A stretch of 64,000 nt of DNA from Elusimicrobiota bacterium. Its GTDB lineage: Bacteria > Elusimicrobiota > UBA8919. The notes under the pieces are model-generated. The model was not told where the DNA came from. It worked only from the letters and a program-made list of their open reading frames with translations, and searched no databases. Numbering within the stretch: position 1 is the stretch's first letter; each line of letters begins with the position of its first letter. Below are positions 1 through 64,000 of the stretch, one piece after another. Position numbers and translations under genes: made by a program. The stretch covers positions 10,334 to 74,333 of the forward strand of contig JAQUMH010000004.1 of assembly GCA_028718185.1 (NCBI GenBank), in the 5' to 3' direction.

Positions 1-241
1 ATATAACATGAGGACTGTAAAATACTCGTTCAAGCATAATTCCTGCATCTTTGACATTTTGTGTATCTTTGGTCCCTTTCATTTTAAATATATGATTAGT
101 ATAACCATTGTATTTTACAAACGTACCTTTGGATTGCGAAAAATCAACAGTTACATCAGCGTTTAAAAAAACACGAGAGCTCATTAATAAAAAGAAAATA
201 GAACTTAAAATTATAAACCTGAATTTAATGTTTTTAATCAT
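1..241 (-). CDS. Partial CDS (N-terminus only, runs off the window start): secreted hypothetical protein with a signal peptide (MIKNIKFRFIILSSIFFLLMSSRVFLNA...).
   Basis: ATG at 241 on the minus strand with an open frame to the window edge. The N-terminus is a hydrophobic signal-like segment. It is absent from the ORF track because it is truncated. Confidence 0.35.
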   Translation of the reverse strand, partial: MIKNIKFRFIILSSIFFLLMSSRVFLNADVTVDFSQSKGTFVKYNGYTNHIFKMKGTKDTQNVKDAGIMLERVFYSPHVI

Positions 242-388
242 ATAATATTTCCTTGTGTTATGTAATATCTAATGGATTGTATCATTCTTGTATTTCTGTT
301 TTATTTTTTTTGTCTCTATTCATCGGAACAAAAAAAATAAAGAAGTCTACTAGAAAACCAGTCAATTAACTTAATTAAGTTTTTCAAC

Positions 389-420
389 TTAATTCATTAA
401 TTCACTAATTCACTAATTCA
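389..420. repeat. Tandem octamer repeat (TTAATTCA/CTAATTCA x4) directly abutting leader-element copy 1.
   Basis: Direct reading shows ttaattca ttaattca ctaattca ctaattca. The same octamer array recurs at 45865-45896 and 56751-56782. Confidence 0.6.
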
Positions 421-741
421 CTTCTTTTGTTTTCGGCAACCTTGCTGGCTTGATAGTTTTTAGTCTTGCCACAAGCGGTTTATCACAAAGCGGTTTACAC
501 GCTTGTGATTTACTTGCTTGTTGTTCGTCGCTTATCGGCAACCTGTGTTGGCATTCACTATCTTAGCCCTTGGTTTTGCGAACTCATCCCACTTTCATGG
601 GAGCAGCCTTTTCGGAATTCGCACTCGCAGGTCGGAGCTACTGCACCGACCGAGTTAATGCTCGGAGTTCGGACCTACTGGACCGAACGAGAACATAACC
701 CCGATGTTAATCGTGGGAATGCAACCCCGCAGTAAGCGGGG
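421..741. repeat. Conserved intergenic structured element, copy 1 of 5. It has a 5' conserved core (cttcttttgttttcggYaaccttgctggcttgatag...ttatcggcaacctgttggc...cttagcccttggttttgcgaactcatccNNtttcNNgggag.agccttttcgga) plus REP-like GC hairpins and a terminal ccccgc-loop-gcgggg hairpin.
   Basis: Near-identical copies occur at 11345-11600, 16222-16605, 45897-46080 and 56783-56965. The small hairpin shows compensatory changes across copies (ccca/tggg, cccga/tcggg, cctga/tcagg, cccg/cggg). The ORF-track ORF 466-735 inside it is not conserved in frame, so this is non-coding. Confidence 0.6.
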
Positions 742-987
742 TAAAACAATACTGTTTACTTTAGTTTCTGCACGTTTCTACTAATGAAGTATAACACATA
801 AATTGAAAAAAGTCAATGACTAATATTGCTAAATAGTTGACTAATATTGTGTTATTTATACCTAAAACTACCCATAGTTGAAAAAAAATATATAAATTAC
901 TTTATGCAGACCTGTTTTATAACATCCTATGGCTTTAGATTTTGAACCCAAAACCCTATAACTCTATAACTCTATAACGCGTCTATC

Positions 988-3900
988 TTACTTTATCAGT
1001 CCTATTTTTCCGGTCTTCTTTTTACCTGTTCCGTCTTCTATCTGGTATATATATACTCCCTTACCTACTTTGTCGCCATCGTCATTCTTTCCATCCCACT
1101 CGAGCCAGCCAAGATTACCAAAATCGAGCTCTTTGAGTTCTCTCACTAATTCACCTGTCACACTATACAACTTCATAACACTGTTTATTGGAAGATTTGT
1201 TACCTTTAACTTACCTAAAACCGCTGTTGACGGATTATACGGGTTCGGATACACTTTAACATTACTCATATCTGCTGATACATAACTGCCCAATATTCTA
1301 TATGTTGAGAAATGTGTGACTGTTGCGGTAACAGTATTGTTAAATTTGTCTACTGTCTGGACACCTGTCACCAAATCCCAATCTGTCCCGTTCCAGTAAT
1401 ATATCCTTAACCCATCTTCGTTTAATGTCCCTATGTCCGTTTTTGTATATGGTATCGTTATGTTTACTGCTCGTGTGAATGTCTGGTTCTCCAGGACAGG
1501 AGCATTTTCAGCACCATATGTTAACTCGCCAAAATCATAACATATAGGATTAACTGTGTTAACATATTTCATCGTATTTCGAACTGCAGGTGCTGCACTC
1601 GTCTTTATTGACGCAAGATACTTGTTCGTAGATAACACGCCTGTAGGTATTAGTATCTTTAATCCATTGGCTCCCCGTATTGTTCCACCCTGGTAGCCTA
1701 CTAACTTTGAGATATACATATCACTGAAATTTATCACTACCGGCGCCGTGGTATCACCTGTTAACTCTATAGTATTTATGTCACTACGGAACGGGATTGA
1801 AACTTCCTTCTCACCTGCATCTGACTCGGTTAATGTTGAATCTGTTGTATTTAGGACACTACTCTTACTGTTCTTAGTTGTAAGAGTTATTGTCCCGGTG
1901 TAATCAGTCGCCAAACTACCCTCATCTATATTATATACCTGCACCTTAAACCTCAAACTCGCTGATGGTGTTGCTCCTACCTTGGTTGTAGTTGTCCCGT
2001 CATCATAGTAATATGTATATATTTTGTGCTTTAAGTTAGATGTTTTGAAACTGTATTGTGATGATGTTGCAAGGTTACCGGATGAGTCACGGCTGTAGAC
2101 TTTGTAATAATAGGTCTTCCCTTTCTGTAGCCCGGTAATAGGGACACTGTGTAATCTTGTAGGTGTTGTATCTAATGCAGTTGTCGTACCCATTGCCGTT
2201 GTAGTTCCGTATGCTACCTGTGAATCTGAGTTCTCATCAGTATTCCACGTTATCACAGCACTATTTATTGTTACTCCGGCTGATACATTGCTTATTACAG
2301 GCGGATTAGGGTCATTAAGAATAGTTGTAAAACTGTAATCGCCGGTCGTTGTCGTGTTACCATTCATATCTACAGACACCATCCTGTAATGATATAATGT
2401 GCTTTGAGTAAGCCCGCTTAATGTAACACTATGCAAATACACCCCAGTGGCATCTGTTACCGGAGTTGCACTGCCATAACTTGTCGTTAATCCATATTCT
2501 ATCTTACTGTTTGCTAACTCATTTGTTGTCCATGTTATAACCGAACCATTGCCGGTTATGTTAGTTGGTATTACTACACTTACTGTTGGCGGTGTTGTAT
2601 CCGGAGTTATACTTATCAACTTGATGTAATCAAAATTACCGGTATCTGTACTACCGGCGTCCATTACTAACTTCATTATCTGGTTGCCTGCAGTAAGCGT
2701 TACTGAGTTTGCGACTGTTATATCTGTAAATGCCTGCCAATTAACAGTATTAGGTACGCTTACCGATGGTGTTATTACAAGTGGTGTTCCATTGTGAGGA
2801 CCAAATTCAATATGGAACGGACTTGCATTTGATATTCCGCAACCTGCTCTTGCTATTACTTTATAGTTGCCACTTTGATTTACATTTATACTATATTCTA
2901 ACCATTCGGTTGGTACTGCAAAACCTATATCGTAACCACCAGTTGTGATTGCTTCAATATCCACTCCCTCGGTTAGCCTGTATGCTCCGCCTAAATTGTC
3001 GGAAGTTGTATCATGATATGATAAGCCCTCACCACTACCTCCGCTTATTATCCAATCAAAATTCTCTGCCTCTATCGTTGTTGTTCCTGTTACTATATTC
3101 CATGGATACCCGCTATTGCCATACGACTGCTGCGTTGAAATGATTGTTACTGTGTATGCTACACTATTTACTGAACTATCGGTCATACCAGTTTTGAACG
3201 CACGGGCACGGACTGTTGCACTCGCAGTTAATGTAAACGGTGCTGAATATAATGTTGACGATGATGTCGGGTCTGTTCCGTTTGTTGTATATCTTATCTC
3301 TGCCCCGCTGGTTGCACAACCTAATGTTACTGTAACAGAACTTATATATGTTCCTGCTGCCGGGCTAATTGTTGGTGTCGCCACTACACTTGGAGTATCT
3401 GCAATTATTTTTACTAATTTAATGAAGTTAATATTACCACAAGTAGTTGCTACATTAGAATCCATTACTAACTTCATTATCTGGTTGCCTGCAGTAAGCG
3501 TTACTCCTGTTGAAAGTGTTACATCCGTCCATGTCTGCCAGCCGGTTGTATTAGGTATACTTACTGATGGTATTGTTTGAACATAAGTAGCATTATTTTT
3601 AGCGAACTCAAGATGTATTGGACCATTACCTGACAGTTGACTGGCTCCTCTAACTAATATCTTATATTGTCCATCCTGATTAACATTTATACTGTATTCC
3701 AGCCACTCGGTTGGTGCTGTATTCTCCACATCGTATCCAGCACCCGTATCGGTGCATGCTTCCACATCTACTCCTTCTGTTGTCCTGTATGCACCACCCT
3801 CATTGCTGGTTGTTAAATCATGGTATGAATTACCTTCTCCGGTACCACTCGTCATCATATCGTAATCTTCTGCCTGTATAGTTGTTGTCCCTGTTCCTAT

Positions 3901-4308
3901 CAACCATGCTACGCCCGCGGGATATGCCTGCTGTTGTGGTGTAACAGCTGTTACTGTATATGCCACACTATTTACTGAACTATCGGTCATTGCAGCTTTG
4001 AACGCACGGGCTTTTACTGTTGCACTCGCAGTTAATGTAAATGGTGTGGAGTATAATGTTGACAATGATGTCGGGTCTGTTCCATTTGTTGTATATCTTA
4101 TTGAAGCTCCACCGGTTGTACAACTAAGTGTTACAGTAACAGAACTTGTATATGTTCCTGCATTTGGACTAATTGTCGGTGTATCTACCATATTAGGTAT
4201 ATCTGCATTTATTTTCACTAAATTAATATAGTTAAAATTACCTGCAGCTTCCAATGTACCTGCGTCCATTACTAATTTAAATATCTGATTGCCTGCAGTA
4301 ATCGCCAC
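988..4308 (-). CDS. C-terminal fragment of giant surface protein A. It contains tandem CBM6 plus chitobiase/beta-hexosaminidase C-terminal (CHB_HEX_C)-like modules, two FN3-like domains, a beta-sandwich region and a T9SS type-A C-terminal sorting domain (ends KIGLIK). It begins mid-domain with a GTG inside a CBM6.
   Basis: CBM6 hallmarks are visible (IxAEDYD...GEG.YHD...YRTTEGVDVE...GEWLEYS.NV...GNYK...HLEF...AGNQIMKLVMD). The CTD motif is YPNPYNP...KLYSVTGELVRELKE...WDGKNDDGDKVGKGVYIYQIE...KIGLIK. The ORF starts in the middle of a CBM6 (VAITAGNQIFKLVMD). Confidence 0.7.
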   Translation of the reverse strand: MAITAGNQIFKLVMDAGTLEAAGNFNYINLVKINADIPNMVDTPTISPNAGTYTSSVTVTLSCTTGGASIRYTTNGTDPTSLSTLYSTPFTLTASATVKARAFKAAMTDSSVNSVAYTVTAVTPQQQAYPAGVAWLIGTGTTTIQAEDYDMMTSGTGEGNSYHDLTTSNEGGAYRTTEGVDVEACTDTGAGYDVENTAPTEWLEYSINVNQDGQYKILVRGASQLSGNGPIHLEFAKNNATYVQTIPSVSIPNTTGWQTWTDVTLSTGVTLTAGNQIMKLVMDSNVATTCGNINFIKLVKIIADTPSVVATPTISPAAGTYISSVTVTLGCATSGAEIRYTTNGTDPTSSSTLYSAPFTLTASATVRARAFKTGMTDSSVNSVAYTVTIISTQQSYGNSGYPWNIVTGTTTIEAENFDWIISGGSGEGLSYHDTTSDNLGGAYRLTEGVDIEAITTGGYDIGFAVPTEWLEYSINVNQSGNYKVIARAGCGISNASPFHIEFGPHNGTPLVITPSVSVPNTVNWQAFTDITVANSVTLTAGNQIMKLVMDAGSTDTGNFDYIKLISITPDTTPPTVSVVIPTNITGNGSVITWTTNELANSKIEYGLTTSYGSATPVTDATGVYLHSVTLSGLTQSTLYHYRMVSVDMNGNTTTTGDYSFTTILNDPNPPVISNVSAGVTINSAVITWNTDENSDSQVAYGTTTAMGTTTALDTTPTRLHSVPITGLQKGKTYYYKVYSRDSSGNLATSSQYSFKTSNLKHKIYTYYYDDGTTTTKVGATPSASLRFKVQVYNIDEGSLATDYTGTITLTTKNSKSSVLNTTDSTLTESDAGEKEVSIPFRSDINTIELTGDTTAPVVINFSDMYISKLVGYQGGTIRGANGLKILIPTGVLSTNKYLASIKTSAAPAVRNTMKYVNTVNPICYDFGELTYGAENAPVLENQTFTRAVNITIPYTKTDIGTLNEDGLRIYYWNGTDWDLVTGVQTVDKFNNTVTATVTHFSTYRILGSYVSADMSNVKVYPNPYNPSTAVLGKLKVTNLPINSVMKLYSVTGELVRELKELDFGNLGWLEWDGKNDDGDKVGKGVYIYQIEDGTGKKKTGKIGLIK

Positions 4309-4376
4309 ATTGGTTGCAACTTCTACATCTATCCATGTTTGCCAACCACCTGTTGCCGGAACAGTGATTGGTGGTG

Positions 4377-7300
4377 TTATACTATAGTACCAAATTCAAG
4401 ATGTATAGGATTACCGGTAGTTGCAAGTCCATTAGCTGTTCTTAGTATAATTTTGTATTCACCACTTTGATTTACATTTACACTATATTCAAGCCATTCA
4501 CCTGGCTGTGTCCAACCTACATCATAACCATTACCGGTATCGGTACATGCTTCCACATCTACTGCCTCTGTTGTCCTGTATGCACCACCTTCATTGCTTG
4601 TTGTTAAATCATGGTATGAATTACCTTCTCCGGTACCACTCGTCATCATATCGTAATCTTCTGCTTGTATTGTTGTTGTCCCTGTTCCTATCAACCATGC
4701 TACGCCCGCGGGATATGCCTGCTGTTGCGGCGTAACGGCTGTTACTGTATATGCTGCGCTATTTACTGAACTGTCGGTCATTGCAACTTTGAACGCACGG
4801 GCTTTTATTGTTGCACTCGCGGTTAATGTAAACGGTGCGGAGTATAATGTTGACAATGATGTCGGGTCTGTGCCGTCAGTTGTATATCTTATTGCGGCCC
4901 CACTGGTTGTACAACTAAGTGTTACAGTAACAGAACTTGTATATGTTCCTGCATTTGGACTAATTGTCGGTATTGAAACCACAGGTAAATCTGCATTTGC
5001 TTTTATTAATTGGATGTAGTTAATATCTCCATTACCGGATGCAGAACTATTGTCCATAACCAACTTCATTGTCTGGTTACCTGCGTTAAGTGTTACTCCG
5101 GGTGAAAGTGTTACATCTGTGAATGTATCGTAACTACCTGTGGGAGGTGTGCCTGCTGACGGTGTTGTTTGAACATAAGTTGCATTATTTTGGACGAATT
5201 CAATGTGTATCGGACCACCGTTGATTGTATCTCCGTTGGCGCCCCTAAGTATTATTTTGTAGTTACCGGCTTGATTCACATTTACGCTGTATTCTAACCA
5301 CTCACCCGGTGCTGTCCAGCCTACCTGGTAACCAGCGCCTGCATCTGAAACAACTTGTCGGACATCTACTCCTTCCGTCGTCCTGTAATCATTACCCATC
5401 GAATTACCTTCATTGAGAGATGCTGTATCATGATATGCCTCACCCTCACCGGTACCACTCGTCATCATATCGTAATCTTCTGCCTGTATAGTTGTTGTCC
5501 CTGCTCCTATTAACCACGCTACGCCGGCAGGATATGCCTGCTGCGTTGCCGGCGTACCTCCGGTTATAGTTACTACTTGTGCTGATGTCGTGGCTGTAGT
5601 ATTATTATTATCTGTTGCTTTCGCCGTTATACTGTAACTTCCCGCAGGAACATTATTCCATACAAACTCATATGGCGAACCGGTGTCTGTTCCAAGCCAT
5701 GTACTGCCGTTGTAAAAATCTACTTGTTTTATACCTAAAGAGCTGGATGCATCTACATCTATAGTTAAAGTTGCAGGTTCCTTACCGCCATTTGAAACGT
5801 TAATTGAGGTTATACTTACATTTGGCGGTATAACAGCTGTTGTATCCAATATCCGCAGAGCTATATCTTCAGTATAAGCCGGTGGTGTTAATACCTTAGA
5901 ACCTGTCGAATTTTGTGTAAAGGTTTCTGTCTTATCTATATTCCCTGTTTTAGTATTAACCCACTCTGCTTTATAATTGCCCGCTACTAAATTAACCGTA
6001 AGCGAAGCTTGACCTCCTGATCCTAAATAATAAGCATACTGTTTGTTACTACTATTACCAACCAGCGCTCTCACAGCCGGAGCTCTTGAACTGTCAGGTG
6101 TCATTTTAACAAAATTAACGGAATGAATAAAATCTTTAGCAATTTTAATAATACCGCGTAAAGACGGGTCACCTGTTGTAAGTCCGCATTGTGTGCCGTC
6201 GGCACACATTGTGCATTTAACCGAACCATCCGGTACCAGATAGGTGAACGAGTCATCACACAAATTCCATAGTGCACCACCGGCTAAAATCCATTTCCAT
6301 AACATTCTGCGAATTTTAAGATAATTATCACCTTGATATGTTACCTCGGTACATGCTAAAGGTTTGTTATAACTTAAGTAATTAGCAGTAAGATCAGATT
6401 GAGCATCGGGTTCTTCATCATAATGATCCCATGCAATCACATTTGCATTTGTAAAAGGAACAGGATCGCCATTATTATCACCGACAGCGTTTTGAACAAT
6501 AAGATGCTTTTTCGGGAGGGATGCCTCTGCTGCGATTATTTTATTCATTGTGTTACTGTCAAATGAACCTGACATAACTCTATTAGTTTCAGTTCCATTG
6601 TAATTAGGTTCCATTGTTAGAAGATACATAACATTGTCAAATCCATTTAATTCTGTAACCACCTTAGTAATCATAGCGTTTATATATGGTGTCAAACCTC
6701 CGTTACTGTTAAGATCCCAAACACTATTTAAACCACTGGTTGTCCAAGAAGCTGTGTTTCCTACGCCGTTGATATTATTAATTGAATTCATGGGATTACG
6801 TTTCCAGAATTCATCACCCGGAAGATCATTCCGGTTCCAAAAAGGAATGAAAAAGACAAAGTCCACTACTATACCGCGGTCACTAGCTTTCTGAACGAAA
6901 TCTTTGAGACGGGGAAAATATGAATTAGCCGACGTGCCTTGATCGTCCCACTTGGACAGATCAAATTTATATGTGTTCAGGTCTACAGTTCTTCTCCAAG
7001 GACAGACAAATTTGTTATCATCCGGACCAAGAGGGTTATCTCTATAATTCCACCAGTTGTGATAACCTGGATGATTCCACCAATTGTTTCCGGCTCCTTC
7101 AGCATACATTCCGGAACAAATTTGCACATAATTAAGTCCTTTGGACTGGAGTTCATTCAAATATGGAACATAATCAAAAGCAAGATTCATTACCGAACCA
7201 TAATGTTCATTGGACCCAACCAGGACTGTCGGTTTGCCTTTATATAAAAAGTAATGCGGATTATCAGGATGAAGTTTTATCGGCTCTGTAGTTATTACTT

Positions 7301-10064
7301 TCGTGCCTGGAGTTCCTATTGTTGCAGTCAAACTGCGCCATGCGGATTCTATCGTATCTTTAGTGGTTGCATAATCGCGACTATCGGCAAAACCTATTGT
7401 AAAATATGCCGGTGTAAAATTCATATTCTTTACTAAATAATCTGCACCTCTACCAAACCCGAACACTGTCATTGGAGTTGTAGGACCTGCCATTGTATAG
7501 TATGTATCATATAAATTATCCGGTTGGTTATGGTTAATTACATATAAACTCCTGTTTATTGTTCCATCAGCAAAATACACCCACTCGGGGTCAGGTAAAT
7601 CTATGTTTGACGCTGTGGTCGCGGTTATATTCATTTGTGTATTGTTTGATTGTACTATATAATCAGAAGCAGTATTTAATGTCCCACCGGGGGTTCCTTC
7701 GTATAAAAACCAATAATTTCTTGAAGGATCTCTCTGATACAGAGTCATTCTTGCATATTTAGGAAATATATCCCAGTAACATTTCCAATTGTTGTCACTA
7801 CTTATTGAGTTTATCCTGACTTTCAATGGTCCCTGACTTACTATGTTACTTGTTGATGCTCCTTTACTTGCTGATGAACCATCAAACCCCGGATGAAAAT
7901 AACAGTTCAGTGTGGTATCATGCACCATATTTGGTATTCCCCGGTATTCGCCTGATGCTTGATTACCTACTGAATAACTAAGCCAATCGTTATTCTGGGA
8001 ATCTACCATGCTGGAAAAACCTGCTCCTATCTTATGATAATAATATGTTGCATTCGCTGTATCAAACTTATAACTTGACTGTCCCTCATCCGTTACATTA
8101 TCCGTTAATGTTACCTGATTTGTAAAATTAACTTTTGTTATTGATGAATCTACATCAAAATATATCCTGAAATATCTCGTTGCGTTTGCATTTGTAGTAC
8201 CACTCATCATAAATGTAACTGTACCGATTGCATTACTTGCCGCATTATATGCAGAATCCTTATCAAACTGAAATACTACACTATCATTTATTATTGTATT
8301 ACCTGTACTATCGGTCTCTCTCACTCTTAAAGAATTTTCATTTAAACTGCCATTTACACTAAGGGCTGTAAGATACTGTGTAAAATTAACTGCTACTTCT
8401 ACAGGTTTATCGGACCTTGCATAACTGCCGACTGCCACTGTTACCGGTACATAATATAATGGGTCACCCTGAGTAGGAAGTGTAATAGTAAATGCCGCTG
8501 TTACGATATTGCTGTCTAACATACCAGATTTATAAGCCATTGCTTTTATTGTAGCATTACCAGATAATGTTATTGGACCGGAATATACATTACCGTTTGT
8601 TGAGGATGGGTTACTGCCATCGGTTGTATACTTTACAACTGCTCCGCCTGTTGCACAATTAATATATACTGTCTGGGCGCTGGTATATGTCCCACCATTG
8701 GGATTTATTACAGGGTCTGCCACCAACTGCATTCCGCCGGTATTATACCGGACAAGAAGCACAGGTCCGGGAAGCAGAACTTCGGTTCCATGTTCAACTG
8801 TCTGGTTAACAACTTTAACAGTCATAGCAGTATTACTCAAAAGTGATTTATCAACGGGTCTTGTTCCAAGTGCATAAGTATAAAGAGTATTGGAATCTTG
8901 AGTGTTGCCGGCATTGACAGCATTAATAGTAAACGGAGCGTTATCACTTGCCCATGTTCTCCAATACATTATACTTTCTATTGCTTTAGTTAAGTCATGC
9001 AAACCGCTCGATTGTGCAGCGGGTATTGTTATAGTACAAGATATATCAACACCTGTACGCTGTGCCCAGTCCGCCGGTAAGCTATTAGGTTTATAAATCA
9101 CTGTTGTGTATCCAGCGTGTGATATTGTAAGATTTGTTATTTCGGGTGTTACATACCAGTAACCATTTGCAGCTTTTATCCTTGCTTTTAGTTTTACACT
9201 GCCTTGGTCGGGTATATATTTAGTATTCCATGTTACTCCCCACGGTGCTGAGGTCGCACTTCCGACATTGTCCCTGATTGTTAAATCAGTGGAACTTTGC
9301 ACGGTTCCTAACCTGTTCCAGAATTCATGCCAATCTAAATAATAATTATTACCATTTTCATCAAACCCGTCATAATATGCAACATAATCTACTTTGGATA
9401 TACTTGAACCTGCCGGAGGTGTAGCGTTTAGTGAAATTGCAACCGATTCACCAATTGTACCGGCAGTTGGTCCTGTAATAGTACCTGATGGTGCTGAAAC
9501 TGCACTGGGTGTATAATATAATCTTAAGATTACACCATATTGTCCCCATTGTCCCCATCCATGAAATCCATCACATCCGGAATTGTCACCGCATGCAAAG
9601 TTAAAATTATTGGTGCCTGCTGTTAGTTGTGATAATTGACTTGTTATATTTATCTCAACATTATCTTGTAGCATATAACTATTTACATCCCCACCGCATG
9701 CTCCAAGATTAGCGATACTAACAGTATTATTAGGTACAGAAATCCAAGAATTACCATTTATATTAATAACTTTATTTATAGTTCCGGCATGTCCGCCCCA
9801 TCTGTCTATGATTATTTCAGCCCTTATTACATTCTGCAAATCTCCCGATACTAAACTTATTGTTTGAGCGTCATTTGGCAAAAAAGTTTTAGCAGTTGCA
9901 TTTGCTGTAGTTGGATCTGTTACGCGCCAGCCGTTATCATTATCAGCACACCTGCTATGAAATTCCTTATACACCTCTCCCGACTGCGGCGACGCATTTG
10001 AAAGCATACTTAATCCTATCATTACTACTGATAACATCATACACCATCTGATAATCTTACCCAT
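4377..10064 (-). CDS. N-terminal fragment of giant surface protein A. It has a signal peptide (MGKIIRWCMMLSVVMIGLSMLSNA), a chitobiase-C-like domain, a putative GH5/GH140-like TIM-barrel region (PIKLHPDNPHYFLYKGKPTVLVGSNEHYG...), an Ig-like domain, then CBM6 plus CHB_HEX_C modules. It ends inside a CBM6 (...NPIHLEFGTIV*).
   Basis: The likely true start is ATG at 10064, preceded by GGAGGG (SD). The ORF-track start at 10118 is an in-frame read of the 5' UTR. The same N-terminus with its SD is conserved in paralog B at 44537. The CDS terminates mid-domain. Confidence 0.7.
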   Translation of the reverse strand: MGKIIRWCMMLSVVMIGLSMLSNASPQSGEVYKEFHSRCADNDNGWRVTDPTTANATAKTFLPNDAQTISLVSGDLQNVIRAEIIIDRWGGHAGTINKVININGNSWISVPNNTVSIANLGACGGDVNSYMLQDNVEINITSQLSQLTAGTNNFNFACGDNSGCDGFHGWGQWGQYGVILRLYYTPSAVSAPSGTITGPTAGTIGESVAISLNATPPAGSSISKVDYVAYYDGFDENGNNYYLDWHEFWNRLGTVQSSTDLTIRDNVGSATSAPWGVTWNTKYIPDQGSVKLKARIKAANGYWYVTPEITNLTISHAGYTTVIYKPNSLPADWAQRTGVDISCTITIPAAQSSGLHDLTKAIESIMYWRTWASDNAPFTINAVNAGNTQDSNTLYTYALGTRPVDKSLLSNTAMTVKVVNQTVEHGTEVLLPGPVLLVRYNTGGMQLVADPVINPNGGTYTSAQTVYINCATGGAVVKYTTDGSNPSSTNGNVYSGPITLSGNATIKAMAYKSGMLDSNIVTAAFTITLPTQGDPLYYVPVTVAVGSYARSDKPVEVAVNFTQYLTALSVNGSLNENSLRVRETDSTGNTIINDSVVFQFDKDSAYNAASNAIGTVTFMMSGTTNANATRYFRIYFDVDSSITKVNFTNQVTLTDNVTDEGQSSYKFDTANATYYYHKIGAGFSSMVDSQNNDWLSYSVGNQASGEYRGIPNMVHDTTLNCYFHPGFDGSSASKGASTSNIVSQGPLKVRINSISSDNNWKCYWDIFPKYARMTLYQRDPSRNYWFLYEGTPGGTLNTASDYIVQSNNTQMNITATTASNIDLPDPEWVYFADGTINRSLYVINHNQPDNLYDTYYTMAGPTTPMTVFGFGRGADYLVKNMNFTPAYFTIGFADSRDYATTKDTIESAWRSLTATIGTPGTKVITTEPIKLHPDNPHYFLYKGKPTVLVGSNEHYGSVMNLAFDYVPYLNELQSKGLNYVQICSGMYAEGAGNNWWNHPGYHNWWNYRDNPLGPDDNKFVCPWRRTVDLNTYKFDLSKWDDQGTSANSYFPRLKDFVQKASDRGIVVDFVFFIPFWNRNDLPGDEFWKRNPMNSINNINGVGNTASWTTSGLNSVWDLNSNGGLTPYINAMITKVVTELNGFDNVMYLLTMEPNYNGTETNRVMSGSFDSNTMNKIIAAEASLPKKHLIVQNAVGDNNGDPVPFTNANVIAWDHYDEEPDAQSDLTANYLSYNKPLACTEVTYQGDNYLKIRRMLWKWILAGGALWNLCDDSFTYLVPDGSVKCTMCADGTQCGLTTGDPSLRGIIKIAKDFIHSVNFVKMTPDSSRAPAVRALVGNSSNKQYAYYLGSGGQASLTVNLVAGNYKAEWVNTKTGNIDKTETFTQNSTGSKVLTPPAYTEDIALRILDTTAVIPPNVSITSINVSNGGKEPATLTIDVDASSSLGIKQVDFYNGSTWLGTDTGSPYEFVWNNVPAGSYSITAKATDNNNTTATTSAQVVTITGGTPATQQAYPAGVAWLIGAGTTTIQAEDYDMMTSGTGEGEAYHDTASLNEGNSMGNDYRTTEGVDVRQVVSDAGAGYQVGWTAPGEWLEYSVNVNQAGNYKIILRGANGDTINGGPIHIEFVQNNATYVQTTPSAGTPPTGSYDTFTDVTLSPGVTLNAGNQTMKLVMDNSSASGNGDINYIQLIKANADLPVVSIPTISPNAGTYTSSVTVTLSCTTSGAAIRYTTDGTDPTSLSTLYSAPFTLTASATIKARAFKVAMTDSSVNSAAYTVTAVTPQQQAYPAGVAWLIGTGTTTIQAEDYDMMTSGTGEGNSYHDLTTSNEGGAYRTTEAVDVEACTDTGNGYDVGWTQPGEWLEYSVNVNQSGEYKIILRTANGLATTGNPIHLEFGTIV

Positions 10065-10119
10065 ACCTTTCCCTCCAGTTTTTCTATATATTTGATTCCT
10101 AATTTGGTTTATTTTCATA

Positions 10120-10200
10120 TTGTAAAGTTATAGAGTTATAGAGTTTTAGAGTTTGTAGAGTTAAAACCCTACAACCCTATAACTCTATAACGCTTTTTCT
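10120..10200. repeat. Long inverted repeat built from GAGTTATAG / CTATAAC units (agttatagagttatagagtt...aaccctataactctataac). It would form an intercistronic stem-loop between the PorV-like gene and the start of giant gene A.
   Basis: Direct reading. The right arm is the reverse complement of the left arm. The same family is seen at 950-985, 17880-17990, 29150-29225 and 36140-36185. Confidence 0.55.
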
Positions 10201-10201
10201 T

Positions 10202-11152
10202 TTACTCTTTCCCTCCAAACCTTATCCCTAACGATATCCTGTGCGTGTCGCCTAAATCTTTTGTCGGAACAAATGCATAATCTATATTAAATGTTGAACT
10301 TTCACCGGCTATCTTAAAACCGCCGCCTAATGTGTATGTCTCTTCGTCATAGCCTATCTTATAGCCTGCCCGGATTCCTATCATCTCGGCTATTACTAAC
10401 TCTAAACCTATATTCTCTCTTGTTGTTGCACTGTCTAATCCATAATTGACATCGGCTGCTACCGTTAAGTTGTTCTCGCCTTCAAATGCCGATAGCTTCT
10501 TGCCTAATCCGGCTTTTATATTGCCGGGTAAATTGTCACTGCCTACTTTACCGCCTATGTTCTGGACTGCTAACCCTAATTGTAATCCGCCTTTTACTGG
10601 AACATACTCTACTCCTAAGTCTATTCCAAAACCTGTTGTGTTGTCACTATCTATCTTCTGGCTCGCCATTTTCAAACTGCCACCTACATTTATTGTCTCA
10701 TCTACCTGTTTGCCGTAACTTATTGCACCACCTATGTCTTTTGCACCGAAAGTGCCTACGCTGCCTACTGTATCATATGCGCCGGCTGCATCTTCTAATG
10801 TTTTGTCTATATTGCCATAATTAAGGTACATTATCTGTAAGCCTATTGTGGAACTCTCATTTATTGGATGCCCGATTGCTAAATACTCGTAACTTATTCC
10901 TTCAAAATATGATAAATGCATAAAGGATAACTCGGTTGCACTTACTGAACCTAATCCCGCGGGATTCCAATATACGCTATTGACATCTTCAGCAACTGCT
11001 ACTTGTGCGCCGCCCATTCCTTCCTGCTTGGCGCCTACTCCTACCTTTAAAAACTGCATAGCTGAGCTGCCAACGCCGGCTTGTACATTGCTTGTACATA
11101 TAATAGGTACAACCAGGACTGCCAACATTACTGCACTTAACATCTTACGCAT
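10202..11152 (-). CDS. PorV/PorQ-family (FadL-like) outer-membrane beta-barrel protein, paralog 1.
   Basis: Signal peptide (MRKMLSAVMLAVLVVPIICTSNVQA), then the motif MQFLKVGVGAKQEGMGGAQVAVAEDVNSVYWNPAGLG typical of the PorV/PorQ / UPF0164 family. It has alternating beta-strand character and ends in a C-terminal aromatic residue (...IRFGGKE). The true start is likely ATG at 11152 after GGAGGT. It lies immediately upstream of CTD cargo gene A. Confidence 0.55.
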   Translation of the reverse strand: MRKMLSAVMLAVLVVPIICTSNVQAGVGSSAMQFLKVGVGAKQEGMGGAQVAVAEDVNSVYWNPAGLGSVSATELSFMHLSYFEGISYEYLAIGHPINESSTIGLQIMYLNYGNIDKTLEDAAGAYDTVGSVGTFGAKDIGGAISYGKQVDETINVGGSLKMASQKIDSDNTTGFGIDLGVEYVPVKGGLQLGLAVQNIGGKVGSDNLPGNIKAGLGKKLSAFEGENNLTVAADVNYGLDSATTRENIGLELVIAEMIGIRAGYKIGYDEETYTLGGGFKIAGESSTFNIDYAFVPTKDLGDTHRISLGIRFGGKE

Positions 11153-11344
11153 TTTAACCTCCATTTTCTGAAATTTATTGAAACTTATTGTAATTTGTTG
11201 TAATTCTTTGTCGTTTAATTTCTTCTAATTTCTATCTATTTCTATTAATTTCTATAACTATTACCAAAAAATAAAAGAAGCTTACTAAAAATTACATACC
11301 TATCTAAATGCGCTATGCACTTTTGGTATATAATTTCTAATACT

Positions 11345-11600
11345 CTTCTTTTGTTTTCGATAACCTAGCTGGCTTGATAGTTAGATCTTTGTAATTTCTA
11401 TTAATTTCTACTTTATTTCCATTTATTACAAGATCTATTTTAATTATTTGTCGCTTATCGGCAACCTGTTGGCTTTCACTATCTTAGCCCTTGGTTTTGC
11501 GAACTCATCCCGATTTCTCGGGAGCAGCCTTTTCGGATTAGCACTCGCAGGTCGGAGCCACTGCACCGACCGAGAATGCAACCCCGCATTAAGCGGGGTA
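11345..11600. repeat. Conserved intergenic structured element, copy 2.
   Basis: It has the same core as 421-741, with hairpin variant cccga/tcggg and terminal hairpin ccccgc attaa gcgggg. ORF 11448-11648 inside it is spurious. Confidence 0.6.
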
Positions 11601-11656
11601 ATCAACATAACTTACTTTCAGTTTCCTCCTTTTCTGTTTTTGGTATAAAATTGCTA

Positions 11657-11684
11657 TTGACAAATTTAAATCTATTTATATAAT
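11657..11684 (+). promoter_or_regulatory. Sigma70-like promoter for AraC paralog 1 (TTGACA-N16-TATAAT).
   Basis: ttgaca at 11657-11662 and tataat at 11679-11684, about 105 nt upstream of ATG 11791. An identical architecture sits upstream of the second AraC at 57505-57532. Confidence 0.45.
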
Positions 11685-11790
11685 GTTTATGTTTCTTACT
11701 GCTCCTTCTAATAAGAGTATAGCGTACAGGGTAAAATAAGTCAATGGCTGAGATTGTTAAATTGTTGTCTGTAATTGTGGTGACTATCGT

Positions 11791-12582
11791 ATGAAACTAG
11801 ATTATAACTGGAAAGTTAAAAAAAACAGTAAATTACTTGTTGTCGATACTCTTGACCCATTTCCTGATTGGGAAGTTAAAAAACATTACCATTCATTTGA
11901 TGAATTAGTAGTTGTTACTAGAGGTTCAGTGCGTGTTGAAATATCTGGAAAAATTATCCAGGCAAATATCGGTGATATTTTATATTATCCTTCAGGATTA
12001 CAACACAAAGAATTGAATGATGCTAATGATCAGGCTGGAATTATTGTTATTCACTGGAAAAAAAAGGGAAAAGTAGAACTTCCTACTTTAATTCACGATT
12101 CAAATAAGAGAGTTTACTCTTTAGCTAACTGGGCATGTGAACAAACTAATTCGAGATATATTCGCAGACATCTACTGCAAGAAAAAATTTTAGATGTTAT
12201 AATAGCTGAATTGACAAAAATAACTACATACAAAGAAAAACATCCTCTTATTGATAAAATAAGAGTTTTTATGAAAAATAATTTAAAGGAACCTTTAACA
12301 TTGGGAAAGCTGGCAAATTACGCCGATATGAGTAAATATCACTTTCTAAAAACATATAAAAAACTGATTGGTCTAACACCAATGGAAGATTTAAGAATTA
12401 TTCGTCTTGAAACTGCTAAAAATTTAATTATTACTACAGATTTGCCGTTAAAATCTATTTTTGCTGAAGTAGGTTTTGCTAACAAATACCACTTTTCAAG
12501 ATTATTCAAAAAATACTTTAATACACCTCCAGGTCACTTCCGCAAAAAAACAACATTTAATAAAAATACTATTTTCATATAA
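11791..12582 (+). CDS. AraC-family transcriptional regulator (N-terminal cupin-like sensor domain plus C-terminal AraC-type HTH).
   Basis: The C-terminus reads LANYADMSKYHFLKTYKKLIGLTPMEDLRIIRLETAKNLI...FANKYHFSRLFKKYFNTPPGHFRKK. It is divergent from the minus-strand PorV-like/cargo cassette. Confidence 0.8.
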   Translation: MKLDYNWKVKKNSKLLVVDTLDPFPDWEVKKHYHSFDELVVVTRGSVRVEISGKIIQANIGDILYYPSGLQHKELNDANDQAGIIVIHWKKKGKVELPTLIHDSNKRVYSLANWACEQTNSRYIRRHLLQEKILDVIIAELTKITTYKEKHPLIDKIRVFMKNNLKEPLTLGKLANYADMSKYHFLKTYKKLIGLTPMEDLRIIRLETAKNLIITTDLPLKSIFAEVGFANKYHFSRLFKKYFNTPPGHFRKKTTFNKNTIFI

Positions 12583-12634
12583 ATATGGATAAATATAAAT
12601 TCTTGAAGCCGAAACTGATTTTACTCGCTAACCT

Positions 12635-15600
12635 TTATTTAATTAATCCTATCTTCCCCGCCTTTTTTTTACCCGCAGTGTCTTCTATTTGATAAATATA
12701 TACTCCTTTACTTACTTTGTCACCATCATCATTCTTACCATCCCACTCGAGCCAGCCAAGGTTACCAAAATCTATCTCTTTGAGTTCACGAACCAACTCA
12801 CCTGTTATGCTATATAATTTCATGACACTATTCATCGGCAGGTTAGTTACTTTTAACTTACCACTTACCGCAGTAGCAGGATTATACGGATTAGGATATA
12901 TTTTAATATTACTCAAATCTATCGTTGAAACTAATTCCAACAACGCAAACTTACTCAAGTGATTACTCCCGGCTACCAGCTTGTTCGTTCCACTCTTTGT
13001 AGTAGGTAATCCTACCCAACTTTTATCATTATCATCATATCTGCCTATTACTAAATTGTCCTTATTATACCCTGATATTGCACTGTCATCATAAGTTATT
13101 GTTATTATTATCCCTTTTACAGGCTGCAGGTTCTTGTCATTTATTATATCTACTCCATATCCAACTACTTTTATCGTTTTGTTATTACTTGCAGGCACTT
13201 CCGTAGAGGTCAATGTTAAAGTTGTTATTAATGAAAAGGCACCCAAAGGCACAGTTACGCTTATCTCGCTGTCTACACTGCTGTTATCTCCCATTGGCGT
13301 TACTGCTATTCCACTGCTTACCTGCACCATCGGATTAACTAACCTTGTCACACTAAACGGTCTGCCTACATAATCCTGATTAACTAGGTTACTGTCAAAC
13401 ATTGTATACTCCATCTTGTTAGGCCAGAACCGCCAACCTGTCTTACTCGGCTCTATTGTGTAAATACCGCTTGTTAAGCCGACAAACTCATAATTATAGT
13501 CCGCTGATAGTTCGTTTGATGTTGTATAATCTGCATCTCTTAACCCGCTTAAACTCATGCTAACTCCGCTTATCCTGTTGTTAGGACTTTTATACTCACT
13601 CACTTTACCCCTGATATCGTAAGTCATCGCTGACACATCAGGTGAATCTTTTGTTGTTGTAGGGACAGATACTCCACCGTTTATGTCCTGGGCATCAAAA
13701 TAATAACTGTAATCACTACCTAATCCGCTTAACTTTGTTGTGTATTTGTATATCCTGCCTACTGTATACGAACTAGTGTCATCAGTAGTAGTCATAACAA
13801 ACGGGTTACCGCTTATCTCAACCCCACCCTTTAATATATGGACCCGCGGATACCCGCTCTTTGGTGCATTGCCATCTACATCTTTGTATAACACTCTATA
13901 CTCGTAATTGGTATTCACATTACCGGTCTCGGGATTTACTCCATCTGCACTATAGCCTGTATCACCTGACCATTCTAATACAGGCGGATTATTGGATGTT
14001 GTTGTTCCGCCGGGACTGTTGGAGATTACTGACCAGTTCGGCACTTCATCTGCCACTTTAATCCCAAAATAGTAATTTGTATCAGGAATTAATCCTTCTA
14101 CTACATAACTCTGGTGTGTCTTACTCAAATCCGGAACAGGCAAGTTAAGACATTGTGTCGCTGTTGCCCAGTTGCTTTCTGTTAAATCACTTACACTGCT
14201 ATAGCGGATATCATATTGTTTTGCTGTCCCTTTTGTACCGTCATCACCTACTGCTGTCCAGCTTAAAGATATTGTTCCGGCAGTTGGATTACTCACTACT
14301 AAATCATTTACTACAGCCGGTTTGGTTACATCAGGTTCTACTACTATGCTTATGTAATTGAAATTACCGCAATCAGCGGCACTGCCGGACTCCATTACTA
14401 ACTTCATTACCTGGGTGCCGGTCGTTAGTACTATTGATTGGGCTAATAATACATCACTCCAGCTGGTCCAGCTGACTGTAGGAATTCTGACAGATTCGGT
14501 TTTACAGTATGCTGCTTCGTTATGTTTCCCAAATTCAAGATGTAAAAGACCGCCGGTGCCGCTGCCGCCACGTGCGCCTCGTAATTTTATTTTGTATTCG
14601 TCACTTTTTGTCACATTTATAGTGTATTCCAGCCACTCACCGGGTTTTGTCCAGCCTACATAATACCCGCCGCCGGTATCTGTGCAATTGCCTACATCTA
14701 CATACTCGGTTGTTCTGTATGCTCCTCCTTGATTATCCAGTGTAGTATCATAGTATGCTTCATTCTGACCTGAACCGGCGGACATCACATCAAAATTCTC
14801 TGATTCTATTTTTGTGGGTGTGATAGTGCTGGTTGTTATCAGCCAGGGGATGCCTGCAGAATACGCCTGCTGGGTTCCACCCCAGATATATCTTACTTTC
14901 TCACCTGCTGTTGCACCCGGTGTGGTGTCATTAGGCCACATTGAAGCGGATGTAGTGAGCCTGCCATGTATGAATATTCGTATAGAATGACCAACAGATT
15001 TAGCCCATTTAACTTGGTCAAAAAATGCCTGGTTCCAGCATGTAGGATTATCCCAATTCGGATACTGAACCTCACAAGCGTCACATAGAGATGACCAATT
15101 TAAATATGTGCAGGAAAAAACCTCAAGATTTGGGAGCCTTGACTGCCATGCTGTAACATTATACTGATAGTCCGATAGAGATTGTGCACTATTCTGAATT
15201 TCAAATGCATTGAATAATTTATTTGCATTAATGTAAACAGTATCAATTCCTATTAAAGAAACGTTAGATGCAGAGTTGGATGCTGAATTGAACGACCATA
15301 CAAAGACGTCGGGTTGGTCAGTAGGTTTATACTTAGCAATTACATTTTTGCATTTAGTGAAAAAACTATTGGTGAACGCACGCCATGCTGCACCACCATC
15401 ATTCGGTACTGGTGAGCCATGAAAATGTGGTTCTTCCATTTCTATACCAGCAAGAGTGGGATAGTGTTGCAATACCCATTCTAAGTCCGAAAGAAACTGG
15501 TTCTGTGCAGAAGTACTATTTTTAAAAGCTTCATAATCGTCACCGGTATATTTGCCTATAACCATAAAAAAATAAGTTTTTACACCTTTTGAATACGCAT

Positions 15601-15859
15601 AAGTGACACCATCGCCAATATAATCATGATTCCCGTTTTTAACACCTGCTATATAAGCTGGTAGTGGGCCGGACGGAGAAAAAGAATCTGCACCGTAGTA
15701 TATTGCCTTATCAATGTCAGCTTTATAATTAGTCAAATCAGCCCAATTGTTTAATACGCCCCTTTTGAAAGCTAACACTGCTGATAATGATTGTGCTGTT
15801 ATAACGCTTATTAATGTCAAACCTGCAAATAAGAAAAATAATTTTATGGATTTATTCAT
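12635..15859 (-). CDS. Secreted multidomain surface protein, 1074 aa. It has a signal peptide, an N-terminal domain of about 330 aa of unknown function (possible hydrolase), CBM6, FN3 domains, beta-sandwich domains and a T9SS type-A CTD (KIGLIK end).
   Basis: N-terminus MNKSIKLFFLFAGLTLISVITAQSLSA. CBM6 motifs are present (IESENFD...GEWLEYTINV...LHLEF...MKLVMES). FN3 reads TKPAVVNDLVV...YDIRYSS...YYFGIKV. The CTD matches genes A and B almost exactly. Confidence 0.7.
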   Translation of the reverse strand: MNKSIKLFFLFAGLTLISVITAQSLSAVLAFKRGVLNNWADLTNYKADIDKAIYYGADSFSPSGPLPAYIAGVKNGNHDYIGDGVTYAYSKGVKTYFFMVIGKYTGDDYEAFKNSTSAQNQFLSDLEWVLQHYPTLAGIEMEEPHFHGSPVPNDGGAAWRAFTNSFFTKCKNVIAKYKPTDQPDVFVWSFNSASNSASNVSLIGIDTVYINANKLFNAFEIQNSAQSLSDYQYNVTAWQSRLPNLEVFSCTYLNWSSLCDACEVQYPNWDNPTCWNQAFFDQVKWAKSVGHSIRIFIHGRLTTSASMWPNDTTPGATAGEKVRYIWGGTQQAYSAGIPWLITTSTITPTKIESENFDVMSAGSGQNEAYYDTTLDNQGGAYRTTEYVDVGNCTDTGGGYYVGWTKPGEWLEYTINVTKSDEYKIKLRGARGGSGTGGLLHLEFGKHNEAAYCKTESVRIPTVSWTSWSDVLLAQSIVLTTGTQVMKLVMESGSAADCGNFNYISIVVEPDVTKPAVVNDLVVSNPTAGTISLSWTAVGDDGTKGTAKQYDIRYSSVSDLTESNWATATQCLNLPVPDLSKTHQSYVVEGLIPDTNYYFGIKVADEVPNWSVISNSPGGTTTSNNPPVLEWSGDTGYSADGVNPETGNVNTNYEYRVLYKDVDGNAPKSGYPRVHILKGGVEISGNPFVMTTTDDTSSYTVGRIYKYTTKLSGLGSDYSYYFDAQDINGGVSVPTTTKDSPDVSAMTYDIRGKVSEYKSPNNRISGVSMSLSGLRDADYTTSNELSADYNYEFVGLTSGIYTIEPSKTGWRFWPNKMEYTMFDSNLVNQDYVGRPFSVTRLVNPMVQVSSGIAVTPMGDNSSVDSEISVTVPLGAFSLITTLTLTSTEVPASNNKTIKVVGYGVDIINDKNLQPVKGIIITITYDDSAISGYNKDNLVIGRYDDNDKSWVGLPTTKSGTNKLVAGSNHLSKFALLELVSTIDLSNIKIYPNPYNPATAVSGKLKVTNLPMNSVMKLYSITGELVRELKEIDFGNLGWLEWDGKNDDGDKVSKGVYIYQIEDTAGKKKAGKIGLIK

Positions 15860-15901
15860 AAATATCTCTGATTAAAATATTTGCAATGTGTAATTGTTTG
15901 T

Positions 15902-16060
15902 CCCGATTTTTATTTATAATGGAATTTGTTATCGGGATTGTGTTCTCGTTCGGTGCAGTAGCTCCGAACTCCGAGCACTAACCCGATTCTTATTTATAAC
16001 TAAATTTGTTATTGGGATTGTTTTATTGAGTCTCCGGTAGGGGACTCAATAAAACAAAAA
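15902..16060. repeat. REP/BIME-like cluster. It holds two tandem units (an AT-loop hairpin cccgat...atcggg plus a GC hairpin cggtgcagtagctccgaac) followed by a perfect hairpin ttgttttattgagtctcc-ggta-ggggactcaataaaacaa.
   Basis: Inverted copies of the same units lie at 16380-16480 and inside element copy 1 (600-700). The GC hairpin shows covariation between copies (ggtcgg/ccgacc vs gttcgg/ccgaac; gc..gc vs cc..gg). The perfect hairpin recurs at 45774-45815 and 56660-56700. Confidence 0.55.
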
Positions 16061-16221
16061 AAGAAGCTTATTAAAAATTAGTGTATTTGTTCCCGCCATT
16101 ACGTCGTTGGCGGGCAAGGATTAGTTTGTTAGTGCTTAGGCTTTCAACCTATCCCACTAACGCACTTGCCCGCCAAAGATTCAGTGGAGGGCTATCCTAC
16201 TATAACACTATTTTCTAACAA

Positions 16222-16605
16222 CTTCTTTTGTTTTCGGTAACCTTGCTGGCTTGATAGTTTTTAGTCTTGATAACATAGATTAATGGCACGATTATCAAGA
16301 CCTTTTGCTTATCGGCAACCTGTGTTGGCATTAACTATCTTAGCCCTTGGTTTTGCGAACTCATCCCGTTTTCACGAGAGTAGCCTTTTCGGATTAGTGC
16401 TCGGAGTTCGGAGCTACTGCACCGAACGAGAACACAATCCCGATCACATATTCAGTTATAAATAAGAATCGGGTTAGTGCGCGGAATCCGGAGCAACTGC
16501 ACCGGATGAGTTAATGCTCGGAGTTCGGAGCTACTGCACCGAACAAGAACATAACCCCGATGTTAATCGTGGGCACATGACCCCGCAGTAAGCGGGGTAA
16601 ACAAT
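16222..16605. repeat. Conserved intergenic structured element, copy 3. It is expanded, with extra inverted REP-like GC hairpin units.
   Basis: It has the same 5' core as the other copies, but the small hairpin is degenerate (cccgttttcacgag). It contains three GC-hairpin units and the terminal ccccgc agtaa gcgggg hairpin. ORF 16283-16465 inside it is spurious. Confidence 0.55.
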
Positions 16606-16782
16606 ATGAAATACTTTTTCCCCCTAACTATTTATATAACACAAAACTACTTTTTTGTCAAGGTCTTTTTATAAATTAATTGCTATTCCTATTATGAAAA
16701 ATATGCCAATAGCTAAAGTTGCCTTTTTTTTAATTAAAATTGCTATTATATACCATTAAAATATTGCTATACTATCAGATAG

Positions 16783-17856
16783 TTATTGGCAATATACCTC
16801 AAACTCAAACAATGAATATCCGTAATTCGTTCCTCTTGCGGTTCCATTCATCCTGACATACCTACCACTGCCTTTTAACGGTATTTCTTCTATACCACCA
16901 ATACCGTCTGTCTTTGTATATATTGTTGTCCATTTATTGTCATCATTTGATACTTGTATATCGTAGTCCTTACCATATGCTGCTTCCCAGTTCAGAACTA
17001 CTTTTTTGATATCGTAAACAGCACCAAGGTCTATTCGTATCCATTGTGGATCACTAGATGCTGATGCCCAGCGTGTTGCCGCATCACCGTCTACTGCTCC
17101 TTCTATCGGTGTCGCCCCACTTTCAATAGACGATGCTGTTACAGGTTTTCCTTTTGCAATATTACCGGCAACACTTGCTTGCTTTTTAACAGCAACTGTT
17201 TTAACCGGTTTTTCTTCCGCTCCGGCATCACTTTGTGCACCTTCGTATTTTAAAGTAATATAATCAAAATTACCGACTGCTTCTGCACCGTTAGTGTCCA
17301 TAGCCAACTTCATTACGTGTTTTCCTTCACTTAAACTTACTCCTGTCTTTGTCAGTGTTTGCCAAGTCTGCCAGCTGCCTGTATCAGGTACTGTTATAGG
17401 TCCTGTCTTGTCCACATCATCAAACTCTATGTGAAAAGTACCGCCTTTACCACCTGCTGCCGCTTGTATTTCTATCGTATATGTCCCTGCTGTCTTTATA
17501 TCTACCGTATATTTTAACCACTCACCTGCCGTAACCCAGCCAACATCATAACCTCCGGCAGTACCATTGGTTTCTATATCTACTCCTTCATCAAGACGAT
17601 ATTGTTCCCCATAATTCCTTGCTTCTTTGTCGTGATATCCTACACCTTCTCCGCCCTTGTCAAAATCTTCTGCTTCAATCTTTATATCTGCTACTGACCC
17701 TTTCTTTTTAGCAGCAGTTTTACTTGTTTTATCGTCACTTTGCTTAGCAGCAGTTGTCTTTTTACTGATAACTTTCTTCTTCGCCTCAACTTGCCCCACG
17801 CAAGTCAAACAAATCCCAAACACTATCCCTAAAACTATCCAGTTCCTCATCTTCAA
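16783..17856 (-). CDS. Secreted lectin-like protein with CBM6 plus an F5/8 type C (discoidin) domain.
   Basis: Signal peptide MKMRNWIVLGIVFGICLTCVGQVEA. CBM6 reads IEAEDFD...GEWLKYTVDI...FHIEF...MKLAMD. The discoidin region reads ATRWAS...WIRIDLGAVYDIKKVVLNWEAAYGKDYDIQVS...GRYVRMNG...YSLFEFEVY. A strong SD (AAGGAGGT) is present. Confidence 0.7.
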   Translation of the reverse strand: MKMRNWIVLGIVFGICLTCVGQVEAKKKVISKKTTAAKQSDDKTSKTAAKKKGSVADIKIEAEDFDKGGEGVGYHDKEARNYGEQYRLDEGVDIETNGTAGGYDVGWVTAGEWLKYTVDIKTAGTYTIEIQAAAGGKGGTFHIEFDDVDKTGPITVPDTGSWQTWQTLTKTGVSLSEGKHVMKLAMDTNGAEAVGNFDYITLKYEGAQSDAGAEEKPVKTVAVKKQASVAGNIAKGKPVTASSIESGATPIEGAVDGDAATRWASASSDPQWIRIDLGAVYDIKKVVLNWEAAYGKDYDIQVSNDDNKWTTIYTKTDGIGGIEEIPLKGSGRYVRMNGTARGTNYGYSLFEFEVYCQ

Positions 17857-17879
17857 CTACCTCCTTTTAAAAATTATGT

Positions 17880-17990
17880 AACGCGTAATGTGTGTTATAG
17901 CGTTTTAGAGTTATAGGGTTTTAGGGTTTGACTTTAAAATTAGTTGAACCCCATAAACTCTATAACACTACGAACCCTATAACTCTTTTC
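17880..17990. repeat. CTATAAC/GTTATAG-family inverted repeat between the start of the lectin gene and the stop of the next gene.
   Basis: gttatagcgttttagagttatagggttttagggtt ... aaccccataaactctataacactacgaaccctataactc. Confidence 0.5.
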
Positions 17991-20701
17991 TACTTTACCG
18001 TCACATTTACCTGGCTCACACCGGTTAGATAATTATCATCTACAGCATGAACCGTTATTATGTGTTTCCCTTTTGAATGACCGGCGGTATTCCATTGATA
18101 TTCAGGACTTGACGATATTTTGACAAGTTTATTATCTATAAAATAACGGTAAGAAACTACAGGGTTGTCTGATTCAGAATTTTTTGTGGCACTAACCGCA
18201 ATTTTGGTTGTTCCGCCTAATTTGGCATTTTTTAACGGTGCAGTTATTGTAACAGACGGCGATAATTTAAAGAAGTTATCATCAAACACTTTGTCATATT
18301 TTGCTCTTTCTTCCGGACTTAAAGCATAGAGCTTAAATATTCCCATGCCAAGACCAGCCATTCGAGGTGATTCTGCACGTAAATATTTTATCCACAAATC
18401 AATATCCGCCGGATGACCGTGAAAATCATCTCCACCGCTTAGTATACCTAAGGTTTTACCTTCAAGGTCAAAGTACTTTACCCAGTCAGTATATTTCTTG
18501 ATATATGTTCTGTATTCCTTGGTCCCCGGGTAAATATATATCTCCGGTTTGTAAAGACTTACTATATCGCTTGCACTAGCCATTAATTCATCAAAAGCAT
18601 CACCATAATATGCAGCAACTATAAAAAAATCGGGGAATTGTTTTTTCACCCGCCTGAGCGCTGCAATGGATTCTTTGACCCGGTTATCCCAATCCCCGGC
18701 AGACCATTCGTCAATTGATAGACCATAATATCCTTCATTGGCAATCTTGAAATAGGTATTATACATTTTTTCTTCAGTGTCAAGATATCCCGGATTATCA
18801 GCTTTTGATGCATCATCCCTGCTAGCATATGTAAACGGTATCGGTAGTTTACCTTTTGCAATCATTTCATCGTGCCATGATTTAGTCATCCACTTATAAC
18901 CGGAAAAATTCATGGTTTCATGAGGTTGCTCGCCACTTCCTGCACACCAATAAATAACATATGGCGGGTTTATAGGTGCAAGATTAGGATTTGGGAATAC
19001 TGCTCCTTCATGAAAAAGCAAATTATTGTTTGGCGGTGTAAGAGAAATTTTAAAATTATTATCTGATATGTCCCCGGGACTTCCCGTTACATCCTGTACA
19101 CGTATCTTGCAAGCAATACTATCAGTATCTGGAACTATTATTGTTTCGCTACCATCATTAGCTATATTCGGAACTATTGTTGTCCAGTTAGTTCCACCGT
19201 CTGTTGATAAATCTACATTTACATTTCCTACTGTACCTTGCGTTGACCATGTTACTGCTTTCTTACTGCCTGCTACCCAATTTTCACTGCCATTAGGTGC
19301 TGTTACTTTTATTTCCGGATTTAGTTGCCCTTCACTTAATATATTAATATAATCAAAATTACCAATAGCCTCGTTACCTACAGTATCCATTACCAACTTC
19401 ATTATATGTTTCCCCGCACTTAAACTTATCCCTGTCTTCTTTAGTGTTTGAAAATTCTGCCAACTACCCGTATTAGGAACTGTTATTTGTCCTGTTTTAT
19501 CTATGTCATCAAACTCTATGTGAAAATTACCGCCATTGCCTTCACATCCTGCACTAACTTCTATAGTATATGTTCCAGCTGTCTTTGCATTTATCGTATA
19601 TTTTAACCATTCACCTGCCATAACCCAGCCAATATCATTACCCCCACTCGCTCCACTATAGGACTCGACATCTACATCCATTTTTTTTCGGTAAGCGTTC
19701 TCCGGCTCACCTGTCGGTATATCGCGATACATTGCGTTACCTTTCGTTGTATCGTAATATGATATACCTTGACCGCCATTATCAAAATCTTCGGCTTCTA
19801 TCTTGCATGGAATCTGAAATGGGACTCCCTTATATGGAACAGTTACACTTATAGCTTTTGTAGTGTTACTAGGACTATTTGATACAACTGACCAGTTTGG
19901 GACTTCATCTGCTGTCTTTATTCCAAAATAGTATTTTGTTGAAGGTGAAAGTCCAACAATTGTGAATGCCTCCTGATTAAATACCTGTTGTGCTGCCGGT
20001 GTCCCCTGAACTTTAGTTGCAGAATCCCAGTTTGCATCTGTTATCGGCGAAAGTGAGTATCGTATATCATACGGTATATACCGTGAAGCCAGATGATATA
20101 ACCATTGTGATTGCGGAGTAGGTTTTTGACGATTCATATCATATGGTATATATTTTGCAGCCTGACCATTACTGTTGTCATCGTTGCCTGGAGCGGACCA
20201 TGTAAGAGTTATTGAATTCGGCGTCGGGTCACTTGTTGCAAGGTCTGTTATTTTGCCGGGTGGTGTTGTATCTGTAAGAGCAGATGTTGTTGCACTCGGT
20301 GATTTGGATAATGGAGACCAGTTTGGAACTTCATCTCCTGCTTTTATTGCAAAGTAGTATTTTGTTGAAGGTGTAAGTCCAAAAACAATAAATGATTCCG
20401 CAGAACCGGCAAGATTTGGAACCATATTTACTGTAGCCTTAGTAGCTGAATTCCAGTCTGCTTCTGTGTTTATCGGTGAAAGTGAATATCTGATATCATA
20501 TTTGGCTGCTGTGCCTGAATTACCATCGTCGCCAACAGACCGCCATACTAGCGTGATTGTTTTAGGAGTCGGAAATGCAGTAAGAAAATATGTTATTTTA
20601 GCAGGTGGTGTTGTGTCAGCTATACCGAACAAGACACTAACACTTGTAAATATACCCAACATAAAAATGCATACTACTTTCAACAAATTTTGTCTGGACA
20701 T
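17990..20701 (-). CDS. Secreted FN3 x3, CBM6, GEVED-like beta-sandwich protein with a C-terminal conserved domain of about 330 aa of unknown function (possible TIM-barrel glycoside-hydrolase-like). Paralog 1 of 3; no CTD.
   Basis: Signal peptide MSRQNLLKVVCIFMLGIFTSVSVLFG. FN3 reads TPPAKITYF...YDIRYSLSP...YYFAIKAGDEVPNWS. CBM6 reads IEAEDFDNGGQG...GEWLKYTIN...FHIEF...MKLVMD. The conserved C-terminal domain contains ...YWCAGSGEQPHETMNFSGYKW...GYYGLSIDEW...FFIVAAYYGD...ADIDLWIKYLRAESP.... SD is GGGGGG. Confidence 0.65.
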   Translation of the reverse strand: MSRQNLLKVVCIFMLGIFTSVSVLFGIADTTPPAKITYFLTAFPTPKTITLVWRSVGDDGNSGTAAKYDIRYSLSPINTEADWNSATKATVNMVPNLAGSAESFIVFGLTPSTKYYFAIKAGDEVPNWSPLSKSPSATTSALTDTTPPGKITDLATSDPTPNSITLTWSAPGNDDNSNGQAAKYIPYDMNRQKPTPQSQWLYHLASRYIPYDIRYSLSPITDANWDSATKVQGTPAAQQVFNQEAFTIVGLSPSTKYYFGIKTADEVPNWSVVSNSPSNTTKAISVTVPYKGVPFQIPCKIEAEDFDNGGQGISYYDTTKGNAMYRDIPTGEPENAYRKKMDVDVESYSGASGGNDIGWVMAGEWLKYTINAKTAGTYTIEVSAGCEGNGGNFHIEFDDIDKTGQITVPNTGSWQNFQTLKKTGISLSAGKHIMKLVMDTVGNEAIGNFDYINILSEGQLNPEIKVTAPNGSENWVAGSKKAVTWSTQGTVGNVNVDLSTDGGTNWTTIVPNIANDGSETIIVPDTDSIACKIRVQDVTGSPGDISDNNFKISLTPPNNNLLFHEGAVFPNPNLAPINPPYVIYWCAGSGEQPHETMNFSGYKWMTKSWHDEMIAKGKLPIPFTYASRDDASKADNPGYLDTEEKMYNTYFKIANEGYYGLSIDEWSAGDWDNRVKESIAALRRVKKQFPDFFIVAAYYGDAFDELMASASDIVSLYKPEIYIYPGTKEYRTYIKKYTDWVKYFDLEGKTLGILSGGDDFHGHPADIDLWIKYLRAESPRMAGLGMGIFKLYALSPEERAKYDKVFDDNFFKLSPSVTITAPLKNAKLGGTTKIAVSATKNSESDNPVVSYRYFIDNKLVKISSSPEYQWNTAGHSKGKHIITVHAVDDNYLTGVSQVNVTVK

Positions 20702-20867
20702 TTACCCCCCAATGAAAACAGTGCGATAGTGAGATAGTGCGATGGTGCTATAGTGGAACAAGAAGCAATAACAAGTATTAAAAATCTTACTTCTTGCATC
20801 TTGTTTCTTGCTTCCAATGTTTCTGACATCGGACATTGGACTTCGGACGCCTCTGCTTTTTTTTATT

Positions 20868-23357
20868 TTACTCTGCTGTCTTGAACTGCATTTTGGTTAA
20901 ATATCTTAATTGGTATACGGTGAATCCTATTAATATAAAACCTATTAACCAGCTCATTGCTGTTGCCATTCCAAATCTTAAGTTAAAAAATGCTGTTTTA
21001 AATATTAATAATTCCGATACGTTTGTTTTTCCGGCTGGTCCGCCATCTGTCATTGCTAATATAAAATCTACTGACCTAAATGCTGATATAAATGCACCTA
21101 CAAAACTTATCGTGATTAACGGTTTGATTGTAGGTATAGTTACATTCCATAATTTTTGCCAGATGTTAGAACCATCTATGTCTGCTGCTTCATATAAATC
21201 TTCAGGTATAGTCTTTAGTGCAGCCAGATAAATGAGACAACCAGGTCCCACAGATGCCCAAATAATAGGTATTATTACACAAAACATAGCAAAATTGGGG
21301 CTTTGGAGCCAATCCTGAGGAAGGATTTTACTTCCAGAAATAAGAGTTAAAATTTTGTTTAATATTCCATTATTTGATGGTTCATAGAAACTTTTCCATA
21401 ATAATACTACTATTATGCTACTTATTACGCTGGGTAAATAAAATATTACTCTGAAAAATACTTTACCTTTTGGTACTTCATGTAACATTATAGCAAGGAA
21501 TATTGGCGAGAAAAAACCTAAACCAAGCATTAAACCTGCAAAATATATACTATGCCACAACGTCAGCCAGAATTCTTGATTAAAAAGTACATTTACAAAA
21601 TTATCTAAACCTACGAAAGTGCTTCCCCCAAGTACTTTGTAATCCAAAAAAGCCATAATAGTACCGCGTATCGTAGGAACATACTGCCACAGTACCATAC
21701 CAAACACAGCCGGAACGAGTATCAAATATGCAATCCAGTATTTCTTGAATCCCCATCCTGTTTTGGTTCCTTCAGGAGTAAATACTTTCATAATATATAT
21801 AAACGCAAAAATGAAAGTTAAAAAAATAACAATAGCTAAAGATAATGCCACTTTTCGTCTAAATGCCATTTTCTTCGGCGGAATTATTCCTATCATCTTC
21901 TCATTTGTCTTAGCAACTGCTATGTCTAATAGTTCTTTTATACGTTTTTTTGCAACTTCAGGCGGTTTAGTACCAAGTTTTTCTAATATTGCTAATTCTA
22001 AAGGTTCAGATACATAACCATAAGCCTCAGCACAGTTTTTACCATATGGCTCAGGAACACCGTTGTATAATGCTTCCTTGTATTTCTCTTCCCACCCTTT
22101 AGGTACATATTTTAAGTATTCGGTATAACCATATTTTCTAAGTAGTGCAGGATTAATAAAATTACCGTAACCATTCTCTACATATACTTTAGTGCGAATT
22201 TTATCTGCTTCAGGACTTCCCCAAAAATATACAAATTTCCATGCTGCATCAAGAACATCAGGGTCTTTTATTCCTGAAAATATACCCATCATAGAACAAT
22301 TAAGTTCCGAACCCCTTAATCCGGTAGGACCTTTTGGTACCGGAGCTATTCCGACAATTTGCGGATCTACCTCAGCGATCATTTCTGCATTAAAATAAAA
22401 TTGGAGCATACCCATCTTACCTGTTTTCCATTTTGTATAATACCAATCAGTGCCATAGAAAGCTGCACCATCAATAGTTTTACCATTTTTCACAAAAGGT
22501 TGTTGTATGAGTCGAAGCCAAAAATAAACTGCTTCCACCGCTTCTGGTGTATTAAAAACTGCGTGCCATTCTCCGGTCTTATCTTGTTCAACAAATCTTG
22601 CGCCTGCAGATAAAAGTAGAAAATAAAAATTCCATGAAGCACCTCCACCACTTGTGAATTGAGTGCCATAAATGCCTTTTTCAGGATCGGCAATTTTGCG
22701 GGCGTATTCTATATATTCTTCCCATGTTTCGGGTGGATGTTCAGGGTTAAGGCCGGCATCATAAAATAAATCTTTACGGTAAGCAAAACCCATAATCCAA
22801 TTTTCATATGGGACTGCCCACCAGTGTTTAGTCCCCCCATCCGGTCCTTCACGATATACTACCGGGATTGCACCGGGAACGATTCTTTCTTTAAGTTCTT
22901 CTTTAGGCATTTGTTCTATAAATTTATCAAGTGGCTGCAAAAACCCCTGTTGAATAAAAAAATCTGACTTTTTAAAATTAACGCTAATAATATCCGGAGC
23001 AATGCCGCCTGCTATTGACATAAGTGTTCCATTTTCAGGTCCCAGAACCGATTGATTAGAAGCAACACCGCCGGACTCTATAATTTCTATCCAGGGATAT
23101 TTTTCTTTGAATGCCCGAAGAACGTGCCTATTACACATTGTTGGCGCTCTTGAATCATCAGGTCTTGGAAGACCGACACTTTTTTCAACAACCAATCTTA
23201 CTTTTTTGTGGTTTTCCTGTGTATATGAGGGTGTTGTAGAAAAAACATTCAAAAGCGAGGTAATTGTTAGCAGAAAAAAAACTTTTTTTAACAAGAAATG
23301 ATCACCACTTTTATTTTTCATTTTCCATAACTCCTTTTTTAATATTAATGGACTCAT
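20868..23357 (-). CDS. Single-polypeptide fusion of a family-1 extracellular solute-binding protein (sugar-type SBP) with a MalF/UgpA-like ABC permease domain. Copy 1.
   Basis: The N-terminal roughly 480 aa show SBP_bac_1-like features (TWEEYIEYARKI, WNFYFLLLSAG). There is then a TM segment and a permease with the EAA loop (EAADIDGSNIWQKLWNVTIPT). The likely true start is ATG at 23321 (MKNKSGDHFLLKKVFFLLTITSLL, a signal peptide after AAGGAG). Confidence 0.65.
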   Translation of the reverse strand: MSPLILKKELWKMKNKSGDHFLLKKVFFLLTITSLLNVFSTTPSYTQENHKKVRLVVEKSVGLPRPDDSRAPTMCNRHVLRAFKEKYPWIEIIESGGVASNQSVLGPENGTLMSIAGGIAPDIISVNFKKSDFFIQQGFLQPLDKFIEQMPKEELKERIVPGAIPVVYREGPDGGTKHWWAVPYENWIMGFAYRKDLFYDAGLNPEHPPETWEEYIEYARKIADPEKGIYGTQFTSGGGASWNFYFLLLSAGARFVEQDKTGEWHAVFNTPEAVEAVYFWLRLIQQPFVKNGKTIDGAAFYGTDWYYTKWKTGKMGMLQFYFNAEMIAEVDPQIVGIAPVPKGPTGLRGSELNCSMMGIFSGIKDPDVLDAAWKFVYFWGSPEADKIRTKVYVENGYGNFINPALLRKYGYTEYLKYVPKGWEEKYKEALYNGVPEPYGKNCAEAYGYVSEPLELAILEKLGTKPPEVAKKRIKELLDIAVAKTNEKMIGIIPPKKMAFRRKVALSLAIVIFLTFIFAFIYIMKVFTPEGTKTGWGFKKYWIAYLILVPAVFGMVLWQYVPTIRGTIMAFLDYKVLGGSTFVGLDNFVNVLFNQEFWLTLWHSIYFAGLMLGLGFFSPIFLAIMLHEVPKGKVFFRVIFYLPSVISSIIVVLLWKSFYEPSNNGILNKILTLISGSKILPQDWLQSPNFAMFCVIIPIIWASVGPGCLIYLAALKTIPEDLYEAADIDGSNIWQKLWNVTIPTIKPLITISFVGAFISAFRSVDFILAMTDGGPAGKTNVSELLIFKTAFFNLRFGMATAMSWLIGFILIGFTVYQLRYLTKMQFKTAE

Positions 23358-23563
23358 TATAACAAATTTTCTTTATTTGTCAAATAATATTAAAAAAGTT
23401 TTTTAATAGCCTATGTAGTGATTAATGTACAATAAAACAAGAAGCAAGTATTCTAAATCTTACTTCTTGCATCTTGTTTCTTGCTTCAAGTGTTAGTACG
23501 TCGAACCTAACCCACCACTAAACCGTGCGTGCAAGGACATAGACTAAGGACATTGGATTGTCT

Positions 23564-26239
23564 TTATAACTTTACATTTACCTGGCTTACGCCGGCAAGG
23601 TAGTCATCTGCCACTGCATGCACAGTTATTATATGATTGCCTTTTGAATAACCGGTAGTATTCCATAAGTACTCAGGGCTTGATGATATTTTTACGAGTT
23701 TATTATCTATAAAATAACGATAAGACACAACAGGATTACCTGTTTCAGAATTTTTAGTAGCATTTACTGAAATTTTAACTGTGCCTTTAACTAAAGCATT
23801 TTTAGCCGGTGAAATTATAGAAACAGATGGTGATTGCTTGAAGAAATCATCATCCATCACCTTATCATATTTTGCTCTTTCAGGAGCAGATAAAGCATAG
23901 AGTTTAAATATTGATATCCCAAGACTAGCCATCCTTGGTGATTCTGCACGCAAGTACTTTATCCATAAGTCAATGTCTGCCGGCTGTCCGTGGAAGTCGT
24001 CTCCACCGCTCAATATGCCGATATTCTTACTTTCTAGTCCATAATATTTTAACCAGTCAGTCCACTTCTTGATATACGATCCGTAGTCCTTGGACCCGGG
24101 ATAAATATATATCTCCGATTCATAAATATTTATTATATCGCTTGCACTCGCCATTGTATCATCAAAACCATCACCATAGTAAGCAGCAACCATGAACGTA
24201 TTTGGATATTGTTTTCTAACCCTCCTTAACGCGTTGATAGATTCCTTGACACGGTCATCCGTTTCCCATGTAACCCATTCGTCTATTTCTATACCATAAT
24301 ATCCTTCCTGTGCAATCTTTAAATATTTATTATACATCTTTTCTTCAGTATCAAGAAACTCAGGATTAGCGCTTTGTGAAGCGTTATTTCTTGATGCATA
24401 TGTAAATGGTATCGGTAGTTTTCCTTTTGCTATCATTTCATCATGCCACGTTTTGTCAGCCCATTTATAACCTGCATAATTTACCGTTTCGTGAGGCTGC
24501 TCGCCGGGACCGGCTCGCCAGGAAATAAGATATGGCGGATTTACAGGTGCGAGATTGGGATTTGGGAATACTGCTCCTTCGTAAAAAAGTAATTTGTCAT
24601 TTGGCGGAGTAAGAGAAATTTTAAAATTAGCATTTGACGTGTCACTATACTTACCATTAATATCTCGTACCCGTATCTTACAATTACTGCTCGCTTTATT
24701 TGGAACTATTATTGGCTCACTACCATCATTTGCTGTATTTGAGACTATTGTTATCCAGTTCGCTCCCCCGTCTGTTGATAAATCTATATTTATATTCCCC
24801 AAGTTACCTTGACTTGTCCATGTCACTTTGCTTTGATTACCTGTTATCCAATTCTCCCCGCCGTTAGGTGATGTAACTGTTATGCCCGGTTTTAATTGCC
24901 CTTCACTTATTATATTTATATAATCAAAATTACCGGTTGCCTCGTTACCGGTTGTATCCATTGCTAACTTCATAATATGTTTTCCTGCACTTAAACTTAC
25001 CCCTGTCTTCTTTATAGTTTGCCAAATCTGAAACCCGCCTGTATTAGGAACCGTCATTGTACCTGTTTTATCAACGTCATCAAACTCTATATGAAAATTA
25101 CCGCCACTACCACCACATCCTACTCTCACTTCTACTGTATATGTCCCTGCTGTTTTTACATTGACTGTATATTTTAGAAATTCATTTGCATAAACCCAGC
25201 CAATATCATAACCTCCGCCTGCATCATTACAAGGTTCAATATCAACATCTTCTGCTGTACGGTACGAATTTCCTGAATTACGAGGTGTTGTATCATAATA
25301 TGCTACGCCTTGTCCGCCATTATCAAAATCTTCAGCTTCTATCTTACAGGGTATCTGAAACGGGATTCCTTTATATGGAGTAGTTATACCTATAGCTTTT
25401 GTAGTGCCACTAGGACTATTTGATACGACTGACCAGTTAGGAACTTCATCTGCCGTCTTTATAGCAAAATAATACTTCGTTGAAGGTTTAAGACCAACAA
25501 CGCTGAATGTCACTTGATTAAATACCTCTTGTGCTGTCGGTGTATCTTTTACTTTAGTTGCAGAATCCCAGTTTGCATCAGTTATCGGTGTCAACGAGTA
25601 TCTAATATCATATGGTATATATCTTGAAGCTAGACGAAGTAGAAATTGTGATTCCGGGATTGGTTTTTCACGATTCATATCATATGGAATATATCCTGCA
25701 GCTTGACCTTTACTATTGTCATCGTTGCCGGGAGTGGTCCATGTAAGAGTTATTGAGTTTGCAGTTGGGTTACTTGCTGCAAGGTCTGTTATTTTACCGG
25801 GTGGTGTTGTATCTGTAAGAGCAGGTGTTGTTGCACTCAGTGATTTAGATAATGGTGACCAGTTAGGAACTTCATCTCCTGCTTTAATTGCAAAATAGTA
25901 TTTGGTTGAAGGTGTAAGTCCAAAGACAATAAATGATTCCGCAGAACCCGCAGAATTTGGAGTGAGGTCACATTTAATCTTTGTAGCTGAACTCCATTCT
26001 GCTTCTGTTGTTATAGGTGAAAGGGAATACCTGATATCATATTTTGTTGCTGTACCTGAATTACCATCATTCCCGACAGACCGCCATACAAGCGTGACTG
26101 TCTTGGCAGTCGGATATGCAGTCGTAAAATACGTTATCTTGGCAGGTGGTGTAGTATCAGTTATACCAAGTAATACATTTCCCGCAAACATACTTACAAA
26201 AAACATACAACATAATCTTAACAATTTTTGCATGAACAT
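23564..26239 (-). CDS. FN3 x3, CBM6, GEVED-like protein with the unknown 330 aa C-terminal domain. Paralog 2 of 3.
   Basis: About 70-80% identical to 17990-20701 throughout. Signal peptide MFMQKLLRLCCMFFVSMFAGNVLLG. SD is AAGGGGGT. Confidence 0.65.
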   Translation of the reverse strand: MFMQKLLRLCCMFFVSMFAGNVLLGITDTTPPAKITYFTTAYPTAKTVTLVWRSVGNDGNSGTATKYDIRYSLSPITTEAEWSSATKIKCDLTPNSAGSAESFIVFGLTPSTKYYFAIKAGDEVPNWSPLSKSLSATTPALTDTTPPGKITDLAASNPTANSITLTWTTPGNDDNSKGQAAGYIPYDMNREKPIPESQFLLRLASRYIPYDIRYSLTPITDANWDSATKVKDTPTAQEVFNQVTFSVVGLKPSTKYYFAIKTADEVPNWSVVSNSPSGTTKAIGITTPYKGIPFQIPCKIEAEDFDNGGQGVAYYDTTPRNSGNSYRTAEDVDIEPCNDAGGGYDIGWVYANEFLKYTVNVKTAGTYTVEVRVGCGGSGGNFHIEFDDVDKTGTMTVPNTGGFQIWQTIKKTGVSLSAGKHIMKLAMDTTGNEATGNFDYINIISEGQLKPGITVTSPNGGENWITGNQSKVTWTSQGNLGNINIDLSTDGGANWITIVSNTANDGSEPIIVPNKASSNCKIRVRDINGKYSDTSNANFKISLTPPNDKLLFYEGAVFPNPNLAPVNPPYLISWRAGPGEQPHETVNYAGYKWADKTWHDEMIAKGKLPIPFTYASRNNASQSANPEFLDTEEKMYNKYLKIAQEGYYGIEIDEWVTWETDDRVKESINALRRVRKQYPNTFMVAAYYGDGFDDTMASASDIINIYESEIYIYPGSKDYGSYIKKWTDWLKYYGLESKNIGILSGGDDFHGQPADIDLWIKYLRAESPRMASLGISIFKLYALSAPERAKYDKVMDDDFFKQSPSVSIISPAKNALVKGTVKISVNATKNSETGNPVVSYRYFIDNKLVKISSSPEYLWNTTGYSKGNHIITVHAVADDYLAGVSQVNVKL

Positions 26240-26418
26240 TAAAATACCCCCTTTTTGAAATATGCTTCGCGTAATTTATTGTAATTTATAGTAATATGTT
26301 GTTTAATTTCTATAAATTTCTTAATTTCCATAAGTTTCAATATTTAATTTTTTTGAACATTGAACCTCGCCCACCACTAAATCGTCGGTGGGCAGGGACA
26401 TCAGACTAATGACTGTCT

Positions 26419-29139
26419 TTATAACCTTACATTTACTTGGCTTACTCCAGCAAGATAATCATCTGCTACTGCGTGAACTGTTATTATATGATTGCCTTTT
26501 GAATATCCGGTAGTATTCCAGATGTACTCAGGATTTGATGATATCTTTACAAGTTTGTTATCTATGAAATAACGATAAGATACAACAGGATTACCTGTTT
26601 CTGAATTTTTTGCAGCACTTACCGCAATTTTGACCGTTCCTCTTAGTTTTGCATTGTTTGTCGGTGTGGTTATAGAAACAGATGGTGATAGTTTAAAGAA
26701 GTTATCATCCATCACCTTGTCAAACTCTGCCCTTTCAGGAGTAGACAATGCATAAAGTTTAAATATTGATATCCCAAGACCTGCCATTTGAGGCGATTCT
26801 GCACGCAAGTACTTTATCCATAAGTCAATATCTGCAGGATGGCCATGGAAGTCGTCTCCACCACTCAGTATTCCGATATTCTTACCTTCGAATCCGTAGT
26901 ACTTTATCCAATCAGTCCATTTCTTGATATATGTTCTGTAGTCCTTGGACCCGGGATAAATATATATCTCCGGCTCATAAATATTTATTATATCGCTTGC
27001 ACTCGCCATCGTATCATCAAAACCATCACCATAATAACCAGCAGTCATGAAAACATTGGGGTATTGCTTTTTCACTCGTCTGAGTGCATTAATAGATTCC
27101 TTGACCCGGTCGTCAGTTTCCCATGCAACCCATTCGTCAATTTCTATGCCATAATATCCTTCCTGTGCGATCTTTATATATTTATTATACATCTTTTCTT
27201 CAGTATCAAGAAACTCCGGATTAGCACTTTGTTTTGCATCATTTCTTGAAGCATATGTAAACGGTATCGGTAATTTTCCTTTTGTTATCATTTCATCATG
27301 CCATGACTTGTCAGCCCATTTATAGCCGGCATAATTTACTGTTTCGTGAGGCTGTTCGCCGGGACCGGCTCGCCAAGAAATAAGATATGGCGGATTTACA
27401 GGTGCGAGATTGGGATTTGGATATACTGCACCTTCATAGAAAAGTAACTTGTCATTCGGCGGAGTAAGAGAAATTTTAAAATTATTATTTGATATACCAA
27501 CAGGACTGCCGTTTATATCTTGTACCCGTATCTTGCAAGCACTACTATCTATATTTGGAACTATTATTGTTTCACTACCATCATTAGCTGTATTAGATAC
27601 TATTGTTGTCCATTTCGTTCCCCCATCTGTTGATAAATCTATATTTACATTCCCTACTGTCCCTTGTGTTGTCCATGTCACTACCTTTTTGCTACTTGCT
27701 ACCCAATTCTCGTTTCCATAAGGTAATGTTACTATTATAACTGGTTTTAATTGGCCTTCACTTATTATATTTATATAATCAAAATTACCGGTTGCCTCAG
27801 TGCCGGAAGTATCCATTATCAACTTCATAATATGCTTCCCTGCACTTAAACTTACCCCTGTCTTCTTTAGTGTTTGAAAAGTCTGCCATCCACCGGTATT
27901 AGGAACTGTCATTTGCCCTGTTTTATCAACATCATCAAACTCTATATGGAAATTACCGCCATTACCTCCACATCCTACTTGTACTTCTATTGTGTATGTT
28001 CCTGCGGCTTTTGTATTTATTGTATATTTTAACCATTCACCAGCCATAACCCAGCCAATATCATAACCCCCGCTCGCTCCGCTATAGGGTTCAACATCAA
28101 CATCTACTTTTTTCCTGTATGCATTTTCCGGTTCACCTGTCGGAATATCGCGATACACTGCGTTACCTTTTGTTGTATCGTAATATGATACGCCTTGACC
28201 GCCATTATCAAAATCTTCTAATTCTATTTTACAGGGTATCTGAAACGGGACTCCTTTATATGGCGTAGTTAGACCTAAAGCTTTTGTAGTTTCACATGGA
28301 CTGTTTGATACAACTGACCAGTTTGGGACTTCATCTGCCGTCTTTATTGCAAAATAATATTTTGTTGAAGGCGAAAGACCGACAACTGTGAACATCTCTT
28401 GATTGAATACCTGTTGTGCTGCCGGTGTCCCCTGGACTTTAGTTGCAGAATCCCAGTTTGCATCTGTTATCGGAGACAATGAGTATCGTATATCATACGG
28501 TATATACCGTGAAGCTAAACGATATAACCATTGTGATTGAGGGGTTGGATTTTGGCGGTTCATATCATATGGTATATATCTTGCAGCCTGACCATTACTG
28601 TTATCATCGTTGGCTGGAGCGGACCATTTAAGTGTTATTGAGTTTGGTGTCGGGTCGTTTGTTGTAAGGTCTGTTATTTTACCGGGTGGTATTGTATCTG
28701 TAAGAGCAGGTGTTGTCCCGCTCGGTGATTTAGATAACGGTGACCAGTTAGGGACTTCATCTCCTGCCTTGATTGCAAAGTAATATTTGGTTGAAGGTGA
28801 AAGACCAAAAACAATAAATGATTCCGCAGAACTCGCAGAACTTGGAGTGAGGTCACATATAATCTTTGTAGCTGAATTCCATTCTGCTTCTGTTGTTATC
28901 GGTGAAAGTGAATACCTGATATCATATTTTGTTGCAGTACCTGAATTACCATCATCCCCGACAGATCGCCATACAAGCGTGACTGTCTTGGCAGTCGGAT
29001 ATGCAGTTAGAAAATACGTTATCTTGGCAGGTGGTGTAGTATCAGTTATACCAAACAATACATTTCCCGCAAACATACCCAATACAAACATGCATACTAC
29101 AAAATTGCATACTACTTTCAACAACTTTTGCATAGACAT
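26419..29139 (-). CDS. FN3 x3, CBM6, GEVED-like protein with the unknown 330 aa C-terminal domain. Paralog 3 of 3.
   Basis: Same architecture. Signal peptide MSMQKLLKVVCNFVVCMFVLGMFAGNVLFG. SD is GGGGGT. Confidence 0.65.
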   Translation of the reverse strand: MSMQKLLKVVCNFVVCMFVLGMFAGNVLFGITDTTPPAKITYFLTAYPTAKTVTLVWRSVGDDGNSGTATKYDIRYSLSPITTEAEWNSATKIICDLTPSSASSAESFIVFGLSPSTKYYFAIKAGDEVPNWSPLSKSPSGTTPALTDTIPPGKITDLTTNDPTPNSITLKWSAPANDDNSNGQAARYIPYDMNRQNPTPQSQWLYRLASRYIPYDIRYSLSPITDANWDSATKVQGTPAAQQVFNQEMFTVVGLSPSTKYYFAIKTADEVPNWSVVSNSPCETTKALGLTTPYKGVPFQIPCKIELEDFDNGGQGVSYYDTTKGNAVYRDIPTGEPENAYRKKVDVDVEPYSGASGGYDIGWVMAGEWLKYTINTKAAGTYTIEVQVGCGGNGGNFHIEFDDVDKTGQMTVPNTGGWQTFQTLKKTGVSLSAGKHIMKLIMDTSGTEATGNFDYINIISEGQLKPVIIVTLPYGNENWVASSKKVVTWTTQGTVGNVNIDLSTDGGTKWTTIVSNTANDGSETIIVPNIDSSACKIRVQDINGSPVGISNNNFKISLTPPNDKLLFYEGAVYPNPNLAPVNPPYLISWRAGPGEQPHETVNYAGYKWADKSWHDEMITKGKLPIPFTYASRNDAKQSANPEFLDTEEKMYNKYIKIAQEGYYGIEIDEWVAWETDDRVKESINALRRVKKQYPNVFMTAGYYGDGFDDTMASASDIINIYEPEIYIYPGSKDYRTYIKKWTDWIKYYGFEGKNIGILSGGDDFHGHPADIDLWIKYLRAESPQMAGLGISIFKLYALSTPERAEFDKVMDDNFFKLSPSVSITTPTNNAKLRGTVKIAVSAAKNSETGNPVVSYRYFIDNKLVKISSNPEYIWNTTGYSKGNHIITVHAVADDYLAGVSQVNVRL

Positions 29140-29149
29140 TAAATACCCC

Positions 29150-29225
29150 CAATTAGGTTATAGAGTTATAGGGTTTTTAACTCTATAAACTCTACGAACC
29201 CTATGAACACTATAACTCTTTTTTT
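29150..29225. repeat. CTATAAC/GTTATAG-family inverted repeat.
   Basis: gttatagagttatagggtt ... aactctataaactctacgaaccctatgaacactataactc. Confidence 0.5.
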
Positions 29226-31666
29226 TATTCCGCCGTTTTGAATTGCATTTTAGTTAAATATCTTAATTGGTATACGGTAAATCCTATTAAAATAAAACCT
29301 AATAACCAGCTCATGGCGGTTGCTATCCCGAATTTTAAATATACAAATGCATTATAAAATATTTCTAAATCCAATACATTTGTTGCTCTAGCCGGCCCGC
29401 CACCTGTCATTATCAATATATAACCTGCTGACTGGAATGCTCCTATAAAAGCACCTACAAAACTTATTATGATTAAAGGTCTAATTGTGGGAATAGTAAC
29501 ATTCCATAATTTTTGCCATATGTTAGAACCATCTATGTCCGCTGCTTCGTATAAATCTTCAGGTATCGTCTTTAATGCAGCAAGATAAATAAGACACCCC
29601 GGTCCGACAGACGCCCAGACAATTGGTATAACAACACATAGCATAGCCAAATTGGGATCTTGAAGCCATTTCACCGGAAGTATTTTACCCCCGGAAATAA
29701 GAGCTAAAATTATATTTAATATTCCATTTGGTGTGGGGTCATAGAAACTTTTCCATAAAAGGATCACTACTATACCACTTATCACAGCAGGTAAATAAAA
29801 TATTACCCTAAAAAATATTTTGCCTTTTGGTATTTCATGTAACATTACAGCAAGAATTATCGGCGAGAAAAAACTTAAACCAAGAATTAAACTTGCATAA
29901 TATACAGTATGCCACAATGCCTGCCAGAATAATTTATCAAAAAGCACATTTGCAAAATTATCTATACCTATAAACTTGCTTCCCCCAAGTATCTTGTAAT
30001 CCAAAAAAGCCATAATAACACCGCGAAGTGTGGGAATATACTGCCATATTATCATACTTAATGCAGCAGGAAGAAGTATTAAATATGCAATCCAGTATTT
30101 CTTGAATCCCCAGCCGGCTTTGGCTCCTTCCGGCGTAAATACTTTCATAATATATATTAAAGCAAAAATGAAACTTAAAAAAACTACGATAGCTAAAGAT
30201 AATGCTACTCTCCTTCTAAATGCCAATTTCTTCGGTGGAACTATTCCTATCATTTTCTCATTTGTCTCAGCGACTGCTATATCCAATAGTTGCTTTATGC
30301 GTTTTCTTGCAATTTCAGGAGGTTTGCTGCCTAAGTTTTCTATCAATGCTAATTCTAATGGTTGTGATACATAGCCGTATGTCTCAGCGCAGTTTTTACC
30401 GTATGGTTCAGGAACACCGTTGTATAATGCTTCTTTGTATTTATCTTCCCATCCCTTTGGAGCGTATTTTAAGTATTCTGTATAACCGTATTTTCTAAGT
30501 TGTACAGGATTTAGAAAATTACCATAACCGTTCTCAACATATACTTTAGTGCGTATTTTTTCTGCTTCAGGACCGCCCCAAAAATACACAAATTTCCACG
30601 CTGCATCAAGAACATCCGGGTCTTTAATACCTGAAAATATTCCAAGCATTGAACAATTAAGTTCTGAACCTCTTATGCCTGTTGGTCCTTTTGGAACCGG
30701 TGCTATTCCGATAAGTTGCGGATTTACTTCGGCTATCATTTCTGACTTAAAATAAAATTGACGCATACCTACTCTGCCGGCATTCCAGTCAGCATAAGCA
30801 TCAGGACCGTAGTATGACGTACCATGGATAGTCTTACCATTTTTTACAAACGGTTGTTGTATAAGGCGAGTATAAAAATAAACTGCTTCTACTGCTTCGG
30901 GCGTATTATAAACTGCTCTCCATTCGCCATTTTTATTTTGTTCAACAAATCTTGCTCCTGCAGATAAAAGAAGAAAATAAAAATTCCAGGAAGCAGCCCC
31001 ACCGTTTATAAATTGAGTACCATAAATACCCTTATCAGGATTTGTAATTTTGCGTGCGTATTCCAAATATTCTTCCCATGTATCAGGCGGACGGTCCGGA
31101 TCAAGTCCGGCATCATAAAACAAATCTTTGCGATAGATAAAACCCATAATTTCTTTTGTATATGGAAACGCCCACCAGTGTTTTTCATCAGTCGGTCCAT
31201 CACGGTACATTACAGGAACTGCGGCAGGTAGAACTCTGTCTTCAACTTCTTTTTTAGGCAATTTCTCTATGAACCCGTCAAGCGGATACAAAAGACCTTC
31301 ACGGATAAAAAAATCTGATGTAGCGAAACCAAGACCGAAAATATCAGGAGCGAGACCGCTTGCTATTAACATAAGTCGTCCAACTTCAGGTCCCAAAGCT
31401 GAAGCACTGGAAGATACACCGCCGGACTCTACAATTTCTATCCAGGGATATTTTTCTTTGAATGCCCGTAGAACAGCCCTGTTGCACATTGTCGGCGGTC
31501 TTGAATCATCAGGTCTCGGAAGACCGACCCCTTTTTCAACGACCAATCTGACTTTTTTATGATTTTCCTGCGAAGCAAAGAGTGTTACGCGGAAAATATT
31601 GAATAGTAAAACAATCACCGATAAAAAACGTATTTTTTTTATTAATAAATATTTTTTACTTTTCAT
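29225..31666 (-). CDS. SBP plus MalF-like permease fusion. Copy 2, paralog of 20868-23357.
   Basis: Collinear with copy 1 at high identity. It shares the EAADIDGSNIWQKLWNVTIPT motif and the same C-terminal ...YQLRYLTKMQFKTAE. Confidence 0.65.
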   Translation of the reverse strand: MKSKKYLLIKKIRFLSVIVLLFNIFRVTLFASQENHKKVRLVVEKGVGLPRPDDSRPPTMCNRAVLRAFKEKYPWIEIVESGGVSSSASALGPEVGRLMLIASGLAPDIFGLGFATSDFFIREGLLYPLDGFIEKLPKKEVEDRVLPAAVPVMYRDGPTDEKHWWAFPYTKEIMGFIYRKDLFYDAGLDPDRPPDTWEEYLEYARKITNPDKGIYGTQFINGGAASWNFYFLLLSAGARFVEQNKNGEWRAVYNTPEAVEAVYFYTRLIQQPFVKNGKTIHGTSYYGPDAYADWNAGRVGMRQFYFKSEMIAEVNPQLIGIAPVPKGPTGIRGSELNCSMLGIFSGIKDPDVLDAAWKFVYFWGGPEAEKIRTKVYVENGYGNFLNPVQLRKYGYTEYLKYAPKGWEDKYKEALYNGVPEPYGKNCAETYGYVSQPLELALIENLGSKPPEIARKRIKQLLDIAVAETNEKMIGIVPPKKLAFRRRVALSLAIVVFLSFIFALIYIMKVFTPEGAKAGWGFKKYWIAYLILLPAALSMIIWQYIPTLRGVIMAFLDYKILGGSKFIGIDNFANVLFDKLFWQALWHTVYYASLILGLSFFSPIILAVMLHEIPKGKIFFRVIFYLPAVISGIVVILLWKSFYDPTPNGILNIILALISGGKILPVKWLQDPNLAMLCVVIPIVWASVGPGCLIYLAALKTIPEDLYEAADIDGSNIWQKLWNVTIPTIRPLIIISFVGAFIGAFQSAGYILIMTGGGPARATNVLDLEIFYNAFVYLKFGIATAMSWLLGFILIGFTVYQLRYLTKMQFKTAE

Positions 31667-31834
31667 TTTTCAGTTCTATCCTTTTTTCTTATTAAGTTCT
31701 TATGTTTCTTAATACAATTAGCCAAAATATTTATAATGTACAACGTATTTATTATTTTAATCTTACCTATTGCATCTTATCTTTTGCTTCTGATGTTAGA
31801 CATCGGACATCGGACTACGGACAGTCATTCTTTT

Positions 31835-33310
31835 CTAAATCATTCTAATAGACACTTTATGTTTTCCTTTATGTTTTGCCGTAAAAAAATATTGTTTAGA
31901 TTTTTTTCCGTCAATACTGAAAACACCAATCTTATTTCCTGAACCTATAATTTCAATATTCAACAAGGAATCGCGATAACTCAGATTTTTAAGAATAACC
32001 GATTTTAATACTTTCGGGATAGCAGGTTTAAATTCAATTCCGTCACATTTAAAATTCATTCCCAGAAGTCCCATAAAAATCATTCGTATATAAGCTGTCG
32101 CGCTCCATGTCTGTCTTGAACAGGACTTATATTCCACCATTTTCCCATTTTGTTCCTGTAGTCCGCCGTATATTTCACCGGTATCAGGATGATATATTTC
32201 AGCGAATTGACCGTCTCTATAAACAAATTTTGACAAGTGGAATAGCTCGTTGAAAAACATTTCTGTTTTGTTCTCAAACGAAGCGGCAGTTGCCCAAAAA
32301 CCCTGTATGTGCGGCCATACAGTTCCGGAATGTCTCCCGTAACTTTTTTTACCAATGCCTTTATTTTTATACCGGTCAAATGTCGGCCAGACACAAGGGA
32401 TACCATTTGGAGTAATATGAATATTTTTTAAAATTGAATTACGCTGGTTTTTATCGGCAACCCCAAAAATAACTGCAAAACTGTTCCCCATTCCCTCCTG
32501 GTGTTTACATAAACCCCATTGGTCTATAAAATAATTATATATGCCTGCCTTGGGATTCCAGAGATGTTTATTTATGGATTCTTTTAATTTTTGGGCTTTT
32601 TTCTCTGAACATATTTTATTTTTTATCTTTAATTCATCAGACATTTTTTGAAGTAAGACATATCCATAGAAATAAAGACAATTTGTGGATAGTGTGCACA
32701 TAGGAATACCATAACCTTTGTTGGCTTTTTTATCCGGATTTTCTTTGGTCCATTCAAGGATACAATCTGAGTTACCTGTTTTTGAATAGAAATCAGGATA
32801 TGCAGCTATACCGTCACCGGAACAGGCAGGACCACGAAAAAGATTAAACGTATCATCATATTCCGTAGATTCATAATACTTTATTGAATTTTGTGCAGCT
32901 TCATAGGAAAGTAAAAGAAATTCTTTGTCGCCGGTATAAAGATAATACCACCAAGCACCGATTATCCATATTATTGCATCCCAATATTGATTATATTGTC
33001 CGCCAATATATACCTTTTTATCTTTATATTTAAGTACTGATAACAAAGTATTGCGGGTAATATCCGGAAAAAGTAATCCTGTCCCGTTCCACGAATTTAC
33101 AGCAGAATCTCTTGTCCATGTGACATCATATTCAAGTCCTGCAAGAAAGACCGGTTTTTCTTCTTTTAATAGTCCATCTTTGAATTGAACAATATTTCCG
33201 ACAATATCACCGATTGCTATCCGGAATGCAGAATCAATAATAATATTTCCTGTTTTAAGATTTGGTAATATGTTGGAAGTTGTTGTTGATGTTGCATTCC
33301 CAATAACCAT
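31835..33310 (-). CDS. Glycoside hydrolase of the (alpha/alpha)6-barrel type (GH15/GH63/GH100-like), apparently cytoplasmic.
   Basis: No signal peptide. Motifs such as YDVTWTRDSA and a W-rich helical segment (AIIWIIGAWWYYLYTGD) are typical of six-hairpin glycosidases. The family assignment is tentative. Confidence 0.45.
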   Translation of the reverse strand: MVIGNATSTTTSNILPNLKTGNIIIDSAFRIAIGDIVGNIVQFKDGLLKEEKPVFLAGLEYDVTWTRDSAVNSWNGTGLLFPDITRNTLLSVLKYKDKKVYIGGQYNQYWDAIIWIIGAWWYYLYTGDKEFLLLSYEAAQNSIKYYESTEYDDTFNLFRGPACSGDGIAAYPDFYSKTGNSDCILEWTKENPDKKANKGYGIPMCTLSTNCLYFYGYVLLQKMSDELKIKNKICSEKKAQKLKESINKHLWNPKAGIYNYFIDQWGLCKHQEGMGNSFAVIFGVADKNQRNSILKNIHITPNGIPCVWPTFDRYKNKGIGKKSYGRHSGTVWPHIQGFWATAASFENKTEMFFNELFHLSKFVYRDGQFAEIYHPDTGEIYGGLQEQNGKMVEYKSCSRQTWSATAYIRMIFMGLLGMNFKCDGIEFKPAIPKVLKSVILKNLSYRDSLLNIEIIGSGNKIGVFSIDGKKSKQYFFTAKHKGKHKVSIRMI

Positions 33311-33335
33311 TCTATTAATTTTCCTTAGTAGTAAT

Positions 33336-34589
33336 CTATTGTTTTAGTATCATATCCTTCACTTCTTTAACGAGCACATCTCCGACATCATTTCTGAATT
33401 TAAAAAATCCCGCCATATATGGAACCATGCTTGATGCATAATTCTTTTTTTCAAAATCTTTTTTATCCGGTATATAACCTATATAATCATTTGAATAGCA
33501 AACCACAAATATGTTTTTTAACCCGGATATTTTTTTTATTCTCATACCAAATTCTGTGAATAATTCACAGGGCAGAATAACAAACGATGCGTATTCTCCT
33601 AACTTCAATAATTGTATTTCCGTAGATAATGTATTCCTGGGGTTTTTGCTTAATTCATTCAATATATCTTTTTTCCAATCCCCAAAAAATCTTTTCCATT
33701 CTTTGGTTTTGCAATCTCTTGCAGAAAAATATTTTATTTCATCATCTACTTCTGATTCAGTAGGTATAACTAAAGGCAAATTAATGATTTTAGATTTAAC
33801 TGAAATTTTATTAATGTTTTTTGTTTTTGTATTTGCAATAACTTTCAACACTTCATCTGCGGTTCTGTCTCCATATAATTTTGCCGAATCAAATGTGGGT
33901 CGTAGATAAATAGGGTCAATGTCACCGCAGAATCCCTGTAAAAATATAGCAATAGATTTATTGCCAGTCTCTGTCTCTATTTTCTTTGATGCATAGCCAG
34001 GATAATCTGCTGATATTGAAAAATTCCTTTCTCTTAACACTACTGCATGGCAATTATAATTATAAAAAACAGCAGCTGGCTCTCCTTTTTTATCTTCAAC
34101 TTTCATTACCATTATCTCGTCATCTACTTTGCCGTTATCTACCACTCGGTTATAATTTATTTTTAATTTTCCTTTACCAAATCCTATGGTTACCGGTTTC
34201 GTCTTTTTACTTGATTCTATTCCTACTTCAATAATTTTACGGATTAATTCTTTTATATATCCCTTGTCTATCTTCCCCCATCCTCTTAAATATATCGTCG
34301 CCGGTCCCGAATGTGTATGAGTAGCTGAAATAATTATATTCTCTTCCTTAAGACCTTCTATTTTAGCGGATAATTCTTTTTTACAATCTACAACGATTCC
34401 TCTATTTAAACCTACTAAGTCACATATTATCCATAATACTTTAGTTTTATTATCATCAAAAAATATTGCTTTCGCATACAAATCATCATGTACATCTTTA
34501 GCTGTTCTTCTAAGATATGGACCATAACCTGACAATTCTACTCCTAATGGAGGAGTTATTTTTATTATCGAGATACCCGTTTTAATCAT
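33336..34589 (-). CDS. Neutral/alkaline ceramidase N-terminal-domain-like hydrolase.
   Basis: The N-terminus IKITPPLGVELSGYG and SATHTHSGP resemble the neutral-ceramidase family (DITPP.G..LAGY; H.HS.P). The assignment rests on memory of motifs only. Confidence 0.4.
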   Translation of the reverse strand: MIKTGISIIKITPPLGVELSGYGPYLRRTAKDVHDDLYAKAIFFDDNKTKVLWIICDLVGLNRGIVVDCKKELSAKIEGLKEENIIISATHTHSGPATIYLRGWGKIDKGYIKELIRKIIEVGIESSKKTKPVTIGFGKGKLKINYNRVVDNGKVDDEIMVMKVEDKKGEPAAVFYNYNCHAVVLRERNFSISADYPGYASKKIETETGNKSIAIFLQGFCGDIDPIYLRPTFDSAKLYGDRTADEVLKVIANTKTKNINKISVKSKIINLPLVIPTESEVDDEIKYFSARDCKTKEWKRFFGDWKKDILNELSKNPRNTLSTEIQLLKLGEYASFVILPCELFTEFGMRIKKISGLKNIFVVCYSNDYIGYIPDKKDFEKKNYASSMVPYMAGFFKFRNDVGDVLVKEVKDMILKQ

Positions 34590-35846
34590 TTATTTTATGT
34601 TTGTAACCTTTTTCAATTCATCTAAATTCTCTTTTATCTTTACAATAGCATCAATAATTCTTTGTATTTCAGTTCGAGGCATAAGTAATGCAGGGTGCCA
34701 TAACGTCATCTGTTGATTGGCACAAAAATTTTCCGCTACCGGCAAATAGATTTTTTCATAATCCGGTAATTTACCTAATACCCGGGAAGGCAAAACTTTC
34801 TCAATTTGTGATTTGCGAAAAGCATCATTTTTATACAGTGGTACTCCATATCCTGCACCAAAATACACTCCTTCAGCATCCAAAGCTTTTAAAAATATAT
34901 CCCTATGGACACCCGCAAATTGCCTGCTGTCATATTTAACAATAAAAGAGTAATACCCGCGTTTTGTAATTCTTTTATCTCTAGGTAACGGGTCTACACC
35001 ACCAATCTTTTGCAATTCCTTGGCAAGAAACTCACCCATTTGGTATTTATAATTTGTTTGCTGGGGTAGCCGTCTAAATTGAGAAAGTAAAATTCCCGCC
35101 TGGAATTCTGACAAGCGATAATTTGAAGAAAGAATATAATGAATATACCCGGGTTTACCTATCACCCTGCCAATATTATGGACAAGAGATGCTTTTTCAT
35201 ATAAATCTTTGTTGTTAGTTAAAACTATCCCACCGTCACCACAGGCTAATGATTTACTCCCTTGAAATGAAAATGAACTAAAATCACCATAGGAACCCAC
35301 CTGCCTACCTTTCCACTCAGTTCCATGTGCATGTGCACAATCTTGAATCAGTAACAATTTATGTTTTCGTACAATAGGAATTATTTTATCTAAATCAACA
35401 GGATAACCGCCATAGTTTACAACAATCACCGCTTTGGTACGTTTAGTTATTGATGCTTCAAGTGCTTTTGGACTTATTTGCAATGTTTCCGGATCAGAAT
35501 CTACAAAAATAGGTATCGCCCCTACATCACTTATTGCACTTGCTGAAGCAATAAAAGTTACTGCCGGAACAAGTACTTCATCTCCAATTCTAACACCTCC
35601 GGCTCTAAGCGACAATTCAAGTGAAACTGTTCCATTTGCAACTGCAACAGCATGTTTCGTACCAATCCATTTTGCATATATTCTCTCAAATTTCTCTGCC
35701 CAGGAATTAGGATAAAGTCTGCACCAGTTTCCCCTTCTTAAGACATCTAAAACCATCTTTTCATCACTTTTATCTGCGATTGGCCATCGCGGAATTTTCA
35801 ACTCACTTGCTGCTTTTTTTCCTCCAAGAATCGCTAACTTTGACAT
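34590..35846 (-). CDS. DegT/DnrJ/EryC1/StrS-family PLP-dependent aminotransferase (sugar aminotransferase).
   Basis: GTKHAVAVANGTVSLELSL...DEVLVPAVTF.ASA...VDSDPETLQISP and a catalytic-lysine region FSFQGSKSLACGDGG. The start overlaps the stop of the upstream gene. Confidence 0.8.
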   Translation of the reverse strand: MSKLAILGGKKAASELKIPRWPIADKSDEKMVLDVLRRGNWCRLYPNSWAEKFERIYAKWIGTKHAVAVANGTVSLELSLRAGGVRIGDEVLVPAVTFIASASAISDVGAIPIFVDSDPETLQISPKALEASITKRTKAVIVVNYGGYPVDLDKIIPIVRKHKLLLIQDCAHAHGTEWKGRQVGSYGDFSSFSFQGSKSLACGDGGIVLTNNKDLYEKASLVHNIGRVIGKPGYIHYILSSNYRLSEFQAGILLSQFRRLPQQTNYKYQMGEFLAKELQKIGGVDPLPRDKRITKRGYYSFIVKYDSRQFAGVHRDIFLKALDAEGVYFGAGYGVPLYKNDAFRKSQIEKVLPSRVLGKLPDYEKIYLPVAENFCANQQMTLWHPALLMPRTEIQRIIDAIVKIKENLDELKKVTNIK

Positions 35847-35957
35847 TATAAATTACCCTCCTTATTATGAGCTTGATTTCAATGAATTTTATATCAAGTT
35901 CTATTATACTTTTTTCTAAAAATATTACAATAAATTTTACTTTTTTTACAGATATTA

Positions 35958-35996
35958 AACAGAAGGTGCTGAAACGAACAGCACCTTCTGTTTTTA
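35958..35996. terminator. Bidirectional intrinsic terminator-like hairpin (13 bp stem acagaaggtgctg / cagcaccttctgt, followed by TTTTT on plus and flanked by an A/T run on minus). It sits 3' of giant gene B.
   Basis: Direct reading. The loop is aaacgaa. It lies about 190 nt beyond the gene B stop, next to the conserved block atgtataggaatttcaatgtt...cacgccgagggcgtg, which is also found at 46670-46707. Confidence 0.5.
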
Positions 35997-36188
35997 TAAC
36001 TTGATGTATAGGAATTTCAATGTTATCACGCCGAGGGCGTGAAACTACAATTTAATTATAGTTTTGTAGTTGTCGCCAGACCCTTGGCAAGTCTAACTTG
36101 TTCAAGTATGTCTTAGCGTCATTGGGTCTTAGTGTTTTGTCTTAAAACTCTATGACCCTACGACCCTACGAACTCTATGACGCTTTTC

Positions 36189-39100
36189 TTATTTGATTAA
36201 TCCTATCTTCCCGCTTTTCTTGCTACCGGCAGCGTCTTCTATCTGGTATATGTATATTCCTCTGCCTACCTTGTCACCATCACTATCCTTGCCATCCCAT
36301 TCTATCCAACCCAAATTACCAAAATCTATTTCTTTAAGTTCCCGGACTAATTCACCTGTCACATTATACAATTTCATATTGCTGTTCATTGGTAAATTGA
36401 TTATCTTCAATTTGCCAAGGACCGCTGTCGCCGGATTATACGGGTTAGGGTAGATTTTCACGTTACTCATATCAGCAGATACATAACTACCCAATATACG
36501 GTATGTTGAGAAATGTTTGACTGTCGCTGTTATTGTATTATTTACTTTGTCTACTGTCTGGACTCCTGAAACCAAATCCCAGTCTGTCCCTGTCCAGTAA
36601 TAGATTCTAAGTCCATCCTCATTTAATGTTCCTATATCTGCTGCTGTATATGGTATTGTTATGTTTACTGCTCTTGTAAATACCTGATTTTGTAATACCG
36701 GCGCATTATTATTAAATGTTAACTCTCCAAAATCATAACATATCGGATTCACTGTGTTAACATATTTCATTGAGTTTTGGACTGCCGGAGCTGCACTTGT
36801 CTTTATTGATGCAAGATACTTGTTTGCAGACAGGACACCTGTGGGTATCAGTATCTTTAAACCGTTGGAGCCTCGTATTGACCCGCCCTGATAACCAACT
36901 AATTTAGCAATATACATATCATTGAAACTTATCACTACTGGTGCTGTTACATCACCGGTCAGTTCAATTGTATTTATATCACTACGGAATGGGATTGCGA
37001 CTTCCTTCTCTCCTGCATCTGCTGTAATTAGTGTCGAATCTGTTGTATCAAGGACACTACTTTTGCTGTTCTTGGTTGTAAGCGTTAATGTTCCTGTGTA
37101 ATCGGTCGCAATACTGTTCTCATCTACATTATATACCTGAACCTTGAACTTCAAACTCGCAGCTGCTGATGCACCTACCTTTGTTGTTGTTGTCCCGTCA
37201 TCGTAATAATAGGTATATATTCTGTGCTTTAAGTTATATGTCTTGAAACTGTATTGTGCTGATGTAGCAAGATTATTAGATGAGTCACGGCTGTAGACCT
37301 TATAATAGTAGGTTTTGCCTTTCTGTAACCCGCTAATGGGAACACTGTGTAGTCTTGTAGATGTCGGATCTAACGTGGTTATGGTGCCCATCGCCGTTGT
37401 AGTTCCGTACGCAACCTGTGAATCTGAATTTTCATCAGTTGTCCATTTTATTACTGCACTGTTTAGCGTTACACCGGCTACTACGTTGCTTATCACAGGT
37501 GGATTAGGATCATTAGATGTTGTTGTAAAACTATAATCTCCGGTTGTTGTTGGGTTACCATTCATATCTACGGACACCATCCGGTAATGATATAATGTGT
37601 TCTGAGTAAGCCCACTTAGTGTAACACTGTGTGAATATACTCCATCGGCATCTGTTACCGGAGTTGCACTGCCATAACCAGTAGTTAATCCATACTCTAC
37701 TTTACTGTTCGCAGGTTCATTTGTTGTCCATGTTATAACTACTCCACTGCCAGTTACATTCGTTGGTGTTACGACACTTACTGATGGCGGTGTTGTATCT
37801 GTAGTTAAACTTATTAACTTGATGTAGTCAAAATTACCTACATCTGTACTACCGGCGTCCATTACTAATTTCATTATCTGGTTACCCGCAGTAAGCGTTA
37901 TTGATTCTGCGACTGTTACATCTGTAAATGCCTGCCATTCAACAGTATTAGGTACACTTACTGATGGAGTTACAAGATTTGTTGCATTGTGCGGACCAAA
38001 TTCAATATGGAACGGGGTTGCACCTGAAATTCCACAACCGGCTCTTGCTATTACTTTGTAGTCACCACCTTGATTTACATTTATACTGTATTCTAACCAC
38101 TCGCCAGGTTGAACGTACCCGATATCGTAGCCACCGTTACCAATGATGACATTCTCTACATCTACACCTTCAGTTGTCCTGTATGCTCCACCCCTGTTTG
38201 TAGCATCCATATCATGATATGCTAAACCCTCACCACTACCACCAGTTGTTATCCAATCATAATTTTCTGCTTCTATCGTTGACGTTCCTGTTATTATAGC
38301 CCATGGATTTCCACTGTTTCCATATGACTGTTGAGTTGAAACACTTGTTACCGTGTAAGCTGCACTATTTATTGAACTGTCAGTCATTGCAGTTTTAAAC
38401 GCACGCGCTCTGACTGTTGCACTTGCAGTTAATGTAAACGGTGCTGAATATAATGTTGATGATGATGTCGGGTCTGTTCCGTTTGTTGTATATCTTATCT
38501 CTGCCCCGCTGGTTGCACAGCCCAATGTTACTGTAACATAGCTTGCATATGACCCTGTTCCAGGAGTAATTGTCGGTGTTTCTACTGTATTAGGTGTCTC
38601 AGCACTTACCCTTACTAACTTTATGTAATCAAAATTGCCTGTATCTGTACTACCGGCGTCCATTACTAATTTCATTATCTGATTACCTGAAGGAAGCGTT
38701 ACTGAGTCAGCGACTGTTACGTCTGTAAATGCCTGCCAATCAACAGTATTGGGTATACTTACTGACGGTGTTACAAGAGAACCAATTTCAATGTGGAACG
38801 GACTTGCGTTTGATACCCCACAACCTGCGCTTGCTATTATTTTATAGTTGCCGCCTTGATTCACATTTATACTGTATTCTAACCACTCGCCAGGTTGTAC
38901 CCACCCTACATCATAACCATTACTGGCGCTAGCGACTATCTCTACATCCACATTCTCGGTTGTCCTGTATGTGTTTGCGTGGTCTTGTTGACCGACTGTT
39001 GTATCGTGATATGCTTCGCCTTCACCTATACCGGTTGTTAACATATCATAATTTTCTGCCTCTATAGTTGTCGTTCCTGCTCCTATTGACCATGCAACTC

Positions 39101-42100
39101 CGCTTGGATATGCTTGCTGTGTTGAAACGCCTGTTATTGTATATGCCACGCTATTTACTGAACTATCTGTCATTGCTGCTTTGAATGCACGCGCTTTTAC
39201 TGTCGCACTAGCAGTTAATGCAAACGGTGCAGAATATAGTGTTGATGATGATGTTGGATCTGTTCCATTTGTCGTGTATCTTATTTCTGCCCCACTGGTT
39301 GCGCAGCCTAATGTTACTGTGACAGAACCTGTAAATGTTCCTGCTCCCGGGCTAATTGTAGGTGTCGCTACTATATTAGGATCTTCTGCACTTAACTTTA
39401 TTAATTTGATGCAATCAAAATTACCTACATCAGTAGTGCCGGAATCCAGGACTAACTTCATTATCTGGTTGCCTGCAGTAAGCGTCACCGATTCTGCAAC
39501 AGTTACTTCTGTATAAGTCACCCAATCACCGGTATTAGGTACACTTACTAATGGTGTTGCAGTACTTGTTGCTCCATGCGGACCGAATTCGATATGGAAA
39601 GTACTTGCATTTGTTATTCCACTACCCGCGACTGCTATTACCTTGTAGTTGCCACCCTGATTTACATTAATACTATATTCTAACCATTCACCAGGATGTG
39701 CCCAACCTACATCATAACCATTACTTGCACCAGGGATTGCTTCTATATCTACACCTTCTGTTGTTCTGTATGCATTACCCTTATTAGCAGTATCAATATC
39801 GTGGTATGTCTCACCCTCACCTACACCACTTGTTAACATATCGTAATTTTCTGCTTCTATAGTTGTCGTTCCTGCTCCTATTGTCCATGCTACGCCATTA
39901 GGATATGCCTGTTGCGTTGATGGAGGAACGCTACCTCCGGTTATTGTTACTATTTGAGATGCAGACATCGCTGTAGTATTACCGCTACTATTATCTGTTG
40001 CTTTCGCTGTTATACTGTAACTTCCTGCAGGAACATTATTCCATATGTACTCATATGGCGAACTACTATCTGTTCCAAGCCAGTTACCACCATTGTAAAA
40101 ATCTACTTGCTTTATGCCGTCGCTGCTGGATGCATTTACATCTATCGTTAAAGTAGCAGGTGCATTACTACCATTTATAACACCAATTGTGCTTATGCTT
40201 ACAACCGGCGGAACATGAACGGCTGTATCAAGTATCCTCAGTGCTATATCCCCACTATAACTTGGAGCATTCAGTGTCTTGTTACCTCCGGGGTGACTCG
40301 CAATTGTTTCTGTCTTAACTACTAACAATTGATTATCTGCTGTCATACTTTTTGTATCAATCCATTCTGCTTTATAATCGCCTGCCAGTAAATTAACCGT
40401 AACAGAAGTCGGACCTGTTAAATAAAAAGCATACTGTTTATTAGTGCTATCACCAACCAGTCCCCAAGCATTTATACCTCTTGAAACGTCACGAGTCATT
40501 TTTATAAAATTAACAGAATGAATAAAATCTCTCAAAATATGATAGCACTTACGTAATGCCGGATTCCCTGACCCGATGGATTGTGTCCCGCATGCAGTCG
40601 GAGGAATTAAATTCCACGAACCATCTGCTTTAGTTGTGGTAAATGATAAGTCAAGGTAGTTATATAACGCTCCGCCATAGATAATCCAGCGCCATCCTGT
40701 ACGGCGATACCAGGCATCATCTTGCTTGTGATATGTTATTTCATCATTTGCTATGGGTTTAGGATAACCGTTATATGCGCTAACACGAACATCACTAGGA
40801 TCTTCGCTATAGAAATCCCAGGAAAGAATATCCACATTCGCAAGCGGTGTATCACTGCCATTATTATCACCGACAGCGTTTTGAGAAATAAGATGCTTTT
40901 TAGGTGTGTCTGCCGCTACTATTTTAGAAATGATGTCATTATCAAATGTAACTGACATAACTTGATTGGTTTCAGTTCCATTATAGTTAGGCTCAATACT
41001 CGGCTGATAAATGACATTGTCATATGTATTCAATTCCTGAACTATCTTCGTTACCATTGCTTCCTGATATGGTCTCAAACCGTCATTACCGTTAATATCC
41101 CAAACACTATTTAAACCACTGGTAGTCCATGATGCTGTATTACCTACACCATTAATATTATTACTTGCTTTAAATGGAGAACGAATCCACATGACTTGAC
41201 CAGGATTGTCATTAGTATTCCAATAAGGAGTGAAAAATGTAACTTCTACTACTATACCTCTATCACCAGCCATCTTAACGAAACCCTTGAGGCGGGCGAA
41301 ATAGTTATCGTCCCACTTGGTCAGGTCAAACTTATTGCTTGGATGTTTGGGTGAAACTGCTGACGGAGTATCATCATAAAAACCGGGAGTTGTACTTCTT
41401 GCAAAAGGACAGCTAAGTTTGTCGCTTTTTGGACCAAGCGTATTTTCATCAATAATCCACCATGGTGGATTACACATTGTATATGACGGCTCTACATAGA
41501 CACCGGTAAATATACGGGTATAATTAAGCCCATTAGCCTGGAGTGTGTCTAAATATGTTGTAGTGTTAAAATCAAGATTCAGTACTGCACCATAATGTTC
41601 ATTAGAACCAATCAGGACTGTCGGCTGACCTTTATATAGAAAGTAACGCGGATTATCAGGATGAAGTTTTATCGGTACGGCTGATGATACGCTATCTTTT
41701 TTCTCTGCTGTCCGCTGTACCACACCCAAATCACGGTATGATGATTCTATCACTTTACTCATTACCGGGTATGTTTTATCGTTATAAAGTCCCATTGTGA
41801 AATGTGCCGGGACTGCACTCATATACTTAGTTACATTAACAGCGTCATTTCCTGCAATATAGTTTCTTCCAAACCCAAATACTGTTAAATCTGACTTAAC
41901 CACATCATGAAGAATAGGCCAGTAAGATTCCGGTTGAGAATCATCTTCACTATGTGCAAAGAAAATTGAACGGTTAAGCGAACCATCTTTAAAGTACGCC
42001 CACTCAGGAGTTATGTCGCCTGCCCATATACCTGTGGCTGAAAGCGGTGTTTCTACACCATTTGCTCCACCAGGACGGACACAGGCATCTGTACTCGGGT

Positions 42101-44537
42101 CTAATGTGCCGCCAGGTGTTCCTTCATATAAAAACCAATAGTTGTGACCGACAGATGTTAGTGTCATCTTTGCGTACTCAGGATATATTTCCCAATAACA
42201 TTCCCAACCACCGCCTACTACTGAATGAATTTTCGCTTTAATAGGACCTGAACTAACTAAATCAGTTGTACCGTTAGTTGCATTAGGATGAAAACCGGGT
42301 AGTGCATCACCGTGAATCATATTAGGTATCCCGCGATATATATCACCTTCATTGCCGGCTGTTGGCGCACTATGATAGTTTATCCAGTCGTTGCCGGCAC
42401 TATCTACAAGACTTGAAAATCCTGCGCCTGCTTTCTGGTAATAATATGTCCCCTGGTCTGTCACTATTTTATAACAGTCCTTGCCTTCATCCGTTGAGTT
42501 TGTTAGTGCTACATGTGCTGTTACTGAAGGAACTGTTAAATTTGTACCTGTGTTAAAATATATATGATAATATCTTGTAGCATTCGCTACTGTCGTATTG
42601 TCCATAATAAACACAAGTGTCCCAGCCGCATTTGTAGTTGCGTTATATGTGCTTGACTGGTCAAACTGGAACGGAACTGATGCATTGACTACCGTACCAT
42701 CTCCAAGAACTTCTACTACACGGATAGAACCTGGGTCGAATGCTCCACTTCCTCCCAATCCGGTTATTAATGTCGTGAAATTTATATCTTTTTCTACGGG
42801 TTTATTTTTCCTTTCATATGCGCCTGCCTGGATATCCAACCCTACGCGATAATTCCAGCTATCATTCCACCAATTACCTACGGTTGAACCTCCGGTTACG
42901 GTTATACTAACAAGATTGGATACTCCTATGTTCCCAAGATTATCAGTTGATTTTACTGAAATAACATAACTTCCTGCGGCAACATTTGACCATGTGTAGT
43001 TATATGGAGAACTAGTATCTTCTCCTAACTTAGTAGAACCATTATAAAATTCTACTTTACTTATTGTTCCATCACTGTCTGTTGCCGTTGCATTGATTGT
43101 TATATTCGCAGGTGAATCAAATGATGCATTATTACTTGGAGCTGTTATACTCGCGGTTGGTATTCCTTGAGTTGTATATTTAACTAATAGTACCGGTCCG
43201 GGCCAGTTTACTTCAAGTGCATGATGCTGTGTATTGCAACTCATATAAAAGTCATTTGTGCCGGTGTGTAATAAATTTGGATTAAAATCATATGTATTAA
43301 ATGCGGGGGCTACCACTGCGCCAATCGGTCCTGCTAATTGACCTCCGGCATCCACTATCCTCACGTTATTAATACCAAATTCACGGATACTGGCTGCAGC
43401 ACAAGGAACAAGGCTTTCCTGTCCTGCACCACACCAGGTTGCTATCATAAGTTTTGCACCTGTCGCATTGGTTAATTGTTCATTTATAGTATAAGAACAT
43501 GTCCTTGGATTAGATGTAAAACTAGCAGCACAAAAACCCGGTGGAACATTATTTGAAGCATATAGTTTTACAGAATAGCTGGTTCTGGAAAAGGTAAGAT
43601 TATCTACAGCATCTGTTATATAACACATACCATCATTACCTACTATACGAGCTACTACCTTCATTGGCTGATCCTGGTCAGGTATCCAGCGAGTATCCCA
43701 TGTTGCCGAATAGGGACTGGTAGTATCAGTGCCTATATGTTTATCAAGTACTCCGTCTTTATATGTATGATGCCAGTTTTGAAAACGGCCATCGCCTTCC
43801 CAGTTAAAGTCTTTATACCAGCCAATAAAATCTACTTGTCTTATTCCACCTGTATATGTAGGCACATTGGCTGTGAAAGTCTGACTATCTCCTAATGCAC
43901 TCCCTGAAGTCGGTGATGTGATGCTGCCTGTTGGATGAGTTTTGGAACTGCTATAATATACTCGAATTGTAACTGAATATACCCAGAAAAATGGCATACC
44001 GCCACCTTGTGAACCGGCAGTAAAAGAAATATTATTGTTACCTGCAATTAGCGAGCCTGCTCCACTTAACGGAACAACTGTTGGTACTGTATTATATAAT
44101 GTCCTGAAGTAATAACTCCCGCTTGTTGGTGTTGTAGGCAGCGGTAAAGGTTTCCAGTCGTTATCGCTTGTGCTATTTACACGGAACTTCTGGTCTTGTG
44201 TGCCATCATGACCACCCCAATATGATATATATACTTCTGCTTTTGTTGCTCCGGTAGTATCTACTGAATTCACTGTCGCAGTAACTGCCGAATTTCCCCC
44301 ACAACTTGTTAAAGTACAGCCTCCATATCCTGCGCATGGATCTGATGAAGTAGTGTCGTGAGCAGTGTACGGATTTCCACAAATAGCTGTACCGCCATAC
44401 CAACCTGTGGATACTCGCGTAAAATCTTTGTAAATATTGTCTGTTCCGGGATAAAAATCTGCCCAACTTTTAGTTACAATGCCACTCGCAAATATTAACG
44501 CCGCTAAAAACATACACCATCTAATAATCTTACCCAT
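36189..44537 (-). CDS. Giant surface protein B (about 2780 aa). It has a signal peptide, Ig-like domains, a putative GH5/GH140-like TIM-barrel region, (CBM6 plus CHB_HEX_C) x3 plus CBM6, FN3 x2, a beta-sandwich region and a T9SS type-A CTD. It is the intact paralog of gene A.
   Basis: Likely true start ATG at 44537 (MGKIIRWCMFLAALIFASGIVTKSWA), preceded by GGGAGGAAAAGGT. The ORF track start at 44591 reads the UTR in frame. The domain order is collinear with A. The C-terminus ends ...KIYPNPYNPATAVLGKLKIINLPMNSNMKLYNVTGELVRELKE...WDGKDSDGDKVGRGIYIYQIE...KIGLIK. Confidence 0.8.
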   Translation of the reverse strand: MGKIIRWCMFLAALIFASGIVTKSWADFYPGTDNIYKDFTRVSTGWYGGTAICGNPYTAHDTTSSDPCAGYGGCTLTSCGGNSAVTATVNSVDTTGATKAEVYISYWGGHDGTQDQKFRVNSTSDNDWKPLPLPTTPTSGSYYFRTLYNTVPTVVPLSGAGSLIAGNNNISFTAGSQGGGMPFFWVYSVTIRVYYSSSKTHPTGSITSPTSGSALGDSQTFTANVPTYTGGIRQVDFIGWYKDFNWEGDGRFQNWHHTYKDGVLDKHIGTDTTSPYSATWDTRWIPDQDQPMKVVARIVGNDGMCYITDAVDNLTFSRTSYSVKLYASNNVPPGFCAASFTSNPRTCSYTINEQLTNATGAKLMIATWCGAGQESLVPCAAASIREFGINNVRIVDAGGQLAGPIGAVVAPAFNTYDFNPNLLHTGTNDFYMSCNTQHHALEVNWPGPVLLVKYTTQGIPTASITAPSNNASFDSPANITINATATDSDGTISKVEFYNGSTKLGEDTSSPYNYTWSNVAAGSYVISVKSTDNLGNIGVSNLVSITVTGGSTVGNWWNDSWNYRVGLDIQAGAYERKNKPVEKDINFTTLITGLGGSGAFDPGSIRVVEVLGDGTVVNASVPFQFDQSSTYNATTNAAGTLVFIMDNTTVANATRYYHIYFNTGTNLTVPSVTAHVALTNSTDEGKDCYKIVTDQGTYYYQKAGAGFSSLVDSAGNDWINYHSAPTAGNEGDIYRGIPNMIHGDALPGFHPNATNGTTDLVSSGPIKAKIHSVVGGGWECYWEIYPEYAKMTLTSVGHNYWFLYEGTPGGTLDPSTDACVRPGGANGVETPLSATGIWAGDITPEWAYFKDGSLNRSIFFAHSEDDSQPESYWPILHDVVKSDLTVFGFGRNYIAGNDAVNVTKYMSAVPAHFTMGLYNDKTYPVMSKVIESSYRDLGVVQRTAEKKDSVSSAVPIKLHPDNPRYFLYKGQPTVLIGSNEHYGAVLNLDFNTTTYLDTLQANGLNYTRIFTGVYVEPSYTMCNPPWWIIDENTLGPKSDKLSCPFARSTTPGFYDDTPSAVSPKHPSNKFDLTKWDDNYFARLKGFVKMAGDRGIVVEVTFFTPYWNTNDNPGQVMWIRSPFKASNNINGVGNTASWTTSGLNSVWDINGNDGLRPYQEAMVTKIVQELNTYDNVIYQPSIEPNYNGTETNQVMSVTFDNDIISKIVAADTPKKHLISQNAVGDNNGSDTPLANVDILSWDFYSEDPSDVRVSAYNGYPKPIANDEITYHKQDDAWYRRTGWRWIIYGGALYNYLDLSFTTTKADGSWNLIPPTACGTQSIGSGNPALRKCYHILRDFIHSVNFIKMTRDVSRGINAWGLVGDSTNKQYAFYLTGPTSVTVNLLAGDYKAEWIDTKSMTADNQLLVVKTETIASHPGGNKTLNAPSYSGDIALRILDTAVHVPPVVSISTIGVINGSNAPATLTIDVNASSSDGIKQVDFYNGGNWLGTDSSSPYEYIWNNVPAGSYSITAKATDNSSGNTTAMSASQIVTITGGSVPPSTQQAYPNGVAWTIGAGTTTIEAENYDMLTSGVGEGETYHDIDTANKGNAYRTTEGVDIEAIPGASNGYDVGWAHPGEWLEYSINVNQGGNYKVIAVAGSGITNASTFHIEFGPHGATSTATPLVSVPNTGDWVTYTEVTVAESVTLTAGNQIMKLVLDSGTTDVGNFDCIKLIKLSAEDPNIVATPTISPGAGTFTGSVTVTLGCATSGAEIRYTTNGTDPTSSSTLYSAPFALTASATVKARAFKAAMTDSSVNSVAYTITGVSTQQAYPSGVAWSIGAGTTTIEAENYDMLTTGIGEGEAYHDTTVGQQDHANTYRTTENVDVEIVASASNGYDVGWVQPGEWLEYSINVNQGGNYKIIASAGCGVSNASPFHIEIGSLVTPSVSIPNTVDWQAFTDVTVADSVTLPSGNQIMKLVMDAGSTDTGNFDYIKLVRVSAETPNTVETPTITPGTGSYASYVTVTLGCATSGAEIRYTTNGTDPTSSSTLYSAPFTLTASATVRARAFKTAMTDSSINSAAYTVTSVSTQQSYGNSGNPWAIITGTSTIEAENYDWITTGGSGEGLAYHDMDATNRGGAYRTTEGVDVENVIIGNGGYDIGYVQPGEWLEYSINVNQGGDYKVIARAGCGISGATPFHIEFGPHNATNLVTPSVSVPNTVEWQAFTDVTVAESITLTAGNQIMKLVMDAGSTDVGNFDYIKLISLTTDTTPPSVSVVTPTNVTGSGVVITWTTNEPANSKVEYGLTTGYGSATPVTDADGVYSHSVTLSGLTQNTLYHYRMVSVDMNGNPTTTGDYSFTTTSNDPNPPVISNVVAGVTLNSAVIKWTTDENSDSQVAYGTTTAMGTITTLDPTSTRLHSVPISGLQKGKTYYYKVYSRDSSNNLATSAQYSFKTYNLKHRIYTYYYDDGTTTTKVGASAAASLKFKVQVYNVDENSIATDYTGTLTLTTKNSKSSVLDTTDSTLITADAGEKEVAIPFRSDINTIELTGDVTAPVVISFNDMYIAKLVGYQGGSIRGSNGLKILIPTGVLSANKYLASIKTSAAPAVQNSMKYVNTVNPICYDFGELTFNNNAPVLQNQVFTRAVNITIPYTAADIGTLNEDGLRIYYWTGTDWDLVSGVQTVDKVNNTITATVKHFSTYRILGSYVSADMSNVKIYPNPYNPATAVLGKLKIINLPMNSNMKLYNVTGELVRELKEIDFGNLGWIEWDGKDSDGDKVGRGIYIYQIEDAAGSKKSGKIGLIK

Positions 44538-44693
44538 ACCTTTTCCTCCCGTTTTGCCATATATTTTATTAAAATTTTGTTTTATTTTCATATTTTAATC
44601 TTTTTGACATCGGGCTATCTTTATTTACATCTTACCATTTATTCTTTAATTTTTCAATCTTTTTTGACCTCGGACATTGGACATCGGACTGCT

Positions 44694-45647
44694 TTATTCT
44701 TTTCCGCCCCCAAACCTTATACCTAGCGATACTCTGTGCGTGTCGCCTAAATCTTTTGTCGGAACAAACGCATAATCAAGATTAAATGTTGAACTCTCTC
44801 CACCCATCTTAAACCCGCCGCCTAATGTATAACTCTCCTCATGATAACCTATCTTGTAGCCTGCACGAATTGCTATCATCTCTGCTACTATTAACTCCAT
44901 TCCGATGTTCTCTTTTGTTATCGCACTGTCTAATCCATAATTAACGTCGGCAGCTATTGTTAAATTATTCTCACCTTCAAATGCTGATAGCTTCTTGCCT
45001 AACCCAGCTTTTATATTTCCGGGTAAACTATCACTTCCTACCTTACCACCTATGTTCTGAACTGCCAGTCCTAATTGTATTCCGCCTTTATTGGGAACAT
45101 ATTCTACACCTAAATCTAACCCAAATCCGGATGCAGTATCACTGTCTATCTTCTCACTTACCATCTTTAAACTGCCACCTACATTTATTGTTTCATCTAC
45201 CTGCTTGCCGTAACTTATCGCACCACCCATATCATTTGCACTATAACTGCCTACGCTGCCTACCGCATCATATGCGCCATTGGCATCTTCTAATGTCTTG
45301 TCCATACTGCCATAATTAAGGTACATTACCTGTAACCCTATTGTTGAACTTTCGTTTATTGGGTGTCCTATAGCCAGATATTCGTAATTTATTCCTTCAA
45401 AATATGATAAATGCATAAATGATAACTCGGTTGCGCTGACTGAACCTAATCCTGCCGGATTCCAATATACGCTATTGACATCTTCAGCTACTGCTACCTG
45501 TGCACCACCCATAGCTTCCTGTTTCGCACCTATGCCTACTTTCAAAAACTGCATAGCAGAACTACTAATGTTAGCTTCTAAATTGCCTGTACATATAGTA
45601 CCTACTACCATTACTGCAAATATCACAGTGCTAAGCACTTTGCGCAT
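44694..45647 (-). CDS. PorV/PorQ-family outer-membrane beta-barrel protein, paralog 2.
   Basis: About 80% identical to paralog 1 (MQFLKVGIGAKQEAMGGAQVAVAEDVNSVYWNPAGLG...). Likely start ATG at 45647 (MRKVLSTVIFAVMVVGTICTG) after AAGGGGGAAAAT. It is directly upstream of gene B. Confidence 0.55.
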   Translation of the reverse strand: MRKVLSTVIFAVMVVGTICTGNLEANISSSAMQFLKVGIGAKQEAMGGAQVAVAEDVNSVYWNPAGLGSVSATELSFMHLSYFEGINYEYLAIGHPINESSTIGLQVMYLNYGSMDKTLEDANGAYDAVGSVGSYSANDMGGAISYGKQVDETINVGGSLKMVSEKIDSDTASGFGLDLGVEYVPNKGGIQLGLAVQNIGGKVGSDSLPGNIKAGLGKKLSAFEGENNLTIAADVNYGLDSAITKENIGMELIVAEMIAIRAGYKIGYHEESYTLGGGFKMGGESSTFNLDYAFVPTKDLGDTHRVSLGIRFGGGKE

Positions 45648-45734
45648 ATTTTCCCCCTTATAGTTTTTAATTTCGCTTATTGTTATTTTCATAAAGCTCT
45701 CCAATTTAGTACTGTTCTTGTGTTCTCGGTTTAT

Positions 45735-45815
45735 TATCCCGATTTTTATTTATAACTTAATATGTAATCGGGATTGTTTTATTGGTCTCCGGTAGGGGAC
45801 TCAATAAAACAAAAA
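45735..45815. repeat. REP-like unit (AT-loop hairpin cccgat...atcggg) plus the perfect hairpin ttgttttattggtctcc-ggta-ggggactcaataaaacaa.
   Basis: It matches the units at 15902-16060 and 56640-56700. Confidence 0.5.
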
Positions 45816-45864
45816 AGAAGTATATTAGAAAACTAGTTAATAATTAGTTGATTAAGTTTTTAAC

Positions 45865-45896
45865 CTAATTCGCTAATTCACTAATTTACTAATCCA
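45865..45896. repeat. Tandem octamer array (ctaattcg ctaattca ctaattta ctaatcca).
   Basis: The same array occurs at 389-420 and 56751-56782, always abutting the 5' end (plus-strand sense) of the conserved leader element. Confidence 0.55.
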
Positions 45897-46080
45897 CTTC
45901 TTTTGTTTTCGGTAACCTTGTTAGCTTGATAGTTAGATCTTTGTAATTTCTACTTTATTTCTATTTATTACAAGATCTATTTTAATTATTTGTCGTTTAT
46001 CGGCAACCTGTTGGCTTTCACTATCTTAGCCCTTGGTTTTGCGAACTCATCCTGATTTCTCAGGAGTAGCCTTTTCGGAG
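45897..46080. repeat. Conserved intergenic structured element, copy 4 (core only).
   Basis: Core identical to the other copies. The hairpin variant cctga/tcagg is compensatory relative to cccga/tcggg. Confidence 0.6.
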
Positions 46081-46410
46081 TTTTACTTTATTTTATCTTT
46101 GCCTCCTTTCGATTATTTATCTTATTTACTATTTCTTAAGGTTTTTATTATTTAAATATTCTTTTTAATTTGTATCTTCTAATAGTAGTATAACGTATAG
46201 TTACAAAAATGTCAATATCCATAATTGCCGTTATCTTATCTATAATTGCTAAAGAACATTAATTAGCTATAATTACTTTTTACGTGTAAAACTAAATCTT
46301 ATTTAAAAACTCTCCGTTGGTTGATGCTCACATCTTGCTAACATATAATCACTTCTTGTGCTTCACTATATATATAACACACTATTGATTTTCTGTCAAG
46401 GTCTTTTTTT
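46081..46410 (-). promoter_or_regulatory. Conserved 330 nt regulatory block, copy 1. It holds a minus-strand sigma70-like promoter (TTGACA at 46216-46211, N17, TATACT at 46193-46188). Immediately upstream of its -35 lies a direct repeat ATAATTGC-N13-ATAATTGC (46222-46250, 21 bp periodicity) that looks like an AraC/XylS-type operator.
   Basis: About 85% identical to 56966-57297, including the promoter hexamers and the direct repeat. The transcript would run through leader-element copy 4 into the PorV-like/gene B operon. Confidence 0.45.
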
Positions 46411-46721
46411 TATGATAAATTGTCGCAATAAATATCATTATTTTTTTAATTATTTTTCATTTCTCGTCGGATTATCAAATGTGTTGTTATCGGCAATTGT
46501 TATATCTTTATCTATTATTGTTATATATTAATTTTAACAATATGCTATAAAAACTAAATAATGCTCGGTAATATAAACGGTGCCACTTTTTACTACTATA
46601 CTTTTATCTAATATTAGGGTTTCTAAAAAAACGATATTGCTTAAAAATTAAATATTATTTTAATGTATAGGAATTTCAATGTTTGTAGTTGCACGCCCTT
46701 GGCGTGCCTAACTTAAAACAA

Positions 46722-46748
46722 AAGGTGCTAAAATCAACTTAGCACCTT
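46722..46748 (-). terminator. Intrinsic terminator-like hairpin for the minus-strand gene 46919-50749 (stem aaggtgcta/tagcacctt, then TTTGTTTT on minus).
   Basis: Direct reading. It is preceded by a GC palindrome gcacgcccttggcgtgc (46691-46707) and the conserved atgtataggaatttcaatgtt block. Confidence 0.45.
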
Positions 46749-46918
46749 AAATATTTATTATTTATTCGAGTAACCTTTCAACCACATTAGACTTTGAACA
46801 TTGACATCAGACTTCGGACGCCTTTATTTTACTTCTCAAACTTAATATTAGTCTCAATCTTTTTTCAAATTAACTAAGTCTCTAATCAACTAATTAACTG
46901 GCACCATAAGATGGTGCG

Positions 46919-49900
46919 CTACTTCTCTATCGCAATTTTTACTTTCTTTATTCCTGTGGTACCTTCTATATATATTATATATACTCCACTTGCTACTAAC
47001 TTGCCACCATTATTCTTGCCATCCCATACAACATTACCACTATTACCACTTTCTACTAACTCCCTTGCTAACTCGCCGCCTAGTGTATATATTTTTACCG
47101 GTGCTCCTGCTGTTAATCCTTCTATCGTCATTCCTTGAACATGTTTCGCAGGATTATACGGACTAGGATATATATTCACATTACTTAAATCTTTTGCTGA
47201 CAATACTGATTCCAATAACGCAAACATACTTAAATGACTACTTCTTCCCACGACCTTGTTATCACTAGGATAAACTGTCGTAGGCAATGCTTCCCACTGC
47301 TGGTTATTCTCATCATAGTAACCTACTACAAATTTGTTCTCATCATAGCCAACTATCTCACTTTCATCATAATTTATTGTGATAGTTATTTCTTTTAATG
47401 GTTGGAGATTCTTGTCATTTAAGATATCTACTCCATAGCCTACTACTTTTGTTGATGTTATATCACTTATCGGCGCATTTATCGCTGTTAGTGTTAAATT
47501 CACTGTCGTAGAAAATGCTTCTTTGGGTACAAGAACACTTATCTCACTATCCACACTGCTATTCTCACTTATTGGTGTTACTGCCATTCCACTGCTTATC
47601 TGTATCTGCGGACTAACTATTCTTGTCACACTTAACGGTTTGCCAATAAAATTTTGTTCTTCCTTGTCACTGTGCAAACCTATATATTCCATCTTATTCG
47701 GCCAGAACCGCCAATTGCTATTTACAGGTTCTACACTGTAATTACCAATTCCTAAATCTGCAAACTCATAATAGCCATCTTCTCCAGTGGTATAACTACC
47801 ATTTATATTATCTGCCATCGGTTCAATGGCGGACACTCTATTTAACTTCATTGCCACTTCGCTTATCCCACTTTTGCTCTTGTATACTTGCAGATTACCT
47901 TTAATACTATATAATGTCGCAGCTGGTACATATGTTATTGTTATTGTCGTCACCATTATATTATCTGATGTGTCCGTCACTCTCGCATATACTATGTTTA
48001 ACCCACTCGTCAATATTATACTTTTACTCCATGGAGATAATGTTCCGGCTACCGCTTCGTACTTTATTTCTCCCGTTCCTACTTCTAAATTTTTCAATCC
48101 TACGTTGTCGAATGCTGTACCACTTACAGTTAATAATGATGTCGTTACTGTTGAGTTATCTTCAGGTGAAGTGATCTTTATTACTGGTAATATATTATCA
48201 GGTTCGGCTATCGTAAAAATACTATCAGATATATCTGTAGGGTTACCGTCAATTTCCTGAACTCTTATTCGACAGGTTGTGCTTGGAGTGTTTGGAATAG
48301 TTACAAGCTGACTGCCATCATTAGCAGTATTAAGGACTAATGATGTCCATGTAGTCCCGCTATTTGTTGATATATCTATATTAATATTTCCTACTGTTCC
48401 TGCATTTGTCCATTTTACTGTCTGGTTGCTATTTGTCGGCCATGTTTCATTACCATTTGGTGATGTTACGGTTATACCCGGTGTTTCTGAACCTCCACTG
48501 CAAAATAGTGCGCTAGACGGAATATCCTGCCACGACAGACCGGGTCCTTCCCACCTGACATTGAGTCCGTCAGGTCCGGAACGTTCTGTTAAAATTACTC
48601 TAATAAAATGTTTACCAGCTTTGAGACCCACATTGCCAGATGCTTCTAAAAAGACGTTATAGTTGCCGCCACATACCGCAGGTATCTTAGTAGTTCGTGA
48701 AACAACTAACGTAGAGCCGATGTAGAGCTGACTCGCCTCTTTCGAGACTATAGAAAATGAGTATCCGCCATCAACCGGAATATCGATATAACCGGTGAAA
48801 ACCAAGCCATAATTGTCAGCCCTTCTGTTCGGAATAGAAACTGTAAATTGGGAAATTATTCCGGTTCGAACAGACGTCATTGCATCAAAATTAGGTATAT
48901 TATCCCATATTCCTTCATAATATTTATAGTCCAGACCCTGAGTTAATCCAGTAGGATTTTCAGGATTTCTAAAAGAATTTACAACCATGACAGTCCTGGA
49001 TGTCCAGACGATTTTTCCGCTATTATCGGTAACCTTCAACAACACCCGGTATTTTCCCGTATTGTCCCAGAGCGTTCCTGTTGTATCGGAATAGGAATGA
49101 GTCACGACTTTTCCGCTTCCGCTTGTCCCATCTCCGAAAAACCATTCATAAGAAGAAATGGTTCCATCGGGATCATGAGAACCGGATGCATCAAACGTTA
49201 CCTGCTGAAGAGGAACGATTGCGGAAGGCGAAAAAGTAAATGAGGCACGCGGTATACTATCACTTACCACAAACTGGATATTATTCACCGTGCCTTGCGT
49301 CGTGAGTGGGATATCCTGATTAGATGCAGCGATTTTATTGGCAATCTCGACATTCTCAAAAACAAGTGTATCGATAGATGCGGCTCTTACTGTAGATGGT
49401 ACCATTGTCATTTTTTCAATTGCCCAGATGTTCTTATAACGGATATTGCTCCAATTCGTATACGGACTGTCAATTATCAGCAAATTATACCAGCTCTCGA
49501 GCCGGATATTCTCAAAAAGATATCCCGTATTGGTCCCGCTTCCGCCGGACTGCCAGTTACAGAGAAGTGAAAAAGGTACAGTGCATGAACCTAATCCCAT
49601 GTGAATAACATCGCAGTTTCTCATGACAAAGTTACTGGAATTGGTGACTTCAGTACTCCAGCCGACCCTGACTATATTAGAAATACTTGTTGACAGGACA
49701 CAATTTGTGATAGTGACATCTTTAATACTATTAGAAATAGCGCCAGGAGAACCTACTATATCGTTTTGTTCTATCGCGATGATATCGTCTGCGGCTCTGA
49801 TAAAACAGTCATTGATAACGATATTGTTTGCATTCCTCTTGATATGTATCCCGTCTACGTTGGCGTTAACTTGGCATGCCCCGACTTCTGTGACATTGTC

Positions 49901-50749
49901 AAATGTAATGTTACTTGAATTATCCCCTATTATTACATGATATGTCCTGCTTTGGGTGACTATATGAATACCTTCAACGGTAACAGACTGAGCGTTGTAC
50001 ATGGTAATAGCCCGAACGTTGGGTTGCGGTGCGTCGATACCTTCGGTATTCACGTCATTATGAATAATTGTTCCTCGCCCAAGGATTTTCACATTCTGTG
50101 CATTAAAAATATTTATACTTCCTTTGACCACAGCTCCTCCATGAAGATACAAGGTCGTTCCGCTTGTCAAATCAATATTCTCCTCATAGTATCCGGGACC
50201 GTAATAACGCACCCCGGAATCGCCCTGCTTGGGCTGATTTACTTCGGGCTTACTTGCAAAGACAAAAAGCATATCGTCGGAAACAACACCGCCTGAAGAA
50301 GGATTAGAATATTTTCCCGGTTTAACTATTGCAAGCTTGGCGGGGTTTGACAAGGAAAATGTTATTGTATTTCCGCTGACAGTTGGCCTGATACATTGTA
50401 TCCATGGCTGCACTTCAACTCCCTGCGACCAGTAATCAGGTGTAGAAGCGGTGATCTTGATTTCAACGGTTCCTTCAAAGTCAAAAGACAAAGAGTAGTA
50501 TTTATCCCAAGCCTTGAATATTTGTGCCGGCTGTCCATTAATAGTTGCAGTAAAATAAGTGGTTTGCACCTGGGAAGGAAGCGGATAAATAGTCACCGTT
50601 GAAAAGACGTTTGAGATAAGCATCAATACAAGCAGAGAAGTACAACAAAGTCCTAACAATAATCCATTTTTTGAATGAAGTTTTGTAGCCACAACATAAT
50701 ATATGGTGACTATGACGACTAATAAAAACCACTTGCTGGTTTTATTCAT
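46919..50749 (-). CDS. Large secreted protein (1276 aa). It has a right-handed parallel beta-helix domain (GH28/GH49/pectate-lyase-like), a PKD domain, a PA14 domain, GEVED-like and Ig-like beta-sandwiches and a variant T9SS-type CTD (type 2, ends KIAIEK).
   Basis: Beta-helix repeats read ...NVTEVGACQVNANVDGIHIKRNANNIVINDCFIRAADDIIAIEQND.... PKD reads VTFDASGSHDPDGTISSYEWFFGDG. PA14 reads GLDYKYYEGIWDNIPNFDAMTSV...GYSFSIVSKEASQLYIG. CTD reads YPSPYNPAKHVQGMTIEGLTAGAPVKIYTLGGELARELVESGNSGNVVWDGKNNGGKLVASGVYIIYIEG...KIAIEK. Confidence 0.65.
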   Translation of the reverse strand: MNKTSKWFLLVVIVTIYYVVATKLHSKNGLLLGLCCTSLLVLMLISNVFSTVTIYPLPSQVQTTYFTATINGQPAQIFKAWDKYYSLSFDFEGTVEIKITASTPDYWSQGVEVQPWIQCIRPTVSGNTITFSLSNPAKLAIVKPGKYSNPSSGGVVSDDMLFVFASKPEVNQPKQGDSGVRYYGPGYYEENIDLTSGTTLYLHGGAVVKGSINIFNAQNVKILGRGTIIHNDVNTEGIDAPQPNVRAITMYNAQSVTVEGIHIVTQSRTYHVIIGDNSSNITFDNVTEVGACQVNANVDGIHIKRNANNIVINDCFIRAADDIIAIEQNDIVGSPGAISNSIKDVTITNCVLSTSISNIVRVGWSTEVTNSSNFVMRNCDVIHMGLGSCTVPFSLLCNWQSGGSGTNTGYLFENIRLESWYNLLIIDSPYTNWSNIRYKNIWAIEKMTMVPSTVRAASIDTLVFENVEIANKIAASNQDIPLTTQGTVNNIQFVVSDSIPRASFTFSPSAIVPLQQVTFDASGSHDPDGTISSYEWFFGDGTSGSGKVVTHSYSDTTGTLWDNTGKYRVLLKVTDNSGKIVWTSRTVMVVNSFRNPENPTGLTQGLDYKYYEGIWDNIPNFDAMTSVRTGIISQFTVSIPNRRADNYGLVFTGYIDIPVDGGYSFSIVSKEASQLYIGSTLVVSRTTKIPAVCGGNYNVFLEASGNVGLKAGKHFIRVILTERSGPDGLNVRWEGPGLSWQDIPSSALFCSGGSETPGITVTSPNGNETWPTNSNQTVKWTNAGTVGNINIDISTNSGTTWTSLVLNTANDGSQLVTIPNTPSTTCRIRVQEIDGNPTDISDSIFTIAEPDNILPVIKITSPEDNSTVTTSLLTVSGTAFDNVGLKNLEVGTGEIKYEAVAGTLSPWSKSIILTSGLNIVYARVTDTSDNIMVTTITITYVPAATLYSIKGNLQVYKSKSGISEVAMKLNRVSAIEPMADNINGSYTTGEDGYYEFADLGIGNYSVEPVNSNWRFWPNKMEYIGLHSDKEEQNFIGKPLSVTRIVSPQIQISSGMAVTPISENSSVDSEISVLVPKEAFSTTVNLTLTAINAPISDITSTKVVGYGVDILNDKNLQPLKEITITINYDESEIVGYDENKFVVGYYDENNQQWEALPTTVYPSDNKVVGRSSHLSMFALLESVLSAKDLSNVNIYPSPYNPAKHVQGMTIEGLTAGAPVKIYTLGGELARELVESGNSGNVVWDGKNNGGKLVASGVYIIYIEGTTGIKKVKIAIEK

Positions 50750-50929
50750 AATATTATTTATTTATTTATACCTGTCTATGGTAAGCAACTACAAAACTGG
50801 ATTTTTGACCAAGGACTACGGACTTCGGACGCTTTTATTTTACTTCTCAAACTTAATATTAGTCTCAATATTTTTCCCAATTAGCTAATTCTCTAATCAA
50901 CTAATTAACTGGCACCATAAGATAGTGCG

Positions 50930-53900
50930 CTACTTTTCCACACCAATCTTTATTTTCTTTGTTTCGCCTGTACCTTTTATATATAATACATATACACCAC
51001 TCGCCACTGTCTTACCACCTTCATTCTTACCATCCCATACTATACTGCCTCTTTCTCCGGTTTCTACCAACTCCCTTGCTAATTCTCCAACTAATGTGTA
51101 TATTTTTACCACTGCTCCGGCTGTTAAATTATCTATAGTCATTCCTTGAGCGTGCTTCATCGGATTAAATGGACTTGGATACACTTTTACATTACTTAAA
51201 TCAGTTACCGGAACTAATTCCAGTAACGCAAATTTGCTTAAATGATTACTTTTGGCTATTACCTTATTATAACTTGAATATACTGTTGATTGTAACGCTT
51301 CCCACCTCTTGTTATTTTCATCATACCAGCCTACTACTAACTTACTCTCGTCATAACCAGCTATTGAAATGTCGTCATAACTTATCGTTATAAGCATTTC
51401 CTTTGGCTGCAGGTTCTTGTCATTTACTATTTCTATTCCATAGCCTAATACCTTTATTGCCCGCCTGTCACTTACAGGCACATCTATTGCTTTTAACGTT
51501 AAATTCGCTGTAGTAGAAAACGCACCTATTGGCACCAAAACACTTATCTCACTATCCACACTGCTATTCTCACTTATTGGTGTTACCGCCATCCCGCTTG
51601 ATATCTGTATCTGCGGACTCACTATCCTTGTTACACTTAACGGCTTGCATATATAATTCTGTCCTTCCATATCAATACTTAAACTTGTGTATTCCATCTT
51701 CTTAGGCCAGAACCGCCAATCTTCTTTTTTAGGCTCTACACTGTAATCGCCGATTCCTAAATCCATAAACTCGTAATATCCATCTTCTCCAGTAATATAA
51801 CTGTTAATAATGCCACCACTTAAATTCATTGTTATCCCGCTTATACTGCTGCTGCTCTTGTATACTTGCACATTGCCAATGATATTGGATACTGTGGTAG
51901 TAGGAGCATATGTTACTGTTATTGTTGTTTCTTTCTGATTACTATGTGTAGATATATCAGTCGCTCTGACATATACCGTATTGGGACCTTTCTTCAATCG
52001 CACGGTTCCGCTCCATGTTTCTAATCCATTAACTGCTGAATATGTCCCGCTTTCACCTACCTTTATTTCTACTTTGCTTAATCCTAAATTATCTGATGCT
52101 GTTCCTCTTAAAGATAATAATGAGTTCGTTACTGTTGTGTTGTTTCCTGGTGTTGTAATTATTATTATTGGAGGAGTGGTCTCGGATAGTGCCGGGATAC
52201 CATATACTTCAAATTCATATAATGAATATCCATAAGGTCCTCTCGCAAGCCCGTTCATACGGACATATCTGCCACTACCATTTAACGCTATATCGTCTGT
52301 TCCGCCTGTTCCGCCTATCTTTGTGGCTACTGTTGTCCAGTCCATACGATTGTCTGATACTTGTATCTGGTAATCTTTTCCATATGCTGCTTCCCATCTT
52401 AATATTACTTCTGTTATGGTACACGTTATACCTAAATCTACATATATCCATTCCGAGTCACGGTACGGCGATTGTGATGCCCATCGGGTCCCAAGTTTCC
52501 CGTCTATTACATAATTAGGATTATCATTGCCATTTCCTGCTTCTACTGAAGATGCATAAGCAGTCGTACCTATTGCAAGATTTGCCGTCCCTTCTGTAGT
52601 TTTCCCACTTGCACAGTTGGATATTCCTGTCCAATTCGTAGCTACTTCATCTACTACCTTCATTGCAAAATAATAAACAGTATCTGCATTTAAGCCGTTT
52701 ACCGTATAACTCTGGTTACTACCGGCTATTAATGGCGTCGGTTCACCACTACACTGTGCTACACTTACCCAATCCCAGTTGATACTTGTTATACTATATG
52801 TCGCATAACGGATATCATAATCACTCGCCGTACCTGTGCCCCCATCATCGCCTACTGTTGACCAATTTAATACTATTGTTCTTCCTCCGGGATTACTGGT
52901 AGTTAAATCGTTTACTGTTGAAGGCGGTATCGTATCTGTCGGATCTGTTTCTTTGTTTACTATATTAGATATCCCTGACCAGTTATTTACATCGTCACCC
53001 GCCTTAATCGCAAAGTAATATATTGTACTTGAATTTAACCCTTTCACTGTGTAGGTTTGATTTGTCCCTACTGCTTGAGGAATTGGTTCATTACTGCATT
53101 GTGTAGCTGTAGCCCAATTACTGTTTGTTATAGGTGTCAATGCGTAGCGAATATCATAATTACTCGCTGTACCTATGTTACCATCGTCGCCTACTGCTGT
53201 CCAACTTAATTGGAGACTATTGCTGGTTGCAGTTGCACTCGCTAATGTGTTTATATCTGTTGGCGGGGTTGTGTCATTAAATGTTACGGTTACCTGGCTT
53301 GCTCCGGCAAGGTAATCATCCGATACGGCATGAACTGTTATTATATGATTACCTTGTGTATAGCCGGCTGTATTCCATGTGTATGTCGGACTTGCAGATA
53401 TCTTAACTAGTTTGTTATCTATAAAATAACGATATGAGACAACTGGATTGGTTGTCTCAGAATTAGGTGTAGCTGTTACTGATATATTTACGCTAGCACT
53501 TACTACAGCACCATTTACAGGAGAATTTATAGAAACGGACGGTGATAGCTTAAAAAAGTCGTCATCCATAACTTTATCATACACTGCTCTTTCTTCAGTG
53601 GTTAAATTATAAAGTTTAAATATTCCTATTCCAAGACCGGCAATCTGAGGTGAGTCTGCTCTCAAGTATTTTATCCACAAGTCATCATCCGGTGCATATC
53701 CGTCATAGATGTTTCCGCCACCAAGGATAGGAAATGTTTTTCCATCAAGCCTACGGTATTTTGCCCAGTTAGTATTCCTCTTAGTAAATGTTCTATAATC
53801 TTTGATTCCATGGTAGAAATATAACTCAGGTACATAAAAATCTATTACATCGGCTCCATTCGTCATCATTTCATCAAAACCATCTCCAAAATAAGCAGCA

Positions 53901-55447
53901 GTCACAAAAAAATTGGGATATTGTTGTTTCACCCGCCTAAGTGCATTTATGGATTTTTGGACTCGAGTATCCGAATCATTAGAAGCCCATTCGTCAATGG
54001 ATAACCCGTAATATCCTTCTTGAGCAGCCTCTAAGTAATTGTTATACATTTTTTCTTCAGTGTCAAGATACCATTCGTTAGTAATTGTATATGTCGGCAC
54101 CCTGCAAGCATAACTATATGGTATCGGAAGTTTCCCTTTTGCTATCATCCCATCGTGCCATGACTTGGTAGCCCACATTAAACCGGAAAAATTCATAGTT
54201 TCGTGAGGTTGCTCGCCAGGACCGGCACACCAGTAAATAATATATGGTATTTTTATAGGTGCGAGAGTAGGATTTGGATATATAGCACCTTCATGAAAAA
54301 GAAAATTGTTGTTCGGCAAAGTAACAAGCGGAGAAGTTGTTCCACCTGGTGAATTTGATATTGGTGACCAATTCGGCACTTCATCCGCAGCCTTTATTGC
54401 AAAGTAATATTGGGTGTTTGGAGAAAGTCCAAGTGCCATAATTGACTGGTTTGTACCAGCCCATTCTATCGGTAGCCAGTAAATGTCAATCGGTGTAGCT
54501 AAGTTCCAATCTGTTTCTGTTAATATAGGAAAAGTATAATATCTTATATCATACTTTGAAACTCTGTAGTCATTACCATCATCGCCGGGAGCAGTCCATG
54601 TAAGCGTAACTGAAGTAGGTGTGGGATTGATTGCAGCTAAATTATTTATTTGGGCCGGTGGTGTGGAGTCTGTAAGAGCTGATGTTGTCGCGCTCGGTGA
54701 ATTTGATGAAGATGACCAATTGGGCACATCATCTGCTGTTTTTATTGCAAAGTAATATTTAGTTGAAGGTGAAAGTCCGGCAATAGTGAATGTTTCTGTC
54801 CTGGACATTTCTTGCGGTGTTGGTGTAACTGCGACTTTAGTCGCAGAATCCCAGTTTGCATCTGTTATCGGTGAAAGTGAATATCTAATATCATATGAGA
54901 TATATCTTGATGCGACTATCCTTGAACTGTTGTTATCACCGGGTGCGGTCCATGTAAGTGTAACTGATTTTGCTGTTGTTCCGCTTACTATCAAATTATT
55001 TATTTTATCAGGTGGTATAGTATCTGTGAGAGCAAGAGTTGTTGCACTCGGTGATTTAGATATTGGTGACCAGTTAGACAATTTATCGCTTGCTTTGATT
55101 GCAAAATAATATTGTGTTGAAGGTGAAAGTCCAAAGACAATAAACGATTCAGCACAACCTGCAGGCTTTGGATTCGACTCACCTGTAACCTGAGTTGCAG
55201 AATCCCAGTTAGCATCCGATATTGGTGAAAGAGAGTACCTGATATCATATGTTATCGCTGTTCCTGTGTTGCCGTTATCGCCGACAGACCTCCATACAAG
55301 TGTTATTGTCTTGGATGTCGGGTATGCCGTCAGAAAATATGTTATCTTACCGGGCACACCGGATAATACACTTGTTGTAAACATACATGCTACAAAAATG
55401 CATATTATAAACATACAATATTTTTTTACCAATTTCTGTCTGAACAT
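50930..55447 (-). CDS. Large secreted protein (1505 aa). It has FN3 x3, the conserved unknown 330 aa domain (the same family as the C-termini of the three 900 aa paralogs), FN3 x2, an F5/8 type C discoidin domain, Ig-like domains and a type-2 CTD (ends KIGVEK).
   Basis: The unknown domain reads NNNFLFHEGAIYPNPTLAPIKIPYIIYWCAGPGEQPHETMNFSGLMW...GYYGLSIDEW...FFVTAAYFGD...DDDLWIKYLRADSP. The discoidin region reads GTRWASQSPYRDSEWIYVDLG...YGKDYQIQVSDNRMDWTTV...GRYVRMNG...YSLYEFEVYG. The CTD resembles that of 46919-50749. Confidence 0.7.
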   Translation of the reverse strand: MFRQKLVKKYCMFIICIFVACMFTTSVLSGVPGKITYFLTAYPTSKTITLVWRSVGDNGNTGTAITYDIRYSLSPISDANWDSATQVTGESNPKPAGCAESFIVFGLSPSTQYYFAIKASDKLSNWSPISKSPSATTLALTDTIPPDKINNLIVSGTTAKSVTLTWTAPGDNNSSRIVASRYISYDIRYSLSPITDANWDSATKVAVTPTPQEMSRTETFTIAGLSPSTKYYFAIKTADDVPNWSSSSNSPSATTSALTDSTPPAQINNLAAINPTPTSVTLTWTAPGDDGNDYRVSKYDIRYYTFPILTETDWNLATPIDIYWLPIEWAGTNQSIMALGLSPNTQYYFAIKAADEVPNWSPISNSPGGTTSPLVTLPNNNFLFHEGAIYPNPTLAPIKIPYIIYWCAGPGEQPHETMNFSGLMWATKSWHDGMIAKGKLPIPYSYACRVPTYTITNEWYLDTEEKMYNNYLEAAQEGYYGLSIDEWASNDSDTRVQKSINALRRVKQQYPNFFVTAAYFGDGFDEMMTNGADVIDFYVPELYFYHGIKDYRTFTKRNTNWAKYRRLDGKTFPILGGGNIYDGYAPDDDLWIKYLRADSPQIAGLGIGIFKLYNLTTEERAVYDKVMDDDFFKLSPSVSINSPVNGAVVSASVNISVTATPNSETTNPVVSYRYFIDNKLVKISASPTYTWNTAGYTQGNHIITVHAVSDDYLAGASQVTVTFNDTTPPTDINTLASATATSNSLQLSWTAVGDDGNIGTASNYDIRYALTPITNSNWATATQCSNEPIPQAVGTNQTYTVKGLNSSTIYYFAIKAGDDVNNWSGISNIVNKETDPTDTIPPSTVNDLTTSNPGGRTIVLNWSTVGDDGGTGTASDYDIRYATYSITSINWDWVSVAQCSGEPTPLIAGSNQSYTVNGLNADTVYYFAMKVVDEVATNWTGISNCASGKTTEGTANLAIGTTAYASSVEAGNGNDNPNYVIDGKLGTRWASQSPYRDSEWIYVDLGITCTITEVILRWEAAYGKDYQIQVSDNRMDWTTVATKIGGTGGTDDIALNGSGRYVRMNGLARGPYGYSLYEFEVYGIPALSETTPPIIIITTPGNNTTVTNSLLSLRGTASDNLGLSKVEIKVGESGTYSAVNGLETWSGTVRLKKGPNTVYVRATDISTHSNQKETTITVTYAPTTTVSNIIGNVQVYKSSSSISGITMNLSGGIINSYITGEDGYYEFMDLGIGDYSVEPKKEDWRFWPKKMEYTSLSIDMEGQNYICKPLSVTRIVSPQIQISSGMAVTPISENSSVDSEISVLVPIGAFSTTANLTLKAIDVPVSDRRAIKVLGYGIEIVNDKNLQPKEMLITISYDDISIAGYDESKLVVGWYDENNKRWEALQSTVYSSYNKVIAKSNHLSKFALLELVPVTDLSNVKVYPSPFNPMKHAQGMTIDNLTAGAVVKIYTLVGELARELVETGERGSIVWDGKNEGGKTVASGVYVLYIKGTGETKKIKIGVEK

Positions 55448-55561
55448 ACTAATTATCTCCTGTAAATCAATTAAAAGATTTGAGAAACATTAAAAAATTG
55501 GAAAGATTAGAAAAATTAAAATCTTTAAATCTTTTAATATTTAATCTTTTAATTGTCTCTA

Positions 55562-56596
55562 TTAGAATTTCACATTCAATGCTACTCTATGTGTATCGCC
55601 TAAATCGCCAAACGGAACAAATGCATAATCTAACCCATATCCCTTATAATCTAAACCAGCTCCTACACTTATCCCTTTTAATCCACTTATGTCTTTTGTT
55701 TTGGTGTTGTATCCTGCCCTGCCTATTAGTGTCGTTCCTTCACCCGCGTCATACTTATACTCAGTCCCTGCTCCTATTCCTATCCCACTGTCATTTACTG
55801 CTGTTATATCTAACCCGACTAACCATTCCGGTTGAATATTATATCCTCCACCTACACGTATTGTCATAGGTAAATTATCACTCTCTTCTACATACTTCAT
55901 CTTACTGCCTACATTCTGAACTGCTAACCCTATACTCATTCCGCTATCTATTGGCTTATATAACATTCCTACATCACCGGCTATCGCTGTCGCACTCTCC
56001 TTTATCTTGCTGCTTATATACTTTACTCCTACTCCTAATGACACATCGTCACTTACTATATTCCCATAACTTAACGTAACAGACATATCTGTTGGACTAT
56101 AATTACCACCTAATATTCCATTTATATCGCTTTCTTTTATATTACCATAATTTATATATTGCACACCTAACCCTATTACTCCTACACCTGCTATCGGCTG
56201 TCCATAACCTACCCAACTATAACCTATATCTTCAAACCAGACCGCATGCATTACACTTATTGATGTTTTTTCTATTCCAGCTAATCCTGCTGTATTCCAA
56301 TATATACTACTTGCTCCTTCACATACTCCTACTCCGATATCGCCCATCCCACTACTACGGGCGCCGGCTCCTATTTTTAAAAACTGGACTGCACTTGTCC
56401 CTGTATCATCTTTGCTAAAGGCAGCGTATGTGCTGCTTGAAACAAGAAGCAAGAAGCAAGAGGCAAGAAGCAAGAAACAAGATAACATCTGATTTCTGAC
56501 TTCTGGTTTCTGACTTCTAATTTCTGACATTGGACATTGTCCGCCACTAAACATTGGTGAAGCAGGGACTTTTGACTGTCTCTTTAAATTTTTCAT
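55562..56596 (-). CDS. PorV/PorQ-family outer-membrane beta-barrel protein, paralog 3. It is divergent (about 30-35% identity to paralogs 1 and 2) and has an unusual repeat-encoded N-terminal extension.
   Basis: VQFLKIGAGARSSGMGDIGVGVCEGASSIYWNTAGLAG... aligns with the PorV-like motif of paralogs 1 and 2. The C-terminus ends in F. ATG 56596 has a good SD (AGAGGT). An alternative start is ATG at 56488 (MLSCFLLLASCFLLLVSSSTYAAF). Confidence 0.5.
   Translation of the reverse strand: MKNLKRQSKVPASPMFSGGQCPMSEIRSQKPEVRNQMLSCFLLLASCFLLLVSSSTYAAFSKDDTGTSAVQFLKIGAGARSSGMGDIGVGVCEGASSIYWNTAGLAGIEKTSISVMHAVWFEDIGYSWVGYGQPIAGVGVIGLGVQYINYGNIKESDINGILGGNYSPTDMSVTLSYGNIVSDDVSLGVGVKYISSKIKESATAIAGDVGMLYKPIDSGMSIGLAVQNVGSKMKYVEESDNLPMTIRVGGGYNIQPEWLVGLDITAVNDSGIGIGAGTEYKYDAGEGTTLIGRAGYNTKTKDISGLKGISVGAGLDYKGYGLDYAFVPFGDLGDTHRVALNVKF
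56439..56530. repeat. Simple-sequence repeats inside the 5' coding region of PorV-like paralog 3: heptamer CAAGAAG/CTTGCTT x about 6 (56439-56481), then 13-mer tttctgacttct(g/a)(g/a) x about 2.5 (56491-56530).
   Basis: Direct reading. On the sense strand it reads cttgttt cttgctt cttgcct cttgctt cttgctt cttgttt, encoding the hydrophobic core of the signal peptide. Related caagaagcaag repeats occur at 20760-20810 and 23430-23480. Confidence 0.6.
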
Positions 56597-56659
56597 AAAT
56601 ACCTCTAATTTTATACTTTAAAGTGTAACATATAATTGATAATTTCTCGGCTGCGTTCG

Positions 56660-56700
56660 GGATTGTTTTATTGGTCTCCAGTAGGGGACTCAATAAAACA
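56660..56700. repeat. Perfect hairpin ttgttttattggtctcc-agta-ggggactcaataaaacaa (third copy).
   Basis: Matches 16018-16060 and 45774-45815. Confidence 0.5.
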
Positions 56701-56750
56701 AAAAAGAAGTATATTAGAAAATCAATCAATTAGTTAATTAAGTTTTTAAC

Positions 56751-56782
56751 CTAATTCGCTAATTCACTAATTTACTAATCCA
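56751..56782. repeat. Tandem octamer array (ctaattcg ctaattca ctaattta ctaatcca).
   Basis: Identical to 45865-45896. Confidence 0.55.
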
Positions 56783-56965
56783 CTTCTTTTGTTTTCGGTA
56801 ACCTTGCTGGCTTAATAGCCACAAGCGGTTTATCACAAAGCGGTTTACACGCTTGTGATTTACTTGCTTGTGGTTTGTCGTTTATCGGCAACCTGTTGGC
56901 GTTATCTATCTTAGCCCTTGGTTTTGCGAACTCATCCCGCTTTCACGGGAGTAGCCTTTTCGGAG
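56783..56965. repeat. Conserved intergenic structured element, copy 5 (core only).
   Basis: The core is conserved. The hairpin variant cccg ctttca cggg has an extra insertion (acaagcggtttatcacaaagcggtttacacgcttgtgatttacttgcttg) that is shared with copy 1. Confidence 0.6.
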
Positions 56966-57297
56966 TCTTACTTTCTTATACCTTTACCCCCTTTTGATTA
57001 CTTATCTTATTTGCTATTTCTTAAGGTCTTTAGTATCTAAACATTACTTTTTGATTTGTATCTTCAAACAGTAGTATAACGCATAGTTACATAAATGTCA
57101 ATATCTATAATTGCCGTTATCTTATCTATAATTGCTAAAGAATGCTAATTAGTTATAATTACATTTTATGAGTAAAACTAAATCTTATTTAAAAACCCTC
57201 TGATAGTTAATGCTCATATCTTGCTAATACATAATAACTTCTTGTGCTTTACTATATATATAACACACTATTGATTTTCTGTCAAGGTCTTTTTTTT
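56966..57297 (-). promoter_or_regulatory. Conserved 330 nt regulatory block, copy 2. It has a minus-strand promoter (TTGACA at 57102-57097, N17, TATACT at 57079-57074) and the direct repeat ATAATTGC-N13-ATAATTGC (57107-57135) abutting the -35.
   Basis: About 85% identical to 46081-46410. It lies between the divergent AraC paralog 2 and the leader / PorV-like 3 / cargo operon. Confidence 0.45.
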
Positions 57298-57504
57298 ACT
57301 TAATATTGTCATATATAACATAATCATTTTTTGCATTACTATTATATTTACCGTCTTATTACAAAAATATTATTACCGGTGACTTCTATTCTTTTATCCG
57401 TTATTGTATATCACCTGTATTCTACTTTGTTGCAAAAATAATGTATTATCGGAAATTTAAAAGCGATATACAGATTATATACAATTATTGTGTAATATCA
57501 AGAA

Positions 57505-57532
57505 TTGACAATTTTATAATTCTTTGTATAAT
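57505..57532 (+). promoter_or_regulatory. Sigma70-like promoter for AraC paralog 2 (TTGACA-N16-TATAAT).
   Basis: ttgaca at 57505-57510 and tataat at 57527-57532, about 45 nt upstream of ATG 57578. Confidence 0.45.
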
Positions 57533-57577
57533 AATCCTGCTATTATCAATTAAAATTATTATATTTCTCTCCAAATT

Positions 57578-58375
57578 ATGAAAATAGAACGCTATCAGAA
57601 AGAAAAAAAAGATATTAAATTAATTGAAGTAACATATCTTAACCCAGATCCTAACTGGAAAATCAGAAAACACTATCATACTTTTCACGAACTTGTAATT
57701 GTTACGAAAGGTTTGATGCATGTTGAAATATTAGGAAAAAACATTCATGCAAATGCCGGAGATATACTTTTTTATCAGGCAGGAATAGCTCACAAAGAAC
57801 AATCCGATCATAAAAAACCGGTTGAAACTGTCGGTTTCACTTGGAAAGAGAAAAGAAAAGTTAATTTTCCTGTTTTAACTCATGATATAAACGGCAAAAT
57901 ATGTGTTTTATCTAAATGGGCGTGCGAACAAGGACAAATAAGTTATCCTTACAAACGTTTACAACAAGAGAATATTTTTGAAGTTATAAGAATTGAATTA
58001 ATAAAAATCATCGAATCTGAAGTAGAAAATCAACTTGTAAGTAAAGTAAAAAGTTTTATGCTGGGGAACTTAAATTTAGACAAATCCATGACTCTTGATA
58101 ATCTTGCGAATTATGTTCATATGAGTAAATATCATTTTATAAAAAAATATAGAGTAATTACCGGAAGGACACCAATGGAAGATTTAAGAAATATTCGCCT
58201 TGAAGTTGCCAAAGACTTGTTTTTGACCACATGTATGCCTATAAAAGCTGTTGCAACTAAAGTGGGGTTCAGCAATGTGTTCATCTTCTCAAGACTGTTT
58301 CAGAAATATTTTAACTTACCACCGGGACACTACCGAAACAACACAGACTTTAATAAAAATACTATTTATTTATAA
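57578..58375 (+). CDS. AraC-family transcriptional regulator (cupin-like N-domain plus AraC HTH). Paralog of 11791-12582.
   Basis: ...LANYVHMSKYHFIKKYRVITGRTPMEDLRNIRLEVAKDLF...FSNVFIFSRLFQKYFNLPPGHYRNN. It is about 50% identical to paralog 1 and has the same length. Confidence 0.8.
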   Translation: MKIERYQKEKKDIKLIEVTYLNPDPNWKIRKHYHTFHELVIVTKGLMHVEILGKNIHANAGDILFYQAGIAHKEQSDHKKPVETVGFTWKEKRKVNFPVLTHDINGKICVLSKWACEQGQISYPYKRLQQENIFEVIRIELIKIIESEVENQLVSKVKSFMLGNLNLDKSMTLDNLANYVHMSKYHFIKKYRVITGRTPMEDLRNIRLEVAKDLFLTTCMPIKAVATKVGFSNVFIFSRLFQKYFNLPPGHYRNNTDFNKNTIYL

Positions 58376-58470
58376 ATATTAGGATTTATTTGGCGTGATA
58401 TATTATAATAAGAAATAATATATTTAATATGACATCTAACATCAGACATTGGACTTCGGACTAAAGGTCA

Positions 58471-60246
58471 CTATTTCCGCATGAATTCTTTATACATTTG
58501 AGTATAAACACCGGATTGCTTAAGCAAACTATGATGAGTCCCTCTCTCCACAATCATACCGTCTTTTACAACTAATACCTGACTGGCTTTTCGGACAGTA
58601 GAAAGTCTCTGTGCTATAACAAATGATGTTCTATCTGCTAATAATTTCTGAAGAGCGTTCTGAAGAATATGTTCGGTATGCGCATCAACAGAGCTTGTTG
58701 CTTCATCTAAAATAAGTATGTTTGGATTTGATATCAATGCCCTTGTAAAACATATTAACTGTCGCTCCCCAAGACTTAATCCAATTCCACGTTCTTTAAC
58801 TTCAGTGTTATACCCATCCGGATTTTTTATAATAAATTTATCTGCACCTATGAATTTTGAGGCATTTATAACTTCTTCATCAGTAGCTTCCGGTCTGGCG
58901 TATTTTATGTTAGACATTATTGTGCCGGAAAACAAAAAATTTTCTTGTAAAACAATAGCCATATGACTATGCAGATATTTTAGGGATATTTTTGACATAT
59001 CAATGCCGTCAAGAAGTATCTTACCTTTTTGAGGTTCGTATAATCTTGCTATAAGACTTACTATTGAGGTTTTTCCTGCACCAGTCTGTCCGACTAACGC
59101 AATAGTTTCACCTGGTTTAGCAGTAAAATTAATATCTTTTAATATCCAATGGCTATCTTTTGAATCTTTATATTTTAAAAATACATTTTGAAAAACGACT
59201 TCGCCTTTAATATTAGGTAAGACTATCGGTTGCGGTACATCTTTAATTTCAGGCTTGGTATCTAACAAATTAAATATTTTTTCTGCAGCTGCAGAAGTAG
59301 AAAGTAATGAATTATAAAGTTCACTCATCATATATATAGGTCCAAAAAACATACCGATATATAATATATAAGCACTTAGTTCTCCTATCTTTAATTCATT
59401 GTTTATTACAAGTTTATAACCGGACAGAAAAGTTATGGCAACACCTATGCCTGCCATAAGACCTAAAAAAGGAAAGTAAGTAGACCACACTTTTGCTGCT
59501 CCTACTGTATTAGATACGTGAGATAAATTAATTTGTTCATATTCCGTTAGATTTTCTTCTTCCCGTGCAAAAGACTGAATAATCCTTATTCCTGATACTG
59601 TTTCTGCAAAATTAGCTATTAAACGGGAGGCACTTTCCTGAACTCTTCTATAATTTTGCATACCTTTAATCCGAAAAATATTTGTTGCAATTATTATTGG
59701 CGGTAATATTATCCCTACTATAACACACAATCTCCAATCATATTTACTCATAAAATAAATGGCACCGAATAACGTTAAAACACTATTAATTAATACTCCG
59801 ATACCCCAGGTTAAACACCATTCCATTGTAGTAATATCATTGTCCAACCTGGCAATTATTCTACCTTGTTTTGTCCTGTCAAAAAACGCCATTGATAAAA
59901 TTTGAACATGTTTAAACAATTCCATCCTTATATCATTTATAACATATTGTCCGAGATTTATGGTGGTCCTTGTTTGATAAACAGAAAAAATCCAGTTTAA
60001 AAGCGTAACACCAAGAAAAAGTAAACTCATATACATAACGCCGGATACATCGCTATTGGAAATATATTTATCAATACATATTTTAATTATATGCGGTCCC
60101 ATTACAGCAGTAATCGTTGTTAAAATATTAAAAATTATATTTTTAGTAACAAGGGTTTTGTACGGATAAATATAACATAGCAGTCTTTTTAACAATTTAG
60201 GTGTAATTTGTTTTTGTTCAAGATGTTCTAAATCATCATATTTCAT
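58471..60246 (-). CDS. ABC exporter half-transporter (TMD-NBD fusion), subunit 1 of a probable heterodimer.
   Basis: Six predicted TM helices in the N-terminal half, Walker A GQTGAGKTS, a degenerate signature LSLGERQ, and Walker B ILILDEATS. Confidence 0.8.
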   Translation of the reverse strand: MKYDDLEHLEQKQITPKLLKRLLCYIYPYKTLVTKNIIFNILTTITAVMGPHIIKICIDKYISNSDVSGVMYMSLLFLGVTLLNWIFSVYQTRTTINLGQYVINDIRMELFKHVQILSMAFFDRTKQGRIIARLDNDITTMEWCLTWGIGVLINSVLTLFGAIYFMSKYDWRLCVIVGIILPPIIIATNIFRIKGMQNYRRVQESASRLIANFAETVSGIRIIQSFAREEENLTEYEQINLSHVSNTVGAAKVWSTYFPFLGLMAGIGVAITFLSGYKLVINNELKIGELSAYILYIGMFFGPIYMMSELYNSLLSTSAAAEKIFNLLDTKPEIKDVPQPIVLPNIKGEVVFQNVFLKYKDSKDSHWILKDINFTAKPGETIALVGQTGAGKTSIVSLIARLYEPQKGKILLDGIDMSKISLKYLHSHMAIVLQENFLFSGTIMSNIKYARPEATDEEVINASKFIGADKFIIKNPDGYNTEVKERGIGLSLGERQLICFTRALISNPNILILDEATSSVDAHTEHILQNALQKLLADRTSFVIAQRLSTVRKASQVLVVKDGMIVERGTHHSLLKQSGVYTQMYKEFMRK

Positions 60247-60407
60247 AATTTATAGGTTTCCACTTAAACTATCGTAGGATAGTTGTCATTGCGAGCCCAA
60301 AAGGGCGTGGCAATCTTGCCTTTTTAATATAAAAATTCAGATTCCCATGGTCACTCTTTTCACTCGTTCCCTCGGAATGACAGTAAAACATACTATGTGT
60401 TTACCAA

Positions 60408-62183
60408 TTAGTTTTCCTCACCGGACTCTATATCGTACATCTTTTTGTAAACCTCACACCGTCTTAGCAAGTCATCATGCGAACCTTTATCTACAATTAT
60501 TCCACTATCCATTACAAAAATCTGTGGGAAATTAGTTATTAAGCTTAATTTATGAGTTATAACAATAGAGGTAATATTCTTAAATACTTCTTTTTCAAGA
60601 GCGGCAAAAATATGACGTTCAGTTTCGGAATCAACACTGGCTGTAGCATTATCAAGAATTAATATTGCCGGTTTCATGATAATTGCACGGGCCAACGCTA
60701 TTCTCTGTCTCTGACCACCGCTTAAAGTAACACCACGTTCACCAATTATAGTATCGTATCCATCTTCAAACATTGTAATAAATTCGTGTGCTTGTGCTAT
60801 CTGTGCATAAAATTCAATATCTTTCTGATTTGTATTTTTAACACCAAAAGAAATATTTTCCGATACAGTATCGGAAAAAAGGAAACTCTCCTGGAATACT
60901 ATGCTTACAGATTTTCTTAAAGAATTTAGTTCTATATCATCAACATTTATCCCGTTAATGGTAATCTGACCAGAGTTTACATTGTAAAATTTTGGTATGA
61001 GATTTACTAATGTTGTTTTTCCCGCTGATGTTGGTCCTACAATTGCTATAGGAATACCGGGTTCTATTGCTAAAGAAATATTATTTAAGACGGATTTTTT
61101 ACTTGTATAAAAAAAATTAACTTCATTAAAGTTTATTTGCACTTTTCCGCTAGGAAATTTAACAGCATTCTTTTTACTTGTTATTATTGGTTTTTTATCC
61201 AATATTTCTAATATTTTTTCACCGCTTGAAACAGCATTATTTGTGATGTTAATAATCCTACCCAACCTTCCGATTCTCATACCTACACCGGTAAGATAAA
61301 GAACGAATTTTGTTATATCTCCTATATTAAGCTGTTTGTGAATAATTAAAAATCCGCCATACCCAAGGGCAATTGGAACACTTAGTCCGAACACAAATTC
61401 TGTCAGTGGAATTTTTGCTGACCAGTAATCTATAACTTTAATAACATGCTTAACAAAACTATTTGATTTTTCATTAAATTTAGTGATTTCTGTTTCTTCT
61501 TTCCCGAAAACTTTTACTATACGTATACCAGCAATGTTTTCCTGAATAACTGTAGATAATTCGCTATATTTATCACGAACACTTCTCCAGAGTAAACGCA
61601 TTTTTCCTGAAGATTTTAATAATATTAAAACGGTAGGCACAGCAGGCAAGAGTGCAAAAAGCGTTAGTTTGTAATTTATTGTGAGCATTATAATAATAGA
61701 ACCAATAACATAAAAAACCATTTCCATCACAAAGACTAATGCAGTACCATACAACTCTCCCACCATTCCGATATCACGAGTTACCCTTGATATGAGTTCT
61801 CCAGAACTACGATTATCATGAAAAGTGAAAGACAGTCTCTGGACAGCGTTATACAAAGCATATCTAATATCCATTAATGCACTTTGTATCATTTTAGTAT
61901 GTAAAATTCCTCTACAAACACGCAATGCGGTATGTAAAATTGTAAGTACAAGATAAAGCATAATTAATTTCATTAATACGGAAGGATTGCTATTGTGAAA
62001 TTTCACCATGTCACTTATTACATTAATAGCGTTACCTGAAATTTGAGGCAAAAGTACTTCTATCGTAAGAAACATGATAAGCAGTAATATTGTGAAAAAC
62101 AAATATAAAGGATATGCCAATAGATAACTTAGAAGCCGTTTTAAGATATGTAAGGTAGTAGTTTGCTTGCCGTCTTTTTCCAT
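60408..62183 (-). CDS. ABC exporter half-transporter (TMD-NBD fusion), subunit 2.
   Basis: Walker A GPTSAGKTT, a canonical signature LSGGQRQRIALARAI, and Walker B ILILDNATAS. It is adjacent to and co-oriented with subunit 1. Confidence 0.8.
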   Translation of the reverse strand: MEKDGKQTTTLHILKRLLSYLLAYPLYLFFTILLLIMFLTIEVLLPQISGNAINVISDMVKFHNSNPSVLMKLIMLYLVLTILHTALRVCRGILHTKMIQSALMDIRYALYNAVQRLSFTFHDNRSSGELISRVTRDIGMVGELYGTALVFVMEMVFYVIGSIIIMLTINYKLTLFALLPAVPTVLILLKSSGKMRLLWRSVRDKYSELSTVIQENIAGIRIVKVFGKEETEITKFNEKSNSFVKHVIKVIDYWSAKIPLTEFVFGLSVPIALGYGGFLIIHKQLNIGDITKFVLYLTGVGMRIGRLGRIINITNNAVSSGEKILEILDKKPIITSKKNAVKFPSGKVQINFNEVNFFYTSKKSVLNNISLAIEPGIPIAIVGPTSAGKTTLVNLIPKFYNVNSGQITINGINVDDIELNSLRKSVSIVFQESFLFSDTVSENISFGVKNTNQKDIEFYAQIAQAHEFITMFEDGYDTIIGERGVTLSGGQRQRIALARAIIMKPAILILDNATASVDSETERHIFAALEKEVFKNITSIVITHKLSLITNFPQIFVMDSGIIVDKGSHDDLLRRCEVYKKMYDIESGEEN

Positions 62184-62229
62184 ATAAGAATTATTTACAT
62201 TTTTCCTGTTTGAGAGGAGAGAAACAACG

Positions 62230-63264
62230 TCACATCGTTTGGGTTATTTTATTTAGTCCACGAGGTTTGTCCGGATTAAAACCTTTTTTTAGACAAAGAT
62301 AGTATGCAAAAAGTTGTCCTGAAATAATATATGTTATTGGTGTTAATATTGTATTCATTTTTGGCATAGTTATTGGCAAAGTTGCAAGCTTTAATATTTT
62401 TTCCTCGGAAGACATAATAATTCTCTCAGCTTGTTTCTGTTTAAGTTTTTCGGTTATTTCAAGCATGCTTTGAAATGTGGCATCAGGTGGAGCAATCATT
62501 ATTACCGGAAAACTTCTATCAATAATAGCAATTGGACCATGCAGGAAATCTGCACCTGATAAAGCTTCTGATTCTAGATAACTGGTTTCTTTTATTTTCA
62601 AAGCAGTTTCTAAAGCTGTAGCATAATTTAGTCCCCTTCCCAATACAATACATTTATTCATATATTTATATTGTTCAACTTTTTCTTTTATATATGTTTT
62701 TTGGGAAATAACTTCCATCATTTGGTAAGATATTTTATTTAACTCTTTCAATTCTTTTTTTCTTCCGGCAAGATGGAGTGACAGAAGATATAACAAAGCT
62801 AACTCTCCTGTGTATGTTTTAGTAGCAGGAACACTTTTTTCTTTACCGGCATGGCAATATAGACTTATATTGGCATTTCTTGTAATTTCTGAGTTTTTCT
62901 GGTTGGTTATAGCTACACAATAAGTACCCTGTTTTTTTGCCTGTCTCAAAACTTCAACAACATCAGGAGATTCGCCTGATTGTGATATCCCTATTACAAG
63001 TGCGTTTTTTAAGTTAAAATTCTTTTTGTATAAAGTAAAAAGTGATGATGCAGCAAGACCTACAACGATTCCATTTATGTAACCAAATAAATACTTTCCA
63101 AAAACAGCTGCATTATCAGATGTACCACGGGCAGCAAAAAGAATAAAATGAATATCCCGTTTAATTATCTCCCTACAAATTGCTTCAACATCAGCCTCAT
63201 TTTCTTGAAGTATGTTACTAATTACTTCTGGCTGTTGTTCAATCTCACCAAGCATGTAAGACAT
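62230..63264 (-). CDS. Double-SIS-domain sugar phosphate isomerase/aminotransferase-like protein (AgaS / GlmS isomerase-domain-like).
   Basis: The SIS motif GISQSGESPDVV is present, with a second SIS-like half (LGRGLNYATALETALKIKETSY...). Length is about 340 aa. Confidence 0.65.
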   Translation of the reverse strand: MSYMLGEIEQQPEVISNILQENEADVEAICREIIKRDIHFILFAARGTSDNAAVFGKYLFGYINGIVVGLAASSLFTLYKKNFNLKNALVIGISQSGESPDVVEVLRQAKKQGTYCVAITNQKNSEITRNANISLYCHAGKEKSVPATKTYTGELALLYLLSLHLAGRKKELKELNKISYQMMEVISQKTYIKEKVEQYKYMNKCIVLGRGLNYATALETALKIKETSYLESEALSGADFLHGPIAIIDRSFPVIMIAPPDATFQSMLEITEKLKQKQAERIIMSSEEKILKLATLPITMPKMNTILTPITYIISGQLFAYYLCLKKGFNPDKPRGLNKITQTM

Positions 63265-63383
63265 ATTGTTTTGTTCCTTTTCTTCATATCTGTATGCAAA
63301 AGTATTATAATATTCCCCTCACCTTTCGTCCTCTCCCCTCAGGGGAGAGGAAAGAGGTGAGGGGTGGACATCTATGTACTTTT

Positions 63384-64000
63384 TTACAGATACTGTTTTG
63401 CAGTTTCGGCTGTTGTTGAAAAAGTTGGTGTATTAACCAGTTTTTTCGCCAAAGATTCAAGTTCTTTATATCCTTGACTCAGCGGAAGTTTTATCTGGCC
63501 GCCTTCTATTACCGAGCGGCAAACTCCCATCATAATTTCGAATCCTTTATATGCACTTTCACCGTTGCAAGGATGAACTTTGTTTTCATTATCAAGCCAC
63601 TCGGCAATATCTTGTATATACGGCGGCATATCAAGGTCATAGTTCATGCATCCGGGTCCCGAAATTACACCTTTTGAATTTTTTGTAATAGCACGCCATC
63701 CACCGCCGGTTAAAACTTCTGCAAAACCTTCGGTACCTTGAGCCCCGATACGACACTTCCTCCACCAATAATCAACCTCTGGAACATCCGGTGCACCGGC
63801 ACCACATTCAATAATTCCGCGAACTCCATTAGTAAAATGGATAATTCCGGCAATATAATCCGGGGAAACATGTATATCCTTGAACTTAGTTGTTCCACTA
63901 GCCTGACCCATAACCCATTCTGCTCCTGCATTATCATTAAACCAACGACAATAATCTATAAGATGGGTCATCATATGCATCATCCACCCGGTTGCTGTTC
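63384..64000 (-). CDS. Partial CDS (C-terminal part; the N-terminus lies beyond the window end): Gfo/Idh/MocA-family oxidoreductase C-terminal-domain-like protein.
   Basis: The frame is open to the window edge upstream of the ORF-track Met. The C-terminal pattern ...SAYKGFEIMMGVCRSVIEGGQIKLPL resembles the end of the Gfo/Idh/MocA family. Confidence 0.4.
   Translation of the reverse strand, partial: TATGWMMHMMTHLIDYCRWFNDNAGAEWVMGQASGTTKFKDIHVSPDYIAGIIHFTNGVRGIIECGAGAPDVPEVDYWWRKCRIGAQGTEGFAEVLTGGGWRAITKNSKGVISGPGCMNYDLDMPPYIQDIAEWLDNENKVHPCNGESAYKGFEIMMGVCRSVIEGGQIKLPLSQGYKELESLAKKLVNTPTFSTTAETAKQYL

Follow-up and report, generated by a model that had tools for sequence, protein, structure and literature searches.

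Five repeats in the window, meaning the whole analysed stretch of 64,000 nucleotides, appear to be 5' leader RNAs, each with a divergent aptamer of c-di-GMP class I (GEMM-I) whose second hairpin (P2) would be closed by a distally placed 3' strand. Judged from the sequence, we give this reading a probability of about 0.6; c-di-GMP binding and the mode of expression control by the leaders are what we infer from it. The riboswitch class is already known, and the candidate novelty is a second hairpin with two duplicated strands, either of which can close it in folding models.

Copies, promoters and downstream genes

An exact 31-mer, GATGAGTTCGCAAAACCAAGGGCTAAGATAG, occurs five times in the window (558, 11479, 16335, 46021 and 56906, here c1 to c5), always on the minus strand, and had no match in 100 shuffles. 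A 3' block, AAGGTTRCCGAAAACAAAAGAAG, lies at 421, 11345, 16222, 45897 and 56783, and a sixth copy (L016), cut by the contig end, comes from a different contig of this organism. The core consists of two conserved blocks of about 85 nt and 38 nt with a 44–68-nt hairpin between them, for which three unrelated sequences are used (one in c1 and c5, one in c2 and c4, and one in c3 only). The sequence-only reading had described five copies in one orientation with a core of about 180 nt, conserved in structure and not in coding. The number and orientation were reproduced, and the element is indeed non-coding, with a 2-nt indel within a conserved block, insert lengths that are not multiples of three and no common open frame, but a 180-nt core omits the conserved downstream long hairpin. 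The element reaches 3' to about 329, 11265, 16055, 45810 and 56699, through this hairpin and a U tract. A covariance model made from the copies detected no additional one within the window. Since all copies are paralogues from one organism, their conservation may partly reflect recent duplication or gene conversion.

A sigma-70-like promoter is located 110–240 nt upstream of each copy, which agrees with the earlier placement of the copies downstream of minus-strand promoters, and the leader RNA would be read from the minus strand beginning at this predicted promoter. The gene after each window copy encodes a PorV-like barrel or a secreted protein and heads an operon of giant CBM/fn3/PKD proteins. 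This gene association had been noted before and stands, but the spacing of 190–250 nt given with it does not, as the distances from copy to next start codon are 180, 193, 363, 204 and 187 nt for c1 to c5.

788–816, minus: c1 promoter, TTGACT-17-TATACT
1–241, minus: first gene after c1, N-terminus with signal peptide, runs off the window
11716–11744, minus: c2 promoter, TTGACT-17-TATACT
10202–11164, minus: first gene after c2, PorP/SprF- or PorV-like outer-membrane barrel
4377–10118 and 988–4308: CBM6/Big_7 giants following the c2 barrel gene
16633–16661, minus: c3 promoter, TTGACA-17-TATATA, read from the sequence (fails the scanner rule of T at the last -10 position)
12635–15859, minus: gene after c3, CBM6-fn3 protein with type IX secretion C-terminal domain
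46187–46215, minus: c4 promoter, TTGACA-17-TATACT (11/12)
44694–45704, minus: first gene after c4, PorV/PorQ-like barrel identical to P0121; then a 2800-aa CBM6/Big_7 protein
57073–57101, minus: c5 promoter, TTGACA-17-TATACT (11/12)
55562–56596, minus: first gene after c5, PorV family barrel; then fn3/F5-8C and PKD/PA14 giants
46722–46748: terminator after the c5 operon giants

Genes for AraC-type regulators adjoin four leaders, two in the window and two on Logan contigs; c1, c3 and c4 have no adjacent AraC gene.

Aptamer match and proposed ligand pocket

In an Rfam search, c-di-GMP-I (RF01051) was the top riboswitch match and the best member of its clan in all six copies, on the minus strand and over the full model (1–87), with scores of 21.8, 26.3, 26.9, 29.5 and 32.0 bits for c1 to c5 and 22.4 bits for the sixth copy, all 3–13 bits below the gathering score of 35. 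A covariance model derived from the copies (R1) scores the c1 aptamer at 107 bits. The earlier proposal of a shared 5' UTR riboregulator or protein docking site is retained as far as a structured, non-coding, strand-specific leader RNA is concerned, but the full-length c-di-GMP-I alignment in every copy speaks against an unknown riboregulator or a docking site. A MIR6135 match over the long downstream hairpin of c5 was discarded as spurious.

In P1, a stem of 6 bp covaries beneath a GAAA tetraloop that is the same in all copies, and an AAA linker follows; at one pair of the stem, L016 has U.G and c4 has U-A, against C-G in the other four copies. The paired substitutions reported earlier for the small hairpin proved to be real: both sides change in three of its six pairs, one pair goes from C-G to U.G, 100% of cells are paired, and only 1 of 500 shuffles reached the observed score. 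The G.U pairs in c1, c3, c4, c5 and L016 are strand-specific, as the opposite strand would give A.C mismatches. Consensus positions conserved in the alignments include AAAAGGC (G20), CGC-AAA (C44, A47) and GCCGA (C92). The ligand contacts of the class are G20, A47 and C92 (PMC4744006), and the three corresponding positions in the leaders are G, A and C, as c-di-GMP binders have. Against the assignment count the scores below the gathering threshold, a P1 that has U(G/A)C facing a 7-nt strand where the family conserves an AAA internal loop, and the finding of no P1a closing helix beyond two possible base pairs in the copies. The length of P1a is reported to matter for binding by Vc2 (PMC11705072).

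Two 3' strands for the second hairpin

CUAAG in the P2 5' strand makes up one half of the tetraloop receptor, and the P2 3' strand is present twice, as a proximal strand and as a distal strand 100–125 nt further on.

532–616, minus: c1 aptamer, with junction UCCGAAAAGGC, GAAA-loop P1, AAA linker, P2 5' strand and proximal 3' strand ending GCCGAUAA (Rfam 21.8 bits, model 1–87)
459–531, minus: c1 P2 insertion, small-hairpin 3' arm GUUGC/GCGAC and variable hairpin type A (z -3.0)
421–458, minus: c1 distal P2 3' strand AACUAUCAAGCCAGCAAGGUUGCCG and invariant tail AAAACAAAAGAAG
11455–11537, minus: c2 aptamer and proximal strand (Rfam c-di-GMP-I 26.3 bits)
11383–11454, minus: c2 insertion, small-hairpin arm and variable hairpin type B
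11345–11382, minus: c2 distal strand GGUUAUCG and tail; C92-equivalent is U in the distal strand only
16309–16393, minus: c3 aptamer and proximal strand (26.9 bits)
16260–16308, minus: c3 insertion, small hairpin (UUGC/GCAA) and variable hairpin type C (z -4.5)
16222–16259, minus: c3 distal strand and tail
45997–46079, minus: c4 aptamer and proximal strand (29.5 bits)
45935–45996, minus: c4 insertion, small-hairpin arm and variable hairpin type B (z -3.3)
45897–45934, minus: c4 distal strand GCUAAC (G.U pair; G83-equivalent is A) and tail
56882–56964, minus: c5 aptamer and proximal strand (32.0 bits)
56821–56881, minus: c5 insertion, small-hairpin arm and variable hairpin type A
56783–56820, minus: c5 distal strand GGCUAUUAAGCC (G.U pair in the upper helix) and tail

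G83 is universally conserved in c-di-GMP-I aptamers (PMC4744006). At the equivalent position all six proximal strands have A and four of the five distal strands have G, and the distal strand adds a 6-bp upper P2 helix. Distal closure is the minimum-free-energy fold in 5/5 full cores, with a predicted ensemble share of 40–83% versus at most 4% for proximal closure and a free-energy difference of 1.8–8.0 kcal/mol, and it is selected independently by RNAalifold; proximal closure becomes the minimum-free-energy fold only in truncated RNAs. The A at the G83-equivalent of the c4 distal strand and the U at the C92-equivalent of the c2 distal strand count against distal closure, and neither strand provides a canonical 3' half of the tetraloop receptor. 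Because both closures are nearly invariant among the copies, covariation is unable to choose between them.

As a rival reading, the leaders would hold a conventional compact GEMM-I aptamer with P2 closed by the proximal strand, and the distal strand would be the expression platform, an anti-aptamer that strips the P2 5' strand without ligand; the ligand would lock the proximal form and free the distal strand and the tail. In its favour, the Rfam alignment uses the proximal strand in every copy, and this strand emerges first from transcription and is the one that closes P2 when the RNA is truncated. Its GCCGA does not vary among the copies, in contrast to the distal strand, where c2 has U for C and c4 lacks G83. 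We also counted for proximal closure that competition in GEMM platforms is usually for the 3' portion of P2 (PMC1950547). Nevertheless, we consider it unlikely, since it would lack the universally conserved G83 in all six copies, leave no helix above the receptor, place a base varying among U, A and C at a receptor position, and occupy little of the predicted ensemble. Still less probable is that the RNA has a GEMM-like fold but senses another ligand, or none; it would then be an orphan variant or serve the structure or stability of the leader. The scores under threshold, the altered P1 internal loop and the lack of a P1a helix and a clear switch in the copies would fit such an element, and changed-pocket variant families belong to the same Rfam clan (CL00126). 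Variants in the GEMM-I clan (c-di-GMP-I-GGC, c-di-GMP-I-UAU and the cGAMP-sensing GEMM-Ib) have the same scaffold, lower RF01051 scores and changed pocket nucleotides. In contrast, the pocket triad of the leaders is the standard G/A/C and their change is architectural, c-di-GMP-I itself scores best in the clan, and the gene context is typical for c-di-GMP control.

Candidate expression platform and comparison with known elements

The invariant tail CGAAAACAAAAGAAG directly abuts the aptamer and is the 5' arm or base of a long AU-rich hairpin beside a U tract (domain II).

329–420, minus: c1 domain II, long AU-rich hairpin, 3' arm CUUCUUU, U8 tract (z -8.2)
11265–11344, minus: c2 domain II hairpin and U tract, stem extendable into the distal P2 strand (z -8.0)
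16055–16221, minus: c3 domain II hairpin with GC-rich insertion at the apex, U tract
45810–45896, minus: c4 domain II hairpin and U-rich strand CUUCUUUUUUGUUUU (z -6.0)
56699–56782, minus: c5 domain II hairpin and U-rich strand (z -8.8)

Domain II was found only beside aptamers, and its folding z scores range from -6 to -8.8, with three different interior sequences. As predictions for 4/5 copies have it forming in either aptamer state, no mutually exclusive terminator/antiterminator pair was found in the copies.

With distal closure as the preferred reading, the binding-competent fold would be a P2 closed by the distal strand, which brings the G83-equivalent and the 6-bp upper helix, so that P2 would hold a 100–125-nt insertion made of a decoy of its own 3' strand (G83 changed to A) and a replaceable hairpin. 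The decoy strand may pair first during transcription and be displaced by the distal strand as soon as this exists; binding of c-di-GMP would fix the RNA in its distal-closed form. The tail and the AU-rich hairpin with its U tract are the only conserved candidate for an expression platform, possibly an attenuator or a processing site. If this is true, c-di-GMP would control the expression of PorV-like barrels and of giant surface proteins that bind carbohydrates, and the neighbouring AraC-type regulators would probably give a second layer of control.

Compared with c-di-GMP-I riboswitches (Vc2 and Vc1 of Vibrio cholerae, Cd1 of Clostridioides difficile), the leaders share two adjacent hairpins, a P1 of 2 bp plus 6 bp with GAAA tetraloop and AAA linker, the CUAAG receptor half in P2, the nucleotides G20, A47, C92 and C44, a 5' UTR placement before envelope or extracellular genes, and an alternative pairing centred on the P2 3' strand. 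They differ in the P1 internal loop, which is not AAA, in the non-canonical 3' half of the receptor, in having no evident P1a helix, and in the duplicated P2 3' strand with its insertion, where G83 comes from the distal strand only. Unlike in those examples, the host belongs to the phylum Elusimicrobia, and the products of the operons are PorV-like barrels and proteins bearing type IX secretion signals. Bc1 of Bacillus thuringiensis likewise has a GEMM-I aptamer followed by a long multi-hairpin platform, and its ligand response is not simple; however, Bc1 has two typical rho-independent terminators and no duplicated P2 strand, whereas the leaders have a single long AU-rich hairpin and its U tract, but no canonical terminator (PMC11218506).

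Domain II resembles an intrinsic terminator in its A tract, long stem and U tract, and transcription ending there would give a trans-acting small RNA family with members of about 400–600 nt; the sequence-only reading had also named an sRNA family. We found no specific support for this and regard it as very improbable: all five window copies lie directly upstream of a same-strand gene, no promoter match of at least 10/12 occurs between copy and gene in any of them, a simple terminator scan was negative in the same intervals, and no complementary target is known. An operator for a protein, for example the neighbouring AraC regulators, or a DNA repeat of the REP/MITE type, in either case with no function as RNA, is scarcely credible. 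The leaders do resemble REP/MITE palindromic repeats in being multi-copy, intergenic and hairpin-bearing, palindromic repeats are abundant in the genome, and AraC genes adjoin four leaders. Unlike such repeats, the core is an asymmetric multi-helix element with fixed orientation and position between promoter and gene in all copies, its compensatory changes include strand-specific G.U pairs, six independent full-length matches point to one riboswitch model, and c1, c3 and c4 have no AraC neighbour. True REP-like units are present inside three leaders. The appended GC hairpins (ggtcgg..ccgacc), previously taken to covary as part of the motif, turned out to be a separate REP-like palindromic repeat with seven copies in both orientations, inserted in only three of the five leaders. 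The genome is rich in palindromic repeats, some of which lie within these leaders.

Copies of the element and their match to c-di-GMP-I

The five-copy repeat described by the sequence-only reading is real, as a 31-mer, GATGAGTTCGCAAAACCAAGGGCTAAGATAG, occurs exactly five times in the window, always on the minus strand (558, 11479, 16335, 46021 and 56906), and is absent from shuffled sequence. When the copies (c1 to c5, near 421, 11345, 16222, 45897 and 56783) are aligned in minus-strand sense, the core consists of a block of ~85 nt and a block of ~38 nt with a hairpin of 44-68 nt between them, and the 3' end of every copy is marked by the second block, AAGGTTRCCGAAAACAAAAGAAG. The intervening hairpin is of three unrelated sequence types, one shared by c1 and c5, one shared by c2 and c4, and one found in c3 on its own. 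A covariance model built from the copies recovered the five known copies and no others in the window, and the same organism yielded a sixth copy, c6, on a Logan contig (L016:3-91; 99 bits with a covariance model of our own making). Coding potential was ruled out, in agreement with the earlier reading, by a 2-nt indel in a conserved block, by insert lengths that are not multiples of three, and by the lack of a common frame. Exact scans for the word CGCAAAACCAAGGGCTAAG in genome and metagenome contig collections, and for a 23-mer in viral contigs, gave four unrelated chance matches only, and a scan for tRNA and tmRNA genes found none.

The Rfam search that had been proposed as a check returned no match in any copy at the gathering threshold (35 bits). 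In E-value mode, c-di-GMP-I (RF01051) was the top riboswitch match in every copy, on the minus strand and over the whole model (1-87), so that all copies carry a sub-threshold, full-length match.

Scores of the copies against RF01051 (gathering score 35 bits)
c1: 21.8 bits
c2: 26.3 bits
c3: 26.9 bits
c4: 29.5 bits
c5: 32.0 bits
c6 (Logan contig L016): 22.4 bits

Matches to MIR6135, RyhB and similar Rfam families were rejected as chance matches to AU-rich hairpins; the spurious MIR6135 match is due to tandem AATTAGTG-like octamers (aattagtgaattagtgaattaatgaatta) in domain II, the long AU-rich hairpin with a U tract 3' of the aptamer, in c1 (340-420), c4 (45830-45895) and c5 (56715-56780).

In GEMM-I riboswitches, the hairpins P1 and P2 lie side by side in a gene's 5' UTR (PMC1950547), and this two-hairpin structure is present in all copies, with a same-strand promoter upstream and a gene downstream. 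The 5' UTR placement before envelope and extracellular genes is likewise GEMM-I-like, and G.U pairs in several copies fit minus-strand RNA only. In GEMM-I, P1 is composed of covarying 2-bp and 6-bp stems with a GNRA tetraloop cap (PMC1950547, PMC4744006). Here the tetraloop is GAAA in 6/6 copies, and the 6-bp stem is paired in 100% of cells in the five window copies, with three pairs altered on both sides and a covariation score matched by 1 of 500 shuffles, which bears out the paired substitutions noticed earlier in a small hairpin. One of the pairs varies, being U-A in c4, U.G in L016 and C-G in the other four copies, and the stem of the L016 copy has 5 bp and one C.A. The linker AAA between P1 and P2, with 2 exceptions in 322 sequences (PMC1950547, PMC4744006), is found in the invariant CGC-AAA-ACC.

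Other features depart from the consensus. The 3-nt internal loop of P1, highly conserved in the class, has U(G/A)C in place of the AAA of the Rfam consensus on its 5' side and UGAGUUC in place of GAC on its 3' side. A tetraloop receptor in P2 is usual, but not obligatory, with a GAAA loop (PMC1950547, PMC4744006); its 5' half, CUAAG, is invariant here, and its 3' half is non-canonical, as AAUGC, AAAGC or AACGC (proximal strand) and CAAGC or UAAGC (distal strand) replace UAUGG. Stable binding in Vc2 depends on a closing helix, P1a, in which the 5' flank pairs with the 3' flank (PMC11705072). In our copies, at most a C-G and a G-C pair with the CG of GCCGA are available for such a helix, conservation of the 5' flank begins only at UCCG, and the 3' tail pairs with downstream sequence, not with the 5' flank. 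A permuted P1a, in which domain II would reach C93, was considered and set aside as speculation, since the pairing gets only to A95-C99 except in c2.

A duplicated strand in P2

P2 has its 3' strand, together with the junction that follows, in duplicate, as a proximal strand (GAAUGCC-AA-CAC-AGGUUGCCGAUAA) and, 100-125 nt further 3', a distal strand (CAAGCC-AG-CA-AGGUUGCCGAAAA), and the single P2 5' strand, AACCAAGGGC, can pair with either. To our knowledge, such a duplication in P2 has not been described. When folded with ViennaRNA, RNAs ending before the distal strand closed P2 proximally and full cores closed it distally (5/5), and RNAalifold likewise selected the distal closure. The distal closure occupies 40-83% of the full-length predicted ensemble and the proximal closure at most 4%, with a free-energy difference of 1.8-8.0 kcal/mol. 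The predicted switch from proximal to distal closure precedes completion of the distal GGUU by 9-10 nt in c1-c4 and follows it by 1 nt in c5, and the displaced proximal strand is predicted to be able to form a small hairpin, GUUGC/GCGAC (UUGC/GCAA in c3). With distal closure, a 6-bp upper helix, GAUAGU/ACUAUC, stands above the receptor, where the consensus also has a helix; none is formed with proximal closure.

G83, the partner of C44, is described as conserved throughout the GEMM riboswitches (PMC4744006). Our copies all have C44; at the G83-equivalent, the proximal strands have A (6/6) and the distal strands mostly G (4/5), so the G83/C44 pair is available only when P2 is closed distally. 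The ligand contacts of GEMM-I are G20, A47 and C92 (PMC4744006), and G, A and C stand at these consensus positions in all copies, except for U at the C92-equivalent in the distal strand of c2; the other deviation among distal strands is A at the G83-equivalent in c4. Covariation cannot choose between the two closures because both are nearly invariant, the only changes in the distal closure being two G.U pairs.

Domain II and the proposed riboswitch

After the distal strand, an invariant tail, CGAAAACAAAAGAAG, pairs with CUUCUUUU(U/A)UUUU located 80-170 nt downstream and forms the base of domain II, whose interior differs among c1/c4/c5, c2 and c3. Domain II has z scores of -6 to -8.8 (for c1, c2, c4 and c5; c3 was not folded separately), and both of its arms occur beside aptamers only. 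Its outline, an A tract, a stem and a U tract, is that of an intrinsic terminator. Domain II is predicted with either closure of P2 in all copies but c2, whose domain II can extend into the distal strand. Differences between forced-proximal and free folds are confined to the aptamer region. A mutually exclusive terminator/antiterminator pair or sequestration of the SD sequence, conserved across the copies, was looked for and none was found; in c4 the 5' edge of the aptamer can pair with the SD sequence and the start codon, a pairing that was dropped because the other copies do not keep it.

We consider the elements to be c-di-GMP-I-type riboswitch leaders, with a probability of about 0.6, in which the competent aptamer is closed distally and binding is predicted. 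The proximal strand would serve as a decoy or placeholder during transcription, and domain II is the likely expression platform. The main rival exchanges the roles of the two strands; proximal closure is what is predicted for RNAs ending before the distal strand, and the G83/C44 pair is lost with it, and we regard this exchange as unlikely. Binding of a different ligand, or of none, is set against the sub-threshold scores on one side and the conserved contact positions on the other, and is quite improbable. If the element were a small RNA gene, its promoter would be in place and domain II with its U tract would be terminator-like in outline, but a simple terminator scanner makes no call of a canonical terminator, and we give this very little weight.

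Least probable by our estimate is a DNA repeat or operator. REP/MITE-like repeats are scattered in both orientations with no fixed relation to genes, but the core is on the minus strand in all copies, as the sequence-only reading had reported, and always lies between promoter and gene. The GC hairpins, which had been taken as a covarying part of the element, do behave in this manner and had to be removed from it: they are REP-like palindromes in seven copies and both orientations, found in leaders c1-c3 only.

Going further than the c-di-GMP-I-type assignment, the leaders may represent an undescribed architecture, a tentative and rather doubtful proposal, in which P2 is closable by mutually exclusive strands, with an obligatory non-binding intermediate and a 3' hairpin replacing P1a, and c-di-GMP is connected to type-IX-related surface-protein operons in Elusimicrobia. 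The promoter-proximal strand would then be a decoy without the essential G83, the distal strand would be binding-competent, the non-binding transcriptional intermediate could act as a built-in timer or bistable element, and the 3' hairpin in place of P1a could double as the expression platform. The riboswitch class itself is known; our literature search found no report of a c-di-GMP riboswitch in Elusimicrobia or of a GEMM riboswitch tied to type IX secretion. In one genome of a little-studied phylum, standard annotation overlooks no fewer than six copies of a probable c-di-GMP riboswitch. This set offers a concrete and testable connection of c-di-GMP signalling with the operons that encode PorV-like outer-membrane barrels and giant surface proteins that bind carbohydrate, and the biology concerned is attachment to polysaccharide substrates in Elusimicrobia. 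If functional, the duplicated P2 strand would be a simple natural decoy that shapes co-transcriptional riboswitch folding, of interest for the study and design of riboswitch kinetics; if not, the element would merely be a divergent member of a well-known class.

Promoters, genes and repeats around the leaders

A strong sigma-70-like minus-strand promoter is located 110-240 nt upstream of each copy, and the first downstream genes encode outer-membrane barrels or secreted proteins.

Promoters and first downstream genes
816, 11744, 46215 and 57101, minus strand: TTGAC(A/T)-17-TATACT promoters
16661, minus strand: c3 promoter, TTGACA-17-TATATA
10202-11164, 44694-45704 and 55562-56596: PorV/PorP-like outer-membrane barrels
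12635-15859: CBM6-fn3 protein with a type IX sorting domain
1-241: signal-peptide protein

Giant CBM6/CBM35/fn3/PKD/PA14/Big_7 proteins come after the first downstream genes, and between the c5 unit and the c4 promoter there is a canonical terminator (46722-46748). Leaders c4 and c5 have another promoter-like cassette (TTGACAGAAAATCAATAGTGTGTTATATA; ~46368-46408 and ~57258-57298), ~190 nt 5' of the main promoter, which resembles the sole promoter of c3 and of the L016 copy; the main and second promoters of c4 and c5 may be tandem promoters.

AraC-family genes are the divergent neighbours of c2 and c5 and of two more leaders on Logan contigs, L016 and L015.

AraC-family paralogues, ~50% identical
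11791-12582, plus strand
57578-58375, plus strand
L016:605-1402
L015:556-1338

The arrangement at these four leaders suggests that regulator, promoter, riboswitch and operon recur as one module. Each of the two AraC genes in the window has a perfect TTGACA-16-TATAAT promoter (11657-11684 and 57505-57532), and the one at c2 is located within the minus-strand leader and faces the leader promoter.

An SD-like element is found 25-35 nt 5' of the aptamer where the leader is REP-free, and is absent from c1. It can pair with (C/U)UCC at the aptamer 5' edge, and in c2 and c3 the REP insertions separate it from this sequence, in the position that the loop of such a hairpin would take.

SD-like sites and REP-like palindromes
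46100-46115, 56985-57000, 11620-11632, 16612-16622 and L016:100-110: SD-like GGAGG/GGGGG
632-649, 669-686, 11552-11569, 16408-16425, 16488-16505 and 16525-16542: REP-like GC-rich palindrome (TCGGAGCTACTGCACCGA in a CTCGG..CCGAG frame)
15950-15967: the same palindrome, opposite strand
724-742, 11581-11599 and 16580-16598: ACCCCGC..GCGGGGT hairpin accompanying the palindrome

The c3 aptamer and its domain II are bracketed by an 85-nt inverted repeat (15902-15986 / 16389-16473, 93% complementary), which is made up of REP units together with CCCGATT..AATCGGG palindromes that are AT-rich. In the transcript, its arms would pair in a long duplex enclosing the riboswitch; at the DNA level it has the appearance of an invertible segment or of the termini of a composite element, and no recombinase gene was found near it. 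DNA repeats of ~790-800 nt and ~350-430 nt are also shared within and between the giant CBM6/fn3/Big_7 genes (2596-5347, 37794-39902, 17240-28897 and 53268-55223), a sign that domain arrays have expanded and that paralogous surface proteins have undergone exchange.

Among database proteins, P0121, encoded on a 225,942-nt NCBI contig from an Elusimicrobia MAG, has the same sequence as the c4 barrel, and at least ten more PorV-like barrel paralogues (80-87% identity) are on other contigs of Elusimicrobia MAGs, possibly of the same genome. The distant PorV homologues (loci L006-L013) have another gene context and GEMM is absent from them, as it is from a distant AraC locus (L017). A Candidatus Firestonebacteria contig carries a PilZ-domain gene (L010:3286-3828) directly upstream of a PorV-like homologue (4001-5068). 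The PilZ domain is a protein receptor for c-di-GMP, which hints at a c-di-GMP link for the barrels there too, by a protein route. On an unrelated metagenome contig with a PorV homologue, a NiCo riboswitch scored above threshold (L006:1723-1812) beside cation-efflux genes.

Follow-up and report, generated by a model that had tools for sequence, protein, structure and literature searches.

A window of 64,000 nucleotides, i.e., the whole stretch of DNA analysed here, raises the question of why genes for outer membrane barrels stand repeatedly beside genes for giant secreted proteins, and of which signals such units obey. The window originates from an Elusimicrobiota MAG and not from a Bacteroidota host, as the initial annotation had implied. 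The three minus-strand units recognised at that stage, where a barrel gene (OMP) is followed by a cargo gene, are present as described, namely OMP1 with giant cargo A, OMP2 with giant cargo B and OMP3 with a 1505-aa protein. What had been missed is that the leader is of the c-di-GMP-I riboswitch type, and no other feature of the locus is as informative. The locus also has genes for a glycoside hydrolase and for sugar ABC transporters.

The cargo proteins and two RNA elements of their operons are as follows:

988..10064, minus strand: giant cargo A, with signal peptide, Big_7, CBM6/CBM35, CHB_HEX_C, fn3-like and type-A-like CTD of subtype 1
10119..10194, minus strand: long hairpin (-33 kcal/mol, z -7.9) in the gap separating the OMP1 and cargo A genes, without a U tract
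12635..15859, minus strand: 1074-aa CTD protein (CBM6, fn3), without a barrel gene of its own
36189..44537, minus strand: giant cargo B, ~2780 aa, with signal peptide, 3 Big_7, 3 CBM6, CHB_HEX_C, fn3-like and CTD of subtype 1
46722..46748, minus strand: intrinsic terminator behind the 1276-aa gene, at the end of the c3 operon
46919..50749, minus strand: 1276-aa CTD protein (PKD, PA14, Big_7), CTD of subtype 2
50930..55447, minus strand: 1505-aa CTD protein (fn3, Big_7, F5/8 type C), CTD of subtype 2

As had been proposed, the cargos end in a T9SS C-terminal sorting domain (CTD). These CTDs are type-A-like, matching TIGR04183 and, with their best scores (47-53 bits), the C-termini of the models for PorZ and PorU, and no match to a type-B CTD model was reported for the window cargos. 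CTD carriers amount to only five proteins in the window, all located downstream of a riboswitch copy, as are the three barrels. The gene starts of cargos A (10064) and B (44537) have a GGAGG ribosome-binding site ahead and a signal peptide at the start. Formerly given as one ORF, cargo A is split by a frame shift at ~4377-4385, within a CBM6 module, into ORFs 4377-10118 and 988-4308. No catalytic domain was found in cargo B. The 1074-aa protein is a mosaic, its body being ~52% like the 1505- and 1276-aa proteins, whereas its CTD belongs to subtype 1 (89% to A). Downstream of OMP3, the terminator scan returned no consensus terminator until 46748-46722.

In agreement with the likeness first noted, all three OMPs are 14-stranded barrels of the PorV/PorQ family:

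10202..11152, minus strand: OMP1, PorV/PorQ-family barrel, NF033709 172 bits
44694..45647, minus strand: OMP2, PorV/PorQ-family barrel, NF033709 178 bits, identical to NCBI MDD5687548.1
55562..56596, minus strand: OMP3, PorV/PorQ-family barrel, NF033709 205 bits

All three pass the NCBIfam model of the PorV/PorQ family, NF033709 (cut-off 90 bits), in HMM searches; none passes the equivalog cut-offs for PorV, PorQ or PorV2, and the barrels score ~20 bits against the PorP/SprF model TIGR03519, for a cut-off of 90. For OMP1 and OMP2, which share 85% identity (39% for OMP3 with either), the PorQ model outscores the PorV model. Searches with OMP1 and OMP3 returned PorV (6h3i_F) as the sole sequence relative in the PDB. 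The AlphaFold2 model of OMP2 has 14 strands (pLDDT 87), and the best Foldseek match of the barrel model is Flavobacterium johnsoniae PorV in the RemA-CTD-bound translocon (8gl6_F, E 4e-16, TM 0.72). Paralogues of the OMP1/2 type number at least 14 in the MAG among the matches listed, each with at least 79% identity.

The survey of relatives called for at the outset shows the adjacency of barrel and cargo to be conserved. Of 71 metagenome loci that could be evaluated, 40 have a CTD protein gene that lies on the strand of the PorV-family gene and ends at most 600 nt upstream of it, and ~40% of the PorV-family loci are without an adjacent CTD protein as judged with a CTD HMM that is narrow. Moreover, CTD subtype tracks OMP subtype, the 1074-aa protein bearing a swapped CTD; co-duplication of whole cassettes alone would also make the two subtypes co-vary, which counts against taking this as pairing. 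Taken together, NF033709 membership, type-A-like CTDs, conserved adjacency and subtype tracking fit the cargo-dedicated barrels originally suggested, but strict one-to-one pairing fails, OMP3 being followed by both the 1505-aa and the 1276-aa CTD protein. Nor does the arrangement deserve to be called undescribed, cognate FadL-family barrels beside giant cargos being established in Bacteroidota (PMC9143113, PMC10202324).

Should the barrels instead be ordinary FadL-type uptake channels, co-expressed with the glycan-binding proteins so as to import released substrates and binding no CTD, a FadL/TodX-like fold, as found by Foldseek, the weak Pfam matches to Toluene_X and UPF0164, the missed equivalog cut-offs and the genes of the locus for a glycoside hydrolase and for sugar ABC transporters would all suit them. 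FadL substrates are, however, hydrophobic molecules and not glycans. PorV is also the best match in both sequence and structure, a CTD-bound complex included, and what defines the conserved neighbour in the 40 loci is the CTD and no catalytic or binding module, the cargo architectures varying from CARDB/Big_5 to PKD/PA14 to CBM6. Barrel subtype follows CTD subtype even with a different cargo body, and a role restricted to uptake appears unlikely. As cargo-dedicated partners, by analogy with PorV for type-A CTDs and modelled also on PorQ for PorZ and on SprF/PorP for type-B CTDs, each barrel would bind cargo(s) of its own subtype via the CTD and then shuttle or anchor them on the outer membrane.

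As regards expression, a leader had been reported for each cassette; all three are indeed led by a copy, but the copies in the window are five (c0 to c4) and not three:

327..621, minus strand: c0 leader, with aptamer 5' half and proximal 3' strand 621-532, variable hairpin 531-459, distal 3' strand 458-429, terminator-like hairpin with U tract 434-327; RF01051 21.8 bits
11265..11542, minus strand: c1 leader, with aptamer 11542-11455, insert 11454-11383, distal strand 11382-11353, terminator-like hairpin 11358-11265; RF01051 26.3 bits
16051..16661, minus strand: unit c4, with aptamer 16398-16309, distal strand 16259-16230, terminator-like hairpin 16235-16051; RF01051 26.9 bits
45806..46084, minus strand: c2 leader, with aptamer 46084-45997, insert 45996-45935, distal strand 45934-45905, terminator-like hairpin 45910-45806; RF01051 29.5 bits
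56695..56969, minus strand: c3 leader, with aptamer 56969-56882, insert 56881-56821, distal strand 56820-56791, terminator-like hairpin 56796-56695; RF01051 32.0 bits

The c0 copy (621-429) precedes a signal-peptide protein, not PorV-like, which starts at ~239 and runs off the left window end, and the c4 copy (16398-16230), with additional GC-rich hairpin repeats, precedes the 1074-aa CTD protein without an OMP. Homology places the leader among the c-di-GMP-I (GEMM-I) riboswitch aptamers, as a divergent member. All five copies give full-length minus-strand matches to RF01051 at 21.8-32.0 bits, below the Rfam gathering score of 35 bits, with whole-window E-values of 0.02-6.8. Given such scores, the leader might be viewed as a mere duplicated promoter/5'-UTR segment or mobile repeat, its GEMM-I likeness arising by chance and the RNA sensing nothing, particularly as the five copies are paralogous and thus not independent matches, as REP/MITE-like GC hairpins occur in the leaders, and as the terminator-like hairpin is uncoupled from the aptamer in silico, forming whether the aptamer is closed or open.

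Relatives from other Elusimicrobiota loci speak against such a duplicated segment. Two riboswitches above the gathering score stand ahead of operons for CTD proteins and PorV-family OMPs, namely L093 (RF01051 81.3 bits, then a 494-aa Por_Secre_tail protein, then the OMP) and L091 (RF01051 68.0 bits, then an 875-aa CTD protein, then the OMP, with a GGDEF gene nearby). Further copies are found in L053 (53 bits to RF03167, then a 701-aa CTD protein, then the OMP) and in L009, where the aptamer lies between the OMP gene and that of a 1654-aa CTD protein (46 bits to model R2). Built only from L091, L093 and L053, R2 retrieves all five window copies from 0.9 Mb at 27-32 bits, E 3.5e-6 to 8e-5 (c0 at 27.2 bits, E 8e-5), and besides these and L009 no match under E 0.1 was obtained in that search. 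Helix P1b, capped by a GAAA loop, shows compensatory changes in three of its six pairs, every cell being paired, and ~60 nt of aptamer core are invariant across copies, whereas the neighbouring hairpins have fully diverged. Since two copies precede genes outside the OMP cassettes, retention of the leader does not depend on the cassette. A duplicated segment devoid of sensing is accordingly judged very unlikely.

Relative to the consensus, the aptamers of the window have 4 nt inserted between P1b and P1a and lack the middle 3-bp helix of P2, present in canonical relatives; together with the low scores, this weighs against ligand binding. These deviations could be those of a GEMM-I specificity variant for another ligand, e.g., 3',3'-cGAMP or another dinucleotide, all the more so as GEMM-I variants of changed specificity are on record, namely the Geobacter cGAMP switches (refs 94 and 95 of PMC11477304) and the RF03167/UAU variants, which belong to the same Rfam clan as RF01051. 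In alignments to RF01051 and R2, however, the equivalents of G20, A47 and C92 are kept, G20 as G in 5/5 copies and the other two within intact CGCAAA and GCCGA motifs. Selectivity for cGAMP goes with A at position 20. Also opposing a change of ligand, L091 and L093, the canonical relatives, have the scores of plain c-di-GMP-I members, and it is the L091 operon that a GGDEF gene adjoins. We hold another ligand to be very improbable; as judged from these residues, the window leaders are predicted to bind c-di-GMP.

In L093 and L053, the 5' arm of the terminator is the P2 3' strand, of which the P2 loop holds a decoy copy. The distal strand thus also serves an intrinsic terminator, whose formation should be blocked on ligand binding (ON switch); no terminator was found in L091. 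In the window leaders, the P2 5' strand could pair with either the proximal decoy or the distal 3' strand, the latter completing what would be a canonical-looking P2 with tetraloop receptor. No partner for the distal strand was found above chance in these leaders, and a simple terminator scan did not call their hairpins. By analogy with L093 and L053, high c-di-GMP would lead to adhesin display.

Ahead of the leaders are predicted promoters, and two regulator genes diverge from cassettes:

788..849, minus strand: c0 promoter TTGACT-N17-TATACT (816-788) with two CAATATTAGTCA repeats (849-837, 828-816)
11716..11744, minus strand: c1 promoter TTGACT-N17-TATACT
16661-16633, minus strand: c4 promoter TTGACA-N17-TATATA
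46187..46277, minus strand: c2 promoter TTGACA-N17-TATACT (46215-46187) with GCAATTATrGATA repeats (46249-46236, 46228-46215)
57073..57137, minus strand: c3 promoter TTGACA-N17-TATACT (57101-57073) with GCAATTATAGATA repeats (57135-57122, 57114-57101)
11791..12582, plus strand: AraC-family regulator 1 (cupin + HTH_18), own promoter TTGACA-N16-TATAAT at 11657-11684
57578..58375, plus strand: AraC-family regulator 2 (cupin + HTH_18), own promoter TTGACA-N16-TATAAT at 57505-57532

The duplicated block that the initial annotation gave as 330 nt is shared by two units but is longer (45768-46526 versus 56657-57411, 83% over 766 nt). Its TTGACA-N17-TATACT promoter and its AraC-like operator were both retrieved, the latter as GCAATTATrGATA direct repeats spaced by 21 bp and touching the -35 box, with a third related site in c2 at 46277-46263; the two divergent AraC-family genes, 50% identical in their products, were likewise confirmed. 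The c0 repeats are also 21 bp apart and touch the -35 box. In c1, weaker 21-bp-spaced repeats, ACAATTACAGACA and ACAATCTCAGCCA, can be read ahead of the promoter, and the repeat scan called none for this unit. Judging by their layout, the 21-bp-spaced direct repeats are putative AraC-type activator sites.

Starting from the gene content, family memberships, synteny, repeat architecture and leader homology to GEMM-I observed in the window, we consider it probable that the locus represents a regulon for surface adhesins of this Elusimicrobiota bacterium that responds to c-di-GMP and to sugar. Each of the five units would start with a sigma-70-type promoter flanked by 21-bp-spaced repeats, then a GEMM-I leader, and the two AraC-family regulators, encoded divergently beside cassette promoters, would act via the direct repeats. 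The products would be exported by Sec and bind glycans through multiple CBM/Ig/fn3 modules, with lengths of 1074 to ~3000 aa and a type-A-like T9SS CTD at the end, and three units would co-express a PorV/PorQ-family 14-stranded FadL-type barrel. If true, a "settle down and stick" signal would be tied to a secretion-tag system thought confined to Bacteroidota and relatives; counting against this reading, neither a SprA/PorKLMN machinery nor diguanylate cyclases are known for this genome. The literature search found no report of PorV/PorQ-clade cognate pairs with type-A-like CTDs outside the FCB superphylum, of such pairs under a c-di-GMP riboswitch and an AraC-type regulator, or of T9SS-type CTD protein/PorV-family targets for c-di-GMP riboswitches.

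Compared with known systems, the regulators resemble AraC/XylS activators (araBAD, rhaBAD) in the cupin plus double-HTH architecture, the gene divergent from its target and two 12-14-bp direct repeats spaced by 21 bp and touching the -35 box in the window; in contrast to araBAD and rhaBAD, the repeat type of these predicted sites varies, c2 and c3 being alike, c0 another and c1 weak. With GEMM-I (RF01051, clan CL00126), the leaders share three helices, a GNRA-capped P1b, the CGCAAA junction, the GCCGA tail and the 5' leader position. They differ by scores under the gathering score, the insertion after P1b, the degenerate P2 middle and an insert of 47-73 nt within the loop of P2, holding a decoy copy of the 3' strand. 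Known c-di-GMP riboswitches control adhesins, pili and flagella, e.g., CD2797, CD2831, CD3246 and the pilin operon in C. difficile (PMC11477304), whereas the targets here are T9SS-type CTD proteins and PorV-family barrels.

For the barrels, the PorV shuttle of the SprA translocon (PDB 6H3I, 8GL6) is the closest solved structure and sole PDB sequence relative, but PorV is single and common to all type-A cargos and serves SprA, whereas the window barrels are multiplied, each beside a cargo, in an organism for which no SprA is known. In the attachment complex of P. gingivalis, the retained-CTD pairs PorQ-PorZ and PorV-PorU (PMC10202324) have a PorV-family barrel hold an uncleaved type-A CTD (PMC10202324, PMC10947112); likewise, the window CTDs score best against PorZ/PorU model C-termini and OMP1 and OMP2 prefer the PorQ model, but the cargos are adhesin-like glycan binders rather than sortase-system components and the equivalog cut-offs are missed. 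Finally, in the SprB-SprF and PorP-PG1035 pairs, as in the window, a giant surface adhesin gene lies beside that of its cognate 14-stranded FadL-family barrel, which in these pairs is needed for adhesin secretion and anchorage. SprF pairs with the 669-kDa SprB in F. johnsoniae, where the family is similarly expanded into many cargo-specific paralogues (ten PorP-like genes), and PorP with PG1035 in P. gingivalis (PMC9143113), whereas the window barrels belong to the PorV/PorQ family, their cargos bear type-A-like CTDs, and the host is an Elusimicrobiota bacterium.

Nearly all genes of the window are carried by the minus strand, where the three cassettes reported in the initial annotation, i.e., a PorV/PorQ-like outer-membrane barrel gene (OMP1 to OMP3) followed by a large cargo gene, were all found, coordinates included (the observation is real and non-random):

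10202-11152, minus strand: OMP1, then giant gene A
44694-45647, minus strand: OMP2, then giant gene B (36189-44537)
55562-56596, minus strand: OMP3, then the gene for a 1505-aa protein (50930-55447)

The gene starts at 10064 and 44537 have a GGAGG site upstream and a signal peptide at the N-terminus of the product. For the third cassette, the pairing of a barrel with a cargo stood but not the limitation to one cargo, as a second protein with a C-terminal sorting domain (CTD), of 1276 aa (46919-50749), also belongs to this unit, whose sole convincing minus-strand intergenic terminator is located past the 1276-aa gene (46748-46722). Nor is gene A the single intact ORF it had been taken for; the frame changes at about 4377-4385, within a CBM6 module, giving the ORFs 4377-10118 and 988-4308, both of which align colinearly with B (46% and 78% identity). 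The break, reading ...LEFGTIV* in one frame and ...ITPPITVPATGGWQTW in another, is a single-base indel, more likely stemming from the assembly or marking a (recent) pseudogene; a programmed frameshift was set aside because a slippery motif is not evident at this position.

Long near-perfect intergenic palindromes of GTTATAGRG-type units occur between or after genes without a U tract (10119-10194, 936-980, 17894-17969, and 29157-29226), the one between OMP1 and gene A (10119-10194) reaching -33 kcal/mol with a z of -7.9; they may stabilise mRNA in a REP-like manner or be sites of processing, setting the barrel-to-cargo ratio. Separating cassettes, a carbohydrate-uptake block (17990-35846) comprises three paralogous CBM6/fn3/Big_7 proteins without CTD and two proteins (20868-23357 and 29225-31666) in which a solute-binding and an ABC permease domain are fused. 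It further encodes a GDE_C/MGH1-like hydrolase together with a DegT aminotransferase and a ceramidase-like protein.

Respective to the barrels, their assignment as PorV/PorQ-like was borne out by HMM searches, all three passing the PorV/PorQ family model NF033709 (172.1, 178.0, and 204.8 bits for a cut-off of 90 bits). None passed the equivalog cut-offs, namely those of PorV (NF033710, 250 bits), PorQ (NF033711, 220 bits), and PorV2 (NF052325, 325 bits), the best scores being 122 with the PorV model (OMP3), 133 with the PorQ model (OMP2), and 109 with the PorV2 model; for OMP1 and OMP2, the PorQ-model score was about twice the PorV-model score. With the PorP/SprF model TIGR03519, the OMPs scored about 20 bits where the cut-off is 90.55, and with PF11751 (PorP/SprF), OMP1 was marginally over the cut-off of 22.3 (25.4), OMP2 was under it (21.5) and OMP3 had no match. 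By sequence, the PorV of F. johnsoniae is the only solved relative of the OMPs. The AlphaFold2 model of OMP2 (pLDDT 87) exhibits the 14 strands of a FadL-type barrel, and its top Foldseek matches are PorV from the RemA-CTD-bound translocon (8gl6_F, E 4e-16, TM 0.72) and PorV 6h3i_F, with FadL and TodX ranking lower. An ordinary FadL-type uptake channel was considered as the role of these barrels and set aside.

In NCBI, OMP2 has a 100% identical entry, MDD5687548.1 ("PorV/PorQ family protein [Elusimicrobiota bacterium]"), encoded on a MAG contig of 225,942 bp, and at least 14 listed paralogues with at least 79% identity, distributed over eight contigs. Since their accessions fall in one block (MDD5687362-MDD5688551), these paralogues come from the same MAG, in which the barrel family is thus heavily expanded. 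Relatives beyond them are only about 44% identical and originate from Firestonebacteria, Nitrospirota, Zixibacteria, Poribacteria and other uncultured groups. The host is not a member of the Bacteroidota, and published surveys have found T9SS genes confined to FCB phyla (PMC11285876). Within the window, none of the genes for SprA/Sov, PorK/L/M/N or PorU/PorZ was found.

The five cargos, i.e., A, B and the 1505-aa, 1276-aa, and 1074-aa proteins, the last one encoded without a barrel gene, display between them Big_7, CBM6/CBM35, CHB_HEX_C, fn3, PKD, PA14 and F5/8-type-C modules, and no catalytic domain was detected by domain search in any of them. All end with a C-terminal domain of about 88 aa matching the T9SS type-A CTD model (TIGR04183/PF18962, a domain of some 80 aa, cut-off 23 bits), above the TIGR04183 cut-off for A (26.7), B (28.3), and the 1074-aa protein (24.3) and just below it for the 1505-aa (17.2) and 1276-aa (20.0) proteins. 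Matches of the five cargos to the PorZ and PorU models, at the C-terminal end of each, were stronger than those to TIGR04183, with 47-53 bits for the C-terminal region of PorZ in every case. No match of the cargos to type-B CTD models was reported, and an HMM built from the five CTDs found no further CTD protein in the window. These domains can be further discriminated into (i) subtype 1, found in A, B and the 1074-aa protein (81-89% identity), and (ii) subtype 2, found in the 1505-aa and 1276-aa proteins (72% identity), with 42-50% identity between the two subtypes. Subtype 1 goes together with OMP1 and OMP2 (85% identity to each other), and subtype 2 with OMP3, which is 39% identical to OMP1/OMP2. 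The 1074-aa protein is a mosaic, with a body resembling the 1505-aa and 1276-aa proteins (about 52% identity) and a CTD of subtype 1 (89% identity to that of A), which points to the exchange of CTDs as modules. Besides, the 126 nt past the stop codons of the 1276-aa (46793-46918) and 1505-aa (50804-50929) genes are 90% identical and the 3′ flank was therefore duplicated along with the CTD.

Beyond the window, a metagenome scan with two peptide patterns derived from the barrels retrieved 80 loci encoding relatives of 29-37% identity. The adjacency of barrel and cargo proved to be conserved, a CTD protein being encoded less than 600 nt upstream on the same strand in 40 of the 71 loci with enough upstream sequence, a lower bound as are all adjacency counts here, since the CTD HMM employed was narrow. 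These upstream proteins are often 1600-3250 aa long; in six loci, a CTD protein is found just downstream of the barrel, and adjacency is also observed in the loci L053, L091, L093, and L006. The gene order is usually cargo then barrel, and barrel then cargo in the window and in its close relative L089 (a 1779-nt contig). In one locus (L036, 11411-17195), a complete rRNA operon is located just downstream of the cargo-barrel pair. With the support of this synteny survey, the idea of barrels dedicated to their cargos is reasonable, though not unprecedented.

The most informative feature of the locus is a putative riboswitch, overlooked in the initial annotation. The conserved leader, of which three copies had been counted, is present in five, one in each of five minus-strand transcription units (c1 to c3 being the three cassettes):

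621-327, minus strand: leader of c0, preceding a signal-peptide protein gene running off the window
11542-11265, minus strand: leader of c1, a conserved-leader copy
16398-16051, minus strand: leader of c4, directly before the gene for the 1074-aa CTD protein
46084-45806, minus strand: leader of c2, a conserved-leader copy
56969-56695, minus strand: leader of c3, a conserved-leader copy

A TTGAC[AT]-N17-TATA.. promoter stands before each of the five. Each of the five CTD proteins and three barrels is encoded downstream of a leader and, apart from the signal-peptide protein of c0, other genes are not; a protein search with the 80-aa N-terminus of this c0 protein found no candidate for its identity. 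In an Rfam search at E-value threshold, RF01051 (c-di-GMP-I) matched the five leaders over its full length and on the correct strand, with 32.0, 29.5, 26.9, 26.3, and 21.8 bits, so that none reached the gathering score of 35. Such matches taken alone would be weak evidence; the identification of the leaders as GEMM-I is made more credible by (i) the aptamer core, of which about 60 nt are invariant among the five copies with hairpins on both sides diverged past alignment, (ii) the P1b helix, which bears a GAAA loop in all copies and where three of the six pairs change compensatorily with every cell paired, (iii) the equivalents of G20, A47, and C92, with AAAAG-GC, CGCAAA, and GCCGA aligned to the conserved positions in 5/5 copies (cmscan, cmsearch), and (iv) the occurrence of this arrangement elsewhere with riboswitches scoring above the Rfam threshold. 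The middle P2 helix is degenerate in the window aptamers. An exact 19-mer of the core had a single match among genome contigs, a chance one within a coding region of a Pseudomonadota MAG. A MITE or a duplicated UTR without sensing role was considered as the identity of the leader and set aside.

Outside the window, the arrangement of riboswitch, CTD protein and barrel was met in four instances. L053 exhibits a promoter, a GEMM-I aptamer (RF03167, 53 bits, E 1.4e-11), a 701-aa Por_Secre_tail protein and a PorV-family barrel, whose nearest named relatives are from Elusimicrobia and Endomicrobiales. In L093 and L091 (Endomicrobiales GCA_016929635.1), RF01051 matches above the gathering score (81.3 and 68.0 bits, respectively) are followed by a CTD protein (494 and 875 aa, respectively) and then a barrel. 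In L009, the aptamer is flanked by a barrel gene and the gene of a 1654-aa CTD protein. When a covariance model built from L091, L093, and L053 only (R2) was searched over 0.9 Mb, it matched L009 with 46 bits (E 2e-10); the five window copies scored 27-32 bits, with E-values between 3.5e-6 and 8e-5, and no other match was below E 0.1. A narrower model (R1) recovered no more than L053, marginally (21.5 bits, E 0.028), and a first GNRA-dependent regular expression recovered no relatives; a looser one and R2 did. On these matches, the window leaders can be read as divergent members of a GEMM-I lineage, which would recurrently control CTD proteins and their barrels in Elusimicrobiota. The association with cargo-barrel loci is not universal, a riboswitch being shown by only 2 of the 80 surveyed loci; nine cargo-barrel loci other than the four above gave no riboswitch in Rfam at gathering threshold and most cargo-barrel operons are therefore not riboswitch-controlled.

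Genes of c-di-GMP signalling also adjoin PorV-family genes in other genomes, as a GGDEF gene (L091, 10880-11656) follows the barrel gene of the riboswitch operon at about 4 kb, and a PilZ-domain gene is located directly upstream of a barrel in a Firestonebacteria MAG (L002, 4299-5905). Fusions of a PorV-family barrel with a C-terminal TPR domain (L053, 2225-4210; L093, 10423-12333), each with a CARDB/Big_5 CTD protein before it and a pair of histidine-kinase genes after it, form a second, syntenic barrel type adjoining the riboswitch operon. A called 75-aa gene overlapping the 81-bit riboswitch (L093, 4152-4379) is probably a false gene call.

As for the mode of action, an insert in the P2 apical loop of L093 and L053 duplicates the P2 3′ strand as a decoy, GCAGGCUGCCGAAAAU and GGCUGGUUGCCG, respectively. 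The true P2 3′ strand, AGCCGGGUUGCC, doubles as the 5′ arm of a terminator of canonical form, GCCGGGUUGCC...GGCAAGCCGG, with U7 after it. As such, both leaders could act as a four-segment attenuator, where pairings 1:2 and 3:4 would terminate transcription and a ligand-stabilised 1:3 pairing would permit read-through, i.e., an ON switch. The first three segments have the following counterparts in the window:

Segment 1: P2 5′ strand, AACCAAGGGCU
Segment 2: proximal strand, AGCCAACAGGUUGCCGAUAA, then a variable hairpin of 47-73 nt
Segment 3: distal strand, AAGCCAGCAAGGUUACCGAAAAC

Each column of the canonical 3′ strand has its counterpart in the distal strand, AGC bulge included, and it is with the distal strand only that the tetraloop-receptor-like GCUAAG/CAAGC and the P2 extension continuing beyond it, a 6-bp helix, are formed; RNAfold favours the distal pairing in four of the five copies, by 3-9 kcal/mol. 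For a segment 4, or antiterminator partner of the distal strand, sought downstream, duplex energies were no better than those of shuffled sequences. Directly 3′ of the distal strand, a long hairpin has a conserved base (AAAACAAAAGAAG/CUUCUUUUUUGUUUU, with a U tract) and a variable upper part, and folds in silico with or without the aptamer closed; the leader hairpins were not called by a simple terminator scan of the window. The arms of the terminator-like hairpins consist of tandem 8-nt units, GAATTAGT/AAATTAGT, in c2 (45830-45905), c3 (56720-56790), and c0 (350-430). An ON sign in the window is presumed from the relatives and from c-di-GMP biology. The decoy-strand layout would amount to a compact four-segment attenuator, readable in L093 and L053, and it offers a testable model of the coupling of a GEMM-I aptamer to a terminator.

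Upstream of the promoters of c0, c2, and c3, two direct repeats of 12-14 bp (CAATATTAGTCA in c0; GCAATTATrGATA in c2 and c3) are spaced by 21 bp, the proximal one abutting the -35 box; c1 has a weaker pair, seen by eye. Divergent from c1 and c3 are two cupin-HTH genes of the AraC family, 50% identical to each other and endowed with their own consensus promoters. Both combine the C-terminal double HTH (PF12833/PF00165) and N-terminal ligand-binding domain of AraC/XylS regulators, with HTH_18 at 70.9 and 61.2 bits and Cupin_2 and AraC_binding above cut-offs. Dual control by a sugar-type effector and c-di-GMP would be the natural reading. About 190 nt further upstream, c2 (46365-46408) and c3 (57251-57304) possess a second promoter-like block (AAAGACCTTGACAGAAAA...GTGTTATATA), homologous to the only promoter of c4 (16627-16680), which suggests possible tandem promoters in c2 and c3. 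Small GC-rich hairpin repeats (CCCCGCTTACTGCGGGG, TCGGTGCAGTAGCTCCGA) in both orientations (15902-16561, 633-768, and 11533-11625), 5′ of the aptamer in c0, c1, and c4 and absent from c2 and c3, look like MITE/REP-like insertions.

At the RNA level, the "become sessile" signal c-di-GMP would be tied directly to T9SS-type CTD cargos and PorV-family barrels. Judging by 40 of the 71 loci, PorV/PorQ-family barrels and type-A-like CTDs are paired as a genomic rule that is widespread among uncultured lineages, and the pairing of a cargo with its cognate barrel is not special to the type-B CTDs and PorP/SprF of Bacteroidota. The CTD/barrel machinery is now found beyond the FCB superphylum, where T9SS genes have been reported absent (PMC11285876), which raises the question of the translocon used by CTD proteins of 100-300 kDa. 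A tentative reading, doubtful when all its parts are taken together, is that surface display by CTD and PorV-type barrel is at work in Elusimicrobiota and, going by annotation, in Firestonebacteria and further candidate phyla outside the FCB group, that it may work without the SprA/PorKLMN machine of Bacteroidota, that each of the multiplied barrels is the dedicated export or anchoring partner of the neighbouring giant CTD protein, and that the whole module is wired directly to c-di-GMP via a decoy-strand GEMM-I riboswitch. If true, the CTD/PorV pair would be a sorting unit older and more widespread than the T9SS itself.

Full-text literature searches found no paper joining a c-di-GMP riboswitch with the T9SS, and literature searches none joining riboswitch and c-di-GMP with Elusimicrobia; in C. 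difficile, the control of adhesins by c-di-GMP riboswitches is established (PMC11477304). One barrel per cargo had been presented as an undescribed arrangement, which it is not, since cognate FadL-family barrels beside giant type-B CTD cargos are already established (PMC9143113). SprF binds the 669-kDa SprB, which has a type-B CTD, and is required for it, F. johnsoniae possesses ten PorP-like genes thought to be cargo-specific, and PorP anchors PG1035 (PMC9143113). Moreover, the PorZ CTD is retained by PorQ and the PorU CTD by PorV, and "cognate PorV-like barrels" have been proposed in general in a review (PMC10202324). Compared with these systems, what is new is (i) the PorV/PorQ-clade, type-A-like version of the cargo-barrel pairing, (ii) its breadth across uncultured non-FCB lineages, (iii) its predicted coupling to a GEMM-I riboswitch and an AraC-type regulator, and (iv) the putative decoy-strand aptamer.

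What the first reader, a model, noticed from the sequence alone, without database searches (positions are those of the whole stretch)
17990..31666. Tandemly duplicated two-gene module: SBP-permease fusion next to an FN3-CBM6 protein with an unknown conserved domain
Genes 20868-23357 and 29225-31666 each encode one polypeptide. A complete sugar-type solute-binding protein (about 480 aa, with signal peptide) is fused through a TM segment to a MalF/UgpA-like permease (EAA motif present).

Fusion of a CUT1-family SBP to its permease is rare. No MalG-like partner or ATPase is nearby. Each is flanked by a paralog of an approximately 900 aa secreted FN3 x3 / CBM6 / beta-sandwich protein (17990-20701, 23564-26239, 26419-29139). 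The five genes form a duplicated unit.

The module may couple capture of a surface glycan (CBM6 plus unknown domain) to uptake of the released sugar.
Basis: partly seen in the sequence, partly recalled or inferred. Interest (0 to 1): 0.6.

Follow-up and report, generated by a model that had tools for sequence, protein, structure and literature searches.

The report
Tethered-binding-protein sugar transporter genes, duplicated
An uncultured Elusimicrobiota genome carries two copies of a sugar-importer subunit whose binding protein is welded to its membrane channel. Each copy sits next to secreted enzymes with a previously unclassified barrel-shaped domain, and the fusion turns out to belong to a widespread but apparently undescribed transporter design.

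Summary
Two 813-817 aa genes each encode a signal peptide, a CUT1-type solute-binding protein, one extra TM helix and a MalF/UgpA-type permease with an EAA loop. They are interleaved with three paralogous ~900 aa secreted proteins. The array is a diverged duplication (78-84% nt identity, dN/dS about 0.2).

A frameshift artefact is very unlikely, because more than 100 full-length homologues from about ten phyla share the architecture.

- **Not a rarity.** The fusion forms a sizeable family.
- **A partner exists elsewhere.** In 9 of 9 loci outside the window it is followed by a "long MalG" of 625-969 aa. That protein carries a roughly 390 aa periplasmic insert. The window lacks it, but what is almost certainly the same MAG encodes one canonical pair on another contig. 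The window copies are therefore orphaned duplicates, probably using that MalG and an unlinked ATPase in trans.
- **The "unknown domain" looks catalytic.** It is a confidently predicted (beta/alpha)8 barrel (pLDDT 89.5). It has an invariant Asp-Glu on beta4 and Glu on beta6, and no match to Pfam, NCBIfam or PDB sequences. Only 14 relatives exist among 1.84 billion representatives, so it is probably a new glycoside-hydrolase-like family.

Substrate, subunit stoichiometry and ATPase remain unknown.

The parts
20868..23321 (-). fus1: fused SBP-TM0-MalF/UgpA-type permease, 817 aa. The ORF listing start at 23357 is probably inside the promoter.
   Evidence: (P0001, 100% identity, 817 aa)
21882..23219 (-). 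fus1 extracytoplasmic CUT1-type solute-binding domain (about aa 35-480)
   Evidence: Pfam SBP_bac_1 and SBP_bac_8. The family profile hits solved CUT1 SBPs.
21789..21845 (-). fus1 linker transmembrane helix TM0 (LSLAIVIFLTFIFAFIYIM), which carries the chain from periplasm to cytoplasm
   Evidence: Hydropathy 2.74. Conserved across the family.
20871..21734 (-). fus1 six-TM MalF/UgpA-type core with EAA loop (about 21141-21230)
   Evidence: Profile hits AlgM1, SugA and MalF chains.
29225..31666 (-). fus2: paralogous fused SBP-TM0-permease, 813 aa. SBP about 30239-31573, TM0 30146-30202, TMD core 29228-30091.
   Evidence: 76% identity to fus1; P0002
17990..20701 (-). fnA: secreted FN3x2-CBM6-beta-sandwich-X barrel-Big_7 protein, 903 aa. 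X about 18269-19027.
   Evidence: MDD5687539
23564..26239 (-). fnB: paralogue, 891 aa, with a 10 aa deletion in CBM6. X about 23840-24598.
26419..29139 (-). fnC: paralogue, 906 aa. CBM6 27766-28119, X barrel 26695-27453, Big_7 26422-26691.
26968..27138 (-). Candidate catalytic residues of X in fnC. Asp-Glu (model D115/E116, codons 27133-27138) lies at the end of beta4. Glu (E171, codons 26968-26970) lies at the end of beta6.
   Evidence: Invariant in 14 sequences. Strand positions come from DSSP of the model.
53528..54325 (-). Fourth copy of domain X, inside the 1505 aa FN3/F5-8C/CTD protein (ORF 50930-55447)
   Evidence: P0245 is identical to this ORF and 63% identical to the fnC X domain
23356..23383 (-). 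Perfect sigma-70-like promoter (TTGACA-16-TG-TATAAT) in front of fus1
   Evidence: 12/12 match. Sequence. This is a consensus match only.
23436..23478 (-). Terminator-like hairpin followed by a U-run, lying between fnB and fus1. It is part of a ~60 nt element also found upstream of fnA (20783-20814) and, degraded, upstream of fus2.
   Evidence: z = -3.5
31835..35846 (-). Upstream same-strand genes: six-hairpin GH-like (31835-33310), ceramidase-N-like (33336-34589) and DegT-type aminotransferase (34590-35846)
16783..17856 (-). Downstream same-strand CBM6 + F5/8 type C lectin-like protein

Best explanation
The region is a lineage-specific, tandemly amplified part of a glycan-utilisation gene array in an uncultured Elusimicrobiota bacterium.

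**The fusion genes.** fus1 and fus2 are subunits of a CUT1-type (type I) ABC importer. The solute-binding protein is covalently tethered to the MalF/UgpA-type membrane subunit by one extra TM helix. They derive from a conserved two-gene cassette, fusion plus 'long MalG', that is widespread in PVC-group, Elusimicrobiota and allied candidate phyla.

In this genome the fusion half has been duplicated away from its partner. The orphan copies most likely assemble in trans with the single long MalG (MDD5688421, next to the third paralogue P0003) and an unlinked MalK/MsiK-type ATPase. They would then act as alternative binding-plus-channel modules with one tethered SBP per complex.

**The neighbouring proteins.** fnA, fnB and fnC are secreted enzymes. 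Two FN3 domains and a CBM6 would target a polysaccharide. A (beta/alpha)8-barrel domain of a new, nearly lineage-restricted family is proposed to cleave it, using Asp-Glu on beta4 and Glu on beta6. The products would be captured by the tethered SBPs.

**Shown:**
- the architecture, topology parity, family spread and cassette rule
- absence of MalG in the window and purifying selection on the genes
- the predicted barrel fold and its invariant residues

**Inferred:** trans assembly, enzymatic activity, the substrate link and sharing of one ATPase.
For: **Fusion is real.**
- Both domains lie in one frame in two paralogues.
- At least 120 full-length homologues of 740-1025 aa carry both Pfam domains.
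- The linker and TM0 are conserved across phyla.
- Topology parity is correct.
- The family profile hits separate solved CUT1 SBP chains and the AlgM1, SugA and MalF chains.

**Cassette rule.** The fusion is immediately followed by a 625-969 aa MalG/UgpE-type protein in L001/2, L003/4/5, L006, L007, L011, L012, L013, L014 and L019. No ATPase is adjacent in any of them, so an unlinked ATPase is the family norm.

**Orphan state.** No MalG is in the window. No long MalG from the 225,942 bp or 970,161 bp contigs appears among the top 120 hits, whereas partners of nearly all other close homologues do.

**Same genome.**
- Accessions MDD5686511, 7540, 7543, 8420 and 8421 fall within about 1,900 numbers.
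- X paralogues MDD5687059 and MDD5688265 fall in the same range.
- Logan run SRR22315506 contains proteins of both the 44.9 kb and the 970 kb contigs.

**Still functional.**
- dN/dS is 0.17-0.22 in SBP and TMD.
- The orphan TMDs are no more diverged from outgroups than the canonical P0003 is.
- The EAA region is 90-96% identical among P0001-P0003.

**Domain X.**
- AF2 gives pLDDT 89.5 and pTM 0.89 with eight beta-alpha units.
- D115, E116, E171, K200 and R226 are invariant.
- The Foldseek top hits that cover the barrel are TIM-barrel glycosidases of GH5, GH2, GH18, GH25, GH66 and GH191.
Against: - The full genome could not be searched. A second MalG, or a MalG closer to the window, cannot be excluded, and the ATPase was never seen.
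- 'Same MAG' rests on accession contiguity and a shared sequencing run, not on an assembly record.
- No evidence shows that a MalF-type subunit can be exchanged on a shared MalG.
- fus1 has its own promoter-like site and a terminator-like hairpin upstream. Co-expression with the fn genes is therefore not established.
- The fn-fusion pairing is not seen in any other genome, so functional coupling is supported only by adjacency here.
- Structural matches of X are generic (TM 0.4-0.5) and include aldolases and KDO8P synthase, so a non-glycosidase barrel enzyme remains possible.
- The substrate is unknown.
Confidence: 0.5

Rival explanations
1. The two fusion proteins need no MalG. They form a fus1-fus2 heterodimer, or homodimers, of MalF-type TMDs. 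This would give a transporter with two tethered SBPs, as in OpuA or GlnPQ, powered by an unlinked ATPase.
For: - Two paralogues are encoded 6 kb apart with no MalG in 64 kb.
- SBD-fused importers known from the literature (OpuA, GlnPQ: PMC11065425, PMC8025302) have homodimeric TMDs.
- The N-terminal SBP lobe is the most diverged part (60-62% identity). That fits two different binding specificities in one complex.
Against: - All nine homologous loci pair the fusion with a MalG-type subunit.
- Both window TMDs are UgpA/MalF-type, and the MalG model scores far lower.
- There is no acceleration of TMD evolution, which a change of partner might cause.
- CUT1 translocators are heterodimeric as far as is known (established knowledge).
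- fus1 and fus2 are separated by two genes, a terminator-like hairpin and a promoter-like site.
Confidence: 0.2
2. The fusion is an artefact. A sequencing or assembly frameshift, or a lost stop codon, has merged a separate SBP gene and a permease gene.
For: None beyond the a priori rarity of such fusions in characterised systems.
Against: - Two diverged paralogues (20% nt difference) keep the same uninterrupted frame.
- More than 100 independent assemblies from many phyla and several assembly pipelines encode the same 780-930 aa architecture.
- The junction contains a conserved dedicated TM helix and linker motif (TNEKMIGIIPP...FRR) that neither a free SBP nor a free permease would need.
- Topology only works with this extra helix.
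Confidence: 0.01
3. The orphan fusions are not transporters. They could be decaying duplicates, or could have been recruited as membrane-anchored glycan sensors or receptors for the neighbouring secreted proteins, without a translocation function.
For: - No partner TMD or ATPase is in the window.
- AraC-type regulators lie in the window.
- Juxtaposition with surface and secreted proteins is specific to this genome.
Against: - Purifying selection acts on the TMD as strongly as on the SBP (dN/dS 0.22 against 0.17).
- The ATPase-contacting EAA loop is 96% identical between the copies and retains all family-invariant residues.
- There are no frameshifts or stop codons.
Confidence: 0.1
4. The FN3-CBM6-X-Big_7 proteins are non-catalytic glycan-binding or adhesion proteins. 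Domain X would be a structural or binding module.
For: - Binding and Ig-like domains (FN3, CBM6, Big_7) are abundant in these proteins.
- X has no sequence match to any known enzyme family.
Against: - X is a full (beta/alpha)8 barrel.
- Its few invariant residues are mostly charged and lie at or near the barrel strands: Asp-Glu at the end of beta4, Glu at the end of beta6, Lys just before beta7, and Arg in the helix that follows. This clustering is typical of catalytic barrels.
- The Foldseek hits that cover the barrel are predominantly glycosidases.
Confidence: 0.2

Closest known systems
CUT1-family ABC importers: MalEFGK2, UgpBAEC, LpqY-SugABC, AlgQ-AlgM1M2SS
   Same: - The SBP half is of SBP_bac_1 type.
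- The TMD half is MalF/UgpA/AlgM1/SugA-like with an EAA loop.
- Relatives have a MalG/UgpE-type second subunit.
- An unlinked ATPase is common in this family, as with MsiK and MsmK (PMC4519317, PMC7658222).
   Different: - SBP and TMD form one polypeptide joined by an extra TM helix.
- The partner MalG carries a ~390 aa periplasmic insert in loop P1.
- In the window the partner gene is absent.
SBD-fused type I importers OpuA (OTCN family) and GlnPQ (PAO family)
   Same: The substrate-binding domain is covalently tethered to the translocator (PMC11065425, PMC8025302).
   Different: - They belong to different ABC subfamilies and different SBP clusters.
- Those systems have homodimeric TMDs, giving 2 or 4 SBDs. 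Here the family norm is a heterodimer partner, hence one SBD.
- GlnP fuses its SBDs N-terminally behind a signal sequence, with no dedicated extra helix of this kind (from my own knowledge).
E. coli MalF periplasmic P2 loop
   Same: It is a large periplasmic domain inserted in a TMD loop that contacts the binding protein (PMC6906923). It is conceptually similar to the long-MalG insert seen in relatives.
   Different: - The insert is in the MalG-type subunit, in loop P1.
- It is about 390 aa, built of repeats that weakly match a GH42 segment, and unrelated in sequence to P2.
TIM-barrel glycoside hydrolases: GH18-like (3co4, 6xyz), GH191/TM1410 (2aam, 9eux), GH5, GH25
   Same: - The (beta/alpha)8 fold.
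- Acidic residues at the C-terminal ends of beta4 and beta6.
   Different: - No sequence-level membership in any of these families.
- TM-scores are only 0.4-0.5.
- The IDE[WYF] and PExY motifs are not the signature of any of these families.

Membership tests
CUT1 (TC 3.A.1.1) type I ABC sugar importer | Cluster-D / SBP_bac_1-type solute-binding protein | tested here: met
   SBP_bac_1 at E 1.9e-27 and 7.7e-29. The family profile hits the trehalose/maltose-binding protein and other solved sugar SBPs.
CUT1 (TC 3.A.1.1) type I ABC sugar importer | MalF/UgpA-type six-TM permease core with a cytoplasmic EAA loop | tested here: met
   BPD_transp_1. UgpA at E 3e-29 and MalF at E 7e-20. AlgM1, SugA and MalF chains are hit. 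The EAA sequence is present and predicted cytoplasmic.
CUT1 (TC 3.A.1.1) type I ABC sugar importer | Second, MalG/UgpE-type permease subunit encoded with the first | tested here: not met
   tblastn of two long MalG proteins against the window finds only the EAA regions of fus1 and fus2. The feature is met in 9 of 9 homologous loci elsewhere.
CUT1 (TC 3.A.1.1) type I ABC sugar importer | MalK/MsiK-type ATPase | not testable with these tools
   None is in the window. The only ABC_tran domains belong to exporter-type half transporters at 58471-62183. The genome is not in genome contigs. None of the homologous loci has an adjacent ATPase.
SBD-fused ABC importers (OpuA / GlnPQ class) | Substrate-binding domain and TMD in one polypeptide | tested here: met
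SBD-fused ABC importers (OpuA / GlnPQ class) | Membership of the OTCN or PAO subfamilies (SBP clusters F) | tested here: not met
   Both halves are CUT1-type.
SBD-fused ABC importers (OpuA / GlnPQ class) | Homodimeric TMD giving two or four tethered SBDs per complex | tested here: inconclusive
   Relatives always have a distinct MalG-type partner, which argues for one SBD per complex. The window copies lack an adjacent partner.
(beta/alpha)8-barrel glycoside hydrolase | TIM-barrel fold | tested here: met
   AF2 on a 14-sequence alignment gives pLDDT 89.5 and eight strand-helix units. The Foldseek PDB top hits that cover the barrel are TIM-barrel GHs.
(beta/alpha)8-barrel glycoside hydrolase | Conserved catalytic carboxylates at the C-terminal ends of barrel strands | tested here: met
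   D115 and E116 are invariant and lie within strand 111-118. E171 is invariant and lies within strand 167-172. The 3D geometry was not inspected.
(beta/alpha)8-barrel glycoside hydrolase | Sequence membership of a described GH family (Pfam, NCBIfam or a solved homologue) | tested here: not met
   X has no hit in Pfam, NCBIfam or PDB sequences, by single sequence or by profile.
(beta/alpha)8-barrel glycoside hydrolase | Glycosidic bond cleavage | not testable with these tools
   Needs biochemistry.
GH135 (Sph3-like), a lead from memory | Structural similarity to Sph3, and a shared Asp-Glu ... Glu spacing | tested here: inconclusive

The most novel reading that the evidence does not exclude
The fusion plus long-MalG cassette defines an undescribed, phylogenetically widespread subclass of type I ABC importers. 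It has a tethered binding protein on one TMD and a ~390 aa periplasmic domain on the other.

In this Elusimicrobiota genome the SBP-TMD half has been amplified into exchangeable specificity modules. These would compete for one shared MalG/ATPase core. The two copies in this window each sit beside members of a new glycoside-hydrolase family.
Probability: 0.3. Interest if true: 0.7.

Novelty: new variant of a known kind. Interest (0 to 1): 0.55.

Why it matters
- **Transporter design.** Tethering of the binding protein has been studied only in amino-acid and osmolyte importers (GlnPQ, OpuA), where it shapes kinetics and cooperativity. A large natural family of sugar-type importers with a tethered SBP and a giant periplasmic MalG domain would be a new model for how SBP docking is organised. 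It spans many poorly known phyla.
- **Subunit exchange.** If the orphan copies really swap onto a shared core, this would be a new way of diversifying ABC importer specificity.
- **Enzyme discovery.** Domain X is a candidate new carbohydrate-active enzyme family, found almost only in this lineage.

Tried and rejected
- **Frameshift artefact.** Rejected on the evidence.
- **X related to the long-MalG insert.** I tested whether the FN3-CBM6 proteins are related to the periplasmic insert of the long MalG, as if replacing it. BLASTP shows no similarity.
- **First AF2 run.** The run on X with a 7-row, mostly fragmentary alignment failed (pLDDT 50). It succeeded once distant homologues from the exhaustive HMMER scan were added.
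- **Word-indexed search.** It found only 4 fragments of X and missed the window's own paralogues.
- **Sph3/GH135 lead.** This came from memory and was not confirmed by Foldseek.
- **Genome scan.** The genome-contig scan did not contain this genome, so the genome-wide search for MalG and MalK could not be done.
- **Context look-ups.** They failed for P0001, P0003, P0004 and P0247.
- **Distant X homologues.** Their contexts (L015-L017) show no transporter and no informative neighbours.
- **Rfam.** No hits in the window.
- **Literature.** Four full-text searches found no description of a CUT1 SBP-permease fusion. This is absence of evidence only.
Full report
**What is in the window**

All large ORFs between about 12.6 kb and 56.6 kb lie on the minus strand. 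In transcription order the region of interest contains:
- a DegT-type aminotransferase (34590-35846)
- a ceramidase-N-like protein (33336-34589)
- a six-hairpin GH-like protein (31835-33310)
- fus2 (29225-31666), fnC (26419-29139), fnB (23564-26239), fus1 (20868-23357 or 23321) and fnA (17990-20701)
- a CBM6 + F5/8C protein (16783-17856)

The rest of the window holds:
- giant secreted proteins rich in CBM6, CHB_HEX_C, Big_7, FN3 and PKD domains, several with a Por_Secre_tail/CHU_C-like C-terminus
- three PorV/PorP-like outer-membrane proteins
- two AraC regulators
- a pair of exporter-type ABC half-transporters

The proteins are 100% identical to NCBI entries from an Elusimicrobiota MAG contig of 225,942 bp.

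**The fusion is real**

Each fus gene carries SBP_bac_1/SBP_bac_8 and BPD_transp_1 in one frame. The C-terminal half scores best against UgpA, MalF and archaeal GlcT, the 'first' permease type, and poorly against MalG.

A profile of nine family members hits solved CUT1 binding proteins with its N-terminal half. Its C-terminal half hits AlgM1, SugA and MalF chains. No solved chain covers both halves.

Hydropathy analysis gives, in order:
- an N-terminal signal-like segment
- 463-465 residues of SBP
- a very hydrophobic linker helix, TM0
- an 18-residue basic loop
- six TMs

With the SBP outside, the EAA loop and the C-terminus fall in the cytoplasm, as they must.

The two copies are 76% identical in protein and about 80% identical in DNA, with dN/dS 0.17 (SBP) and 0.22 (TMD).

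At least 120 listed homologues of about 740-1025 aa from many assemblies and phyla show the same architecture. They are 37-71% identical over 68-99% of the query. The linker motif and TM0 are conserved. A frameshift or merge artefact is therefore excluded for practical purposes.

The upstream ATG at 23357 sits in the -10 box of a perfect TTGACA-16-TATAAT promoter match. The NCBI start at 23321 is preceded by GGAG, so I take 23321 as the start.

**The missing partner**

I looked at the gene context of homologues from:
- another Elusimicrobiota genome (L003-L005)
- Coatesbacteria (L019)
- Cloacimonadota (L006)
- Planctomycetota (L007)
- Hydrogenedentota (L012)
- Lentisphaeria (L013)
- two unnamed large contigs (L001/2, L011)

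In every case the fusion gene is immediately followed by a 625-969 aa BPD_transp_1 protein. This protein is MalG/UgpE/GlcU-like in its last ~200 residues. It has a normal TM1, followed by a ~390-residue periplasmic insertion before TM2. The insertion is built of repeats that weakly match a segment of the GH42 model.

No locus has an adjacent ATPase. The canonical unit is thus a two-gene cassette of tethered-SBP MalF plus long MalG, with the ATPase encoded elsewhere.

The window has no such gene. tblastn with two long MalG proteins finds only the EAA regions of fus1 and fus2.

None can be matched to the window contig or to the 970 kb contig that carries the paralogue P0004.

**One genome, four fusions, at least one long MalG**

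The NCBI accessions are:

| Protein | Accession | Contig |
|---|---|---|
| P0004 (fusion) | MDD5686511 | 970 kb |
| fus1 | MDD5687540 | window |
| fus2 | MDD5687543 | window |
| P0003 (fusion, 71% identical) | MDD5688420 | 44.9 kb |
| P0129 (its adjacent long MalG) | MDD5688421 | 44.9 kb |

They span about 1,900 consecutive numbers and are ordered by decreasing contig size. Proteins of the 970 kb and 44.9 kb contigs both occur in Logan run SRR22315506.

I infer a single MAG with one canonical cassette and three orphan fusions. This is inference, since I did not see the assembly record.

The orphans' TMD cores are as close to outgroup sequences as the canonical copy is: 64-70% against 65.5% identity to P0006. 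The EAA region is 90-96% identical among P0001-P0003. This pattern fits continued use of the same type of partner and the same ATPase. It does not prove it.

**The flanking proteins and the unknown domain**

fnA, fnB and fnC are 75-81% identical. Their domain order is:
- signal peptide
- two FN3 domains, the second with a ~30 aa insertion
- CBM6
- an unassigned beta-sandwich
- domain X (about 255 aa)
- Big_7

These assignments rest.

X has no hit in Pfam, NCBIfam or PDB sequences. The word-indexed search found four fragments.

The exhaustive HMMER scan of 1.84 billion representatives found only 14 proteins. One is the window's own 1505 aa ORF 50930-55447, and two more come from the same MAG. 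X is therefore nearly lineage-restricted and is expanded to at least six copies in this genome. In all homologues X is followed by the Big_7-like domain.

With the 14-sequence alignment AlphaFold2 gives pLDDT 89.5 and pTM 0.89, with eight beta-alpha units. The invariant residues are:
- Asp115-Glu116, within beta4 (motif IDE[WYF])
- Glu171, within beta6 (motif PExY)
- Lys200 and Arg226

Foldseek against the PDB returns, for the barrel, mainly TIM-barrel glycosidases of GH5, GH2, GH18, GH25, GH66 and GH191/TM1410. TM-scores are 0.4-0.5, and some aldolase-type barrels appear lower in the list.

I conclude that X is probably the catalytic domain of a new glycoside-hydrolase-like family. The specific family and the substrate cannot be assigned.

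**Is the 'module' a functional unit?**

The pairing of a fusion gene with an X-domain protein was not seen outside this window.
- Three metagenomic loci with X homologues have no such transporter within 10 kb.
- None of the nine homologous fusion loci has an X protein.
- Another X paralogue of the same MAG lies among unrelated genes.

Between fnB and fus1 there is a terminator-like hairpin (z = -3.5) and a strong promoter match. The genes are therefore co-oriented but not demonstrably one operon. Functional coupling of extracellular cleavage to uptake is reasonable for a same-strand glycan-utilisation array, but it is inferred from adjacency only.

**Mechanism proposed**

- *Step 1 (inferred).* The secreted fn enzymes bind a polysaccharide through CBM6 and cut it with the X barrel.
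- *Step 2 (inferred).* Oligosaccharides reach the periplasm.
- *Step 3 (architecture shown, function inferred).* The tethered SBP of fus1 or fus2 captures them and delivers them to the translocator it is attached to.
- *Step 4 (inferred).* The translocator is completed by the long MalG encoded with P0003 and by an unlinked MalK/MsiK-type ATPase. The genome would then use one MalG/ATPase core with several alternative SBP-MalF modules.

The main rival is a MalF-type homo- or heterodimer with two tethered SBPs.

**Comparison with what is known, and novelty**

The parts are ordinary CUT1 parts, and tethered SBDs are known from OpuA and GlnPQ (PMC11065425, PMC8025302). The following appear to be new:
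- the combination of a CUT1 SBP tethered by a dedicated helix to the MalF-type subunit
- a partner MalG with a very large periplasmic domain
- the breadth of this family
- in this window, duplication of the fusion half without its partner

Database annotations call these proteins simply 'extracellular solute-binding protein' or 'sugar transport permease'. Four literature searches found no description.

I rate the finding a new variant of a known kind, with a candidate new enzyme family alongside.

**Verdict**

- Interest is moderate to fairly high (0.55). The architecture would interest ABC-transporter specialists and is testable. However, the key functional claims (partner, ATPase, substrate, enzyme activity) remain inferences.

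Noticed in passing
L001:12454-14331, L003:12450-14333, L011:10451-12736, L012:10574-13483, L019:10412-12292 (not in the window): A 'long MalG' family: MalG/UgpE-type permeases with a ~390 aa (up to ~700 aa) periplasmic insertion between TM1 and TM2. The insertion is made of repeats that weakly match positions ~147-215 of the GH42 Pfam model. These proteins always lie directly downstream of the SBP-MalF fusion. The search returned 1,711 clusters at E<=1e-10, and the top 120 are all of the long form.
   Followed up: partly
window 20763-20848, 23435-23494, 31759-31822 (minus strand): A ~60 nt intergenic element is shared upstream of fnA, fus1 and, in degraded form, fus2. It contains GTCC-rich direct repeats and an exact 32-mer (GAAGCAAGAAACAAGATGCAAGAAGTAAGATT) present twice. 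In the fnB-fus1 spacer it forms a terminator-like hairpin with a U-run. In the fus1-fnA spacer it forms a hairpin without a U-run. There is no Rfam match.
   Followed up: partly
window 50930-55447 (minus strand): A 1505 aa protein with five FN3 stretches (Pfam), X barrel, Big_7, F5/8C and a C-terminal sorting-like domain carries a fourth copy of domain X. The MAG encodes at least six X-domain proteins in total, while the rest of the 1.84-billion-protein library holds only about ten.
   Followed up: yes
window 10202-11164, 44694-45704, 55562-56596 (minus strand): Three PorV/PorP/SprF-like outer-membrane beta-barrel genes each lie just downstream of a giant secreted protein. At least some of those proteins carry a Por_Secre_tail/CHU_C-like C-terminal domain. 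The pattern looks like T9SS cargo plus shuttle pairing, in a phylum (Elusimicrobiota) not usually associated with T9SS.
   Followed up: no
window 17990-29139: The three fn paralogues are mosaics. fnB and fnC are ~90% identical in the X domain. fnA and fnC are ~87-90% identical in the second FN3 and CBM6, and both have a 10 aa CBM6 segment that fnB lacks. This suggests gene conversion or recombination among the copies.
   Followed up: partly
window 19890-20500 and equivalents in fnB and fnC: The second FN3 domain carries a ~30 aa insertion with a duplicated 'RYIPYD' motif (YIPYDMNRQKPTPQSQWLYRLASRYIPYDIRYS). It looks like an internal micro-duplication.
   Followed up: no
window 58471-62183 (minus strand): Two adjacent 591 aa exporter-type ABC half-transporters (ABC_membrane + ABC_tran) are the only ATPase domains in the window. 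They are not of the importer MalK type. A divergent AraC regulator lies at 57578-58375.
   Followed up: no
window 31835-35846 (minus strand): A six-hairpin GH-like protein has no solved homologue by sequence (weak MGH1-like and GDE_C hits). It follows a truncated neutral-ceramidase-N-like protein and a DegT-type aminotransferase whose genes abut one another (34589/34590). This hints at amino-sugar or glycolipid chemistry in the locus.
   Followed up: partly
The word-indexed protein search did not return the window's own X-domain proteins. The exact sequences of fnB and fnC, as read from the longest ORFs, are not in the collection, whereas fnA is. The deposited annotation probably uses different start codons for fnB and fnC.
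   Followed up: no
L001, L011, L012 against L003, L013, L019: The canonical fusion plus long-MalG cassette sits in very different neighbourhoods. Some are housekeeping (RuvX, MltG/YceG, MutL, CarB). Others are glycan-degrading (sulfatases, GH36, GH123-like, GlcNAc 2-epimerase). The SBP itself is strongly conserved across phyla (41-77% identity). No common substrate could be inferred.
   Followed up: partly
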